Shown: positions 1-64,000, numbered from the stretch's first letter. The stretch: 64,000 nucleotides of DNA from Laetmonice hystrix (GCA_965235115.1 OZ249436.1:5644001-5708000), one strand, 5' to 3'. A program made the numbers and translations. Notes: generated from the letters alone by a model not told the origin.

Positions 1-351
1 AATAACAATAATTTTGGACTAGACGATTGCCCCCCCCCCCCCTTGAAAATCCTAGATCAGGCGCTGATACGGTCTGTGTATCTGAAGAGAGTGTGGCCCC
101 AATTACGTAAAACAGAAGCGGGGTTCTTCATGACATGTAGGCCTATATTATTTCTGGCATTCTATCACGTGTTGACAACACCTGGGGACAGAATATCTGT
201 TGGTATCGACTCAGTCAGAACACAAACGGCAAAGCTGGCCTCCGGCAACAAGTAGGATAAAGTAACGCTGCCCGTACGTCACAGACTGGTGACGTCATCA
301 GCACTTGGTAACGGCCGCCGTCGGCGCAGCACCCATACATGTGCATGGCTC

Positions 352-1556
352 GTGTTCCCTTCACTCCGTGCCGCGTTCTCTTCACTCCCTCGGCCGTGCC
401 GCGTTCCCTCCACTCCCTCGGCCGTGCCGCGTTCCCTTCACTCCCTCGGCCGTGCCGCGTTCTCTTCACTCCCTCGGCCGTGCCGCGTCCCATTCACTCC
501 CTCGGCCGTGCCGCGTTACCTTCACTCCCTCGGCCGTGCCGCGTTCCCTTCACTCTCTCGGCCGTGCCGCGTTACCTTCACTCCCTCGGCCGTGCCGCGT
601 TCCCTTCACTCCCTCGGCCGTGCCGCGTTACCTTCACTCCCTCGGCCGTGCACCGTTCCCTTCACTCTCTCGGCCGTGCCGCGTTCCCTTCACCCCCTCG
701 GCCGTGCCGCGTTCCCTTCACTCCCTCGGCCGTGCCGCGTTCCTTTCACTCCCTCGGCCGTGCCGCGTTACCTTCACTCCCTCGGCCATGCCGCGTTCCC
801 TTCACTCCCTCGGCCGTGCCACGTTCCCTTAACTCTCTCGGCCGTGCCGCGTCCCATTCACTCCCTCGGCCGTGCCACGTTCCCTTCACTCTCTCGGCCG
901 TGCCGCGTTCCCGTCACCCCCTCCGCCATGCCGCGTTCCCTTCACCCCCTCGGCCTTGCCGCGTTACCTTCACTCCCTCGGCCGTGCCGCGTTCCCTTTA
1001 CTCCCTCGGCCGTGCCGCGTTCCCGTCACCCCCTCGGCCGTGCCGCGTTCCCTTCACCCCCTCGGCCGTGCCGCGTTACCTTCACTCCCTCGGCCGTGCC
1101 GCGTTCCCTTTACCCCCTCGGCCGTGCCGCGTTCCCTTCACCCCCTCGGCCGTGCCACGTTCCCTTCACTCTCTCGGCCGTGCCGCGTTCCCGTCACCCC
1201 CTCGGCCGTGCCGCGTTCCCTTCACCCCCTCGGCCGTGCCGCGTTACCTTCACTCTCTCGGCCGTGCCGCGTTCCCGTCACCCCCTCGGCCGTGCCGCTT
1301 CCCTTCACCCCCTCGGCCGTGCCGCGTTCCCTTCACTCCCTCGGCCGTGCCGCGTTCCATTCACTCCCTCGGCCGTGCCGCGTTCCATTCACTCCCTCGG
1401 CCGTGCCGCGTTACCTTCACTCCCTCGGCCGTGCCGCGTTCCCTTCACCCCCTCGGCCGTGCCGCGTTACCTTCACTCCCTCGGCCGTGCCGCGTTACCT
1501 TCACTCCCTCGGCCGTGCCGCGTTCCCTTTACTCCCTCGGCCGTGCCGCGTTCCCT
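352..1556. repeat. Tandem minisatellite, 28-bp unit (TTCCCTTCACTCCCTCGGCCGTGCCGCG), ~43 copies
   Basis: Unit read directly. It lacks stops on the + strand, which explains the overlapping 429/441-aa ORFs in all frames. Confidence 0.97.
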
Positions 1557-2576
1557 TTTAGACTTTTATTCAGTTTGAAAAGAAGCCCCCATGCACTGTT
1601 GATTGCAAATCCACACATTTCAGGTCGAACGAAAAAAGTTAATATCCATCCTTTAATCCTTTAATGCCGATAGATCCCGCTAGAGGGAGGGACCATGAAA
1701 TATAGGCCAATTATGCATTTGTAGCCGAAAGTCCACGTGTTAGAAAATGTCACAGTGTATGATCCTTCGCCACCTGCTTGCCTTGACCGATGACATTTCT
1801 GGTGTATATCATTGTCCATTGTGTCGGTAGGGCTTTTTGTGCCTAACATAATATTTATGTGTAATGAAGTAGGATGGTCGGCGTGGCGCACAAAGTGTTG
1901 GCATTGTATATCAAGTTGTACGGAGGAAGGTGAAAGGGGATTGACGGCGCACCACATCACCCTACACCACATCAATCAACACCCTGCACCACATCAATCA
2001 ACACCTCTCTGCCGAGGAATTCGTCCGTGTTGAAGAATGGCCGGAAAGCGTTGGCGCACTTTTTATCCAATATAGAGGCACCACCTTCCAATGGCAAATC
2101 GATTCGTTAGAAGGCATTCCAGGAAGTTTTTGACAACTGAAATGTAAAGTACATGTATAAAAAAAGGTTGTTTCTGCAAGTTCTGTTGGATGAAATACGA
2201 ATTTCAATCAGAAAGTCTCACTCAGCCATGGTACCATGCATTCTCTCGTCAGATAATATCATGAAAATATTGCCGATACTCAATACAATAATGCCGAATA
2301 AAAAGTCTTTTCCTAGATTGCATTTTAGGGTCCTCATTTGGACCAACACCCCTCAACACATTTCAGCCCCCTCCATCAGTGAGCCCAGTACACATTAATG
2401 TCTGCCTTGTTTGCACCACAGCGGTTGACCGTCGGGCGACTGCTGCGGCTTACCGCCACCGATTCAACCTTCAGCCACAGTGATTGAAGAGTCGGAATGA
2501 GCTTCTGCCTTCCAATCGTCCACATTTTGTAAAGGTAAATTGTCGTTCGATTGTTCGCTCAATGACCGCCGAGTGG

Positions 2577-2888
2577 AAACCGCGACGATTCGTCGTGTTG
2601 GGGAAACTGGTTGGTTTTCTCACCAAGAAACCGCGACGATTCGTCGTGTTGGGGAAACTGGTTGGTTTTCTCATGAGGGAACCGTGACGATTCGTCGTGT
2701 TCGGGAAACTGGTTGGTTTTCCCACCAAGAAACCGCGACGATTCGTCGTGTTCGGGAAACTGGTTGGTTTTCTCATGAGGGAACCGCGACGATTCGCCGT
2801 GTTTGGGAAACCGGTTGGTTTTCCCATGAGGGAACCGCAACGATTCGTCGTGTTCGGGAAACTGGTTGGTTTTCCCACCAGGGAACCG
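2577..2888. repeat. Tandem repeat, 51-bp unit, ~6 copies
   Basis: GAAACCGCGACGATTCGTCGTGTT(G/C)GGGAAACTGGTTGGTTTTC... recurs. The unit ends alternate between CACCAA and CATGAG variants. Confidence 0.95.
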
Positions 2889-3237
2889 CTATGATAGAAA
2901 ACAATACTTCAGAGTTATTCCGCCTACGAAACGAAACCGCCTAGTGGCAGTAGAGGCTCGTGGACAACCCAGATGTGATCTTTCCTGGACGAATCGATGC
3001 CAATCTCTGCGGGATGATGAATGATCATCTTTGATGATGCCGACGAAATGATTACTTTGCTTGAGAGAGACCTTGAAATCTAGCGACACACATCGGCGAC
3101 AGGTATAGATCTAGGCTACATTTTAACATGACCTATAGACCTACACGCCCTCGTTCAATTAAGGCTTGCGTCCGGCGTGATGTAAAACGGTCTAATCTGC
3201 TATACGCACTCGGAGAAACACGTCTTCAGCCTCGGCA

Positions 3238-6200
3238 TCCAGAGCCTCACCCATAGAGCCGCACCCAGAGCCTCACCCAGGGCCGCACCCAGAGCCGCAC
3301 ACCCAGAGCCCCACCAAGAGCCGCACCCAGAGCCACACCCAGAGCCCCACACCCAGAGCCCCACACCCAGAGCCCCACACCCAGAGCCGCACCCAGAGCC
3401 ACACCCAGAGCCCCACACCCAGAGCCCCACACCCAGAGCCCCACACCCAGAGCCGCACCCAGAGCCGCACCCAGAGCCTCACCCAGGGCCGCACCCAGAG
3501 CCGTACGCAGAGCCTCACACCCAGAGCCGCACCCAGAGCCGCACACCCAGAGCCCCACCAAAAGCCTCACACCCAGAGCCGCACCCAGATCCCCACCCAG
3601 AGCCCCCCCCCCCCAGCCGCACCCAGAGCCTCACCCAGAGCCCCACACCCAGAGCCACACCCAGAGCCCCACACCCAGAGCCGCACCCAGAGCCTCACCC
3701 AGAGCCCCCACCCAGAGCCCCCACCCAGAGCCCCGCCCAGAGCCCAACACCCAGAGCTCCACCCAGAGCCGCACCCAGAGCCGCACCCAGAGCCCCACAC
3801 CCAGAGCCCCACACCCAGAGCCCCACACCCAGAGCCCCACACCCAGAGCTCCACCCAGAGCCTCGCCCAGATCCCCACCCAGAGCCCCCCCCCCAGCCGC
3901 ACCCAGAGCCCCACACCCAGAGCTCCACCCAGAGCCCCACCCAGGGGCTGAGCCCCACCCAGAGCCTCACCCAGAGGCTGAGCCCCACCCAGAGGCTGAG
4001 CCCCACCCAGAGCCCCACCCAGAGGCTGGGCCTCACCCAGAGCCCCACCCAGAGCCTCACCCAGAGCCGCACACCCAGAGCCGCACACCCAGAGCCCCAC
4101 CCAGGGCCCCACACCCAGAGCCCCACACCCAGAGCCACGCCCAGAGCCCCACCAAGAGCCTCACCCAGAGCCGCACACCCAGAGCCACCCAGAGCCCCAC
4201 ACCCAGAGCCCCACACCCAGAGCCACACCCAGAGCCACGCCCAGAGCCTCACCCAGAGCCCCACCCAGAGCCCCACCCAGAGCCCCACCAAGAGCCCCAC
4301 ACCCAGAGCCACACCCAGAGCCACGCCCAGAGCCCCACCAAGAGCCTCACCCAGAGCCGCATACCCAGAGCCCCACCCAGAGCCGCACCCAGAGCCCCAC
4401 ACCCAGAGCCCCACACCCAGAGCCCCACACCCAGAGCCCCACCCAGAGCCGCACACCCAGAGCCTCACCCAGAGCCGCACACCCAGAGCCACACCCAGAG
4501 CCACGCCCAGAGCCACACACCCAGAGCCTCACCCAGAGCCGCACCCCGAGCCGCACACCCAGAGCCCCACCCAGAGCCCCACCCAGAGCCTCACCCAGAG
4601 CCTCACCCAGAGCCCCACACCCAGAGCCCCACCCAGAGCCCCACACCCAGAGCCCCACCCAGAGCCCCACCCAGAGCCCCACCCAGAGCCGCACCCAGAG
4701 GCTGAGCCCCACCCAGAGCCCCACCCAGAGCCCCACCCAGAGCCCCACACCCAGAGCCCCACCCAGAGCCGCACACCCAGAGCCTCACCCAGAGCCGCAC
4801 ACCCAGAGCCACACCCAGAGCCACGCCCAGAGCCACACACCCAGAGCCTCACCCAGAGCCGCACCCCGAGCCGCACACCCAGAGCCCCACCCAGAGCCCC
4901 ACCCAGAGCCTCACCCAGAGCCTCACCCAGAGCCCCACACCCAGAGCCCCACCCAGAGCCCCACACCCAGAGCCCCACCCAGAGCCCCACCCAGAGCCCC
5001 ACCCAGAGCCGCACCCAGAGCCTCACCCAGAGCCCCACCCAGAGCCTCACCTAGAACCTCACCCAGAGCCCCACACCCAGAGCCTCACTCAGAGCCCCAC
5101 CCAGAGCCCCACACCCAGAGCCCCACCCAGAGCCCCACCCAGAGGCTGGGCCTCACCCAGAGCCCCACCCAGAGCCTCACCCAGAGCCACACACCCAGAG
5201 CCGCACACCCAGAGCCCCACCCAGGGCCCCACACCCAGAGCCCCACACCCAGAGCCACGCCCAGAGCCCCACCAAGAGCCTCACCCAGAGCCGCACACCC
5301 AGAGCCACCCAGAGCCCCACACCCAGAGCCCCACACCCAGAGCCACACCCAGAGCCACGCCCAGAGCCTCACCCAGAGCCCCACCCAGAGCCCCACCCAG
5401 AGCCCCACCAAGAGCCCCACACCCAGAGCCACACCCAGAGCCACGCCCAGAGCCCCACCAAGAGCCTCACCCAGAGCCGCATACCCAGAGCCCCACCCAG
5501 AGCCGCACCCAGAGCCCCACACCCAGAGCCCCACACCCAGAGCCCCACACCCAGAGCCCCACCCAGAGCCGCACACCCAGAGCCTCACCCAGAGCCGCAC
5601 ACCCAGAGCCACACCCAGAGCCACGCCCAGAGCCACACACCCAGAGCCTCACCCAGAGCCGCACCCCGAGCCGCACACCCAGAGCCCCACCCAGAGCCCC
5701 ACCCAGAGCCTCACCCAGAGCCTCACCCAGAGCCCCACACCCAGAGCCCCACCCAGAGCCCCACACCCAGAGCCCCACCCAGAGCCCCACCCAGAGCCCC
5801 ACCCAGAGCCGCACCCAGAGCCTCACCCAGAGCCCCACCCAGAGCCTCACCTAGAACCTCACCCAGAGCCCCACACCCAGAGCCTCACTCAGAGCCCCAC
5901 CCAGAGCCCCACACCCAGAGCCTCACTCAGAGCCCCACCCAGAGCCCCACACCCAGAGCCTCACCCAGAGCCTCACCCAGAGCCTCACTCAGAGCCCCAC
6001 ACCCAGAGCCCCACCCAGAGCCACACCCAGAGCCGCACACCCAGAGCCCCACCCAGAGCCACACACCCAGAGCCCCACCAAGAGCCTCACCCAGAGCCCC
6101 ACACCCAGAGCCGCACCCAGAGCCACACCCAGAGCCACACCCAGAGCCACGCCCAGAGCCTCACCCAGAGCCTCACCCAGAGCCACACCCAGAGCCGTAC

Positions 6201-6716
6201 CCAGAGCCTCACACCCAGAGCCCCACACCCAGAGCCCACCAAGAGCCCCACCCAGAGCCCCACCCAGAGCCTCACCCAGAGCCCCACCCAGAGCCCCACC
6301 CAGAGCCCCTCACCCAGAGCCCCTCACCCAGAGCCCCACCCAGAGCCCACCCAGAGCCCCACCCAGAGCCCCACCCAGAGCCCCACCCAGAGCCCCACAC
6401 CTAGAGCCCCCCACCCAGAGCCTCACCCAGAGCCCCACCCAGAGCCGCACCCAGAGCCCCACCAAGAGCCCCACACCCAGAGCCCCACCCAGAGCCGTAC
6501 CCAGAGGCTGAGCCCCACCCAGAGCCCCACCCAGAGCCCCACCCAGAGGCTGAGCCTCACCCAGAGCCACACCCAGAGCCCCACCCAGAGCCTCACCCAG
6601 AGCCCCACCAAGAGCCCCACACCCAGAGCTCCACCCAGAGCCCCACACCCAGAGCTCCACCCAGAGCCCCACACCCAGAGCCCACACCCAGAGCCTCACA
6701 CCCAGAGCCTCACCCA
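3238..6716. repeat. C-rich minisatellite, 13/15-bp variant units (CCCAGAGCCCCA(CA)C) with higher-order duplications
   Basis: Direct reading. Identical variant strings recur in blocks several hundred bp long. Confidence 0.97.
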
Positions 6717-8789
6717 GGAGACACACTCGTCTGTGGGAAGATGAAGTCTGCAGGAGACGGGTAAGCGCGAGTTTGCCTCCATCTAATTGGCCCACTTGAG
6801 TGGTATTTTCCGATTCATTACGGCGCCTGGGTTGGGCCTGCGTTCAGGCGAACGACAATGCCTGTCAGTCGAGTACATCGAGCTCGACAGACGCTGGAGG
6901 ACAGGCGTTGTCTTTGAGACACACTAATGGCACCAACGTTGTTAAGTGCCTCCCATGTGAAAAGGGCGAGGCGATAACATATTTAGAGGAGAGGAAAATG
7001 AACCGACTTCTTATTATAGAGTTCCTCGGATCTCCTATTGCAAATGCAGTGTTATACACCGATGCTTGACAGGCCTATTTTTTTTTAGTAAAACCTAAAG
7101 AAGTTACAAAACATCACGGCAAGAGAAGAAAAATGGAAATACACAAAGAAAGCTGCCCACAGAGACCTTATGGGCAGTAATATGATAACACATTTCCGTC
7201 AGAAATTAAATAGCCGAAGTGATATCTCTCCAAGGGCCTACGAATATTTTGTCTACGCGAGCTGCAATATACTAAATTTATTACCGACTAATAGTTTTGT
7301 AGTGTGTTTGTTCCCTCACAGAAACTCTATAGTCCTTTAATATATTGCCAATGGTGTTCCATGTAGGGTAGGTTGGTTTAATAGCTCTGCTGAAAACGAT
7401 TGCCAAACAAGTTACAAAACAGATTGTCAGAATCAGCTTTGATTATAGTGCAGGAAATAACATGGTGAAAATGAATTAGAACGAATGGCATTGCAAGAAA
7501 AATGTGCTTGTCCTCACCATATGGGAGCTTAGATTTCCTGTATCTATGATGGTTTGGCCTCATTCTGTACACGACCAACGGCCGGTGATGAGGATTCGAT
7601 AGCCGCCTTGTTTGGAAACTGTGTCGTGCTGCCTGCCCCCATCGTCGGCCATCTCGCCGACTAATTGCTGACGTGGGTTGAAAGGTAAGCGTGTCATTGG
7701 AAGGTCGTGTATGAACGCCTTGTTAAACAGCACCTCCCCGGCAGAGCATCCCTTGGTTGGGGAAGGGAATGGTCACACGAGAATCGATACGCCTTTGGTC
7801 GAAGAAACGACAGGCTAAAGTAGCCCCCGGTGGGACCCGCAACGTGCAAACATCTACCTGACCACCCCACCCGTGCTGGATCGATTCACGAATGCTTTTA
7901 TTTTGGGTGGAGCGAAATGCAGCTTGGTCTGCTAGTATCGATTACCGCACGCGACATCTCTCTATAAGAACACCTTATGCAAGGTACTCAAATATGTGAC
8001 ATTAGGGAGTAAAGAATACATTTTTATAGAATGAACAAACGTTAATCCTCACGGCCGTTCCTTTAATCAGTGGCCAGGATCTATCGATTTCATTGATGTG
8101 GGAGCTTATATTGAACCACATCATATTATGCAACTAAGTGCAATTGATTACAAAAATTTATGCTGTACAGCCTAGCACGTATTGACATATTTTCTGCTCA
8201 GATGACAACAGGCTGACGACCGATTCACTCTTGATGCTCATGTAAAATTAAAATCACCATTATCATGCTGCCATTGCGTAATGGTGTTCGTGATTTAAGC
8301 CCTACCTGTTTATGAAAGACAGGTTGTATAATAAAAGATTTGGTTCTAGATCCCCACGGATTTACGAATCGGTTATCTCTGTTTGCCAGCATCACGTGAT
8401 CAGACCTACGCGTCCCCCGCTTTCACTGCGCTGCTGTGCTGACGTTTGTTCTGACGCAAGTTTCCTAAAGAAACGGGAAAGCAAAGGAGCCGTCGAAACC
8501 TTACAGCTGCCCCCCCCCCCCCCCCCCATTGCAATGTATCTACGGGGATATCAGTTGCAGACCCTTTTACGTGTTCTCATTTCAATATACATGTATTACC
8601 GTATTGCTACTATCTAATATATTGAATCGTGTTTTGTATGCAGTTCAACCAAATATGATTCCACGAATGTCTACGGAGAAATCTATTGTATGCATTCACT
8701 CTTGACGCTTCTTGGCGCAAGAGATTGTCGTGTGCACCTGTAATTAATGATGCAGAGCACTTGATGGGGACTTGACCGCGGCAGCATGC

Positions 8790-9179
8790 ACCTCAACGTT
8801 ATACAACGGAGTAGTGAACATTGCGCCTCAACGTTATACAACGGAGTAGTGAACACTGCGCCTCAACGTTAAACAAAGGAGTAGTGAACATTGCGCCTCA
8901 ACATTAAACAAAGGAGTAGTGAACATTGCGCCTCAACATTAAACAAAGGAGTAGTGAACATTGCGCCTCAACATTAAACAAAGGAGTAGTGAACATTGCG
9001 CCTCAACGTTATACAAAGGAGTAGTGAAAATTGCGCCTCAACGTTATACAACGGAGTAGTGAACATTGCGCCTCAACGTTATGTATACAAAAGAGAAGTG
9101 AACATTGCGCCTCAACGTTATACAAAGGAGTAGTGAACATTGCGCCTCAACATTATACAAAGGAGTAGTGAAAATTGCG
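8790..9179. repeat. Tandem repeat, 35-bp unit (TTGCGCCTCAACGTTATACAAAGGAGTAGTGAACA), ~11 copies
   Basis: Direct reading. Confidence 0.95.
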
Positions 9180-11635
9180 TCTGTGATGTAGGCTATGTCG
9201 TGAAGACGGACGCTTGTAGCCTGACCCCGTTAACCAGATCAGTCGGTGAGGGTCCAACCTCAACAATCCTGTTACCACTGATGTTATTACACCTGACGGA
9301 CGGGCAGATAATCCACTCTGCTGCTTCCTCAACGTCAACGCATAACTAATGCCTGTAACATTGAATGATCGATGCGCATTGCCTTTAGATGTTCACTAAA
9401 ACAGAATTAGGCTACCGAACGCATTTCCTAGTGCGAGCAGTCTCAGATTCGCAGGCGTGATCGGTCAATCTGGAATCGGTAGCAGTTAGAAAGGAGTCTA
9501 AAAGCTTCTAGCCCGAGCTCTGAAGATCTATTTGGAGCGATTTTATTTTCCAGGGCAATCGGGTTCGTGACTATTATCTCCCAGGGGGCCACACAAGATC
9601 TAGATTCCCACCTTTCAGGGTTGGTATTGATTTTTTTGGCCCTATTATTGGTTCTCTGGCTTGCTTCCTCTCGATGTTCGATACGGACTCTAGTGTGAGC
9701 ACATTATTTGTACATTGACGGTCAAGCTTGACTTTCATTCAAATTAATTTTCTATACACATGTTTCTCTTGAAATATAAATGAAGGATTATGCATTGAAT
9801 GCGCCCTCGTTTAATCATCATTATTATCATCGTCATCATATATAAAATACACATAATACCGGCATTCCCTTGTACATAAAATCCAGTGTCCGTTAAAACC
9901 TACTTCATCAGTGCCTCTGCCTTGCGTACATCACATCATTGTCATTAACAGCAGGGATTCAGAGGTCTTCTGGTGGGAATAATCCTTGGCAAAACGTCAA
10001 CCACAATCACCTTTCTTTTCCTAACCTTAGGTCACATGCAATAAATAGAGTACGTATTTCCGGTTAGCTCTTTGAGAGAAATGCCTTCATGTAGCTGCAG
10101 ATACCTTCAAGGTCCTTTGTTGATTACTCTTGCACCGTCGTACTTACATCACTGAATACGGTCCAACATCAAAACTAATACCGGGCACTTAACTGATTTG
10201 ATCTATGTTCACAAACGGTAAGGAAAAATATAATTATATGATACAACAATTACCTGTCTATCTAAATATCCATGTATATAGTGCCATGATGGCATATCTA
10301 GACACGGTAACAACGGTCGGAAAATATAGCATCACTGATAATGATATGATCACAACGGGCGCTCATGGCTTGGGAAAACGACCGTTTTGTTGACATCATT
10401 CTATAAAACGAACAACATTGTGTTTCCATTGCTATTACACTAACCAGACTCAGGGCAGAAAGCTGACGTTGCACGCCCTCATTAACACCATTGCCTATTG
10501 TGCTGTATAAGAATGGATGAGGAGGCCAGAAAAGAGCTTTCCCCATCTGTGAAGGACATCGAATAGAGGCCATTGCATTGCACTGAAGACATACAATGAG
10601 ACATTTCGTGCCTGTGGAAATTTAAGACATGTAGGGTATCCAGCAAATGTGTGTAGAACAATGATGGTGACTGAATAGTATACCTTACATCGTACTTGCA
10701 ATGTAAGCTATTAAAACTGATGAGCAGGAAACAACATCAAACACTCCATGCCAACAATCATTCACCTATTGCTTGCAGTTGACGTATAGTATCTACGCCG
10801 TACGTTGTATCAACTAAACATCATTTATGAACAGCTGACCGAAGTGCCCTGCCTTCTGAACGTAAAATATACTCTATGTAGCACTGTAAACAACTGTCCT
10901 TTAAGAAACCTTACATTCACATCAATCCTGCAGGGGCCACTAACTACTAATGGCGGACATTTTCTCTGAACAACATGGAAATTTAAAATTGGCGGCGAGT
11001 GCACCGGCAGCCATGGAACAATAACCGGCAGCCATGGAACAATCACAGACTTTCAGTCAGTGCCGAGTAATTACCGGCCGGCAACGTCATTTCCCAGCAC
11101 GAGCGTCCATGGCTAAAGCAGCCTTACACAAGATTACACAAGAGGCGGTGTTGAACGTTGTCTAATCAGCAATGTTTATAAGCTGTCATCTTGTTCCTTT
11201 TCTCATGCGATTCGAGATTCGAGACAGGGCCCGAAGCTATACTCTTCTTGTTGAAGAAATGGGTAGCCGTCTACATTTGAAAATATAGTCTAGAACTGCT
11301 TTAATATTGCTGTGGGGTTTCAACTTCGATAATAAAATCTTCCATCTTTGCAATTTCTTACGTTTGACCAGCATGAAAAACCAAATCAACTCAGGTTTTG
11401 CCATTTTGTTTTTCTACTACACCAGATGGCCTATCCAATTATCTGGAAGTGACGGAATGTTCATAACAACCTGACATTTGTTGACTTCAGGCTGATAAAA
11501 AATATATTATTTCCAGGTCCCGACCCAATCAGCCTTCCTGTCAACCTATCGACCAACTGTTTTAACCCTTGTGGTACTGACCGACATGATAAGGTTTTCC
11601 AAGTAGCAATCCCTTACGTGCACGGGTCACTCGGG

Positions 11636-13441
11636 TCAGGTGGTGACGTCATTCTTTCCAGCGAAGAGGCACATTAGTCGCAGCCAGAAACTGCTGGATT
11701 CTTGTCGTGACTCGACCTTGGTGTCCACCACCTTACTGCCGCATGTCCCAGTCAGTTTAGTAGAACTGGAATCCTCATCAACATTCTGAGGTGCCATCAT
11801 TCCTTCCATCATCTTCTCCAGGTGGCGCTGTATAGCAAGTCCAAGTACTTCCGGGTCAAACTCAGCACCATAAACATCCCAAGTCTGACCGTTCTCATCA
11901 AACACTATTTCCGGCACTGGTTTGGGTATTTTTTTGCCTCCACATTCCTCTTCTTCCGTGTCCTCATCTTCGTCATTGTCCTTGGTTTCTTCCATAATGG
12001 TCTCCTTACTTTTATCATCGAGCACAATTTCGGGATAAAGAGCGGAGGAGGGGCTGGAAGGAGCCTCTCCACGGCCGACGGTTGGCGTATCGAGGAAGTC
12101 ATTACACCGGAGATTCATCTCACTACTTGCACTGTCTAAAGTACGAATAGAACTTACAGTGCTAGAACTAGACTCCATAGACACCTGAGGATCCAAATAA
12201 ATGCTGGCACTGTGACCATGCTGAAGCTCACGTTGGGTCATCCGGGCAATATCTAGAGATTGAGTCCGGAGGTGTTTCTTTAACGGACGTGGACTCTTTC
12301 GCCGGTATGCTTTACTCTGTTGAACAGTACATTGTTGCTCTTGCATGATGTCCATGAGATCTTCATTGGAGCACACTATACCTGATTTCATGACGACACA
12401 AGGTTGACGGTCATACGTGTCTTCACTGATAGACCGACGTCTGAGGAAGGCCTGTCTCACTGTCTCCTTGGGTACATCTCCATCGACCTCCTCGTTCTGG
12501 CCCTCCTTGGAGGCAGTTGCCACAGATTCTGTTGTGGCCGTTCCGGGTGTTCCTGCAGCGCCTGTCGGTCCATGTTTTGTGTCACCCTTTGACCGTAACG
12601 CCTTTTTCTTCTGTTGCAACTGAATCTGTTCTAAATTGAGGTTCTTCCTCGACGTTAGGCTGGCCTCCAAAAGGTCGTTAGCCCGTTGTCGCTTCTCCTG
12701 AATCATGGCGGCGGCACTTGGCCACTCACTTGACTGAAATACCTTCTCTCGTATTCGCTCCTTCACTTTCGTGAACAGCATAGAGGGAGCACTTGTTTTC
12801 GAAATGTGGTGTGTATTCCCGTAAGATTTTTTATGTTTAGATTGCGATGTGCTGCCGTGATACGTGGCAGCCAAATCAATGTCCTTTTCCTTGTCAGAGA
12901 AGGTGATTTGGTCCGTTGAAACGGCGGTCGAGGAAGAAGAGCTTCCTGCCGCCATCGTCACGCTCCGTTGATGAAATCGTATCCTCTTTTTGGTAATAGG
13001 GGTACGCCCCCCACCTGTTGGGGTCGTCGGTGTGCCGCCGATTCCTAAACTACTATTGCCAGCACCTCCCCCTCCCGTGCTACTGCTAGTAGCGGTGGTG
13101 CCGAGCGCAGTGTTGTTGCTGCTGCTGCTTGTAGTGGCTTCCTGTTGGCGGGTCTGACACTGCCTCTGCTGCGAAGCAAGACGAGGCGATGGCGGGGGAC
13201 GGTGGTCGTCATCCGGCTCCGATCTCTCTCCATCTGACGAATTCTGACGACTGACGGTCGGGCTTTCCCCGACCCTAATAAGGGTAGAGTGCTCGTTCAA
13301 CATGTCTTCGGCGTCGTCGTCGGCGTCGTCCTCGTTGTCCTCCTCGGGAATCAGTTGTGCCGAGTAGGGTAGCGCCGTGATGGTGTGCGCTCTATGATAG
13401 GCCCGGCGGCGTCTACGTGCTGCAGCGCTCTCACTGAGCAT
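11636..13441 (-). CDS. GPRIN: GPRIN-like protein (G protein-regulated inducer of neurite outgrowth family, C-terminal GRIN_C domain), 601 aa, intronless CDS
   Basis: Long non-repetitive ORF. ATG is in CCACCATG context with an in-frame upstream TAG. The motif VPEIVFDENGQTWDVYGAEFDPEVLGLAIQRHLE (11917-11816) matches the GPRIN consensus V.WDE.G.TWEVYGA....EVLG.AIQKHLE as recalled. N-terminus is low-complexity/disordered and there is a Cys-containing hydrophobic tail (FWLRLMCLF). Confidence 0.88.
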   Translation of the reverse strand: MLSESAAARRRRRAYHRAHTITALPYSAQLIPEEDNEDDADDDAEDMLNEHSTLIRVGESPTVSRQNSSDGERSEPDDDHRPPPSPRLASQQRQCQTRQQEATTSSSSNNTALGTTATSSSTGGGGAGNSSLGIGGTPTTPTGGGRTPITKKRIRFHQRSVTMAAGSSSSSTAVSTDQITFSDKEKDIDLAATYHGSTSQSKHKKSYGNTHHISKTSAPSMLFTKVKERIREKVFQSSEWPSAAAMIQEKRQRANDLLEASLTSRKNLNLEQIQLQQKKKALRSKGDTKHGPTGAAGTPGTATTESVATASKEGQNEEVDGDVPKETVRQAFLRRRSISEDTYDRQPCVVMKSGIVCSNEDLMDIMQEQQCTVQQSKAYRRKSPRPLKKHLRTQSLDIARMTQRELQHGHSASIYLDPQVSMESSSSTVSSIRTLDSASSEMNLRCNDFLDTPTVGRGEAPSSPSSALYPEIVLDDKSKETIMEETKDNDEDEDTEEEECGGKKIPKPVPEIVFDENGQTWDVYGAEFDPEVLGLAIQRHLEKMMEGMMAPQNVDEDSSSTKLTGTCGSKVVDTKVESRQESSSFWLRLMCLFAGKNDVTT

Positions 13442-13697
13442 GGTGGGTAGCGGTGGGTGGCAGGCAGACAGACAGGCTGGGTGGATGGTTGGCTGGCTGG
13501 CTGGCTAGATGGCCACAGCTGCCGGGAGGAAGGACCGCCGGCCAATACTGTGGCACCGTTTTCCAATGCGCACAGATCCGTCAATGAAGCAAAGCCAGGA
13601 CTGGCACCTGGCCCCCGACTGACGCTTATACTGACGCTTATAGAAACCTTATTGTGATGACATTATTAGAGACAGAGTGGCATGGCTATCCTTCTGA

Positions 13698-13712
13698 CCT
13701 ATACAAAACGTG
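13698..13712 (-). other. Candidate splice acceptor of the GPRIN-like coding exon (5' UTR intron)
   Basis: Minus strand reads CGTTTTGTATAG|GTCAG about 255 nt upstream of the ATG. A second candidate acceptor, TTGGTTTCAG|GTAG, lies at 14384. Confidence 0.4.
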
Positions 13713-14573
13713 GTTGAAATTGTCAAGGTAGCGTCAGGCCACCCCCTTGTTACCGTACTGGGTGGGAATTGAGTAATATCTGAGCGGTGAAGTGCCAAAA
13801 TCATATGAATTGTCTTTCCAGATCAAACAAAATAACACATATTGCATGTTGATACTGTTTGCCACTCAAACATATCTCACTTTCAAATCTAAAACCTTTC
13901 AATAATTGCACAGCCTTTTCGTGCCTAATATGAATCATCATAGTCCGATTGATTTTCTTTGTCTAGATAACCATTTCCCTGCGTAGTGCAGACAGAGCTA
14001 TTTAGCTTTCTTCTTTGATAATGCCCGTAGGTCCACGAACAACCTGACATTTTCCAGGGCAGGAACCCCGAACAAATGCAATGCCAGATGAAGACGACTA
14101 ATAGTGCAGAAGTAAAAGTTGTATCAGGAAAGTAACAAAGGCTTAACAAAGGCCGCTCTGGCCTTTATGTCTCAGGTTTCATGGCGTCCCAAAGGTCAAG
14201 GGCCAGTGCAGCGCCGAACTGTACTCCCAAACTAAAAGCTTCCTGGTGCGGGGTTGATGTCTGCCTGATACTGGCTCAAGTCGTGAACCTGTTCTTGGCA
14301 GGAAATCACCAGCGCAGGCATGGATTGAGTTACGGTAGGAAACCCGTGGTCGATTCTCGCCATTCTGTCTCTGTGACGTCTACCTGAAACCAATACAGAC
14401 ACATCCGTTCACATTATTGGAATGGAGTATTCAACAACCAAAATCTTCCAATTTGGCCACAGCGCGCTGTGCGCGGTTATTTTAAGCACGTCTGACCTTT
14501 AATGATACAGCACCTACCGGCTGCTAATAGGTTAACCCAAATTTAGGCTTCAACTTACGTTAGTATAAGATTT

Positions 14574-15390
14574 ACAACAAATAAATATTACATTACAATT
14601 TGGAGTTTACTGCTGCATCATGGGTTATGTAACAGACTTACAACAAATAAATATTACAATTTGGAGTTTACTGCCGCATCATGGGTTATGTAACAGACTT
14701 AGCCTATACAACAAATAAATATTACAATTTGGAGTTTACTGTCGCATCATGGGTTATGTAACAGACTTACAACAAATAAATATTACAATTTGGAGTTTAC
14801 TACCGCATCATGGGTTATGAAACAGACTTACAACAAATAAATATTACAATTTGGAGTTTACTGCCGCATCATGGGTTATGTAACAGACTTACAACAAATA
14901 AATATTACAATTTGGAGTTTACTGCCGCATCATGGGTTATGTAACAGACTTACAACAAATAAATATTACAATTTGGAGTTTACTGTCGCATCATGGGTTA
15001 TGTAACAGACTTACAACAAATAAATATTACAATTTGGAGTTTACTGTCGCATCATGGGTTATGTAACAGACTTAAACAAATAAATATTACAATTTGGAGT
15101 TTACTGTCGCATCATGGGTTATGTAACAGACTTACAACAAATAAATATTACATTACAATTTGGAGTTTACTGCCACATCATGGGTTATGTAACAGACTTA
15201 CAACAAATAAATATTACAATTTGGAGTTTACTGTCGCATCATGGGTTATGTAACAGACTTACAACAAATAAATATTACATTACAATTTGGAGTTTACTGT
15301 CGCATCATGGGTTATGTAACAGACTTACAACAAATATATATTACATTACAATTTGGAGTTTACTGCCGCATCATGGGTTATGTATACAGA
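14574..15390. repeat. Tandem repeat, 61-bp unit (66-bp variant), ~13 copies
   Basis: ACAACAAATAAATATTACAATTTGGAGTTTACTG(C/T)CGCATCATGGGTTATGTAACAGACTT. Confidence 0.96.
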
Positions 15391-18190
15391 CTCGTAACTG
15401 ACAACCAAACCTAGACCACCTGGGGCTAACTTCCTTTGACGCGCGACATAAATTCTACGTGGTATGGAAATATACGGTAAACGCGTTGAATCGACAAGGA
15501 TAGTTTTTTATCGTTTCAATTCTCTGTCCTGTTTCAAAGTATAAAATATATATTAAACCGGGCCAATAGGCCATACAATATATATTGATAAGACCGGGCT
15601 GACATTAACAGTTGTCCAATTCGTGTAGCGTGTTGCTGCACTTCCGAGAATAGGTCCGCCTTGATTAAAACGGCAGTAGAATCTTGGTTAATCCCCGGAT
15701 TAATGTAATCAACAGCAGTTGTATAGGATAAGTCTGAATCAGTCTTTCCTCCCATAAAGGTGCATGACATGTACACCCATACATGTAGGCGATACACCGT
15801 ACGTTGACCTGGACCGATGACGTACTTCGAAAGAAGTAATGGCTTATAGTACGTCATCCAAGCGCGTGTACGTCAGTCGTAGTCATTTGTGAATATGGCT
15901 CCGGGGTAGGCCCGTTAATAGACGCTCTTTCCTTACATCATGTTCCCCTAACGTACATCTGATTGGTCGTCCGTGTAAAGGTGAAAGGGTCAGTATAGAA
16001 ATCGTTTCATTCCTCCCTTCATATCACGCAATCTGACGCTTCGATCCTTGGCCGTGAGGCCGGGAACAAATTGACAGTCACGAAGGCATTGCCCAAATGA
16101 TGGAGATTGACAAACACATAGAGGTAAGGAGATATGTACGACATACGACGTATACCTACTCGACTTTGTCATCGATCTCAGCGTCGTTCGGCCTCAGTTG
16201 TCGCATCAGATGGAGTGGCTCTAGAAGGCCGTGGCGCCACACCGCATTTGTGGCATGAGAAAGGTTACCCTTGATGGGTAATCTAATTCGAGGTCAATTG
16301 GCACGAGTCCAACCACATAGTACGTCTAGCAACAAATGGTCTCAATTACGTCGCCAATAGCTAAAACTGTAGCCGAGTGGTTGGATACAACCTTGAGGCA
16401 GTCAGGGTGTCAAATTCTAACCGTGTGCTAGACATTCCAATAAAACTATTGTCTGCCACCGTCGATTATAATCTTTCCATTGGAACACACCGACCCATCC
16501 GAGAATTTCAGGTTGAAAGTCCACCAAGAAAAGGGATTTGCGTCCTTTTCGCAGACGAGAGTTGGAATATGTTTTCCATGAACCGCCAGCCGTCGTGTTG
16601 ACTGAGAAGTACGCCTCCCGTCGACTGTCGATTAGTCGACTGTCGATTAGTTGTTGATTGCTTATCAAGTCGGCACTTGGAGACAATTCATACCGACAGC
16701 AGACAACCTCGTCGATCCAAATGTAAAGCTATAAGATGGACTACTTCCCCACCCTCTGCCACGGGTACTGAGGGATCTTTATAAACCGTGTAGTCTCGCC
16801 CACACTGCAATACTGCCTCGAAAATCTACTCGTCGACAAAAACGTACACCTCTAAATGTCACCTTTCTCGACCTATCGTGTTCGAGGCGTAATTAAGGCT
16901 AGGTAATTTGTTAATGTATTACGATATCACCTGTTTAACCTTTGGAAACAAGGACCGATAATTACGGTGTGCCAGTGGCTTATGGCTACTAAAGTATGAA
17001 AAGAAGCAGCACTAGATGTCATGTATGACACATGTAGCAACTATTGCAGTGTGTTAGTGGCAAGGTAGAGTTGGCGAGTGGCAGGTATGTGAAAGTGAGC
17101 TTTCTAAGTTGGGATTATTGTAGTTTCAGCGGAAATCTCAACGGAAAGTTCTTCATTGTAGGCGAGGAAACATTTCTGTGATGTATAGAATTATTATCAT
17201 ATCGCCCTCCTCCCCCCCCCCTCCCCCACCTTCACACAGAATGTGTTCTGCCAGTTATTGTGTTACAATCTGGAGACTAGAGCGGTGCGTCCCTTCGTGC
17301 GTGCATACGGCCGTGACATTCAACCTTCCGCCAAGGTCACTGCCCTCTTGATGAACAGCGCATAACGTCATATGAACGTCGTGAGAGTAATCGATAGCCC
17401 GTATGAACGCACAACGCAAGACAAATCGAAATGGGTTGGCAGTGTTCCCGCCTCCCTGCTGCCTCAATGCGCCTGGGCTGAGTGCAGGATAGATCCGCCG
17501 CGGACCCAAGCGACAGAAGGGTTCCTGGCTCTCTGTTATAACACCGCGCTATCCGGTTATAAAGCGGGTACTCGGAAGTGCACTTTCCCATGAAAAAGTG
17601 CGACAAGATAAAGTCGCAGACAAGTCAGATATGAAATCAACGATTTAATGTTTGTAGTGCCTAATATAATAGTTAGGCCTAGAGCAACACGGGCGGATCC
17701 ACATTTTTTCTAACTTGCTAAACCATCTTGGTTGGTGCACTGAACTAGGGAGCCGGGGGGGGGGGGGGTCCTACAAAGTTGTGATTATAGCTGATGGCTG
17801 AAACATTCCTCCTGATCCGTCAATGAGCAACATGACGGATACTTCTGACTTCCCCTAGTTTGTCGCATCCTAACAACATTACTGTCCAATAAATCTAAAG
17901 CTAAATCGCTGCTGAAGCAGTATTTATAACTGTGTTTTTATTTCAATCATTTATAACAGTAAACTTTTACGTACAATCCGCGGGTATTATGCCATTATCC
18001 CGACAATAAAAGGTATACAGAAGACTCAGTGCAATTATTTTTCTATCTTCTTACAGTAAACGGTAACATGCATGATATTTTTTCATGTTTCCTTAACTTT
18101 AACAAAAATGGCATATCTTCTGCCCTTGGGGCCGCTTCCATCACTGCCGGGGGCCTCGGGTCTGCCCTTGGGGCCGCTTCTATCACTGCC

Positions 18191-18454
18191 GGGGGCCTCG
18201 GGTGGCCGAGTGGTCTAAGGTGTTGGCTCATGACACCTAGGACCATCGCCTCACACCACTGCGGTTCGGGTTCCATCCCCGGCCAGCGCTGCATGTGTGA
18301 AAGGTTTGTCAGTTCCTCCCCGAAGGTCGGTGGTTTCTTCCGGGTCTTCCGGTTTCCTTCACCAAGAAAAATTGACTTTCATCATCATCTTCACCGCCGT
18401 CATATGACCCTGGCTGTTGCAAGGCGTAAACCCCCAAATACCCACCCACCCACC
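18191..18454 (+). mobile_element. tRNA-derived SINE with V-SINE-like central domain and (CCCA)n tail
   Basis: A box TGGCCGAGTGG (18203-18213) and B-box-like GGTTCCATCCC. Central GGTGGTTTCTTCCGGGTCTTCCGGTTTCCTTCACC. 3' end GGCGTAAACCCCCAAA followed by a simple tail. 12-bp TSD TC(T/C)ATCACTGCC at 18179-18190 and 18455-18466. Confidence 0.88.
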
Positions 18455-19115
18455 TCCATCACTGCCCCTATCATCAACTTTGGCAAAGCTGTCAGGTCCG
18501 CAGGTATATATGTAGCCACTAGGTGGCAGTGACTGTGAGACCGGTCGGTATGAAGCGCCCCCATGTGGGAGGATCGATAACCTTGGCTACCAAACATTGA
18601 ACCATCCATTTTGTATATCAGCGATTTGTTTCGCCCATTTGAAGAATTTAATTATACTGTAAGGGAAGACCAGATCAGATTGAGTCTATCTAGATGTACT
18701 CTCCGTTAAAATGAATGATTATAAATATAAATTTATGTAAGAAGAAATTCACTTATACAATTCATTCTGAGTACTTTGCTCATTGACGCTGTCAAGACAT
18801 AATTAGGGCACCCGTCGCCCTCCCCCCCATTACGACCCCCATTGAATTCATACTCCCAATTAAAACCATCTTTGTGTCCGCCCATTGTGCCGGTGGTTGT
18901 GATGGTATATGTGCAAGTTCCCTCTCCTCCATGGAATAAAAGAAAACGTTTCCTCCTGGTGGCGGCGTGCGGCAGTGACACGCCTGCTCTGACATCGTTC
19001 TGGATTTTTGTCAGGAAGGCAGAGAAACACTTGTCAGGAGCCTGTGAATAATGAATGGCTAGACTAACTGTGGGCTTTTCAAGCTTGGTAATGGACGTCA
19101 GTTACCAGCCACCGG

Positions 19116-19661
19116 TGTAACGATTTCAAGTTCCCCCTCATTCAAGTTCCCTCAGATCCCCCTCCCCAGGGAACTTGAAAACGTTTTCAAATTCCCGGGG
19201 GGGGGGGTGATTTTAAAATCGTTTTCAGATCCCCCCCCCCCATTTTAAAATTCACCCAACCAGGAATCTGCCCCCCCCCCCCCCACTCGATCCCTTGACC
19301 CCACTCAACCTCTGCCCTACTCAACCCGTGACTCCCCCTGTTAAAATACTGCGCTCCGGGCCCATGTGACGTCACGCATCCGTTCCCCTGGCAGAGCACA
19401 CAGCCTGGCAGCCGTTACATGTTCTATCACTTTAAGTTCCTGGGGGAGGGAAAGTTAAATCGTGGGAGGGAATCCGAAAACGTTTTCAAGTTCCCGGGGG
19501 GGGGGGGATTTGAAAACGTTTTCAAGTTCCCGTGGGGGGAGGGGGGTGGGTGGAGGAATTTGAAAACGTTTTCAAGTTCCCGTGGGGGAGGGGGTGGGTG
19601 GAGGAATTTGAAAACGTTCCCGGGGGGTAACTTGAATGAGGGGGAACTTAAAATCGTTACA
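19116..19661. mobile_element. Non-autonomous DNA transposon with TGT...ACA termini and CCGG TSD (Ginger-like)
   Basis: TIR TGTAACGATTT(C/T)AAGTTCCCCCTCATTCAAGTT at both ends. CCGG at 19112-19115 and 19662-19665. Internal subterminal repeats GAAAACGTTTTCAAGTTCCC. Confidence 0.85.
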
Positions 19662-20015
19662 CCGGCCCTCCTAACGTCATTGTTCAATACAAAAGTCGTC
19701 ACCTCAGAGAAAACGGAACGAAATTTCCCATTTGACTTCCCGCCTTATACAATTGACTAAGATTTCAATCCGTTAGAAGACGCTGAGAAAATCGTTCAAT
19801 CTATTAAAAAGACGTCTAGAAATCTAATAATGCTAATGTCATTAAATAATGTAGTCCACAGTGTGCTGGAGGCTAAACGACTAATTGAAACGGCTAGCAG
19901 TGGTGGATTTAGGGGGGGGGGGCACCCGGCCCGGCCCCCTATTTTCCAAACTCTTGCCTATTTAACCACTGTCCCCTGATAATGGGTCACTGATTATCCA
20001 CCAAAAGGTGGGGCC

Positions 20016-20199
20016 CAATATACCAATGGTGCATGCAATATACCAATGGTGCATACAATATACCAATGGTGCATACAATATACCAATGGTGCATACAATA
20101 TACCAATGGTGCATACAATATACCAATGGTGCATACAATATACCAATGGTGCATGCAATATACCAATGGTGCATACAATATACCAATGGTGCATGCAAT
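20016..20199. repeat. Tandem repeat, 20-bp unit (CAATATACCAATGGTGCATA), ~9 copies
   Basis: Direct reading. Confidence 0.96.
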
Positions 20200-21649
20200 C
20201 ACTTAATTCCCACCGAGGTATAGGCCTCCGTATGCTATGACTAAGTGTTACTTTTTATTGCCCCCTCCCCAATCTCTTAAAGTTAAATATTATGATATTT
20301 CTGTTCACCAAACTTGCTTTTTGTGACAACAGAATATTAAATTTTTGATATGTTGCCAAAAACCATTATGAACCAATTACCATGCACTTAAGCAAGCATC
20401 ATTCAGTCACACTCCTGTAGATCGATACTACCATGTCTTTTATGCAAAGGTATGATTATGGCTTGCCCCCCCCCCCCCACCTCCCACCCCCATCACGGGC
20501 CAAGTGGTATCTTCCACACAGGTGGAGGTCACGGAAGTCAATGATAGCAGTACTTCCCGGCTCTAAGTCAGACAGTTTCTTCACGAAACAGAGACGAGAC
20601 AAAAATCTATAGGAGCAAGGTCAAGGCTGACACCTTCAGGGAGAGTTCCGAGAATATTCTCTGAATGATGTACTACAGGATCTTGTTAATTGCCTTCACC
20701 ATGGTAACGGTGCCGTATCTAAATTGCTTTCTGAGATGAATTTGTTCTGGACTTTAAAAACATGTCATTACACACAATTTTCCTCCTAATCACTTGTTGT
20801 GAAGTAATTGACGGAGGAGGGGTTCATCTCTTTGTTAACATCTGTTCAAATTATGAAAGGAAGAAATAAACTTCTTATCAATACCCCTCGCCTCGCCCCT
20901 AACCCTTTCTCCAATTTCGCGGGGGAAGTAACTGTTGATATATTATTATTATCTGTATAGTTTTTATCTTGGCATTATCAGTATCTGTCATTGAACGCTT
21001 CGCTTGCCATTTTCATGCTTCTCGCCATACTCCTATTTCTCCTCAGTTGTTAAGTGGCGCACAGCACAGGCGCTGCAGATAATCATAGCCCCCACTTGGT
21101 TAAATACCTCTTCTAGCTCTCAGCTCTCTTGTCAGAATAATTATTGTGTGCCAGTCTTTCACTCATATGTAGAAGGTAACCTTAATTAGGTGTTTCGAGA
21201 GCCAGCTGTCTGGCGCGCTATAACCATCTTGAGCGTCTTATTGATCTAATTTCCACCGAGGGCCGGAACCGAAGCCGACAGCTCACAGAGAAAGCCGTGC
21301 CATTCTTGAGGTCGCCCCACTGGTACCACAAGGTCTTACAGTACAATGTGGGGAGGCAACCTGTGCTGAATGACGTCTGGTCAAATTATACATTATACAT
21401 GGACAGCAAACAGGCACAGGGTCAGGAAGCTGAGATTACTTGTCGTTCGGGGAATCTTTCTCTTATCACCAGAGAGAACTCCATGGATTCTAAAATACTT
21501 GTTTATTCCGGTTACAACCAACGGTTCACCACTCTATAGCTACTACTGTCATGTAAGTTATACATATAGAAAAACAATGTATTATTCCTTATTTTCTATA
21601 ATATTAAACCCATGGTGATAATTATAATAGTTTTACCGGCATTTCGGAG

Positions 21650-21761
21650 AGCTATAGAGAAAGACAGAAAGGTAGAGAGGCTGACAGGCAGACGAAGAGA
21701 GAGAAATACACAGCGCGACAGAGAGACAGACAGAGAGACAGACAGAGAGACAGACAGACAG

Positions 21762-21806
<45 letters not shown>

Positions 21807-21846
21807 CAGAGAGAGAGAGGGGGCGGAGAGAGAGAGAGAGACAGGC

Positions 21847-21881
<35 letters not shown>

Positions 21882-21892
21882 GAGCCAGCCAG
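21650..21892. repeat. Compound (GA)n/(GACA)n microsatellite
   Basis: Direct reading. Confidence 0.95.
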
Positions 21893-22024
21893 ATGAACGA
21901 TATCAATATCAGGTCTTCAAATTTTGGTCAACAGGAAATACATGTTTCCGATGGATTAGAGAGAAAGGTAGAAATGTTACACTTTAGTCAGTGCTTTAGT
22001 ATTAAACCCTGCATATCCTTTTAA

Positions 22025-22303
22025 AGGGGCGAAAACAAAACAAAAACAACCCCCCAAAAATGGGTGAAAATCGTTGCCTTGGCCGAGAAATGCCAGAACT
22101 TCCAACAGGGTCACTTGCGGGCCACGCCCCCTCTACAATGCTTAACTACTAAATTTCAATGTACACCGACATTCACTTTGGGGGCTGCCTGTGGCTTGAT
22201 TACAGGCAAATCAACGCTATTTTCAGGGTAGGAATATTTATTTCGGATCTCTTTACGATATCATATCAGAAAAACGCAAAGTCTGTCGAAAAATGGTGCC
22301 CCT
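22025..22303. mobile_element. Probable Kolobok-like MITE (TTAA target, AGGGGC...GCCCCT ends)
   Basis: TTAA|AGGGGC at 22021 and GCCCCT|TTAA at 22298-22307, the same termini as the element at 35577. The TIR match is short. Confidence 0.55.
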
Positions 22304-22661
22304 TTAAGGTTTTTATGCAGAACGATAGCGTGGCATGGTTAAACGACTTGACAATGTACACGTACAATGTACACGTACGTCGATTAAGTTTATAGCTCTA
22401 TAAACAGTGCCGGCGGTTCGCGATACCAGCTGTTTGATCGTTGCTAGCATTTTGTCAAGTGGACTGTTCGATCCGGATGCCGGGACCTGCTTGAGTTCTG
22501 TGTGACAGCATCAATGAAGGAGAGTGTAGTACAAACTGACTGACATCCTTCTAACTGAGCATTCAGTGCTATCAGCTCTCTAAGATTGGTGGATAGAATC
22601 AATGACCCTTACTGTCGACAACCGTCTCTGAGCGGAGTGTGATTGTAGTAGTGTAGGGAAA

Positions 22662-25600
22662 GTTACCGAATGTACACGTTCTATACGATCTCCGGCACTG
22701 CGACTGGCGCCTGTCTCTGTCACAGTCCGCCATGTGAGGCGATGATTACCGAATGTACACGTTCTCTGGCACTGCGACTGGCGCCTGTCACAGTCCGCCA
22801 CGTGAGGCGATGATTACCGAATGTACACATTCTATACGATCTCTGGCACTGCGACTGGCGCCTGTCTCTGTCCGCCACGTGAGGCGATGATTACCGAATG
22901 TACACGTTCGATACGATCTCTGGCACTGCGACTGGCGCCTCTCTCTGTCTCTGTCCGCCACGTGAGGCGATGATTACCGAATGTACACGTTCTCTGGCAC
23001 TGCGACTGGCGCCTGTTTCTGTCACAGTCAGCCACGTGAGGCGATGATTACCGAATGTACACGTTCGATACGTTCTCTGGCACTGCGACTGGCGCCTGTC
23101 TCTGTCACAGTCCGCCACGTGAGGCGATGATTACCGAATGTACACGTTCGATACGTTCTCTGGCACTGCGACTGGCGCCTGTCTCTGTCACAGTCCGCCA
23201 CGTGAGGCGATGATTACCGAATGTACACGTTCAATACGATCTCTGGCACTGCGACTGGCGCCTGTCTCTGTCCGCCACGTGAGGCGATGATTACCGAATG
23301 TACACGTTCGATACGATCTCTGGCACTGCGACTGGCGCCTGTTTCTGTCACAGTCAGCCACGTGAGGCGATGATTACCGAATGTACACGTTCGATACGTT
23401 CTCTGGCACTGCGACTGGCGCCTGTCTCTGTCACAGTCCGCCACGTGAGGCGATGATTACCGAATGTACACGTTCGATACGATCTCTGGCACTGCGACTG
23501 GCGCCTGTCTCTGTCCGCCACGTGAGGCGATGATTACCGAATGTACACGTTCGATACGATCTCTGGCACTGCGACTGGCGCCTGTCTCTGTCACAGTCCG
23601 CCACGTGAGGCGATGATTACCGAATGTACACGTTCTATACGATCTCTGGCACTGCGATAGGCGCCTGTCTCTGTCCGCCACGTGAGGCGATGATTACCGA
23701 ATGTACACGTTCGATACGATCTCTGGCACTGCGACTGGCGCCTGCCTCTGTCACAGTCCGCCACGTGAGGGGGTGAATACCGAATGTACACGTTCAACAC
23801 GATCTCTGGCACTGCGACTGGCGCCTGTCTTTGTCCCCCACGTGAGGCGATGATTACCGAATGTACACGTTCGATACGATCTCTGGCACTGCGACTGGCG
23901 CCTGTCACAGTCCGCCACGTGAGGCGATGATTACCGAATGTACACGTTCGATACGATCTCCGGCACTGCGACTGGCGCCTGTCTCTGTCCGCCACGTGAG
24001 GCGATGATTACCGAATGTACACGTTCGATACGATCTCTGTCCCTGCGACTGGCGCCTGTCTCCGTCTCTGTCCGCCACGTGAGGCGATGATTACCGAATG
24101 TACACGTTCAACACGATCTCTGACACTGCGACTGGCGCCTGTCTCAGTCCGCCACGTGAGGCGATGATTACCGAATGTACACGTTCAACACGATCTCTGA
24201 CACTGCGACTGGCGCCTCTCTCAGTCCGCCACGTGAGGCGATGATTACCGAATGTACACGTTCGATACGATCTCTGGCACTGCGACTGGCGCCTGTCTCT
24301 GTCCGCCACGTAAGGCGATGATTACCGAATGTACACGTTCAACACGATCTCAGGCACTGCGACTGGCGCCTGTCTCAGTCACAGTCCGCCACGTGAGGCG
24401 ATGATTACCGAATGTACACGTTCGACACGATCTCCGGCACTGCGACTGGCGCCTGTCTCTGTCCGCCACGTGAGGCGATGATTACCGAATGTACACGTTC
24501 GATACGATCTCTGGCACTGCGACTGGCGCCTGTCACAGTCCCCCACGTGAGGCGATGATTACCGAATGTACACGTTCGATACGATCTCTGGCACTGCGAC
24601 TGGCGCCTGTCTCTGTCCGCCACGTGAGGCGATGATTACCGAATGTACACGTTCGATACGATCTCTGGCACTGCGACTGGCGCCTGTCTCTGTCCGCCAC
24701 GTGAGGCGATGATTACCGAATGTACACGTTCGATACGATCTCTGGCACTGCGACTGGCGCCTGTCTCTGTCCGCCACGTGAGGCGATGATTACCGAATGT
24801 ACACGTTCGATACGATCTCTGGCACTGCGACTGGCGCCTGTCTCTGTCCGCCACGTGAGGCGATGATTACCGAATGTACACGTTCGATACGATCTCTGGC
24901 ACTGCGACTGGCGCCTGTCTCTGTCCGCCACGTGAGGCGATGATTACCGAATGTACACGTTCGATACGATCTCTGGCACTGCGACTGGCGCCTGTCTCTG
25001 TCTCTGTCCGCCTCGTGAGGCGATGATTACCGAATGTACACGTTCGATACGATCTCTGGCACTGCGACTGGCGCCTGTCTCTGTCCGCCACGTGAGGCGA
25101 TGATTACCGAATGTACACGTTCAACACGATCTCTGGCACTGCGACTGGCGCCTGTCTCTGTCCGCCACGTGAGGCGATGATTACCGAATGTACACGTTCG
25201 ATACGATCTCTGGCACTGCGACTGGCGCCTGCCTCTGTCCGCCACGTGAGGCGATGATTACCGAATGTACACGTTCGACACGATCTCTGGCACTGCGACT
25301 GGCGCCTGTCTCTGTCCGCCACGTGAGGCGATGATTACCGAATGTACACGTTCGACACGATCTCTGGCACTGCGACTGGCGCCTGTTTCTGTCACAGTCC
25401 GCCACGTGAGGCGATGATTACCGAATGTACACGTTCGACACGATCTCCGGCACTGCGACTGGCGCCTGTCTCTGTCCGCCACGTGAGGCGATGATTACCG
25501 AATGTACATGTTCAATACGATCTCTGGCACTGCGACTGGCGCCTGTCTCTGTCCGCCACGTGAGGCGATGATTACCGAATGTACACGTTCGACACGATCT

Positions 25601-25807
25601 CTGGCACTGCGACTGGCGCCTGTTTCTGTCACAGTCCGCCACGTGAGGCGATGATTACCGAATGTACACGTTCGACACGATCTCCGGCACTGCGACTGGC
25701 GCCTGTCTCTGTCCGCCACGTGAGGCGATGATTACCGAATGTACATGTTCAATACGATCTCTGGCACTGCGACTGGCGCCTGTCTCTGTCCGCCACGTGA
25801 GGCGATG
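22662..25807. repeat. CpG-rich satellite, 77-bp unit (83-bp and shorter variants), ~40 copies
   Basis: TTACCGAATGTACACGTTCGATACGATCTCTGGCACTGCGACTGGCGCCTGTCTCTGTCCGCCACGTGAGGCGATGA. This is the source of the many 'MADRDRRQSQCQ' pseudo-ORFs. Confidence 0.97.
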
Positions 25808-26635
25808 AGAACACGCCTATTTACCAGTCGATGTGTATCTACACTCGAAGGACTGTTTCCACTAAGGCGGTTAACATCACCCTTTTATTTTACTGAGATT
25901 AAAGGATGGAACCCATTTCCAGAAACAGGGAAGGCCAGCCAAGAAATATTACAGTGAAATTCCACCATTAAATCAAAAATCGCATAGATATCGCACGGAC
26001 AATCGCCTAGGTGGATTTATGCATAATGTAAGAACGATGAATGTGAATGTTTCATGAAGATGCTAATTGAGTTGCAGGACCGGCTAAAACGACCAGTAAT
26101 AATGGTAGGCACAATACTATTTATAGGAACTCTCTATAATATACTTAATGAGTTCTCTCAGGGCTAATTTTGCACAAGTAACGATTTAATTAAATGTACA
26201 GAAAATCTGTTCATCCAAACGGCCGCACACAATCATAGAAGTTATTTAATATCGCCGTATAAAGCACCTGGCCATGTGGCAAGGGAGCGGGCGACGGGGA
26301 GTTGAGGCTGTACTCCCACCGTACACGACGCCGCGCACTGAGAAATTTGATCAAATTTAACAGAAAGTTCTCTTTAACAGTCACCCGTCTTTAAATGGGA
26401 CACATTATTTTTGGTGAAAAGAGCATCCGTGCAGCAGAAGGGCAGCCTAACCAGACATCACGTTGCATCACGCGCCTCTGGGAGCCGCTTGCATGATTTT
26501 CGCATAGCTTTCCTTCGGTGAATCCTCATGTATTTTGAATGAGGATTTAAACGAGATCTCTCTGGTTGGAACAACCTTTTTTCTACTTTCAAAAGTGGAG
26601 CCAGTTTCCCTGTTCCCAACTTCCCGACTGTTTTC

Positions 26636-27440
26636 TCTAAGGTCCGTCACTAGGTACTATATGTGCTAGATGGTATCTAGCTTTAAGGTTCTGGATGTAT
26701 TTATTGGTGTTTTATCTAAGGTCCGTCACTAGGTGTATACTATCTACTGGAGGGTATCTAGCTTTAAGGTTCTGGATGTATTTATTGGTGTTTTGTCTAA
26801 GGTCCGTCACTAGGTGTATACTATCTGCTGGATGGTATCTAGCTTTAAGGTTCTGGATGTATTTATTGGTGTTTTGTCCAAGGTCCGTCACTAGGCGTAT
26901 ACTATCTACTGGAGGGTATCTGGCTTTAAGGTTCTGGGTGTATTTATTGGTGTTTTGTCTAAGGTCCGTCACTAGGCGTATACTATATCTGCTGGATGGT
27001 ATCTAGCTTTAAGGTTCTGGATGTATTTATTGGTGTTTTGTCTAAGGTCCGTCACTAGGTGTATACTATATCTGCTGGATGGTATCTAGCTTTAAGGTTC
27101 TGGATGTATTTATTGGTGTTTTGTCTAAGGTCCGTCACTAGGCGTATACTATCTACTGGAGGGTATCTAGCTTTAAGGTTCTGGATGTATTTATTGGTGT
27201 TTTGTCTAAGGTCCGTCACTAGGCGTATACTATCTGCTGGAGGGTATCTAGCTTTAAGGTTCTGGATGTATTTATTGGTGTTTTGTCTAAGGTCCGTCAC
27301 TAGGCGTATACTATCTGCTGGAGGGTATCTAGCTTTAAGGTTCTGGATGTATTTATTGGTGTTTTGTCTAAGGTCCGTCACAAGGCGTATACTATCTACT
27401 GGATGGTATCTAGCTTTAAGGTTCTGGGTGTACTTATTGG
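26636..27440. repeat. Tandem repeat, 81-bp unit, ~10 copies
   Basis: Direct reading. The 27-codon period explains ORFs on both strands. Confidence 0.95.
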
Positions 27441-28117
27441 TCTCATTGCTGGTTTCAGAACGAATCCTCACTTCCCATTCGTATAAAAACTCATCCACAC
27501 GCAAAGAAAAGATCGAAAGTTTTGCCCGTACGCCTGCAAGTCGAGGCAAGGTGATTCCCTGCTATTCGCCCGATACAAGGGCGGGTTGAAGGGGAAGACG
27601 AAATACTATCCACAGCAGTGGGCACTGGTAGTGTTTGCCCTTGATCTTTGCACGTGTTCCTTTCTTCTGGAATGTCTGGCTTTCATGGTAACCTCAGACG
27701 CCAAGGCAGGCTCCAATCTTTCTTCTGTCCATTCCATACATTTGTCGAGCTTGCGGTAGGTCTCTACTGTACGTCTTGAATATTCGTATTTTACGATACA
27801 TAGGCCTATATCTCAAGGATATGAAGTGCTGCATACTTTTTGCTATAGGCCAGGTCCTAATCTGAGAATATCATCAAAACTCTGGAGAAAAGGGAGGAAA
27901 GGAATAAAATAATTATTTAGAAACGCAAGTATTGACTCCTGCTAGTCTTGATAGGTGTGGATATATGGTATTTTATAGAACGCAGTTCTGTATTATATCA
28001 CAGTCCTCATTTTCAAAAGAAATTATAGGTGGTTTTTTTTCCAACCATTATCATTTCATGATACCGTTTTACTGATTTCCTTTGAGAGGCATACGAGTCG
28101 ACCGATACACGAGAGTC

Positions 28118-29001
28118 TTGACAGAACCAATCTTAGCCTGCAAGGCGATGTGTCCTCTCATCATCTTGAAGGTTGACAGAACCAATCTTAGCCTGCAAGG
28201 CGAGCTGTCCTCTCATCATCTCGAAGGTTGGCAGAACCAATCTTAGCCTGCAAGGCGAGGTGTCCTCTCGTCATCTCGAAGGTTGACAGAACCAATCTTA
28301 GCCTGCAAGGCGAGGTGACCACTCATCATCTCGAAGGTTGACAGAACCAATCTTAGCCTGCAAGGCGAGGTGTCCTCTCGTCATCTCGAAGGTTGACAGA
28401 ACCAATCTTAGCCTGCAAGGCGAGGTGTCCTCTCGTCATCTCGAAGGTTGACAGAACCAATCTTAGCCTGCAAGGCGAGGTGTCCTCTCGTCATCTCGAA
28501 GGTTGACAGAACCAATCTTAGCCTGCAAGGCGAGGTGACCGCTCATCATCTCGAAGGTTGACAGAACCAATCTTAGCCTGCAAGGCAAGGTGTCCTCTCA
28601 TCATCTCGAAGGTTGACAGAACCAATCTTAGCCTGCAAGGCGAGGTGTCGTCTCATCATCTCGAAGGTTGACAGAACCAATCTTAGCCTGCAAGACGAGG
28701 TGTCCTCTCGTCATCTCGAAGGTTGACAGAACCAATCTTAGCCTGCAAGGCGAGGTGTCCTCTCATCTCGAAGGTTGACAGAACCAATCTTAGCCTGCAA
28801 GGCGAGGTGACCGCTCATCATCTCGAAGGTTGACAGAACCAATCTTAGCCTGCAAGGCGAGGTGTCCTCTCATCATCTCGAAGGTTGACAGAACCAATCT
28901 TAGCCTGCAAGGCGAGGTGTCCTCTCATCATCTCGAAGGTTGACAGAACCAGTCTTAGCCTGCAAGGCGAGGTGTCCTCTCATCATCTCGAAGGTTGGCA
29001 G
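28118..29001. repeat. Tandem repeat, 55-bp unit, ~16 copies
   Basis: TTGACAGAACCAATCTTAGCCTGCAAGGCGAGGTGTCCTCTCATCATCTCGAAGG. Confidence 0.96.
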
Positions 29002-29723
29002 CCTCTTATACAACTAACAACAGGAACACTACTAAATGTTGGTTAGAATGAAACGTAATCCTACAATATGACAGTTGGATCCGTCAACCTGCCTCTCCAG
29101 CCACCAATTTAGTTTCTTGAAGACTATAGTTAACTATAGTTAGAACACTTCTAGTTAACTATAGTAAACCCGACTACATTTCCCTTGCATGTGACTGACT
29201 GGATATTCACTCTAACGGCAAGAAAATTATGTTTGATAATTTGAAATCAGTTGCTGAAAATATAACTCAAAGGAGCGTAATAATGCATAAGGACGCAAGG
29301 ATAATGGATTTCACATGTCACCGGTAATATAGAATATTCGCAGCCGGACGTGCACGGCAAGGACATGCAATCTCAGCGGAACACGTCATCGTCCATGCTT
29401 GTCAGGGTTTTAATACTGGCTGTCATTTAACATAGCGTGATCGTCAACCAATTGAGAAATACCACTCCTCCGAGTGCGCGGGTGTCGTTAAGGTCCGGTC
29501 TACATGCACTCATGAGCATCATGAGCTAAAGTCCCCCGGCCCCCTACGACCTGCCCACGACCTGCCCACGACCCACCTCCGCCAGGTAATGGCTAGCCAA
29601 CAATATGGTAGCAGGGATATGCAGCTCGTGCCGCGCCCACGGCTGGCCGTTTCGTGTCACGTGTCCTTAATGCTGCCATTCGATACGGGTATAGGTCGAC
29701 GGCAACCACCGGCATGTTGATCG

Positions 29724-30072
29724 GGTGTGGGCGACGGACGGCCTGCCCACACACCGGCAGGTGTGGGCGACGGACGGCCTGACCTCCCCACAGACCGGCA
29801 GGTGTGGGCGACGGACGGCCTGACTTCAGACCGCCAGGTGTGGGCGACGGACGGCCTGACCTCCCCACAGACCGGCAGGTGTGGGCGACGGACGGCCTGA
29901 CTTCAGACCGCCAGGTGTGGGCGACGGACGGCATGACCTCCCCACAGACCGGCAGGTGTGGGCGACGGACGGCCTGACTTCAGACCGGCAGGTTTGGGCG
30001 GCAGACGGTGTGACCTGCCCACAGACCGGCAGGTGTGGGCCACAGACCGGCAGGTGTGGGCGACGGACGGCC
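29724..30072. repeat. GC-rich tandem repeat with alternating 41/36-bp units
   Basis: GTGTGGGCGACGGACGG starts at 29761, 29802, 29838, 29879, 29915. Confidence 0.9.
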
Positions 30073-32522
30073 CGACTGCATGCTCCTTTGGCATCGTATG
30101 TGCAAATATAAATTTTTGGTATGAAGGGAAACGTTTGAAGTGAAAAAAATCAATCACCTAATATAACCAATTTGGCGTCATAAGGTAATAAGGTAATCTC
30201 GCTCCAATATTTGTATCACATACACGTACATGCTAGTCGCCCAACTTATTCATATCTCGCTCCAATTTTTGTATCACATACACGTACATACTAGTCGCCC
30301 AACTTATATCTCGCTATGGCTTGTTCAGCAGACGATAGACGAGGATACTATACCATCATCCTGTTTTTCTCAAAAGCTGTGGTAGTATATGGTATAGGTG
30401 AGTTTATTCCTCTGCTTATAATTGTAATGCAGGTATATATGTCTCGGAAATTGATGCAAGGGTTAGGTCTATGGTACACTAGTCTCCCCCCTTCCTCATC
30501 CCAGGGCATTACATTAAGTAAAGGGTTTAAAAAAATCCTCATTGGTGACTTTCAAGGGCAGAACGTTCGTTTCATTTAGTGAGCAGCTGGATATCAGGAT
30601 TAATATGTCCGCCCCAGTGAGCTATAAATATCTAATTGGTCTGCAGATATAATAATAACAGCCTGTCCTTTGTGGCAGTGAAAAATGAGTTTCTACTGAG
30701 CACATTGCACAACCAATGGGCGGCTCATTGTGGAATAAATCCACATTATCAGTTGGAGTCGGACTGCAATCAAATATACTACATTGGGATGATACTGATA
30801 GTTTAACGCTAATAGCAACCTAGTATAACTACTCAGCTGCCTGTATATTATTACCATTTACATAAAATAGTAAAAAGCTTATTAAAATCAATTAATAAAA
30901 CAATGGCAGCTGGTTATGCATGGTCTGAGGTCTTGTTTTCTGGACCGCGATATTCCGCCCACCCAAGTGTTCAAGTGTTGTATGTAGCCATTTTGAGAAT
31001 CAGTCGCTGGAGTTTATCTTGTTGGGCTTCCCTGAGGAAATAGGCAGGTCTCTCCAGTATTAAATGGGCAAGTTTTACCTGCCACTGCCCCAAGCCTTAT
31101 TTCTTTATGGCCTAGTTTTCTGTAGATAAAGACCACGAACACCTTGTTGTTGGCATGGAAATAATAAATGATTATTATTTATGCCGACTCTATACAGGGG
31201 AACCATGGAATGTACGACACGAGAGGCCATTTTCAGGTGTCGACTTCGCTGAGGGTTCTAATCATTTAGCAGTTTTGAAGTGTAAGGCGATATAAATAAG
31301 TAGCCTGTTCGATTATAACCAACATATAGAGTTGAAGTATATGATATACCTCTCGGAGATGAATGTAGCTGGAATCTCCAGCACCTGTAGCGAGGGCCGT
31401 GTGCTTGCGAGTAGCTGGCACCTGTCTGTATAGCGCTACGGTTCTCTAACCGCATGTCCCGCTCCATCAACGATATTCGTCGTGTTTAGAGCGCTGTCAG
31501 CATTTTTTCTCATCTATAGATCTAAGCATAGGCTAATGTATGATGGTGGGGGGCTATATTGTTATAACCGGATTTGTTATCAACAACCCTGAAGCGTTGC
31601 TCAGCTGCCCCAGAATGTTCAACTCTGTGATAGCTGATGTATTTCGAAGTTAACTGAATTGTATATTGTAATTTCTCACACAGTGTCTTGATACACAGAA
31701 AATGTACGCCAAATTTAAAACAATATGGAACATGATCATTTTAATATCGTCCCCTCGAACCGTCACGTTTTGCATACGTTGTCACGTGTCTGACGTGGTG
31801 TCTTACATCCAGATTTAGGTCATGACGATGGACTGTTGCATGGAGATAAAACGTTCTTCTCTTTCGTTCCTTCCTTCCATCTTATTGACAAGCCATCCTG
31901 ACAAAGGTTTCTTCTACGTCATTCTTTGTTATAACATTGTTGACTGACTGACAAATGATTAATATAAATAAGTATGATAATTAATAAACGATATGACAGG
32001 CCGCCGTAAAAAAACAATACAGAAATAAAGTTTTCATTTCATTTTCATTAGTAATTTGAAGAAGAATATTTGCTATTTCTCAGCAGTAATCGGACGGATC
32101 TTTCAGGGTATTGAATGAATATCCACAATATCCATGCATCATTCTGAATACGTGTAGGATTCAGTTCTAGCTAAGATAATACAGGGCAGATGCGTTGTCA
32201 TCCGTCACTAAATCTTCTAGTTTGCAATGTACTGGATGGATGCCGACACGTTGTCTCGGTGACCTTTGGTACACATATCTTACGTTCAGCAGTTGGAGAA
32301 TTCCCAACATCGACAACTCTCATTTCCGTTTAAAACAGTATTGACCGACCAGTCCCAGTGGGTACCCTTCCCGAGACACGCGGACAGAGGCCGTCTGCAC
32401 TGGTATTTACGTCAATGACGTTCTTATCTCGCTAGATCGTAAACATAACGCATCGTGATGACGTCACGTCAACCACAGAGCCATCGAATCTCAATGATAT
32501 ATATCAATGATGCTTCTTGGTG

Positions 32523-33261
32523 CAAATCTGAGGTATATCTGAGGGAGCTGTTTTCAGGAGTAAAGGACCAAATCTGAGGTATATCTGAGGGAGTTGTTTT
32601 CAGGAGTAAAGGACCAAATCTGAGGTATATCTGAGGGAGCTGTTTTCAGGAGTAAAGGACCACATCTGAGGTATATCTGAGAGAGTTGTTTTCAGGAGTA
32701 AAGGACCACATCTGAGGTATATCTGAGGGAGCTGTTTTCAGGAGTAAAGGACCAAATCTGAGGTATATCGGAGGGAGCTGTTTTCAGGAGTAAAGGACCA
32801 AATCTGAGGTATATCTGAGAGAGTTGTTTTCAGGAGTAAAGGACCAAATCTGAGGTATATCTGAGAGAGTTGTTTTCAGGAGTAACGGACCAAATCTGAG
32901 GTATATCTGATGGCGCTGTTTTCAGGAGTAAAGGACCAAATCTGAGGTATATCTGAGGGAGCTGTTTTCAGGAGTAAAGGACCAAATCTGAGGTATATCT
33001 GATGGCGCTGTTTTCAGGAGTAAAGGACCAAATCTGAGGTATATCTGAGGGAGCTGTTTTCAGGAGTAAAGGACCAAATCTGAGGTATATCTGAGAGAGT
33101 TGTTTTCAGGAGTAAAGGACCACATCTGAGGTATATCTGAGGGAGCTGTTTTCAGGAGTAAAGGACCAAATCTGAGGTATATCTGAGGGAGCTGTTTTCA
33201 GGAGTAAAGGACCAAATCTGAGGTATATCTGATGGCGCTGTTTTCAGGAGTAACGGACCAA
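32523..33261. repeat. Tandem repeat, 46-bp unit, ~16 copies
   Basis: CAAATCTGAGGTATATCTGAGGGAGCTGTTTTCAGGAGTAAAGGAC. Confidence 0.96.
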
Positions 33262-35576
33262 AGGAGTGAGGAGGTTTCCTCTGGGCGGGGAGGGGAAGTA
33301 TCGGATCTTGCTTGGGATGGAATGCAGTGTGGCTCGAGAGAGCACATTTTAGCACCTGAGGACCTGCTGACACCTTAATACTACACAGATCGTGTCGCTC
33401 AGACGCCAAATCCATGGGCTACGGTAAATAATCCCTTCCGCCTGCAGAGTAGCACTGCAAAACATAGACCGCAGCTACTGGATGGTAAATGAAAATAGGC
33501 AGAGTATACGTCAGGGCTACTCAACGTACAATTAACTCTGCCGCCACTTCGAGCACATGCGCATACCTCCTTCAGGGGAATAAATATATACTGACAAAAA
33601 TTCCAATCTTCCCCTATTTGTGGTACCTCCTTGACATAGATGCAATGATAGGTAAATCCACTGTTTTCTTCTCTTCCTGGTGCTTACAGGCATGTATAGC
33701 TAAAGTTTTAACCTTGATATAACGCAGTGTGTTTAATAACCCCTTACAACATAATTATAATACAGAACATGGCATAACCTGGATCTCGGAGAAATGTGTG
33801 GAGCGGGAGGTCTAACTTACAAGGTAATGGACTTCACCACAAAATACAGGTGAAAGTAAACCGGTTAATTTAGTCTCAGTATCAGTTTCCCAGATTTAGC
33901 CGGTAAGCAGGTCCATGGTACAGCTCAGTTTCAATAACATTTTGACCGTTTTGCTAAATATTGCGGTAAGGGTTGAATTTCCACCCTGAAAGTCTCCCAA
34001 GGGCTGTTAACCGCATTAAAATGGACCATTTTTAGGGAGGAACATTAGATTCTGGGAATACAATACTTAAATTAAAGTCTAACTGTAAATCACATCGTGT
34101 TCATTAGAGACATGCAGAATTGATTCTGTCATTCTTGGCAAACCTGATCAAAGGAGCGTCTATTTACCAATAAAGTCAAATAGTGGGGTTTAGGGTACGG
34201 TCTATGCCTTTACCAACCAAAACAGGGGCTCCTTGAAGCAGGTAAAGCATTCGTGTCGCCGATTGAACTCATTTGCTGAAGAATTAAAATCAATGGTGAA
34301 TCGAGGCGAAGATGGAATAAGAGAAAAGTGAATGGAATATGACGAGGGCGAGCATCAGGTGCGTGTTGGTGGTCGGAGAACGGCGAGAACAAAGCAAACG
34401 ACTTCAATGTCGTCTTCGACACAACTGAGACCATACAGAGAGGAGAAAAACACATGACGTGACCCACCTGCTGCTCTGTGGAATATTAATTACTGATAGC
34501 TGTCTACAACCAATCAACTGTCGTTATAAAACCACCGTCATGGTTCGGGTTTATTATGGCAAACCGACTCTGTAAAACAACACCAGAACACCTAATGACA
34601 CAGTCTGCCACTTCCCCGGAAATGTCAAGCTATTATTGAAACAGGCAAACATGATGTATAATTGAAAACTCATACTGGGTCGACGACAGTCCAATCATCC
34701 AGTCATGACCCTTGTACAGTTGCGTTTGGAAAAAGAGTATAAGCTAAACTGTCACCCCATAATGTCATAAAATATAAGCAATCCTTGCTCTATATAATGG
34801 AGGATCTCAGGTATAGCCCGACAGTGAGAACTATATATATTTTGCAGATCACTATAGAGGGAACACGCACATGGGGCAATAATGCCTATTAATGTATATT
34901 GATTTCGGAATACATCAGCAAAATTATGTGTGGTGAACTGTAGGTTTAAATTCAGGCCACATGTAAACTGATATATTATGTAAATATATGCAAGAAAACA
35001 GATTTGATCGTTTCAAACACCTGAAGAGCTGATTGAGCATTGCTGGACTGATGGGTAGCTTCCTCTACAGCGCCATCTGCCGGGAGCAGAGATTCCTTGA
35101 GAACCGTCGGAAGCCTGAGGCGCGTGACACGTGAGCCAGGTCAGGCCAACCCGTTTCTTTATTAGGCGTTGTCCTATTGATCTCCCGTCAATAAGTCATT
35201 GTGATCAATAATTCGTCACGCACCAGTGGAGGCACGCTTAAGGCCATCAGCCTTGTATTTGTTCACGTAATATCGCGTGCATTCTCAGCTGTGGGCGGCA
35301 ACCATTCAGTGTCATGAGTTGGATGCCCGTGCTCATCTATAGATGTGTTTTCTCACGCATTGATAGCACTTTTTGTTTGGGTAAATTTTCAGTTTCCGTT
35401 TTCCTCCAGTGCATACACAAAGAACGGGAAGGTATGTTCTTTATATCACAACCAAATTGATAATGAAGACGCGTTCTTTCTCTAAATATTATACAGGACT
35501 TCCGTTCTTCGTCAACCTGTGACCTTCGCATTCCGAGCACACTTATCAATGACAGCTGCTGCTGGTCTCTATTTAA

Positions 35577-36106
35577 AGGGGCATGCTATGAAACACGGTT
35601 TTTTAGATTTCCGGCAATTATCGAACATGATCGTGTACTAGGGATCCAAGTAAATAATCCTACCACAGCATTTTGTCCTCCGACGTGTTTTCGCTGCGTA
35701 TGCAGCACAAGTAGATTCTATACGACCAAACCTATAGATTTCTCCCGATAGCACATCTCCCGCCATAATTTGCTATAGACAACCTCCCATCAACCCGTGT
35801 AATTGCATACTGTGTCACATCCTGCGTGTGCACGCTCTGCATGTGATTAGTCACGTGCTTCGCTTAGTTGTAAACAATTCAGCAGTTGCACTCGATCGTC
35901 CGGCATCAGAATGCCACCCAAAAAATATTTTACGAAATCGGCAGAAAAGCGGGCAAGGGAGCTTCATAAACTTCGATTTCTCACACAAAATGAAACTGAT
36001 AAGTCTGTCTTTGTTTACCAAGCAATATTAATGAAAGATCTCTTGATGAAAACAGCAAAAGTTCTTTGAAATACCGATTTTGCACATTTCCTCATAATAT
36101 GCCCCT
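35577..36106. mobile_element. Kolobok-like non-autonomous DNA transposon (TTAA TSD)
   Basis: TTAA|AGGGGCATGCTATG ... CATAATATGCCCCT|TTAA. Imperfect 14-bp TIR with purine-start termini. Confidence 0.75.
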
Positions 36107-36967
36107 TTAAAATTATCCAATACTCCGTACGCAAAAGTTTCACTGTTCCAGCATATTTTAGTGTGTATTTATAGATTATGGATAAATGAAGTAGGACTGT
36201 ACCATATGCGTACATATATTTGAAGGAACATTGACAAAATGACATGTATGGAATATCAATTAGGGTCAGAAATCGTATCAGAACCGGGCACGTTTCAGAC
36301 TTTCTATACCAGATTGGAAATGTTAATGTAACGATCTGGCTATTAACCAGCCTTAGTGAGACGGGCCCCTGGCAAGTTAAATTCAGACTTTCTATACCAG
36401 ATTGGAAATAGTGCCCCTCCCCCATAAAGTGGTAGGCCTAATTCATCAAACACATTATGAAGGGCCCGGGTTTGAAGTGCAGTAATATCTTTATTGCATC
36501 TTAAATATTTAATGTTTGAAGTTTAATATTTTCCCCCTGTCTGCTTCGATTCATTGTTGCCATTCGATTATAGAGTATGAATTCGTTATAGCCTAGGCAT
36601 AGTCGTGAAACGCTGCGGCAATATATGGCAATAATTCAATGGTGATAGGCCTATATCGTACGCTGCATGGACCTGTCCTCACGTAATCATGAAAGGACAT
36701 GCAGCATACATCCGAACATCCCACCGTGTAGCCTATAAAATAGTTGACCCATTTATCACCATAGACTTTCACGTTTAGGCCTATTGCTTCGCATATTAAT
36801 TTTTCTCACAAATAACGATTGCGGAGCTCTTTCATAAAGAGGATCCCTTGGTCGGATTGAATTTTAACATATTGTTTATCCCCATACAGAGGGTTGTCAG
36901 CCGTCCTGGTTAAGTCGTATAGAGTCTAGTCCTTCCCATACAGAGGGTTGTCAGCCATCCTGGTTAA

Positions 36968-37418
36968 AGCCGGTTGCACATATACCGACCCGACCGCCCG
37001 ATCGCCCGATCCGGGAGGATCGGGTGGGTTGGTCGGTATATGTGCAATACATCTCGACCCGACTGGGTCGCGGGAACGGGCGGTCGGGTCGGGGAATCGG
37101 CGGTCGGGCAAAGTCTGACATGTCAGACTTTGCCCGACCGAGTCGGCCGTTCGGGTCGCGAACGGGATATGTGCAACCGGGTCGGGTACCAGATCGCGAC
37201 CGACCGTGCGTGAGAACGGTTAGTGGAATGTATTTTCAGCCGGCTTTTTATCATTTCCATCACTGTCCAATTTTGACGTCAGTTTTGATATTGTGACGTC
37301 GGTCGTGATATCTGAACACTCCCGTCGCCAAACAAGCCCGACCCGACCGCCCGACCCGACTAGGTCGGGTCGGGCGGTCGGGCGGTCGGGGGTCGGGTCG
37401 GTATATGTGCAACCGGCT
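36968..37418. mobile_element. PIF/Harbinger-type MITE with TAA TSD
   Basis: TIR AGCCGGTTGCACATATACCGACCCGACC at both ends. TAA TSD. An empty-site copy is preserved immediately upstream (36905-36921). Confidence 0.92.
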
Positions 37419-37633
37419 TAAGTCGTATAGTCCTCCTACAGCTCTATTAATTCATACCAGAGTCGTTCTCGGCTCAGGTTAAGATCTCAGTGACATGGAC
37501 CTTCCTTGGGTAAGAGCAGAGTTTTATTATATTGTCCCAACGACAATATATACGACCCGAACCCTGTGAAACAGATCGCTAGTTTGACTTGACGGTCGTA
37601 ACAAACCCACCTCGAACCATGTGTTCAGCCTTA

Positions 37634-37896
37634 TCTTATTATCACGTCATCTTATTATCACGTCATCTTATTATCACGTCATTTTATTATCACGTCATCT
37701 TATTATCACGTCATCTTATTATCACGTCATCTTATTATCACGTCATCTTATTATCACGTCATCTTATTATCACGTCATCTTATTATCACGTCATCGTATT
37801 ATCACGTCTTATTATTACGTCATCTTATAAACACGTCATCTCATTACCACGTCATCTTATTATCACGTCATTTTATTATCACGTCATCTTATTATC
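37634..37896. repeat. Tandem repeat, 16-bp unit (TCTTATTATCACGTCA), ~16 copies
   Basis: Direct reading. Confidence 0.95.
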
Positions 37897-39971
37897 AGCC
37901 GAAGCCACTCAAACATGAGTCGACTGCATCAAGGTAAACAAATCCCCACGCCCACATCCATTAGCTTGACCTCCATCAGGCTATTATTGGAAATAACCCA
38001 CCCAGCTTTTGCAACCTCTGGCTTGATCAGCCAAAGGACGACGCGCAAACAGTAGTGTAGAATGGGTTCCTCTCAAAACACAAACTGCACCGGGATCTAT
38101 GTGAGCTATTAACAATGACCTTGTAAACTCTTTCAGGTCATTATTTTCTGTACAAACCTTTTCATGGACTGGTACACATAGGGGCCAATACTTGTCAATA
38201 AATCATCAATCAGACAGTCATGTTGCACTTTTACTTTGTTGGGTAAAACATATCCCTATCCTCCTGACAAACAGTTCATAGCAGCAGTTCATAGCAGGTG
38301 GATCGATAAAAACTGAGTCTCAGCCTTGGTGAAAGGGTGGTCTCGTCGGCCAGGTCACCCACGCCTCGACCTCAGTGGTTAATTTAGCAACAGAAAATGT
38401 TCTGACGACATTTGTGTTTTAAAGGGCGTATTATAGATATCTTAATGTCATTAATTATAATCTCACTGTCCACGATGTTGCATAATCCACAAAGAGAAAA
38501 ACTCCTGCAAATTTAAGCATATTTTTATATAGTCAATAACCCTAAGTATAGGCCTGCAACCACATTATACGTGGGTGTCGACCATCTGCTCTCCTCCCCT
38601 TTCATCTCATCACCCCTCTAGTCTTTCCATCATTACCGCAACAAGGAATTTCTTTAGTCTTACAGATCTAACACCTTTCATAACTAAACTTAAAGGAATC
38701 ATGTCAATTATTTCATATAGATTTTACAAACTGGCGAAAATACTGCTTGTATATAGTCTGGTAATTATGTTCCATAGCACTGCCTACTTGCCTGTTTGGA
38801 TTTCGTGATTATTTTTTTAAAATATTTAAAAACCAGCAAATTTGGAATGACGCGCGTCTTTTTCTAGACCTGCAGCCCACCTACGCGATAGAGTTTTAGC
38901 CGGGCGACTTTACACCCTTTTCACAGAACGCGAGACTATTGACGCAATCACGTGATCATCTCACCCGTTGCAACGCTATGCCTGCAGGTCAGACATTCCC
39001 GATGGCGAAAGGCAGCGTTGTTTTTGAGTGTTCTCGACAAGAAAGTGAAATGTGAAGGTGACAGTGCATTTCGCTGCTGTCTGTTTACAATACATAGGCC
39101 TAATGTATATTAAAGCTAGGAAGTATCCTCGGGACAGAAGCTGCATAGATTTTGACGAGGTAAGCGTGAAAGCAGGCCGAACTGGCTTCCAGGAACGCTC
39201 AACCAGGGTGCCATGATTCCTTTAATAAGGTTACACTGAACCAAAGTGTTCTTGGTATGAACGTTCAGCCAACGTTGATTCTATGTGCAGCAATAACGTT
39301 GACGTCTATAGCTGGGGGGAAGTCATAGCATGTTATCTAAACAAAGGTTGGGTCAGGATTTAAACAAAGAGCTGGGAAAAACATGTGATAATTTTGCAGT
39401 CAGCATACTATACTGACATTATTGATGACGCCCCCCCCCCCCCAACCACCCACCCACTCACACACCCCGCACATTTACACACATACATGTACGATGATGT
39501 GTTGTTTTCTTGCTTTGTGCTTAACTTCTTGGCTAATATTTTAAAAAGGTTTCATTTTAAAAATCCTGAACTTAGCTACAACTTAAATTTTCTTTGTCAA
39601 AATTCAGAGTAGTCTACTTGCAGTAACGTATTTAGAATGGCTTCCAGCACGATTTGCGCCAATATATAGGCCTAATGGAAGCAATATGCGGGTGTAAGGA
39701 CGACCGGGAACTGTTGTTTGTATTGGGTCCCACTGCAAAACGGGCCCCACATATGATGGAATATATAGGTCTATAATATGTAAACATTTAATGTTCCCAC
39801 ATTTCATACAATACATGTACGGTATATTAGCATTTCGGAAGGTGCGGTATTCCAACAGAGAAAACTGTTGATTGATAGATTTATCTAAGGGGGGTTCAGT
39901 CGGAGTAGCTATAGCCAATAGGAAGCTGATGTAAAGATTGGCCTTTGACCTTTGTCCGTGGATCCGCTCCT

Positions 39972-40401
39972 TATAACATAGCTTTCTGAATCTTGGGGGG
40001 GCAATGGCATTTGGTTCTTTAGCATGTTCTGATATAACATAGCTTTCTGAATCTTGGGGGGACAATGGCATTTCGTTCTTTAGCATGTTGTGATATAACA
40101 TAGTTTTCTGAATCTTGGGGGGACAATGGCATTTCGTTCTTTAGCATGTTGTGATATAACATAGTTTTCTGAATCTTGGGGGGACAATGGCATTTCGTTC
40201 TTTAGCATGTTCTGATATAACATAGTTTTCTGAATCTTGGGGGGACAATGGCATTTCGTTCTTTAGCATATTCTGATATAACATAGTTTTCTGAATCTTG
40301 GGGGGACAATGGCATTTCGTTCTTTAGCATGTTCTGATATAACATAGCTTTCCGAATCTTGGGGGGACAATGGCATTTCGTTCTTTAGCATGTTCTGATA
40401 T
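39972..40401. repeat. Tandem repeat, 61-bp unit, ~7 copies
   Basis: ATATAACATAGTTTTCTGAATCTTGGGGGGACAATGGCATTTCGTTCTTTAGCATGTTCTG. Confidence 0.95.
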
Positions 40402-41838
40402 GCAAACCGTGCAAAGTTGATTCAGTGCATTTCAACCATTCCGAAGAAAGACGTAATCTCGGCCTAATGGTGGAAAATGAGATTCACTGCCTCTCTATCT
40501 TACGGCCCATTCATATAATGTCCCCGGCAGACATTATAATATAACTCGGTGATTATATAGCCTAGGCTATCGTTAACTGTCGAGGGTGTAACCCAATGAT
40601 ATTGTCAGTCAAGGAAACTGCATCCCCGAGTCTGGAGACGACCATTGTCTTACCCAGCTTTGATGTCTGCCAGGTCGGCTGTTGTTGGAGGCGAGGAGCT
40701 CCATTCTACACGAACAAGTTTTCCTTGACAAGTCTTCATTGACGAGTGATGTGCCCGCGTACTTGGCGTTAAAAAGCTAGCACACTCAGCTTTCCGATGA
40801 CGAGTGGGAATTGACAAGTGGCACTCATTCTGACTTCAACAGACATCTCACCAACACGATGTACAAACTGGACAATAGCAACCGTTCTTACCCCCATAAA
40901 GTTTCAACATAACGATATTCAGTGGCGGATCCAAAGGAGGGGCTAAGGGGGCTCCACCCCCCACCCCCCATTCTGGACGATGGTATTCCTAGGCGTACTT
41001 TCTTTCATCATCCAATTATGACAATATTTATCATATGTTTTAGGCCTAGGCCTAATAATAAATCATAATAAAACCGATCATAATAAAACTCATGCTTACT
41101 TACTTGCAAGAGCCTTTGTCGTCAGTGCGAGTTCGTTCACCGTCCATCAGTGGTCTTTAATGTTCCTTTTAGCTTCACTCAACAAACCACACGTGTGTAT
41201 TTCGTACCTATTACAAGATACACAAAGCATGTGTAGCAGTTTCGGTAGTATATAGGTCAGAAGTACGACTCCCTCTTCCAGTCGGAACACGGTATAGGAC
41301 GCGTTGTCGTTGAGAGGATAGTGTACATGCGTGGCATATCATCGTGTGGAAGTTGGCCGGGCAGTGTTGGTGCCGCACTGGCCTGGCTGAGGACGACTGT
41401 GGTGGTGATCGTATGGGAGGCTGGGCGGGGACTGGTAGGTAGGAAGGCAGGCCAGCTATCTTCACCAACACCAAGCAACAGCCGTGCCGCCTCATCTAGT
41501 GGGGCCGGGCAGGGACGCGTCCACTGGGTCCAAACCGCCACTGGCTCATATCAAGGAGCTATAGGCGCCCATTACGAACAGAACGGGTGAGATTGAGAAG
41601 ACGAGGTGGTGCGATCAATACATACAAAGATCCAACCAGGTATGCCATCCCACCTGCAGGTAACAACACTCCTAAGGTGAGAGAGGATGTACAGAACATG
41701 GAGTTTGACTCCATCGTTATGTCTGTGTTTCCTATGGAGAAGGGGAGGGGGGGTCCAGAAAAAGACGCGTGTGCTATATAGGGGACCTATAGCTAGAGAT
41801 AACGAATGCTCTGCGTCGAGTAGGGTTGGCACCATTCC

Positions 41839-42125
41839 CAGTGGCGTATCCAGAAATGGGTTGGGGGTTGGGGGGTCCTAAGTTTAGGTAGGCCTACTTC
41901 AGTGATGGCCTTAGGCCATGCTCCTCTGGGAAATTAAATAAAGACATATAAAAATACAATCTCAGAACGTCTTGTTTGGAAATATGAGGATTTCCTTTGG
42001 CTAAAATAATGCACTTTTTACACTCCTGACGTCCTGTTTTCCAAAAATGTCCTCAATATCATAATTTTTTTCAGGGGGGGGGGGGGATTCCGGGATACGT
42101 GGAAACCCCTCTGGATACGCCACTG
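41839..42125. mobile_element. hAT-like MITE (CAGTGGCGTATCCAG TIR)
   Basis: Perfect TIR CAGTGGCGTATCCAGA...TCTGGATACGCCACTG with flanks ATTCC/ATTTC. Related single ends occur near 50-66, 19898, 40920 and 47405-47422. Confidence 0.85.
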
Positions 42126-42827
42126 ATTTCATAAACATGAAAATAACTATCAAAGATTCCAAGAGAACTGCTGTGAAGGAAGTTCCGAGGAAAAGGTCAA
42201 ATGTCACATTGGTTCGCGGCAGGACCACCAATTCCCTGCAGCTGTGAACGAAATGAGATGGAGACGAACAGTTATTTGGAGCTACATTATACCGCACTGC
42301 CAACCCAGAAAATAATAAATACTCCGCGAAAACACTTATTTATTATTCAACGCTGTGTCGGAACTAACCAAGCAACGCTTTATGGCGTCCATTATTACGG
42401 ATGCAGTTTATAGATTGCAGTAGTTCATTTCACCACCAGTTATTATGTAACGAAATGCAGCAACTATTTGTAGGTCTAATCATCGTCCTCTCCAGGCATA
42501 ACTGTGGAGGTGTTCAGATTTTCCAGTTTGATTTCGAAAGTTTGCAGTAGAACCAATGACCAATAAATAGGTAGTAGGCCTACTAAATGGCGTGAACGAT
42601 TGGGGTATGCTACAAATGAACTTTTAAGTGATCTGTAGGCCTAATAGTTATTTTACCTGTGCTGCAAGCTGAAAAATTGCAACCACAGCAAATGGCGTGA
42701 GTACTGGGGCCATTACCAAAGACAAAGGTTAGGGTTAGGGTTTGACTGAGTGTCGTCCCAGTTGCCAGCCTATCACAGAGGCAAGGTTTAATAGGGTTAT
42801 TTGTTTGTTAGCTCCAGAAGGCGGTCC

Positions 42828-43191
42828 CGGACGGTACCGAACGGTTCCGGACGGTTCCGGGCGGTACCGAACGGTTCCGGGCGGTACCGGGCGGTACCGG
42901 GCGGTACCGAACGGTTCCGGACGGTACCGAACGGTTCCGGGCGGTTCCGGGCGGTTCCGGATGGTACCGAACGGTTCCGGGCGGTACCGAACGGTTCCGG
43001 ACGGTACCGAACGGTTCCGGACGGTACCGAACGGTTCCGGGCGGTACCGAGCGGTTCCGGACGGTTCCGGACGGTTCCAGGCGGTACCGAACGGTTCCGG
43101 GCGGTTCCGGGCGTACCGAGCGGTTCCGGATGGTTCCGGGTGGTTCCAGGCGGTACCGAACGGTTCCGAACGGGTCCGGACGGTACCGAAC
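42828..43191. repeat. Array of 10-bp units (ACGGTACCGA / ACGGTTCCGG / GCGGTACCGG)
   Basis: Direct reading. It is stop-free, giving ORFs in five frames. Confidence 0.93.
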
Positions 43192-43518
43192 CCATACCAT
43201 TGAAGATTCATGTCAGTCAGCCCCCCACCCCCCCCCCCCGGTTAATATACCGTGATCACCGTGACGACGTAAACAAGTTTTAAATCGATACAAACTACAT
43301 CGACAGAAGGGATGGACCAGGCCCATAATGTCCGCATCACCAGGCTATACTGCTGCCATCTAGTGGCTACAATCGATGACGGTTTAATTAAAGCAAATAT
43401 TCGGAGCGACCTCTGCCGATACCGAACATAGAGAAATACGTTGTTGTTCTATAATAACGCTCACAATATAATACAGTTGATTACATTATTGAATAGGCAT
43501 TCTGGAGATCCGATTGGT

Positions 43519-43747
43519 TGTATGGTTATCTGAGTTTCAATGGCCCTGTTATGTAGGTATAGGTTGTATTGTTATCTGAGTTTCAATGGCCCTGTTATGT
43601 AGGTATAGGTTGTATTGTTATCTGAGTTTCAATGGCCCTGTTATGTAGGTATAGGTTGTATTGTTATCTGAGTTTCAATGGCCCTGTTATGTAGGTATAG
43701 GTTGTATTGTTATCTGAGTTTCAATGGCCCTGTTATGTAGGTATAGG
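43519..43747. repeat. Tandem repeat, 46-bp unit, ~5 copies
   Basis: GTTATCTGAGTTTCAATGGCCCTGTTATGTAGGTATAGGTTGTATT. Confidence 0.94.
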
Positions 43748-44845
43748 GGTGCCTATTAACGTTTGCTACTCATAAACAGATTCAACAATGCCGCTAAACC
43801 GCGAATTCGGAAACCATTCGATTTCTCTCTGCTGACGTTTGTTAGGGCCCTACAATTAGCTGAGCATTACAGGCATATTTAAGAATCATTCTTCACCGTT
43901 TAAAGCAATTAGCGAGTGTCTGTCCTTTCAATGACTCCACAATGCAGATATATAGATCTAGGCCTATGGGCTGTTAGGTTAGAATAGATAAGGCCTTAGA
44001 CTACATACATCAATAAATGTAGCCTATACCCACAGAAATGGACAAATCTAATGAAATTCTTCATTCCAGTTGCCTGTTGTCGCTATGAAGCGAACGGCTC
44101 ATGGCTGGTTGTTGACTTGGCATTGACTTAACGAGCCAATGAATTCATCGGGCGATTTGGAGTCATTGAAACGAGAGATAGACTCTACTCGCTGGTTGCT
44201 TTAAGAGAATGACTCACGCCAATTGGTTCTCTTTGATACTTTATACAAACTTCAGTCAAGAAACGTGGAGCTAGAAATCCATCTCGGTATACCCTAGTCC
44301 AGCTACTCCTCCCTGTCCCAGCTCCAACAACTATAATAATATGACTAGATCAACAGGCTTTTTCAAACGGCCCTCTCGTTAGTCGGAGTTTCGTTTGCAA
44401 GGTTGATTTTCAGCAGCACTACAGGTGAAGCGCCGTCTGGCGGGAAAAGCTGACACCTTCAGTACGTTGTTCGGCTTCGCATTCATGAGCATTGTGACAT
44501 GGAAGGGAAGCCTCTCAGGTTTATTTTTTCTCGAATCTTTTAAAGAAATTAGGTAAAATTTCTCTCAAATAATTGTTGTTAGAGTTCGTTCCTTGTCCCA
44601 TAAACTTTAACCACGCATTAGCAAACATGAAAGTAGGGTGCCTATTCTTTTAAAATATAGGTTTCACAGTGGCTAGTAGGCCTCCATAATGTCATATAAT
44701 TTATTACGTCTACGCCACCATTCTATTATAGGCTTAAACAGAACTGCGCCAGAGCCCTGCCTTACACGTAGGCCTTAAATCCCACTGGCCGTTCACCAAA
44801 ACTTCTCGGCTTTTTCATACTGTTTAATCCCGTTTGTCACTGCCA

Positions 44846-45035
44846 GCATTGCATAAAATGTCCCGCTCGTTAAATCCTCCGCTGCCTGTCCGTTAACGAG
44901 CTGTTGCGTTGCATAATAAATTCCCACCCACTACAATTCCCGTTAACTGTTGTTTTTTAACGGGAATCTAAAAAGGTCCCCGCTATTTAACGAGGCATTT
45001 TAACGGAGCGAGCGGGGATTTGTTATACAATTATC
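44846..45035. mobile_element. Degenerate palindromic MITE remnant
   Basis: TTGCATAAAATGTCCCGCTCGTTAAA... is imperfectly inverted at TTAACGGAGCGAGCGGGGATTTGTTATACAA. Confidence 0.45.
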
Positions 45036-45994
45036 CGATACCAAACGACACATATTTCTATTTGTATTCAGAGGAATGGCTAGGCGAAACAGGTAATAAT
45101 TATCTTTGATGATCCGTCACACGCCTCATTAACTGGTCAGTTTATAAATCAAGTTGACAGCTGAAAAACGTTTTAATGTCCATTTAAATGGAAGCTGCTT
45201 AACAATGAGTCTCCTTTGGCCATGAATTTTATGATCCACATGGGATGCAATAAAAACTGGCTGTATATCACGTATTAGGCCTAAACAAACATTACACATG
45301 CAGTTACAACAACACCAAACCTCCACGCTATACACTTGTATATGAACACGATTCAAAATCTCATTTTCAATTCGAAAGCTATATCTCCTTCCATTTATGA
45401 ATATTTAATTCTTGAATCTTTAATTTAATCGGAGCAATTATTTATCGTTCGTTGCAGTTACAACATTTCAGAATAGGTCTAGAGGACCTTTACCTCTGTT
45501 TCGAGCGTTTGAAAAAGGCTGAATCATTTATCTCGTGAAAAAGTTGTAGCACATCTACAGAATGTCTATTTGGCAAACAATCGATCCGCCGCTCTAACGT
45601 CTTGTCGTGTAGTTTATGGGAACAAAAGTACAATAACCATGCAGACAATGGAGCTCTATCAGTGACATCTTTCCCAGAGCCCTCCCAGCTCCCATATATG
45701 GGCATTCCGTATAGAAGGGCTCGTCAGTCTGGCCATTGTATTCCCTCCTCACTTGACTAAAAAACAACGTTTCAGATTGCAGGTAAATGTCTCTTTCCCC
45801 TCCCCACAGACTCGTGTATTTACCGTGTAAGTCTATGTTATACGGATCTGTAATGTGACTAATCTTGACGTCATTGACCTGGAGAACATATGCAAACTAA
45901 AAATCATAGACTATTATACTGGTTAGTAGCTTACTAGTGTTTCTAAACGTATGTTGACATCGTTCTGTCAGTATATACATGCAAGTTTTCATGC

Positions 45995-47307
45995 TTATAT
46001 TAGTCGTGTTGCATACGCACTTTTACGGCCCTTTGTCGGGAGCCCCCTAACATTGCGTTCTCCGGGTGTAATTGCTGGGAGCCCCCTAACATTGCGTTCT
46101 CCTGGTGTAATTGCTGGGAGCCCCCGAACATTGCGTTCTCCGGGTGTAATTGCCGGGAGACCCCTAACATTGCGTACCCCGGGTGTGATTGCCGGGAGAC
46201 CCCTAACATTGCGTACCCCGGGTGTGATTGCCGGGAGACCCCGCACATTGCGTACTCCCGGTGTGATTGGCCGGGCTAGACCCGCCGTTAGGGGGCGCGA
46301 TTTACTCTCCTTCCGTTGAGGACCGGAAGTGCGAGCGCGAACCTGAACGGCAGGTTTAGTCTTCCCCTTGTCTTTTTTCAAAATTGAACTAGGAGCCTTC
46401 GATGGCTTTGGTTCGGGTGAACCTGCAATTGAATTTTCTGGGGATAGGCTCTCTATTTTTAGGCCATCCTGGTTGTTTTTCTGTGGCTTTGCTGGTGGGG
46501 CTGTCACTGCAGTCGGCAGCTGCTCAATGCTTGTAACAGAACCAAAGTCACTGTCCACATAGGCGACCTTTGGTAACGGCAGAGAGGACCCCGCGTGATT
46601 TCCCGCCTTGCCGGGAGTCGTAACTCCTGCTGACTCTGCAATCTTTATCTTGTCCCCAGCCATCAAATATTTGGTGTACGGCTGAGGCCCAGCGGGGGGT
46701 CCAGCACCTCCCGGGCAGTCCGGGGGGTCGCCGATATTTTTAATATCGATTGGAATGAAATCATTCGTTTGTCTGCCAACATCGTCCGGACTATTGTTTT
46801 CTTCTCCCTCGGCAATGGAATCGTTGGTTGATGGTTGGAAGGCCAGCTGAGATGATGTGGGTTGGAGGGTTTGCCCAGGCTGCTCTGCCAGGGGATTTTG
46901 TTCCGAGGGCGGGCCCACAAATAATGTTGCCGCTTGCCTCTTTTTCCGAATAACTGAGGCACGGGCCAACCACTTCATGCCATATTTACGGACGAGTTCA
47001 AGTTCTCGTCTCCTCCTCTGACCAACTCTGCGAACTTTTGCGGCGCTGAAGTTAAGAATTGCCAGACGTGTCTTTAAAAGGCCCTTTGTGTGCTCGCTGA
47101 TGTCGCTGGCATCGTCACGGAGTTCAAACTTGTCGTGGATTCGGTCCACAAACCTGGCTACCAGTCCGCCGATCAAAATGATCAGTCCGAGTCCTAGCAG
47201 TGTTAGTACTGATTTTGGTATGATGTCGTCTAAAATAAAGTTGTATGTTACTGTTGGAGTCGAAGTCGAGACGTTTCCTTGGTCCAGGAACGTCGTAATG
47301 TTGATAC
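45995..47307 (-). CDS. Exon 2 of an uncharacterised type I single-pass membrane protein (TM helix plus long cytoplasmic tail with 13-aa repeats)
   Basis: Long ORF preceded by acceptor TTCTATGTTTCAG|GT at 47308 (phase 1). TM segment SVLTLLGLGLIILIGGLVA. N-glycosylation sequons NIT and NVS lie before the TM. Confidence 0.8.
46034..46270 (-). repeat. Coding minisatellite, 39-bp unit encoding ITPG(V/E)RNVRGLPA x6
   Basis: Direct reading within the ORF. Confidence 0.9.
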
Positions 47308-47475
47308 CTGAAACATAGAAGTTCAGAGGAAGATTCAACATTCACGAGGGGGGGGGGGCTAGACATGGGGGGGGGGGGGTAGTCTACGGTCTGAGATGCA
47401 ACCTCCCTTGATCCACCGCTGCAGTTTTTGACCTAGGCGTGTATTAGGCCTATAATGATTCTGCCAGGAAACTTG

Positions 47476-48070
47476 CTGAACTGTTTTGGCAGTTATAATA
47501 AATGAATGGGTACAATTTTGACTTAGGGCGTGTATTGAACTGTTTTGGCAGCTATAATGAATGAATGGGTACAATTTTGACTTGGGCGTGTATTGAACTG
47601 TTTTGGCTGTTATAATAAATGAATGGGTACAATTTTGACTTGGGGCGTGTATTGAACTGTTTTGGCTGTTATAATAAATGAATGGGTACAATTTTGACTT
47701 GGGGCGTGTATTGAACTGTTTTGGCTGTTATAATAAATGAATGGGTACAATTTTGACTTGGGCGTGTATTGAACTGTTTTGGCTGTTATAATGAATGAAG
47801 GGGTACAATTTTGACTTGGGCGTGTATTGAACTGTTTTGGCTGTTATAATGAATGAATGGGTACAATTTTGACTCGGGCGTGTATTGAACTGTTTTGGCT
47901 GTTATAATGAATGAATGTGTACAATTTTGACTCGGGCGTGCTTGGGCGTGTATTGAACTGTTTTGGCTGTTATAATAAATGAATGGGTACAATTTTGAGT
48001 TGGGCGTGTATTGAACTGTTTTGGCTGGTATAATGAATGAATGGATACAATTTTGACTTGGGCGTGTATT
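47476..48070. repeat. Intronic tandem repeat, 58-59-bp unit, ~10 copies
   Basis: TGAACTGTTTTGGCTGTTATAATAAATGAATGGGTACAATTTTGACTTGGGCGTGTAT. Confidence 0.95.
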
Positions 48071-48350
48071 TATGATATGATGTCACTCGACTTAATTATT
48101 TTGTCGGGAAACTTTTTAAGCTGTTTTTGGCAGTTAAATGGATAGAAGAATCTTAGTTGTTGCACATTATCGTGTTTTGCGTTCCTTTTAATGGAAATAA
48201 TAAAAAGTTCAGGATGGTGCATGTGAACGATGAACCGAAGGTTTTATAATGACGTATCGCGTTGTCGAGAGAGTAAGAATAGGCGCCTATGTTTAAATAG
48301 TTTTGTGGAAATCATGTGGCAGATGTTGTTCAAAACCGACATATACTTAC

Positions 48351-48420
48351 TAGCAGTATGTGCAATATCAATGTGTAGAAGAGCAGTCAGGAAGATGAAG
48401 GCCCCACTAAAATCGCCCAT
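48351..48420 (-). CDS. Exon 1 (signal peptide MGDFSGAFIFLTALLHIDIAHTA) of the membrane-protein gene
   Basis: ATG, hydrophobic core, then A|GTAAGT consensus donor at 48350. Phase 1 matches the 47308 acceptor, giving 70+1313 nt = 460 aa plus stop. In-frame upstream ATGs to 48609 are alternative starts. Confidence 0.72.
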
Positions 48421-49335
48421 AGTAAATGACGCCCAGTTGTGTACTCGGGAGAAAATGTTGTAAATTGTCGGCGAGCGAGCCGTCTGCTCAACAGCTCCGA
48501 CAGAAAAAGCCAGATCGAGTTTGGAAGCGTGATGGCACTCCGCACCTGTCCTCCATAATGGTGTCATGGTGGAACCTGCAGCTCGTGAGAAATGTCCATC
48601 ACACCTCATCGAAAGACTTTGTCACATCCGGGCCTCTCGCGTTCATTGCCACCAACTGTGCACATCGTGGGGAGACGCCAACATTTCGGTACGAATCCGA
48701 CGTATCCCTGCCGAGCCGTATCTCAGCGGGAGTTTTAGGTCGTGATCCGTCAGCCACCAAACAATGAGCAGTTGAAATGCTCACATTTTCCCTCTTTATG
48801 TTTGGTTTCCGAGATAAAGTACCGTAAAGTACCGCGATCTCTCAGCTATCATGGGAAAGAAACCAAGAAATGTTCCCGTTGTTCTACGCTGCTTGATGAA
48901 ATCCATCCAGGAAAGCAACGCTTGAATCTGAGAACTAAATCGTTTGAATTTGTTCTCTCTCCCAAGGGACGTGCTCGACAAATAAATGCATTGCAAAGTT
49001 ATCAGTTTCCATTGAGCTTCGAATGGGGAGGAACATTTCAAAAGGAGCCGTGAATAATGTAGGTCTTTTCTTCAAATCCTTAGTGTAGCTCACTAGAGAC
49101 TGGAACACCTCGTTCGTATTAGAAAAGGCAGCTCGTTGTATCCGGATTTCACGCTAGGCGGCTCGCCCACTCGCCCGCTCGCTCACTCGCCCACTCTTCG
49201 ACTGGCACTGCGACCTGTCTCGTAAACCATGTTTAGCCATGTTGTCGAAGGTAAAGTGATTAGGAATTGATCTATGCCTCCTCATTGTGCTTGGGCTTAT
49301 TAACTAAAGGCTAGCTAAGTATATCAGCGCAACTG

Positions 49336-51743
49336 GGGCCCGTTTCATAACTCGTTAAGAAAATGCGTTAATTAGTACGCGCTCGTTTATATACTAGCGC
49401 GAAGTTTAACGCATTTTGCGTAACGCCGTTTCATAACTCGTAAAATGATCGCGCGTAATAAGATGTACGTTGGGTTCGTTAATATACGCATTCGTGATTT
49501 AACGCTGAAAAGGCCGCTTGTGCTTGCGAAAAATATTAAATTTAGAGATCATACCAGGGCTGCGCCACCAATCACCACCTTGCGGTTCGATTGCGTACTA
49601 CAAGATTTATCAGAAGATTATCATCTTAAGTAGGCCACAATCATCCCCAAAATGTTCTAGTGTGAAGAGGTGAGTATAATGCTTAGTAGTGCAATCTCGT
49701 ACATTTCGTCAGAGGACGCGGATGTGAAAGGAGAGGAGCTTTCTTTCCAGAATAGGCCTAATATATTGTCATCAGGTTTTAGTCATGCGCCCCCAATAGT
49801 CATCTCTGAATCTGTGTTATCATAATATTTTGATTACTGTTATTTTGTAGCGCCAACGCTTACGGGCCAAGTTTTGGTGGAAGAGGATTCAGAAACACAG
49901 GGGCTCACCTCCGTTGTGCCAGGTGTGGGAACCGAGGGGTAGGGGCAAGGTGGCGATTCCCCAACTTTGTATTGGCGGGAATAATATCGTTTCGCCCCAA
50001 TCTAATTAACATTAGTTATTGGTATTCCGCATCTATATCGGTTGTGCCAGTGCTGTCTCCGCTCCATACCTATATAGTATGGAACACATGCGATGTAAAC
50101 TGCCAAGACTCCCATTCATAGATTACTGTTCCCGTAGTTGTGTTAGCTCAATGGTGAAAGTGTCAAGACACATTGCACAAGGTATTTGGGTTCGAACCCT
50201 GTTCGAACTATCGTTTTTCTTTGCTCTCATAGCCACATCCGGGTATTTTGTATCATGTGACCCTTTTTCCTGACATATCATTAAACCGCGCATTGGGCAG
50301 ACTAACGTCAACTAATGCAGACCGTACTGTTTATAATCTACGGACCCACACAGAAGTAAGTTTATATATTCGGTTTATCTCTTTCTCATGTATTTTCGTA
50401 TTGGGTCTAGTCAATTTATCAAATGTTATTACGGGTTATATTTATTGTATATTCGTCGGTTTCAGTTTTCGAACCTACAACTGCTATACTCATACCTACA
50501 ACTACAACTGCTACAACGAGATATGACACGGTTGTACCGATGAACGAATAAAGGAGTGTCAAAACAATGATGTGGTCCATTCTTAAATAGACGCAACTAC
50601 ATGCGACATAACTAAGCTCTCATTTTAATTAGATTGAGTTTCGCCCCCTCCCTATTATTTGCCAGTTATATTTTAATAACAGAGATATGCCACTGCCAGG
50701 AAACCAAAAATGGATTCCAAGCATCACAATAATTATGATGTCCTATTCAGTGGCAGCAGTAAGGAGACAAAGTTTACTTGTTGGTGCATATTTGATGAAG
50801 TCACTGCAGTAATGCGGGGGGGTCCAGGATTTTGTAACGGGGGGTTCAGAGGTAAAATTTGCTAAGGGGGAGGGGTCAGCACGGTCAATTCAGATGTTCT
50901 ATCGGGGAAAAAGAGACATTGGTTGACAAGGGGGCTTTGAAACCCCCACCCCACCCCCCTGGCGCTTTGCCGGGCCATGCCCCAGTCTCCCTCCCCCTCC
51001 AATGAAAATATGGTTCCCACGCCTATGGTCCCTATCCTAAAAGGAAACGAACCAAGCGTTGCTAAAATTTAAATACAAATATATGTGTTGGTGACACGAA
51101 CTGTATGTAGTGTGTTCATTGCAAGAAAATATATTATCTAAATGTTTGAATGACAGGTTCTCTGGTATGAAAACCGCGATGATTCATTGTCTGCCCCCTG
51201 TCTCCTTGTTGAGCCTCTGCTAAATGACGGCTAGATAGAGAGGGGGAGGCATGTATAATTATTGGTATCCCGCGATTAATTGCAAAATTGTGAAGACATG
51301 TTATTGCCAATACAATCCTATACTAGATGTCCCCGGGTCACTCTGGTACCCCCATGCACTGGCATCAAGACATCTGTGAATAATGAGAAATATTTCATGT
51401 CATATAATATATGACATAAAATCTTCATTATCCACAATATCAGGATTTTGGATGGCATTACGTTGGTATTGCACTGTCCTAGCCGTCATATTTGTTGATG
51501 TGCTCAGTGTAAATAATGTGTTAATTAACGATACTATCGTTAATTAGCGATAAATCAGTTAGCGAAGACTTAATCCGCACCTTTTTCATCCGCGCTAAAA
51601 AAATCCATTTAACGCGGAAATAACGCAAAATTTCGCAAGTAAACGCCCGCTTTACTAGTTATGCAACGGTTTAACGCGTTTTTCGTCGATTAACCGCGTT
51701 TTAGACCTTAGCGAGCGCATCAACTTAGTTATGAAACGGGCCC
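49336..51743 (-). mobile_element. Decayed PIF/Harbinger DNA transposon (2.4 kb) with nested MITE fragments
   Basis: TIR GGGCCCGTTTCATAACT at both ends, CTG TSD (49333-49335 and 51744-51746), and an internal transposase remnant. Confidence 0.88.
51258..51373 (-). pseudogene. Frameshifted Harbinger (HARBI1-like DDE) transposase C-terminal remnant
   Basis: After acceptor TTCACAG the minus strand reads CLDASAWGYQSDPGTSS, then a frameshift, then RIVLAITCLHNFAINRGIP. This resembles the Harbinger RFRCLD.SGG.L...P....I..AC..LHN motif. Confidence 0.7.
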
Positions 51744-53447
51744 CTGATGCGTAGACACCCGGAGATCAACGCGAGTTGTGACATCAAAGAACTTTAAGAT
51801 CTGCCCAGCTCAGGATGGTGACGATTTCTTGCCAACAGTTCTTACTTACATAATTCGGTCAGGAGATCAACTTGTTCATCCTCTGTCGCTATTATTAGGA
51901 GTGTGTAGCCTTCGTGTATCCCCTTATCACGCCAGAGGTCAGGGTTATTTGTTGTGCATTTGATCTTAGTTTATCCGCTTATTTGACATTGCACATAATT
52001 GCTCCCCTCCACCTAGCACGAAGTATCTACGACAGCGCCAGCCATGGTCACGTGTGTAGAATTCTGTGTATGAAATCTCTAAGATAACATCTTGATTCTT
52101 TTACAGCGTTGCTGCTGTACTGATTGCTAACAGATAAGGTTAACCATTGACCAGCATAGTTATAGTGTTCTGTTGTTGAACGGCCTTCTGAAACCTTACC
52201 GGGCTCGTAAATACGAGAAAATCCCACTTACCTCGGCGCCGTACCTGGCGGAAATATTTATATTGACCACTCTCAGGATTAGATCATTTCACAAGCTGAC
52301 AATGATGGCTGTTCTATTGACATTACCTACTCCTAACACGAATATTGGACAGGGGTCAGTTCCGTAAACCTGGTTAAATTGACGCGCACAAAAATACAAG
52401 GTTCAAAACGGGATCGGAGACCATGAGAGGCAAATTTAACATGTGCTGTGTTTACTACAATTCCATGGAAAAGGAAAACTCTTAGTCCTCCACATGACCA
52501 CCATTTCCTTACACACAGCTTTGCAGCCCCCCCCCCCCCCCCCCCCCCCCCAACATATCGTTGGATGCGGCCGGATGATCACCCTGGCACTTGGAACACT
52601 TCACAGGGTTCTGGCAGGTGGCGCTGCAAGTTACCGAAACAAACCTATGGCCGCATCACAGGATATGTCGAGAAGGGTGCAAAGCTGTATGTAAAGAAAT
52701 GACATGACATGAACTCTTTTAGTATTCTGTAAAGTCGGTATTTATTGATTGTTGTCTTATTCAATGGAAGTGTTATCCGCCGTGGTCTGGGATTCTTCAC
52801 TGCCTTCTCCTTGCGTCAAACTTGAAGCGGGTGCGTTTAACTGTTTGGAGAAGGTATTTGTATGAACCAGGGAGAGTTAGGTGTAAACTATATACAGGGC
52901 GTCTCTGAAAAAAAAACCGAAATCCTAAAATATCATCATTTCTTGAGAAAATGATACTAACTAGATATAGTGTATATCTGATAGGCCAAAACCTCCTCTG
53001 TCCTATCCCTATTCCTATCCATGACCTTAACCCGAACCCATGCCCAAACATTTCGTGGGGAAGTTATCATGGGGGAATAACCATTGGCTGCACTGGGATT
53101 GTGGAAAGAAAACAATAATAATTCGGTCAACTGTGACTCGATTGATGAATTTGACATACTATTGGGAAGGTTTTGGCCTATCATGCAGATACACTTGGTA
53201 ACTGATATGTAGTTAGTATATTTTAGGATTTCAGTTTTTCTGACACGTATAAACGAACAACTCGCGGTGTCTTTAACGATCGTACTTAGCTATAGCGAAC
53301 ACTGCATGGTTAGAATCGAGGTTTCCTATTTCACTTTTTCAATTGCCTGTCTTGTATATTTAATAATTATTAATAGTAAATAACTAAGTGCAAACTCGGG
53401 AGGGCTGAATGTTACCGACTCGTTTACTTTTGTTAGTTTGATCTGTG

Positions 53448-53693
53448 GGGCCGGTTTTTTTTGTTTACTTTTCCACCGTGAGCAAGGGTGAGCTGAGCTG
53501 AGCAAGGGTGAACAAAAGCTCATGCTCACCGTTTTGCTCACTGTTTTCGTTTTTTGGGGTGTTTTTCCGTGAGCTTGCTCACCATGAGCACGTCTCATGG
53601 AAAAAAGCAACCCATAAAAACGCGAAAACGGTGAGAATGAGCTCATGCTCACCCTTGCTCACGGTGGAAAAGTAAACCAAAAAAAAACGGGCC
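53448..53693. mobile_element. Palindromic MITE, probably Harbinger-type (GTG 3-bp TSD)
   Basis: Long TIR GG(G/C)CCG..TTTT..TTTACTTTTCCACCGTGAGCAAGGGTGAGC at both ends, with GTG on both flanks. Confidence 0.85.
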
Positions 53694-54128
53694 GTGGGAC
53701 ACTTATGCCAGTAGATTTCACCTTTTGTTTGTGACCTGTTTTGAAAGAGTAGTACATTTGATATTTTAATTGACGTTTTAATCCTTAAAACAATCATATA
53801 TGTCAAGTAGGCCTAGTGGGTATTACGGATTGGCTTTGGGACAAATATTTCTCTGGAATGTCATTTCGAGGGAATGACATCCATGCATGGTTCATATAGC
53901 ACTGAACCATCTGGAAATAGTTCTGGTCCGATAATAGATTCCCAAGTTGTTTGCCATCATCTGTATACAAAAATGTTAAATACATAGAATTACTGGATGA
54001 AATTAGTATCAGTGACAATGTCTCGTGTCAAGGTCAGTTATTTTTTATAAAGCGCTCAGATAGCAGGAACTTTCGGTTGTCCACAAAAAAGGAAACGGCC
54101 GAAGGACTGTGTATGGCTCGACGTACAT

Positions 54129-54494
54129 AATATCAACGGTAGCTTCTGAGCCGGTTACTGAAATACGTGTAGATTGTCTCAATATCAACGGTAGCTTCTG
54201 GGCCGGTTACTGAAATACGTGTAGACTGTCTCAATGTCAACGGTAGCTTCTGGGCCGGTTACTGAAATACGTGTAGACTGTCTCAATGTCAACGGTAGCT
54301 TCTGGGCCGGTTACTGAAATACGTGTAGACTGTCTCAATGTCAACGGTAGCTTCTGGGCCGGTTACTGAAATACGTGTAGACTGTCTCAATGTTAACGGT
54401 AGCTTCTGGGCCGGTTACTGAAATACGTGTAGATTGTCTCAATGTACCTTCTGGGCCGGTTACTGAAATACGTGTAGATTGTCTCAATATCAAC
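54129..54494. repeat. Tandem repeat, 52-bp unit, ~7 copies
   Basis: AAT(A/G)TCAACGGTAGCTTCTGGGCCGGTTACTGAAATACGTGTAGACTGTCTC. Confidence 0.95.
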
Positions 54495-55382
54495 ACATTA
54501 TCGGTTTAATTAAAAGTATGGCAGCGTTTAAAACCTTGATTATGTACATTTCATTACTGTAAATTATCAGTCACTATATCTTTGATAAGCGGGTATAAAT
54601 GCAGCATTATTTGTGCACCTTATTTCCAGAATATTGGCCTAGATTGTTTGGCCTAGATACATAATTTATTCCATTATTGAAACTGGTATTCGCGATGCTA
54701 TATTTGTTACCACGGCGACGTCTGTACATACACCCCACCCCTACCACGTCTATTAAATGTATTCAGTTTGGGAAACGCATCCAGTAGTAATCTGCATGCG
54801 AAGCGTACTGCTTTTAAGCGAGGGCACATGGCCTGGGGATCGCACAGGCAGCGTCACCAAGCGGTCATCAGGGAAAGCATTGCTGGCACGGGTGCTGCAG
54901 CTGCTGAATGCAGGCTGCGGCGGCGGCTGGCTTGTGGAAGGCTTTGGTCTCCAGTTGTCAATACTGGTAAGGCCAGAGCAGGTTCGGAACCACAGAGCAT
55001 CGAACATTCTGACCGTATACTGGCGGCACACATCTCAGGCAAGGCAGACGCCGCTCCATAGCTAAGTCAACGATGCCTTGCGAGATGTTAGAGTCAGGTC
55101 CCGAAAACCATACGAGGAGACAGAGACGGAGGCGTTGAGAGGACTGTTGTTGTGCTGCCTTGGTTCCATCCCAAGGTGGTCCGGCGGGGTTGTCATTCAG
55201 GTCTCAATCTGAACGGACCAATCTGAACACACTGCCCCCGTCCACTCCGACCAGACTCTGACACTCTGTCCATGCCGGGGTTGGCAGCTCACTGACTGCT
55301 GGCATTCCCAGCTAACACAAAAGGATGCCGCGCGCCCTTTAGAGCCTGTTTACATTGAGATGCCAGTGCCGTTGTGAAGAGG

Positions 55383-55482
55383 ATGCATTTCCCAACTGTA
55401 GAGAGGATGATGAAAACGCAGAGCGTCATAGTGATCGCCTCGTGGCTGGTAGCTGCCATCTGTATAACGTTGTGTCATGCAG
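55383..55482 (+). CDS. Putative first coding exon (signal peptide) of a secreted or membrane protein; downstream exons not identified
   Basis: (MHFPTVER)MMKTQSVIVIASWLVAAICITLCHA followed by G|GTATGT phase-1 donor at 55483. In-frame TGA upstream. C-H-A fits the -3/-1 signal-peptidase rule. Confidence 0.65.
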
Positions 55483-58136
55483 GTATGTATAGGCCTACAT
55501 TATATCCCCCATCCCTTTCATATGTATCATAATGTAGGTCAATGCCTATAATGATTCGTTAGTAGGCATAGGCCTACAGAGATTCAGCAATGGTGCCAAC
55601 CACAGTCTTAACCAAGCTATCACTATCGAATTCACCTTAGTGGTGTTCAATCGGGCGTGGGACCCTCTCCATCACAGTCCATGTGACAGTAACACTGTGT
55701 TTATCAAGTCCGGACCAGCAAATATTGTTTGGAGTATAGGTATATTATACTTATAAGTCATGAGTTTCGTCTCTAAACGATGCATTTAGATTTACGGAGG
55801 CCTATAGGCCTAATTACACTATTTTCATTTGGCCCACTTCTTGTTGCTATAGTTGGGTTCATATTAGGCCTACTATACGATTGCTTCCTGTTTAATTGTT
55901 ATTTCCCGTTATATTTAATCCATGAGAAGCCCCAGACGGGGGAGATCTAGCCGTCTTCTATCCTGTATCATGGTGTATCCTGGGAGGGGCGATAGTGATC
56001 GAACGTGTCGGTCGTTGTACTGTTGAATGGTTGAACGTTTGGTCTGATGCGTGCCGATACGACAAAAGCAATCAATACGTACATACGCAGCAAACGATCT
56101 CTTCATAACAACGCCTGATTCATTTGACCTTAACCTCGGAAGTGAATCTGAGCGCAACCGTAGGCCTAGACGTATATCCCGGGATATAGTCCACCTGACC
56201 AAAATAGGAGTAGTGGCTTCCTTCGGAGGTTTTCTTTCCGTAGATGGTATCGGCGTTCTGGATCGAATCCGAATCAGAGAATCAGGTAGGCCTATACAGA
56301 AAGAGTTATTTTTTCGGGACGAGCTTTTGCCAAATTTCCCCGTCCTTTTTCAGAATTGCCATATACGTTGTAAATGATAAGGCCTGTCTGTACAATCGAG
56401 GTTTTGCGTCAGTGATGGGCCAAGAACATTCTCTGTGAAATCAGTGGTCAATCTCTATTCCTGCATGGAGCCGTACTTCTGGTGACCACCTTTGATGAAT
56501 GCTACTGTTTCTGGGCGAAAAGCAACAACGGATGGCCTTCCGACAAGGTCGAGTCCTTCGACTCTTGGCTGCAATGAATAGGAATTGAACACCTAATCCT
56601 GCACTTAGCCGAGCCCGTCTTCAGCTAGGGTAGGGTTACTGAAGTCTTAGATAGCATTGGAACAACCAATCAAAACTTTATTAATGGTTATCCCTAATAT
56701 CCGTGCTCTTCATTTATAATTATTGAATATTATTCGTAGACATTCTTGATTTAAACAAAATGATCGCTGGGTAATGACACGATTAAAAAGGTAAGTTGAA
56801 ATGAGCAAGAGATTGCTGAAAGTCTTAAATTGGGGCTGTGGCATTTAAAGCTATCCTTATACTAGTGCCGCTCCACATGTTGATGAGCTTAACCGACTGG
56901 AAAGACAGCATGTGATGCCAAAACATACAGCTCTTCTAGAAGAAAGGCTCACAGCAAACACAAGTATTACGACTGCTGAGATCGGCTATGGCCGTAAACA
57001 TCCACGTTTTACGACTAATTTCCGGACTATAATTCCTTGCTCCTGAAAGCTTCCTACATTTGATGGGTGACTTCTGTGAGAATTTAACATCTGGCTATGT
57101 AGCCGTCATTATTGGTGCCTAATGCTCGTCAGACAAGATAATACAAACTGTACGACAGTTACCAAAGAAAACATAATTTTCGTTGTCTCTCTCGCCTGAC
57201 TATATTTGGTAAAACCACTTCACACATTAACGTAATTAATGTAAGAGCCACGAGGACTTGTATCACATTACTACAGTCAGTGAAAAGGTTGTTTGGAACA
57301 AAGGATGGCTTAGGAATAAAAGTAAATACTGACAAATGTCATGTCATAAATTACAAGATAATGTTGTTAATTGTTGATGTCATATCCGAACAGAGAGAAA
57401 TTGATACCTGCCATAAAAATATAGAGATAAATAGATTGTCTTCCCTAACTATCGAGTACGTGTATAGACTGCCAAATAAGGAATCAAACGCAAAGTCGTA
57501 GATTGTCTCCTGCTTGAAGCCACTGGTGATGAATTTTCGTCCGGTGACATTGACATGGTAATATTGTATTGATACCTCTTTTTGTTTGTTTGACTGTTTG
57601 CTTTTGGCACTTGTTGCTTTTTTCAACCCCCTTTGTAGCGCAAATAAGAACAGTGTTAAGGCTTAGCGGAGCTCTGAATTGTGATTTGAGCTTCGAATTG
57701 AAGAAAGCCTTTGATTACAATAACGACAGAAGAAATTCTTTCTCTCAACAGGAAAACGTTCATAGTGCCACGTCGGACCAGCGTTGGTCGGAGATTGCGA
57801 AATACTGGCAAAGAATTGTGGCAATTCGCACACCTCTTACAGCATATTGATCGATAAAATGGGATCTGAAGCACAGCTCCAGGAGCGAGAAAACTATCCA
57901 TTCCCACTCGACACAGAAAGCAATTGTTACTTAGACGTAACTGATGGAACATTGTAAATTATTGCCCTGGGCCGTCTGTCGTTAGGCTTGGTTAAGGACG
58001 CAGGGCCGTGGAGGAACAATTATCAGGGACGCGTCACTTCAGTAATGGATATTAACGTAAATCTAGGACAAAACACGAATTGGTCCAATTATACTGTACT
58101 CTACGCGCAAGTAACAAGCAAAAATGTACGGACATA

Positions 58137-59067
58137 TAGGTAGATACTCAGGGAGGTAGAGAGGTACACTGTAAGGAGATAGGTAGATACTCAGTGAAGT
58201 AGAGAGACAGAGATAGATACTCAGGGAGGTAGAGAAGTACACTGTAAGGACATAGGTAGATACTCATTGAAGTAGAGAGACAGAGGTAGATACTCAGGGA
58301 GGTAGAGAGGTGCACTGTAAGGAGATAGGTAGATACTCATTGAAGTAGAGAGACAGGGGTAGATGCAGGGAGGTAGAGAGGTGCACTGTAAGGACATAGG
58401 TAGATACTCAGTGAAGTAGAGAGGTACACTGTAAGGACATAGGTAGGTACACAGGGAGGTAGAGAGGTGCACTGTAAGGACATAGGTAGATACTCAGTGA
58501 AGTAGAGAGGTACACTGTAAGGAGATAGGTAGATACTCAGGGAGGAGAGAGGTACACTGTAAGGACATAGGTAGATACTCAGGAAGGTAGAGAGGTGCAC
58601 TGTAAGGACATAGGTAGATACTCAGGGAGGTAGAGAGGTACACTAAGGACATAGGTAGATACTCAGGAAGGTAGAGAGGTGCACTGTAAGGACATAGGTA
58701 GGTACACAGGGAGGTAGAGAAGTACACTGTAAGGACATAGTTAGGTACACAGGGAGGTAGAGAGGTACACTGTAAGGACATAGGTAGGTACACAGGGAGG
58801 TAGAGAGGTGCACTGTAAGGACATAGGTAGGTACACAGGGAGGTAGAGAGGTACACTGTAAGGACAGAGGTAGATACTCAGGAAGGTAGGGAGGTACACT
58901 GTAAGGACATAGGTAGATACTCAGGGAGGTAGAGAGGTACACTGTAAGGACAGAGGTAGATACTCAGGAAGGTAGAGAGGTACACTGGAAGGACATAGGT
59001 AGATACACAGGGAGGTAGAGAGGTACACTGTAAGGACATAGGTAGATATTCAGGGAGGTAGAGAGGT
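58137..59067. repeat. Purine-rich tandem repeat, ~43-bp unit with shorter sub-units
   Basis: GTAAGGACATAGGTAGATACTCAGGGAGGTAGAGAGGTACACT. Confidence 0.94.
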
Positions 59068-59349
59068 AAGAGAAATGTGTACCACTCAACTCTATTATGC
59101 ATCAGAATGTTTTCCCAATCGATCCTGTCTTTATTAGATTCCAGGGACCAGCGTTCTGCTGATCGATTTGCTAGCGGTGTCCTTTACCTGGGTCTGTACC
59201 TGTACCTAGACGCCCACCTCCCCCGACCCACTACACGCAGTGAACAAAATTGAATTTTTGCACGTCGAGTTTCTGAGACGGTCAATATTTTGTGCTCTGA
59301 CGGGCCACAGAAGTTGTTCACACTAATATTTAGGACATGTACAGTACAG

Positions 59350-59575
59350 TTCCTTGACAGACAGGACTGGCCATTTCCTTGACAGACAGGACCGGCCACT
59401 TTCTTGACAGACAGGACTGGCCACTTCCTTGACGGACAGGACTGGCCACTTCCTTGACAGACAGGACTGGCCACTTCCTTGACAGACAGGACTGGCCACT
59501 TCCTTGACAGACAGGACTGGCCACTTCCTTGACGGACATGACTGGCCACTTCCTTGACAGACAGGACTGACCACT
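59350..59575. repeat. Tandem repeat, 25-bp unit, ~9 copies
   Basis: TTCCTTGACAGACAGGACTGGCCAC. Confidence 0.95.
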
Positions 59576-60319
59576 TAGGTTGATTACACATCACTCAGTA
59601 TTAATTCACTGACTGCCCGACATATATCTCAACTATTTGTGACGGAAACAAACACGTTATTTACGGATGTATTCCGTTAAGTAACCGGAAACCAGCTCAT
59701 TATCACCATCCGGTTGCCCGGTTCTAGATGTCGCACGCAAACGTTACGCACTGGCCACAGGATGATTATCACCTCAAAAAGTATTCTGTGTGAATGCAAG
59801 TAGACTGCACAATGTATAATGTATACGTTCAGATAAAATATAAAGTTTTTTTTTAATTATTTTTTAAAGTATAATACACATCCAGCGTCTAAGAGCTTTA
59901 CTATATGAAGCAAACACTGTACAGTGTATTCGGTCTGGGATGGTATCGTCTATTATATCTATTATATCACTGTGCACAGTGAATCCATTTTCTTTTCTTT
60001 TCCTGCTTCCTTTCTACACACATTAAAGCAGGTGCGTGGATCTCTATAGACAGGCCCTTGTTAAGTCATCCAAGCTCTATGATGTAGTGGTTAGATGGTC
60101 GGGTGAGTTCCCCGCCGGAGGCATCTCCTCCAGGCAGATGTTTTACTGGTGATTCGATTCCCCATACCATACCAAGCTGTGAATCACACTCCTTCAGCTT
60201 CTAGGACAGTAGTGAAATGCAAACATTTTGAGAAGTAACCGGGTTTGGGGTAGGGTTAGTATTAACGTCAGACGTAGTGTGACGTCACAACTGTGCTCTG
60301 ATTGGCTAATGGTCCCAAG

Positions 60320-60564
60320 TGTAATAGGCCCGTTATACCTAGGTATGAAATGGGCCGGCTTACAATAACCCCCGGGGTTACACCCCGCCACATTCCAATA
60401 GGGGCATGAAATGGGCCAGGGGGTACGCCTATATTCTGGCCTAGCCCAGAATAACCCCCGGGGTGTAACCAATGTCCATGGCCAGAGTGTACCCCAGGGT
60501 TAAAATGGGCCGGCCATTTTATACCCGGGTATACTTTGGGCCAGGGGTAATCCGGCCTGTTACA
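60320..60564. mobile_element. Second Ginger-like TGT...ACA MITE (degenerate left end)
   Basis: Right end CCAGGGGTAATCCGGCCTGTTACA|CCGG. Left end TGTAATAGGCCCGTTATACCTAGG. Internal GAAATGGGCC and ATAACCCCCGGGG repeats. Confidence 0.6.
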
Positions 60565-60609
60565 CCGGGACGACTTGTTTATTATGCCAGCATCAGAAAA
60601 TTGGTCGTG

Positions 60610-60710
60610 ATAGACCTGACTGTGCTAGACCTGACTGTGGTAGACCTGACTGTGCTAGACCTGACTGTGCTAGACCTGACTGCTAGACCTGACTGTGCTA
60701 GACCTGACTG
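60610..60710. repeat. Tandem repeat, 15-bp unit (TAGACCTGACTGTGC), ~7 copies
   Basis: Direct reading. Confidence 0.92.
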
Positions 60711-62337
60711 GGGGTTAGGGCAGTCGTATGTGGAGCAATGTATGCAACATTATGCTAATAAGGAGATTTATTAAATTCGGGATGTGCTTTATGTTCGAGG
60801 CGATATTGACGCCATATCATGCAGTATATGAGGCTGTGTAGCCTACTATGTTTGAGAGAATACTAAAGCCACCTATAATAGATGGTAGATCGTGAGTACA
60901 GTACAAGAACTTCGAAACGAGGCTCTCCATCTTATCTGTGTCAACGTAACATCATGGTCATCCTTTTTCCTTGCTCGATTTATTATACCACTCAAGTTGT
61001 CAGTAACACTCAGCTGAAGGCAACCGAGTACTTTTCGAATAATATCAGACGTATTCCGTTAAATTAGATGACGTCACGCTAAAACCATCCGAACCCACCT
61101 GTAGTTGATAAATTATACTGTTATATCGAAAAGTAACTCACACAGAGACACCATATACACCGTGAAATATCCGGAAGAAATGATATGAGATAATAACAGT
61201 AAATTAAACTGTGTTTGTGCCAGGCCTCGAAGGTCAGATCGACACCGCTGCCACGCTCCCTCACCTAGAGTTCCGAGTTGTCGCAATGAACGACCCATCC
61301 TCCTGCTGTGTTTGTACGACGAGGGAGAAATTACACCGATCATAGTCTGCTCCGTTATAGCAACGGTCAATAAACGTATAACTGTACAAAGGGGGTCATT
61401 TCGTTTCCATACCGAATTTCTGACAGTGGGTGGGTTGCTGTGTTCCTTTGGGAGTCTGTGAGGCTTGCTGCCCTGCCTGGCGCGCTCAGCGATGTTCTAG
61501 TTGGGCGTCACGACGGTCAAATGTCGTTTGGACAGATGCAAGCTCTCCGATAACAACATGTTGACCAGCAATGGCCTCACCCCAGAAATCCACATAGCGT
61601 CTGTGACCAGTCGATTCCCTAGTGTGAGATGTGAGAGGGGGCCACTGTGGTTTCTCTAAAATGTCGATAACTACTTGCCCTGAACAACTCAGACATCATA
61701 ACTTGTTCAAATGAAGTGATGGTAGGGCAACACTGGGACTAGACACATCATAACTTGTTCAAATGAAGTGATAGCCCAGTAGGGCAACACTGGGACTACT
61801 AGACACAGGATCTAGAGATTAGGTGTTATTTTTCCCTTTCAATCTGAAACTGTATCCACGATTTATTAGCTCATCATCATCGTCATCATCTTCTTGTCTT
61901 ATCCTCATGCACCTGAAGTTTCCATGTCATGTTTTGTTCTTTAGGCCTGTGTAAACCTGATAGATGAGTGTCATCAACGTACGTGCATCCAATCCATTCT
62001 TCAGGCTAAGGGACAACCTCATCTCTTCTATCTTCCCGCGGAGCTCGGCTTCACGAACGGCCCTTGGGGAGTAATATTTCATAACTGGTGCAACCCTGCC
62101 ACAGGCCGGAGCGTTGGGGCACGGTCTCGACAGGCAATATTTACAACCACGCTCAACCTTGTGTTGATGATCAGTCACCTTCATAACCTTCAGAATGTCA
62201 TACAATCTACTGATATTATAAGTCTAACGTAATCGTAGGAGCTTGCAACAGAGTTTCATCGTCCTGCAAATAGATATATTGGCCTACTTCTCGGACTGAC
62301 GGCTCAACGACCACCTCCTCCCACAACTCGGCATATT

Positions 62338-62558
62338 CAGGGCCGGATCCAGAGGCACCCCCCCCCCCCCTTAGAAATCTAGAAAAATTCTTTCTGAACA
62401 TGCTAAAGCCAGATTTCCACCAGATTGTCCTAATGCACAGTGCACAGTGGATGGCAAAGGAGCAAAATATAAATGTAATATCATGGTAATAAAGTGTTTT
62501 TTCACCTGTTAAGTTGCAGCACCTGTTAAGTTGAAAAAAAATCCTGGATCCGGCCCTG
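62338..62558. mobile_element. hAT-like MITE with 5-bp TSD (ATATT)
   Basis: Perfect 15-bp TIR CAGGGCCGGATCCAG. ATATT at 62333-62337 and 62559-62563. Confidence 0.88.
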
Positions 62559-63264
62559 ATATTGTTGGCTGAAATTTGGCTAAAAACGCCTCGATCAAGA
62601 TAAAGATGTTATTCACAACTTTAGCTTATATTGAGAGGTTAACATTTTTAGTTCAGGATGGCAGTATCGCATTAACAGTTCCGTCAAAACGCCTAGTATT
62701 GCTGCCTGCACTCAACATCTCTCCAGGGAGAATCAAGGCGTTGCTTGGGTGTGAAATTGGGATTATGAGGACTGAGGCGGGCCCGTCACGACCATTGTTG
62801 GTTGATGACAAGTGACAGATGTAAACACCTACCACCGGCAGAACGCGACATCTGCAAACTGGACCAGCAGGAGCGTGTGACGTGAGCACAATGACCCGTG
62901 GAACAAATCTTGAGGATATTGCCAGTCGTCCGACATGACCTCGCTGGTAGATCATCGACGCCCGTCCATCCAAAAAGGGAGCCCCTGGGCGTTCCACTCG
63001 GTCCGTGCAGGGATGACAAAAGACCCAATTGCCAGACCCCGGGCGTTACCATGACTGACGCCCATATCCTTGCCCAGTTGTTGAAGGTATTTTACAGCGG
63101 TCACACTGTCTTGGGCCCATGGCCACTGTTGTTGAGGGTATTTTATAACGGTCAAACTCAGGCTTTGTGAAGGACTACAAAAACCCGGCTCCTGTAAACG
63201 AGAGAGAGAGGCTATATGCGGGGCGAGGTTACCAGTGGCGACATGTTTCAGATCTATCCCCCTG

Positions 63265-64000
63265 AGGATACGTCTCTGTACTCTGGGAGACCGCCATTTC
63301 TATAGATCTAGTTAGATACACACGACTTAAACAGTAGGATACGTCTCTGTACTCTGGGAGACCGCCATTTCTATAGATACAGTTAGATACACACGACTTA
63401 AACAGAAGGATACGTCTCTGTACTCTGGGAGACCGCCATTTCTATAGATATATTTAGATACACACGTCTTAAACAGAAGGATACGTCTCTATACTCTGGG
63501 AGACCGCCATTTCTATAGATATAGTTAGATACACACGACTTAAACAGAAGGATACGTCTCTGTACTCTGGGAGACCGCCATTTCTATAGATATAGTTAGA
63601 TACACACGACTTAAACAGAAGGATACGTCTCTGTACTCTGGGAGACCGTCATTTCTATAGATATAGTTAGATGCACACGACTTAAACAGAAGGATACGTC
63701 TCTGTACTCTTGGAGACCGTCATTTCTATAGATATAGTTAGATACACACGTCTTAAACAGTAGGATACGTCTCTGTACTCTTGGAGACCGTCATTTCTAT
63801 AGATATAGTTAGATACACAAGTCTTAAACAGTAGGATACGTCTCTGTACTCTGGGAGACCGTCATTTCTATAGATATAGTTAGATACACACGTCTTAAAC
63901 AGTAGGATACGTCTCTGTACTCTTGGAGACCGCCATTTCTATAGATATAGTTAGATACACACGTCTTAAACAGTAGGATACGTCTCTGTACTCTGGGAGA
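63265..64000. repeat. Tandem repeat, 71-bp unit, >10 copies, runs off the window end
   Basis: AGGATACGTCTCTGTACTCTGGGAGACCGCCATTTCTATAGATATAGTTAGATACACACGACTTAAACAGA. Confidence 0.96.

What the first reader, a model, noticed from the sequence alone, without database searches (positions are those of the whole stretch)
138..56294. Large excess of TAGGCCTA and related TA-NNNN-TA palindromes: a possible genome-wide record of transposon excision footprints
Seen: TAGGCCTA occurs at least 25 times outside tandem arrays (138, 17674, 27801, 36433, 36646, 36776, 39095, 39667, 41041, 41047, 41889, 42575, 42636, 43959, 45276, 47445, 49753, 53808, 55490, 55569, 55805, 55865, 56161, 56287 among them). About 1 copy is expected for a given 8-mer in 64 kb at uniform composition. 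Sister motifs include TACATGTA (2150, 8588, 15780, 39484, 39812), TAGATCTA (3106, 31517, 43953), TAGGTCTA/TAGACCTA and 7-mers TAGCCTA/TAGGCTA. Compound forms share a TA: TAGGCCTAGGCCTA (41041), TAGATCTAGGCCTA (43953), TAGATCTAGGCTA (3106). Established: Tc1/mariner elements duplicate TA and leave TA + terminal bases + TA on excision (Tc1: TACATA, TATGTA, TACATGTA). Inference: TAGGCCTA is the footprint of a very active TA-targeting element with GG...CC termini, TAGATCTA of one with GA...TC termini, and compounds are re-insertions into the new TA. No such intact donor element is visible in this window.
Basis: partly seen in the sequence, partly recalled or inferred. Interest (0 to 1): 0.8.

Follow-up and report, generated by a model that had tools for sequence, protein, structure and literature searches.

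The report
Transposon excision scars at TA sites
The eight-letter palindrome TAGGCCTA litters this invertebrate genome because six letters (GGCC plus a second TA) have been inserted again and again at plain TA sites, most likely as scars left each time a cut-and-paste jumping gene cut itself out, although the gene that made most of the scars was not found.

Summary
TAGGCCTA occurs 24 times in the window, against about 0.7 expected, and 168,757 times in the 627-Mb genome. The flanks are all different, so this is not a repeat family.

- At both window sites that lie in repeats (39095, 49753), 10 of 10 other copies fetched have a plain TA.
- A scan of one repeat family that did not name the motif found 6 copies with net +6 bases in a 30-base stretch. 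All 6 are TA-N4/5-TA insertions at a TA, and 3 are exact TAGGCCTA at three different TAs.
- Of all 256 TA-NNNN-TA words, the three most enriched are the palindromes TAGGCCTA, TAGATCTA and TACATGTA.

Mixed forms are rare, so the two halves of a scar come from matching ends, as expected of terminal inverted repeats.

Intact TA-targeting elements with CA...TG ends exist, one Tc1-like and three pogo-like. No TA-flanked element with GG...CC ends was found.

Verdict: Tc1/mariner-type excision footprints on an unusual scale, with the main donor unidentified. This scan has noted similar scars in other genomes.

The parts
138..145 (.). TAGGCCTA scar
   Evidence: unique flanks
17674..17681 (.). TAGGCCTA scar
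27801..27808 (.). TAGGCCTA scar
36433..36440 (.). TAGGCCTA scar
36646..36653 (.). TAGGCCTA scar
36776..36783 (.). TAGGCCTA scar
39095..39102 (.). TAGGCCTA scar inside a TTAA-flanked MITE. The other copies have a plain TA here.
   Evidence: 10 of 10 fetched copies have TA. 62 copies with standard spacing. Contigs lacking these 6 bases (table 4).
39667..39674 (.). TAGGCCTA scar
41041..41054 (.). Compound scar TAGGCCTAGGCCTA: two scars sharing one TA
41889..41896 (.). TAGGCCTA scar
42575..42582 (.). TAGGCCTA scar
42636..42643 (.). TAGGCCTA scar
43953..43966 (.). Compound scar TAGATCTAGGCCTA inside a TTAA-flanked MITE (43901-44203)
45276..45283 (.). TAGGCCTA scar
47445..47452 (.). TAGGCCTA scar
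49753..49760 (.). TAGGCCTA scar inside a dispersed repeat. The other copies have a plain TA here.
   Evidence: 10 of 10 fetched copies have TA. 27 of 39 other copies span 385 bases for the 391-base query. A contig lacking these 6 bases (table 4).
53808..53815 (.). TAGGCCTA scar
55490..55497 (.). TAGGCCTA scar, first of a cluster of six within 805 bases
55569..55576 (.). TAGGCCTA scar (cluster)
55805..55812 (.). TAGGCCTA scar (cluster); a decayed copy, AGGCCTA, lies directly before it
55865..55872 (.). TAGGCCTA scar (cluster)
56161..56168 (.). TAGGCCTA scar (cluster)
56287..56294 (.). TAGGCCTA scar (cluster)
3106..3118 (.). Compound TAGATCTAGGCTA: a GA/TC-class scar plus a GG/CC-class scar one base short
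31517..31524 (.). TAGATCTA, sister scar of the GA...TC class
2150..2157 (.). TACATGTA, sister scar of the CA...TG class. The others are at 8588, 15780, 39484 and 39812.
38690..39225 (.). Host repeat of the 39095 scar: a MITE (38694-39221) flanked by TTAA on both sides. It is not the donor.
   Evidence: contigs diverge after 39225 (table 7)
53445..53696 (.). High-copy MITE with GG...CC ends (53448-53693) and a 3-bp duplication (GTG here, CAG/CTG in 10 other copies). Considered as donor and rejected.

Best explanation
TAGGCCTA sites are excision footprints of TA-targeting cut-and-paste DNA transposons of the Tc1/mariner/pogo type whose ends read 5'-GG...CC-3'.

Proposed sequence of events:
1. 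The element inserts at a TA and duplicates it.
2. On excision the transposase cuts the non-transferred strand about two bases inside each end, so each flank keeps TA plus a 2-base overhang.
3. End joining keeps both overhangs and gives TA-GG-CC-TA, a net gain of six bases.

TAGATCTA and TACATGTA are the same kind of scar from elements with GA...TC and CA...TG ends. Compound forms are new insertions into a TA of an older scar. The scars then decay by point mutation.

Shown here: the scars arise as 6-bp insertions at a single TA; they arise at many different TAs in dead repeat copies; the two halves are symmetric; variants one base longer or shorter occur; and intact CA...TG donors are present.

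Inferred: the cutting geometry, and the existence of a GG...CC donor, present or past.
For: (1) Origin by insertion. At window sites 49753 and 39095, 10 of 10 fetched copies of the same repeats have a plain TA and are otherwise alignable. Contigs of the sequencing runs also lack exactly these 6 bases. These are 2 of the 12 best-supported indels listed, and the only ones longer than 1 base.

(2) A scan that does not name the motif. In one repeat family, between two exact anchors:
- 62 copies have the standard 30-base spacing.
- 6 copies have +6, and all 6 are TA-N4/5-TA insertions at a TA: TAGGCCTA three times at three different TAs, then TAGACCTA, TAGGCCCTA and TACACGTA once each.
- 28 copies have +1 to +30. 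Reading the printed strings by eye, 15 of them carry TA-Nx-TA insertions at a consensus TA and 8 are of the GG/CC class. Five are exact TAGGCCTA. One copy carries TAGCCTA plus TAGATCTA.

(3) Of 256 TA-NNNN-TA words, the three with the highest observed/expected ratio are palindromes, at 17.1, 5.6 and 3.8. The highest non-palindrome is 3.0. GGCC flanked by any other repeated dinucleotide is not enriched.

(4) Mixed forms such as TAGGTCTA number 17 against 6.1 expected. That is far below what independent additions at the two ends would give, so the two ends are matched, as in inverted repeats (my arithmetic).

(5) Variants expected from end joining are enriched: TAGG(G/C)CCTA, 13 against 1.6; TAGGGCCCTA and TAGGCGCCTA, 2 sites each.

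(6) Donors of the CA...TG class exist: a Tc1-like element TA|CAGTTG...CAACTG|TA with an intact 340-aa transposase, and pogo-like elements TA|CAGTGG....

(7) Literature, passages read: Tc1/mariner transposases cut the non-transferred strand inside the element, and end joining leaves the first or last 2-4 bases between two TAs (PMC6943129). ZB leaves footprints of 0-3 bp and Passer leaves 0-4 bp (PMC7913693, PMC9976928).
Against: No TA-flanked inverted-repeat element with GG...CC ends was found in the window, in about 0.27 Mb of other sampled sequence, or at the 15 transposase loci fetched.
- The four elements with clear TA-flanked ends all have CA...TG ends, yet CA-class scars are rarer than GG-class scars.
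- The one TA-flanked GGCC...GGCC pair in the window (52982-53180) is a one-off: its 12-base end occurs 90 times genome-wide and is never paired elsewhere among the places listed.
- The abundant GG...CC-ended MITE makes 3-bp CWG duplications, not TA.
- Flank preferences at -6 to -1 are not significant with 65 sites. Only an adjacent TA is more common, at 20 of 65 sites against 17.8% of all TAs.
- The canonical 3-base footprints TACAGTA/TACTGTA are not among the top 12 TA-NNN-TA words by enrichment.
- The sequencing runs come from one sample, which may be the source of the assembly, so they are not independent of it.
Confidence: 0.7

Rival explanations
1. A repair or insertion process at TA that is not driven by a transposon: a break at TA whose filled-in ends receive short added bases before joining, for example G-biased untemplated addition on both 3' ends, which would read GG...CC.
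For: No GG...CC donor was found. The inserted core is very short and G+C-only in the main class.
Against: The additions on the two sides are matched: GG with CC, GA with TC, CA with TG. Mixed words stay near background. The length is sharply 2+2, with 73 sites, against 13 for the 5-base core and 2 each for two 6-base cores. GGCC is enriched only between two TAs. A CA...TG class that matches real elements in the genome behaves the same way.
Confidence: 0.12
2. The same kind of scar, made by programmed or somatic excision. Elements would be present in the germline, removed from TA sites in the sequenced tissue by a domesticated transposase, and so absent from the assembly.
For: It would explain the absence of donors from the assembly. 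No call gives direct evidence for it.
Against: About as many decayed one-mismatch copies as intact ones are seen: 152 against 80 expected, beside 65 intact. Mirrored scars lie in an inverted duplication. Both show that the scars are inherited and old, not made anew in each body. No loose ends at scar sites appear among the best-supported rows, but most rows were not shown.
Confidence: 0.04
3. TAGGCCTA is a selected functional site, for example the binding site of a dimeric factor, kept or multiplied by selection.
For: It is a perfect palindrome, it is clustered (variance/mean 2.5 in 5-kb bins), and it lies in non-coding DNA.
Against: It arises by insertion at arbitrary TAs inside dead repeat copies. 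It decays freely and has no conserved flanks. Two other palindromes share the same TA frame.
Confidence: 0.03
4. An artefact or a hidden repeat: part of a dispersed repeat or tandem array, or an assembly or adapter artefact.
For: Some genome-wide copies do sit in a satellite, spaced about 835-865 bases apart near the start of contig 1, and in an inverted duplication.
Against: All 24 window sites, and 72 of 73 sites in 295 kb, have distinct flanks. The same letters are found in contigs built from the runs. The motif sits at different TAs in different repeat copies.
Confidence: 0.01

Closest known systems
Excision footprints of Tc1/mariner elements (Tc1/Tc3 TACATGTA type, recalled; Sleeping Beauty TACAGTA/TACTGTA, PMC6943129, passages read)
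   Same: A duplicated TA encloses the few terminal bases of the element. It arises by net insertion at a single TA, it is palindromic when both ends are kept, and it has one-base variants. The CA...TG class here matches real Tc1-like and pogo-like elements in the genome.
   Different: The main class has GG...CC, which matches no element found here and no Tc1/mariner end that I can recall. The scale is unusual: 168,757 copies, about 1 Mb of inserted letters, and the most over-represented 8-mer. The 3-base Sleeping Beauty type is not among the top 12 enriched TA-NNN-TA words here.
Minos 6-bp footprint (recalled from Arca et al. 1997, not read here)
   Same: A net 6-bp scar made of a duplicated TA plus four terminal bases.
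   Different: As I recall it, the Minos scar is the four bases of one end or of the other, and so is not palindromic. Here the core is palindromic. That fits either 2+2 joining or self-complementary 4-base GGCC ends, and I could not tell the two apart.
PHIS superfamily elements (PIF/Harbinger, NuwaI; PMC4482050, passages read)
   Same: Their ends in this genome read GG(G/C)CC...GG(G/C)CC, the only GG...CC ends seen here.
   Different: They duplicate 3 bases, CWG here and TWA for Harbinger. The scars sit at TA without the T or A neighbours that TWA would need, and CWG-GGCC-CWG words are not enriched.
Flank-hairpin footprints of hAT, Transib/RAG and Mutator elements
   Same: Short palindromic insertions at excision sites.
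   Different: Those palindromes copy the flanking host bases and so differ from site to site. Here the inserted letters are constant whatever the flank.

Membership tests
Tc1/mariner/pogo excision footprint | The scar sits at a site whose empty state is a single TA, with the TA duplicated on both sides | tested here: met
   10 of 10 copies have TA at each of two sites. 6 of 6 copies with +6 spacing are of this form. 15 of 28 copies with insertions are of this form (read by eye).
Tc1/mariner/pogo excision footprint | The inner bases equal the first and last 2-4 bases of a TA-flanked inverted-repeat element in the genome | tested here: inconclusive
   Met for CA...TG: a Tc1-like and three pogo-like elements. 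Not met for GG...CC: no donor in about 0.33 Mb or at the 15 transposase loci fetched. For GA...TC there is one 100-bp TA-flanked foldback of unknown copy number.
Tc1/mariner/pogo excision footprint | The two halves are reverse complements of each other, and mixed halves are rare | tested here: met
   The top 3 of 256 TA-NNNN-TA words are palindromes, and mixed words stay at or below 3.0 times expected.
Tc1/mariner/pogo excision footprint | A spectrum of imprecise variants around the canonical scar | tested here: met
   TAGG(G/C)CCTA 8.4 times expected, TAGGCTA/TAGCCTA 1.9 times. TAGCCTA, TACCTA and TAGGCCCTA are seen at TAs in repeat copies.
Tc1/mariner/pogo excision footprint | A filled allele, with the element still in place, at a site that is a scar or a TA elsewhere | not testable with these tools
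   Needs other individuals or species. Only runs from one sample were on offer, and read laying allows one call.
PIF/Harbinger or NuwaI (PHIS) footprint | 3-bp duplication, TWA or CWG, on both sides of the scar | tested here: not met
   T at -1 (equivalently A at +1) in 17% of flanks after symmetrising. Scars are seen at GTAT, ATAC and GTAT sites. No enrichment of 3-bp-repeat + GGCC words of those types.
hAT/Transib-type hairpin footprint | The inserted bases are a palindromic copy of the adjoining host bases | tested here: not met
   The same GGCC is inserted next to unrelated flanks.
Dispersed repeat or tandem array | Shared sequence beyond the motif | tested here: not met
   24 of 24 window sites have unrelated flanks. 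144 of 146 both-strand occurrences have distinct 12-base flanks.

The most novel reading that the evidence does not exclude
The GG...CC scars are the fossil record of a TA-targeting cut-and-paste family of a kind not yet described. One possibility is a PHIS-like transposase that makes 2-bp TA duplications, since PHIS elements are the only ones here with GG...CC ends. Another is a Tc1/mariner branch with self-complementary GGCC ends that rejoin cleanly. Such a family would have visited more than 100,000 sites while keeping a copy number so low that it escapes sampling, or it may now be extinct. Excision scars would then be a leading source of short insertions in this lineage.
Probability: 0.2. 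Interest if true: 0.8.

Novelty: new member of a known kind. Interest (0 to 1): 0.6.

Why it matters
Excision footprints are textbook at single loci, but they are rarely thought of as a force that shapes genome composition.

- Here one scar type is the most over-represented 8-mer of a 627-Mb animal genome. It occurs about once per 3.7 kb and adds about 1 Mb of inserted letters.
- In one repeat family these scars account for every net +6 insertion found.
- This gives a countable and datable record of how often cut-and-paste elements left their sites. That quantity is normally invisible, because only insertions are annotated.
- It lets excision rate, local hopping and repair fidelity be measured from sequence alone.
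- It also points to a very successful element with GG...CC ends that nobody has yet seen in this genome.

There is a practical lesson too: such motifs can be mistaken for regulatory palindromes in motif searches.

Tried and rejected
(1) The TA-flanked GGCC...GGCC pair at window 52982-53180 as donor. Its interior belongs to another repeat whose copies lack those ends. Its 12-base end is not a family terminus: 90 genome-wide against 24 for the control, with no other paired occurrence listed.

(2) 'TA-flanked' inverted repeats at 38691, 35574 and 43901. These are in fact TTAA-flanked MITEs (table 7).

(3) L017 139-2714 and L026 1304-1409. Their inverted repeats run on beyond the TA, so the TA|GG is not an end.

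(4) The high-copy GG...CC MITE at 53448-53693. It has 3-bp CAG/CTG duplications in 10 of 10 other copies.

(5) ISL2EU as donor. Its duplication is AT, not TA (PMC4482050, passages).

(6) Transposase loci.
- DDE_3 gave 57 matches, Transposase_1 gave 7 (2 to 6 of them broken or short) and DDE_1 gave 150.
- 15 loci were fetched. Ends were read at four of them (L053, L058/59, L072, L074).
- L054 and L075 have ends that are not simple TA|GG.
- Nine gave no inverted repeats in the stretch fetched (L055, L056/57, L060/61, L073, L077-L080). That may only mean the ends lie further out.

(7) A stretch around a scar cluster near the start of contig 1 (L076). No donor was found, and half of that cluster is an inverted duplication.

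(8) Literature. 'TAGGCCTA' alone returned 283 papers, of which 20 were listed. With 'transpos' it returned 52, of which 25 were listed. All listed papers used it in primers or as an unrelated site. 'Excision footprint' + mariner + palindrom + genome-wide gave nothing on genome-wide scar counts among the 15 papers listed. 'LanceleTn' gave 0 papers.

(9) Flank preference. It is not significant with 65 sites, so I make no claim of a Tc1-like target consensus.

(10) Naming the organism from the GRIN_C gene. The closest named relative is an annelid protein at 33% identity, which says only that this is an invertebrate, perhaps a spiralian.


Full report
**1. The observation.**

Dinucleotide-preserving shuffles give a mean of 0.8 and never more than 5.

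With the 23 larger tandem arrays masked, Markov backgrounds of order 0 to 3 predict 0.5-0.75 copies. Order 4 gives 2.8 and order 5 gives 11.3. At those orders the background 5- and 6-mers are themselves dominated by the motif.

The enriched unit is the whole 8-mer: 48 of the 55 AGGCCTA words counted on both strands lie inside a full palindrome. The 40 bases on either side of each site are unrelated to one another, so this is not a dispersed repeat.

TACATGTA is at all 5 listed places. TAGATCTA is at the 3 listed places plus a fourth inside a tandem array at 63303. The three compound forms are real.

**2. The genome.**

The window lies in a 627-Mb assembly of 35 contigs. A single-exon ORF at 11636-13504 carries a GRIN_C domain. 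Its only named relative is an annelid protein at 33% identity. The organism is therefore an invertebrate animal, perhaps a spiralian, and I did not try to name it further.

Genome-wide there are 168,757 TAGGCCTA sites. The reversed word has 3,469, but it contains CpG and is a weak control. About 9,600 would be expected at uniform composition (my arithmetic). Part of the total sits in a satellite near the start of contig 1.

In 20 arbitrarily placed 10-kb stretches there are 41 sites against 3.0 expected. It is the commonest palindromic 8-mer there, and the density extrapolates to about 129,000 sites.

Sites are clustered. The variance/mean ratio is 2.5 in 5-kb bins, and the count shows no correlation with local TA count. 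One cluster turned out to be partly an inverted duplication carrying mirrored scars.

**3. How the motif arises.**

Contigs from three sequencing runs were laid on 20 kb of the window. The runs come from one sample, which may be the source of the assembly. Among the 12 best-supported indels, the only two longer than one base are 6-base omissions exactly at 39095 and 49753.

I then located other copies of the two host repeats and fetched about 100 bases around the site from ten copies of each.
- At 49753, 10 of 10 copies read ...CCAGAA-TA-ATATATTG..., where the window reads ...CCAGAA-TAGGCCTA-ATATATTG....
- At 39095, 10 of 10 copies read ...ACAATACA-TA-ATGTATATT....
- In one search, 27 of 39 other copies span 385 bases for the 391-base query.

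The motif is therefore a derived, clean 6-base insertion at a single TA. It is not a product of point mutation and not a conserved element.

**4. A scan that does not name the motif.**

Using two exact anchors that enclose a 30-base, TA-rich stretch of the TTAA-flanked MITE hosting site 39095, I asked the genome for copies by spacing alone.
- 62 copies have the standard spacing of 30.
- 6 copies have spacing 36. All six are TA-N4/5-TA insertions at a TA of the consensus. Three are TAGGCCTA, at three different TAs. The others are TAGACCTA, TAGGCCCTA (with a 1-base loss elsewhere) and TACACGTA, which could also be a small duplication.
- 28 copies have spacing 31 to 60.

I read the 28 printed strings by eye against the modal sequence.
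- 15 copies (rows 1-5, 7, 10, 15, 16, 19, 21, 22, 24-26) carry at least one TA-Nx-TA insertion at a consensus TA.
- 8 of these are of the GG/CC class (rows 1, 2, 4, 7, 10, 15, 19, 24).
- 5 are exact TAGGCCTA, at consensus positions 5-6 (twice), 10-11 and 28-29 (twice).
- Row 19 carries TAGCCTA at one TA and TAGATCTA at another. The sister motif therefore arises in the same way.
- Other cores seen once are CCGG, CTGT, GACTCTC and GACCTC. TTA appears in two identical copies. A bare CC (TACCTA) lies next to a full scar.
- The other 13 copies show TA-repeat gain, tandem duplications, 1-2-base indels or unclear changes. Row 14 contains TAGG but could not be parsed.

Exact TAGGCCTA therefore hits about 5 of 630 TAs (0.8%) in this family, whose copies are about 93-94% identical to the window copy. 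In the 20 arbitrarily placed 10-kb stretches the figure is 41 of 12,979 TAs, or 0.3%.

**5. Symmetry.**

Among all 256 TA-NNNN-TA words, counted with distinct flanks only, the three highest observed/expected ratios belong to palindromes: TAGGCCTA 17.1, TAGATCTA 5.6 and TACATGTA 3.8. The highest non-palindrome reaches 3.0. Several of the next words are one-step mutants of TAGGCCTA. GGCC between any other repeated dinucleotide or trinucleotide is not enriched in this way.

If the two sides received their two bases independently, mixed words such as TAGGTCTA (GG with TC) should be about as common as the pure classes. In fact that pair numbers 17 against 6.1 expected, and the GG/TG and GA/TG mixtures do not reach the top 25 (my arithmetic). 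The two halves are therefore matched, which is what the two ends of one inverted-repeat element would give. This argues against untemplated addition.

Longer variants fit joining with one base more. TAGG(G/C)CCTA numbers 13 against 1.6 expected. TAGGGCCCTA and TAGGCGCCTA occur at 2 sites each. A or T in the middle is at background.

Decay is visible. The 24 one-mismatch words sum to 152 sites against 80 expected, beside 65 intact sites. The process has therefore run over a long time. Scars inside repeat copies that are 94-98% identical to their relatives show that it has also run fairly recently.

**6. Donors.**

TA-targeting autonomous elements do exist here.
- A Tc1-like element reads TA|CAGTTGTGCCC...GGGCACAACTG|TA and is 1,678 bp long. 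Its intact 340-aa ORF has a Sleeping Beauty-type HTH, HTH_Tnp_Tc3_2 and DDE_3 domains. Four loci in the genome give near-identical scores.
- pogo-like transposases are numerous: 150 DDE_1 matches, many with long open frames. The three whose ends I could read all begin TA|CAGTGG.

These elements account for the CA...TG class, TACATGTA. For GA...TC I found only one 100-bp TA-flanked foldback, of unknown copy number.

For GG...CC I found nothing.
- Scans for inverted repeats in the window and in about 0.27 Mb of other sequence found none.
- The 15 transposase loci fetched gave none.
- A scar cluster gave none.
- The single TA-flanked GGCC...GGCC pair in the window is a one-off.
- The only abundant elements with GG...CC ends are MITEs with more than 1,200 first-look candidates. 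Their ends read GG(G/C)CCGG, and they make 3-bp CAG/CTG duplications in 10 of 10 copies examined. This is the NuwaI type of the PHIS superfamily as described in PMC4482050.
- Harbinger-type TWA duplications are excluded by the flanks. ISL2EU duplicates AT.

**7. Mechanism and confidence.**

The published chemistry fits (passages read in PMC6943129, PMC7913693 and PMC9976928). Tc1/mariner transposases cut the non-transferred strand a few bases inside the element. End joining then leaves the first or last 2-4 element bases between the two TAs.

Keeping two bases from each end of a GG...CC element gives TA-GG-CC-TA. I recall that the Tc1/Tc3 scar TACATGTA is the direct analogue.

An alternative geometry is a 4-base stagger on ends reading GGCC, which is self-complementary and would religate cleanly. 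That would explain the uniformity of the scar. I could not tell the two geometries apart.

I put 0.7 on the transposon-footprint reading. The main reservation is the missing donor, together with the odd fact that the class with visible donors (CA...TG) has left fewer scars than the class without.

**8. Comparison and novelty.**

The kind of thing is known. What is unusual is the scale, the dominance of a single scar, and an end sequence that matches no element found here. My literature searches found no paper treating TAGGCCTA, or genome-wide scar counts, in this way. That covers only the held library and the rows listed.

Earlier notes of this scan report similar TA-bounded scars in a diatom, a freshwater alga and another animal-like window. 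These are unchecked AI notes, taken as leads only. One of them gave me the reference PMC6943129, which I then read.

I rate this a new member of a known kind, with interest 0.6.

Noticed in passing
window 366-1557, 3239-6717, 22663-25808 and about 20 more: The window is unusually rich in minisatellites: 67 TRF rows and about 17 kb in larger arrays. They include a 3.5-kb array of a 12-base C-rich unit and a 3.1-kb array of a 77-base unit.
   Followed up: no
window 11636-13504 (-): A single-exon 622-aa ORF with a GRIN_C domain (G protein-regulated inducer of neurite outgrowth). The closest relatives are 37-39% identical, and the only named one is from an annelid.
   Followed up: partly
window 45995-47341 (-): A 448-aa ORF with no Pfam match. 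Its C-terminal part is coded by a 39-base tandem repeat (46033-46275), which gives six copies of a 13-residue unit.
   Followed up: no
window 38690-39225, 35574-36109, 43901-44203: MITEs of about 300-530 bp flanked by TTAA, with ends AGG.../AGC... (piggyBac- or Kolobok-like target). The first has at least 802 first-look candidates genome-wide.
   Followed up: partly
window 53445-53696; L062-L071: A MITE of about 245 bp with ends GG(G/C)CCGG and 3-bp CAG/CTG duplications (NuwaI type of the PHIS superfamily). It has at least 1,210 first-look candidates and the highest contig depth in the laid stretch.
   Followed up: yes
L053 163-1840 (contig 8): A Tc1-like element with perfect 34-base inverted ends and an uninterrupted 340-aa transposase whose HTH matches the Sleeping Beauty type. 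Three more loci have near-identical DDE_3 scores.
   Followed up: partly
G000, one search list: There are at least 150 DDE_1 (pogo-like) matches. Many have open frames of 440-580 aa, in groups with identical scores. One group (L055) has an intron-like interruption and no inverted repeats nearby, so it may be a host gene family derived from pogo.
   Followed up: partly
L054 (contig 1), 571-2040: A 490-aa ORF with a partial DDE_3 match, in an element whose inverted ends read ...TATA(C/G)TCTGTCCGCGC. Its target duplication is unclear (TA, TATA or GA). At least five copies have the same open frame.
   Followed up: no
L076 5544-5630 and 7277-7752: An interstitial run of TTAGGG repeats, and a 36-base tandem array in which every unit carries TAGATCTA. 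Raw counts of that sister motif therefore need tandem arrays removed.
   Followed up: partly
G000 contig 1, 19.5-90 kb: A satellite of alternating periods of about 835 and 865 bases, in which every unit holds one TAGGCCTA. It inflates the genome-wide count a little.
   Followed up: no
window, whole: TGACGTCA (the CRE-like palindrome) occurs 16 times against 2.8 expected. Runs of 8 or more G or C are about 12 times over expectation.
   Followed up: no
window 52982-53180: A single 195-bp stretch bounded by TA and by a 12-of-14 inverted repeat beginning GGCC. Its interior belongs to a different, common repeat. It is unexplained, possibly chance.
   Followed up: yes
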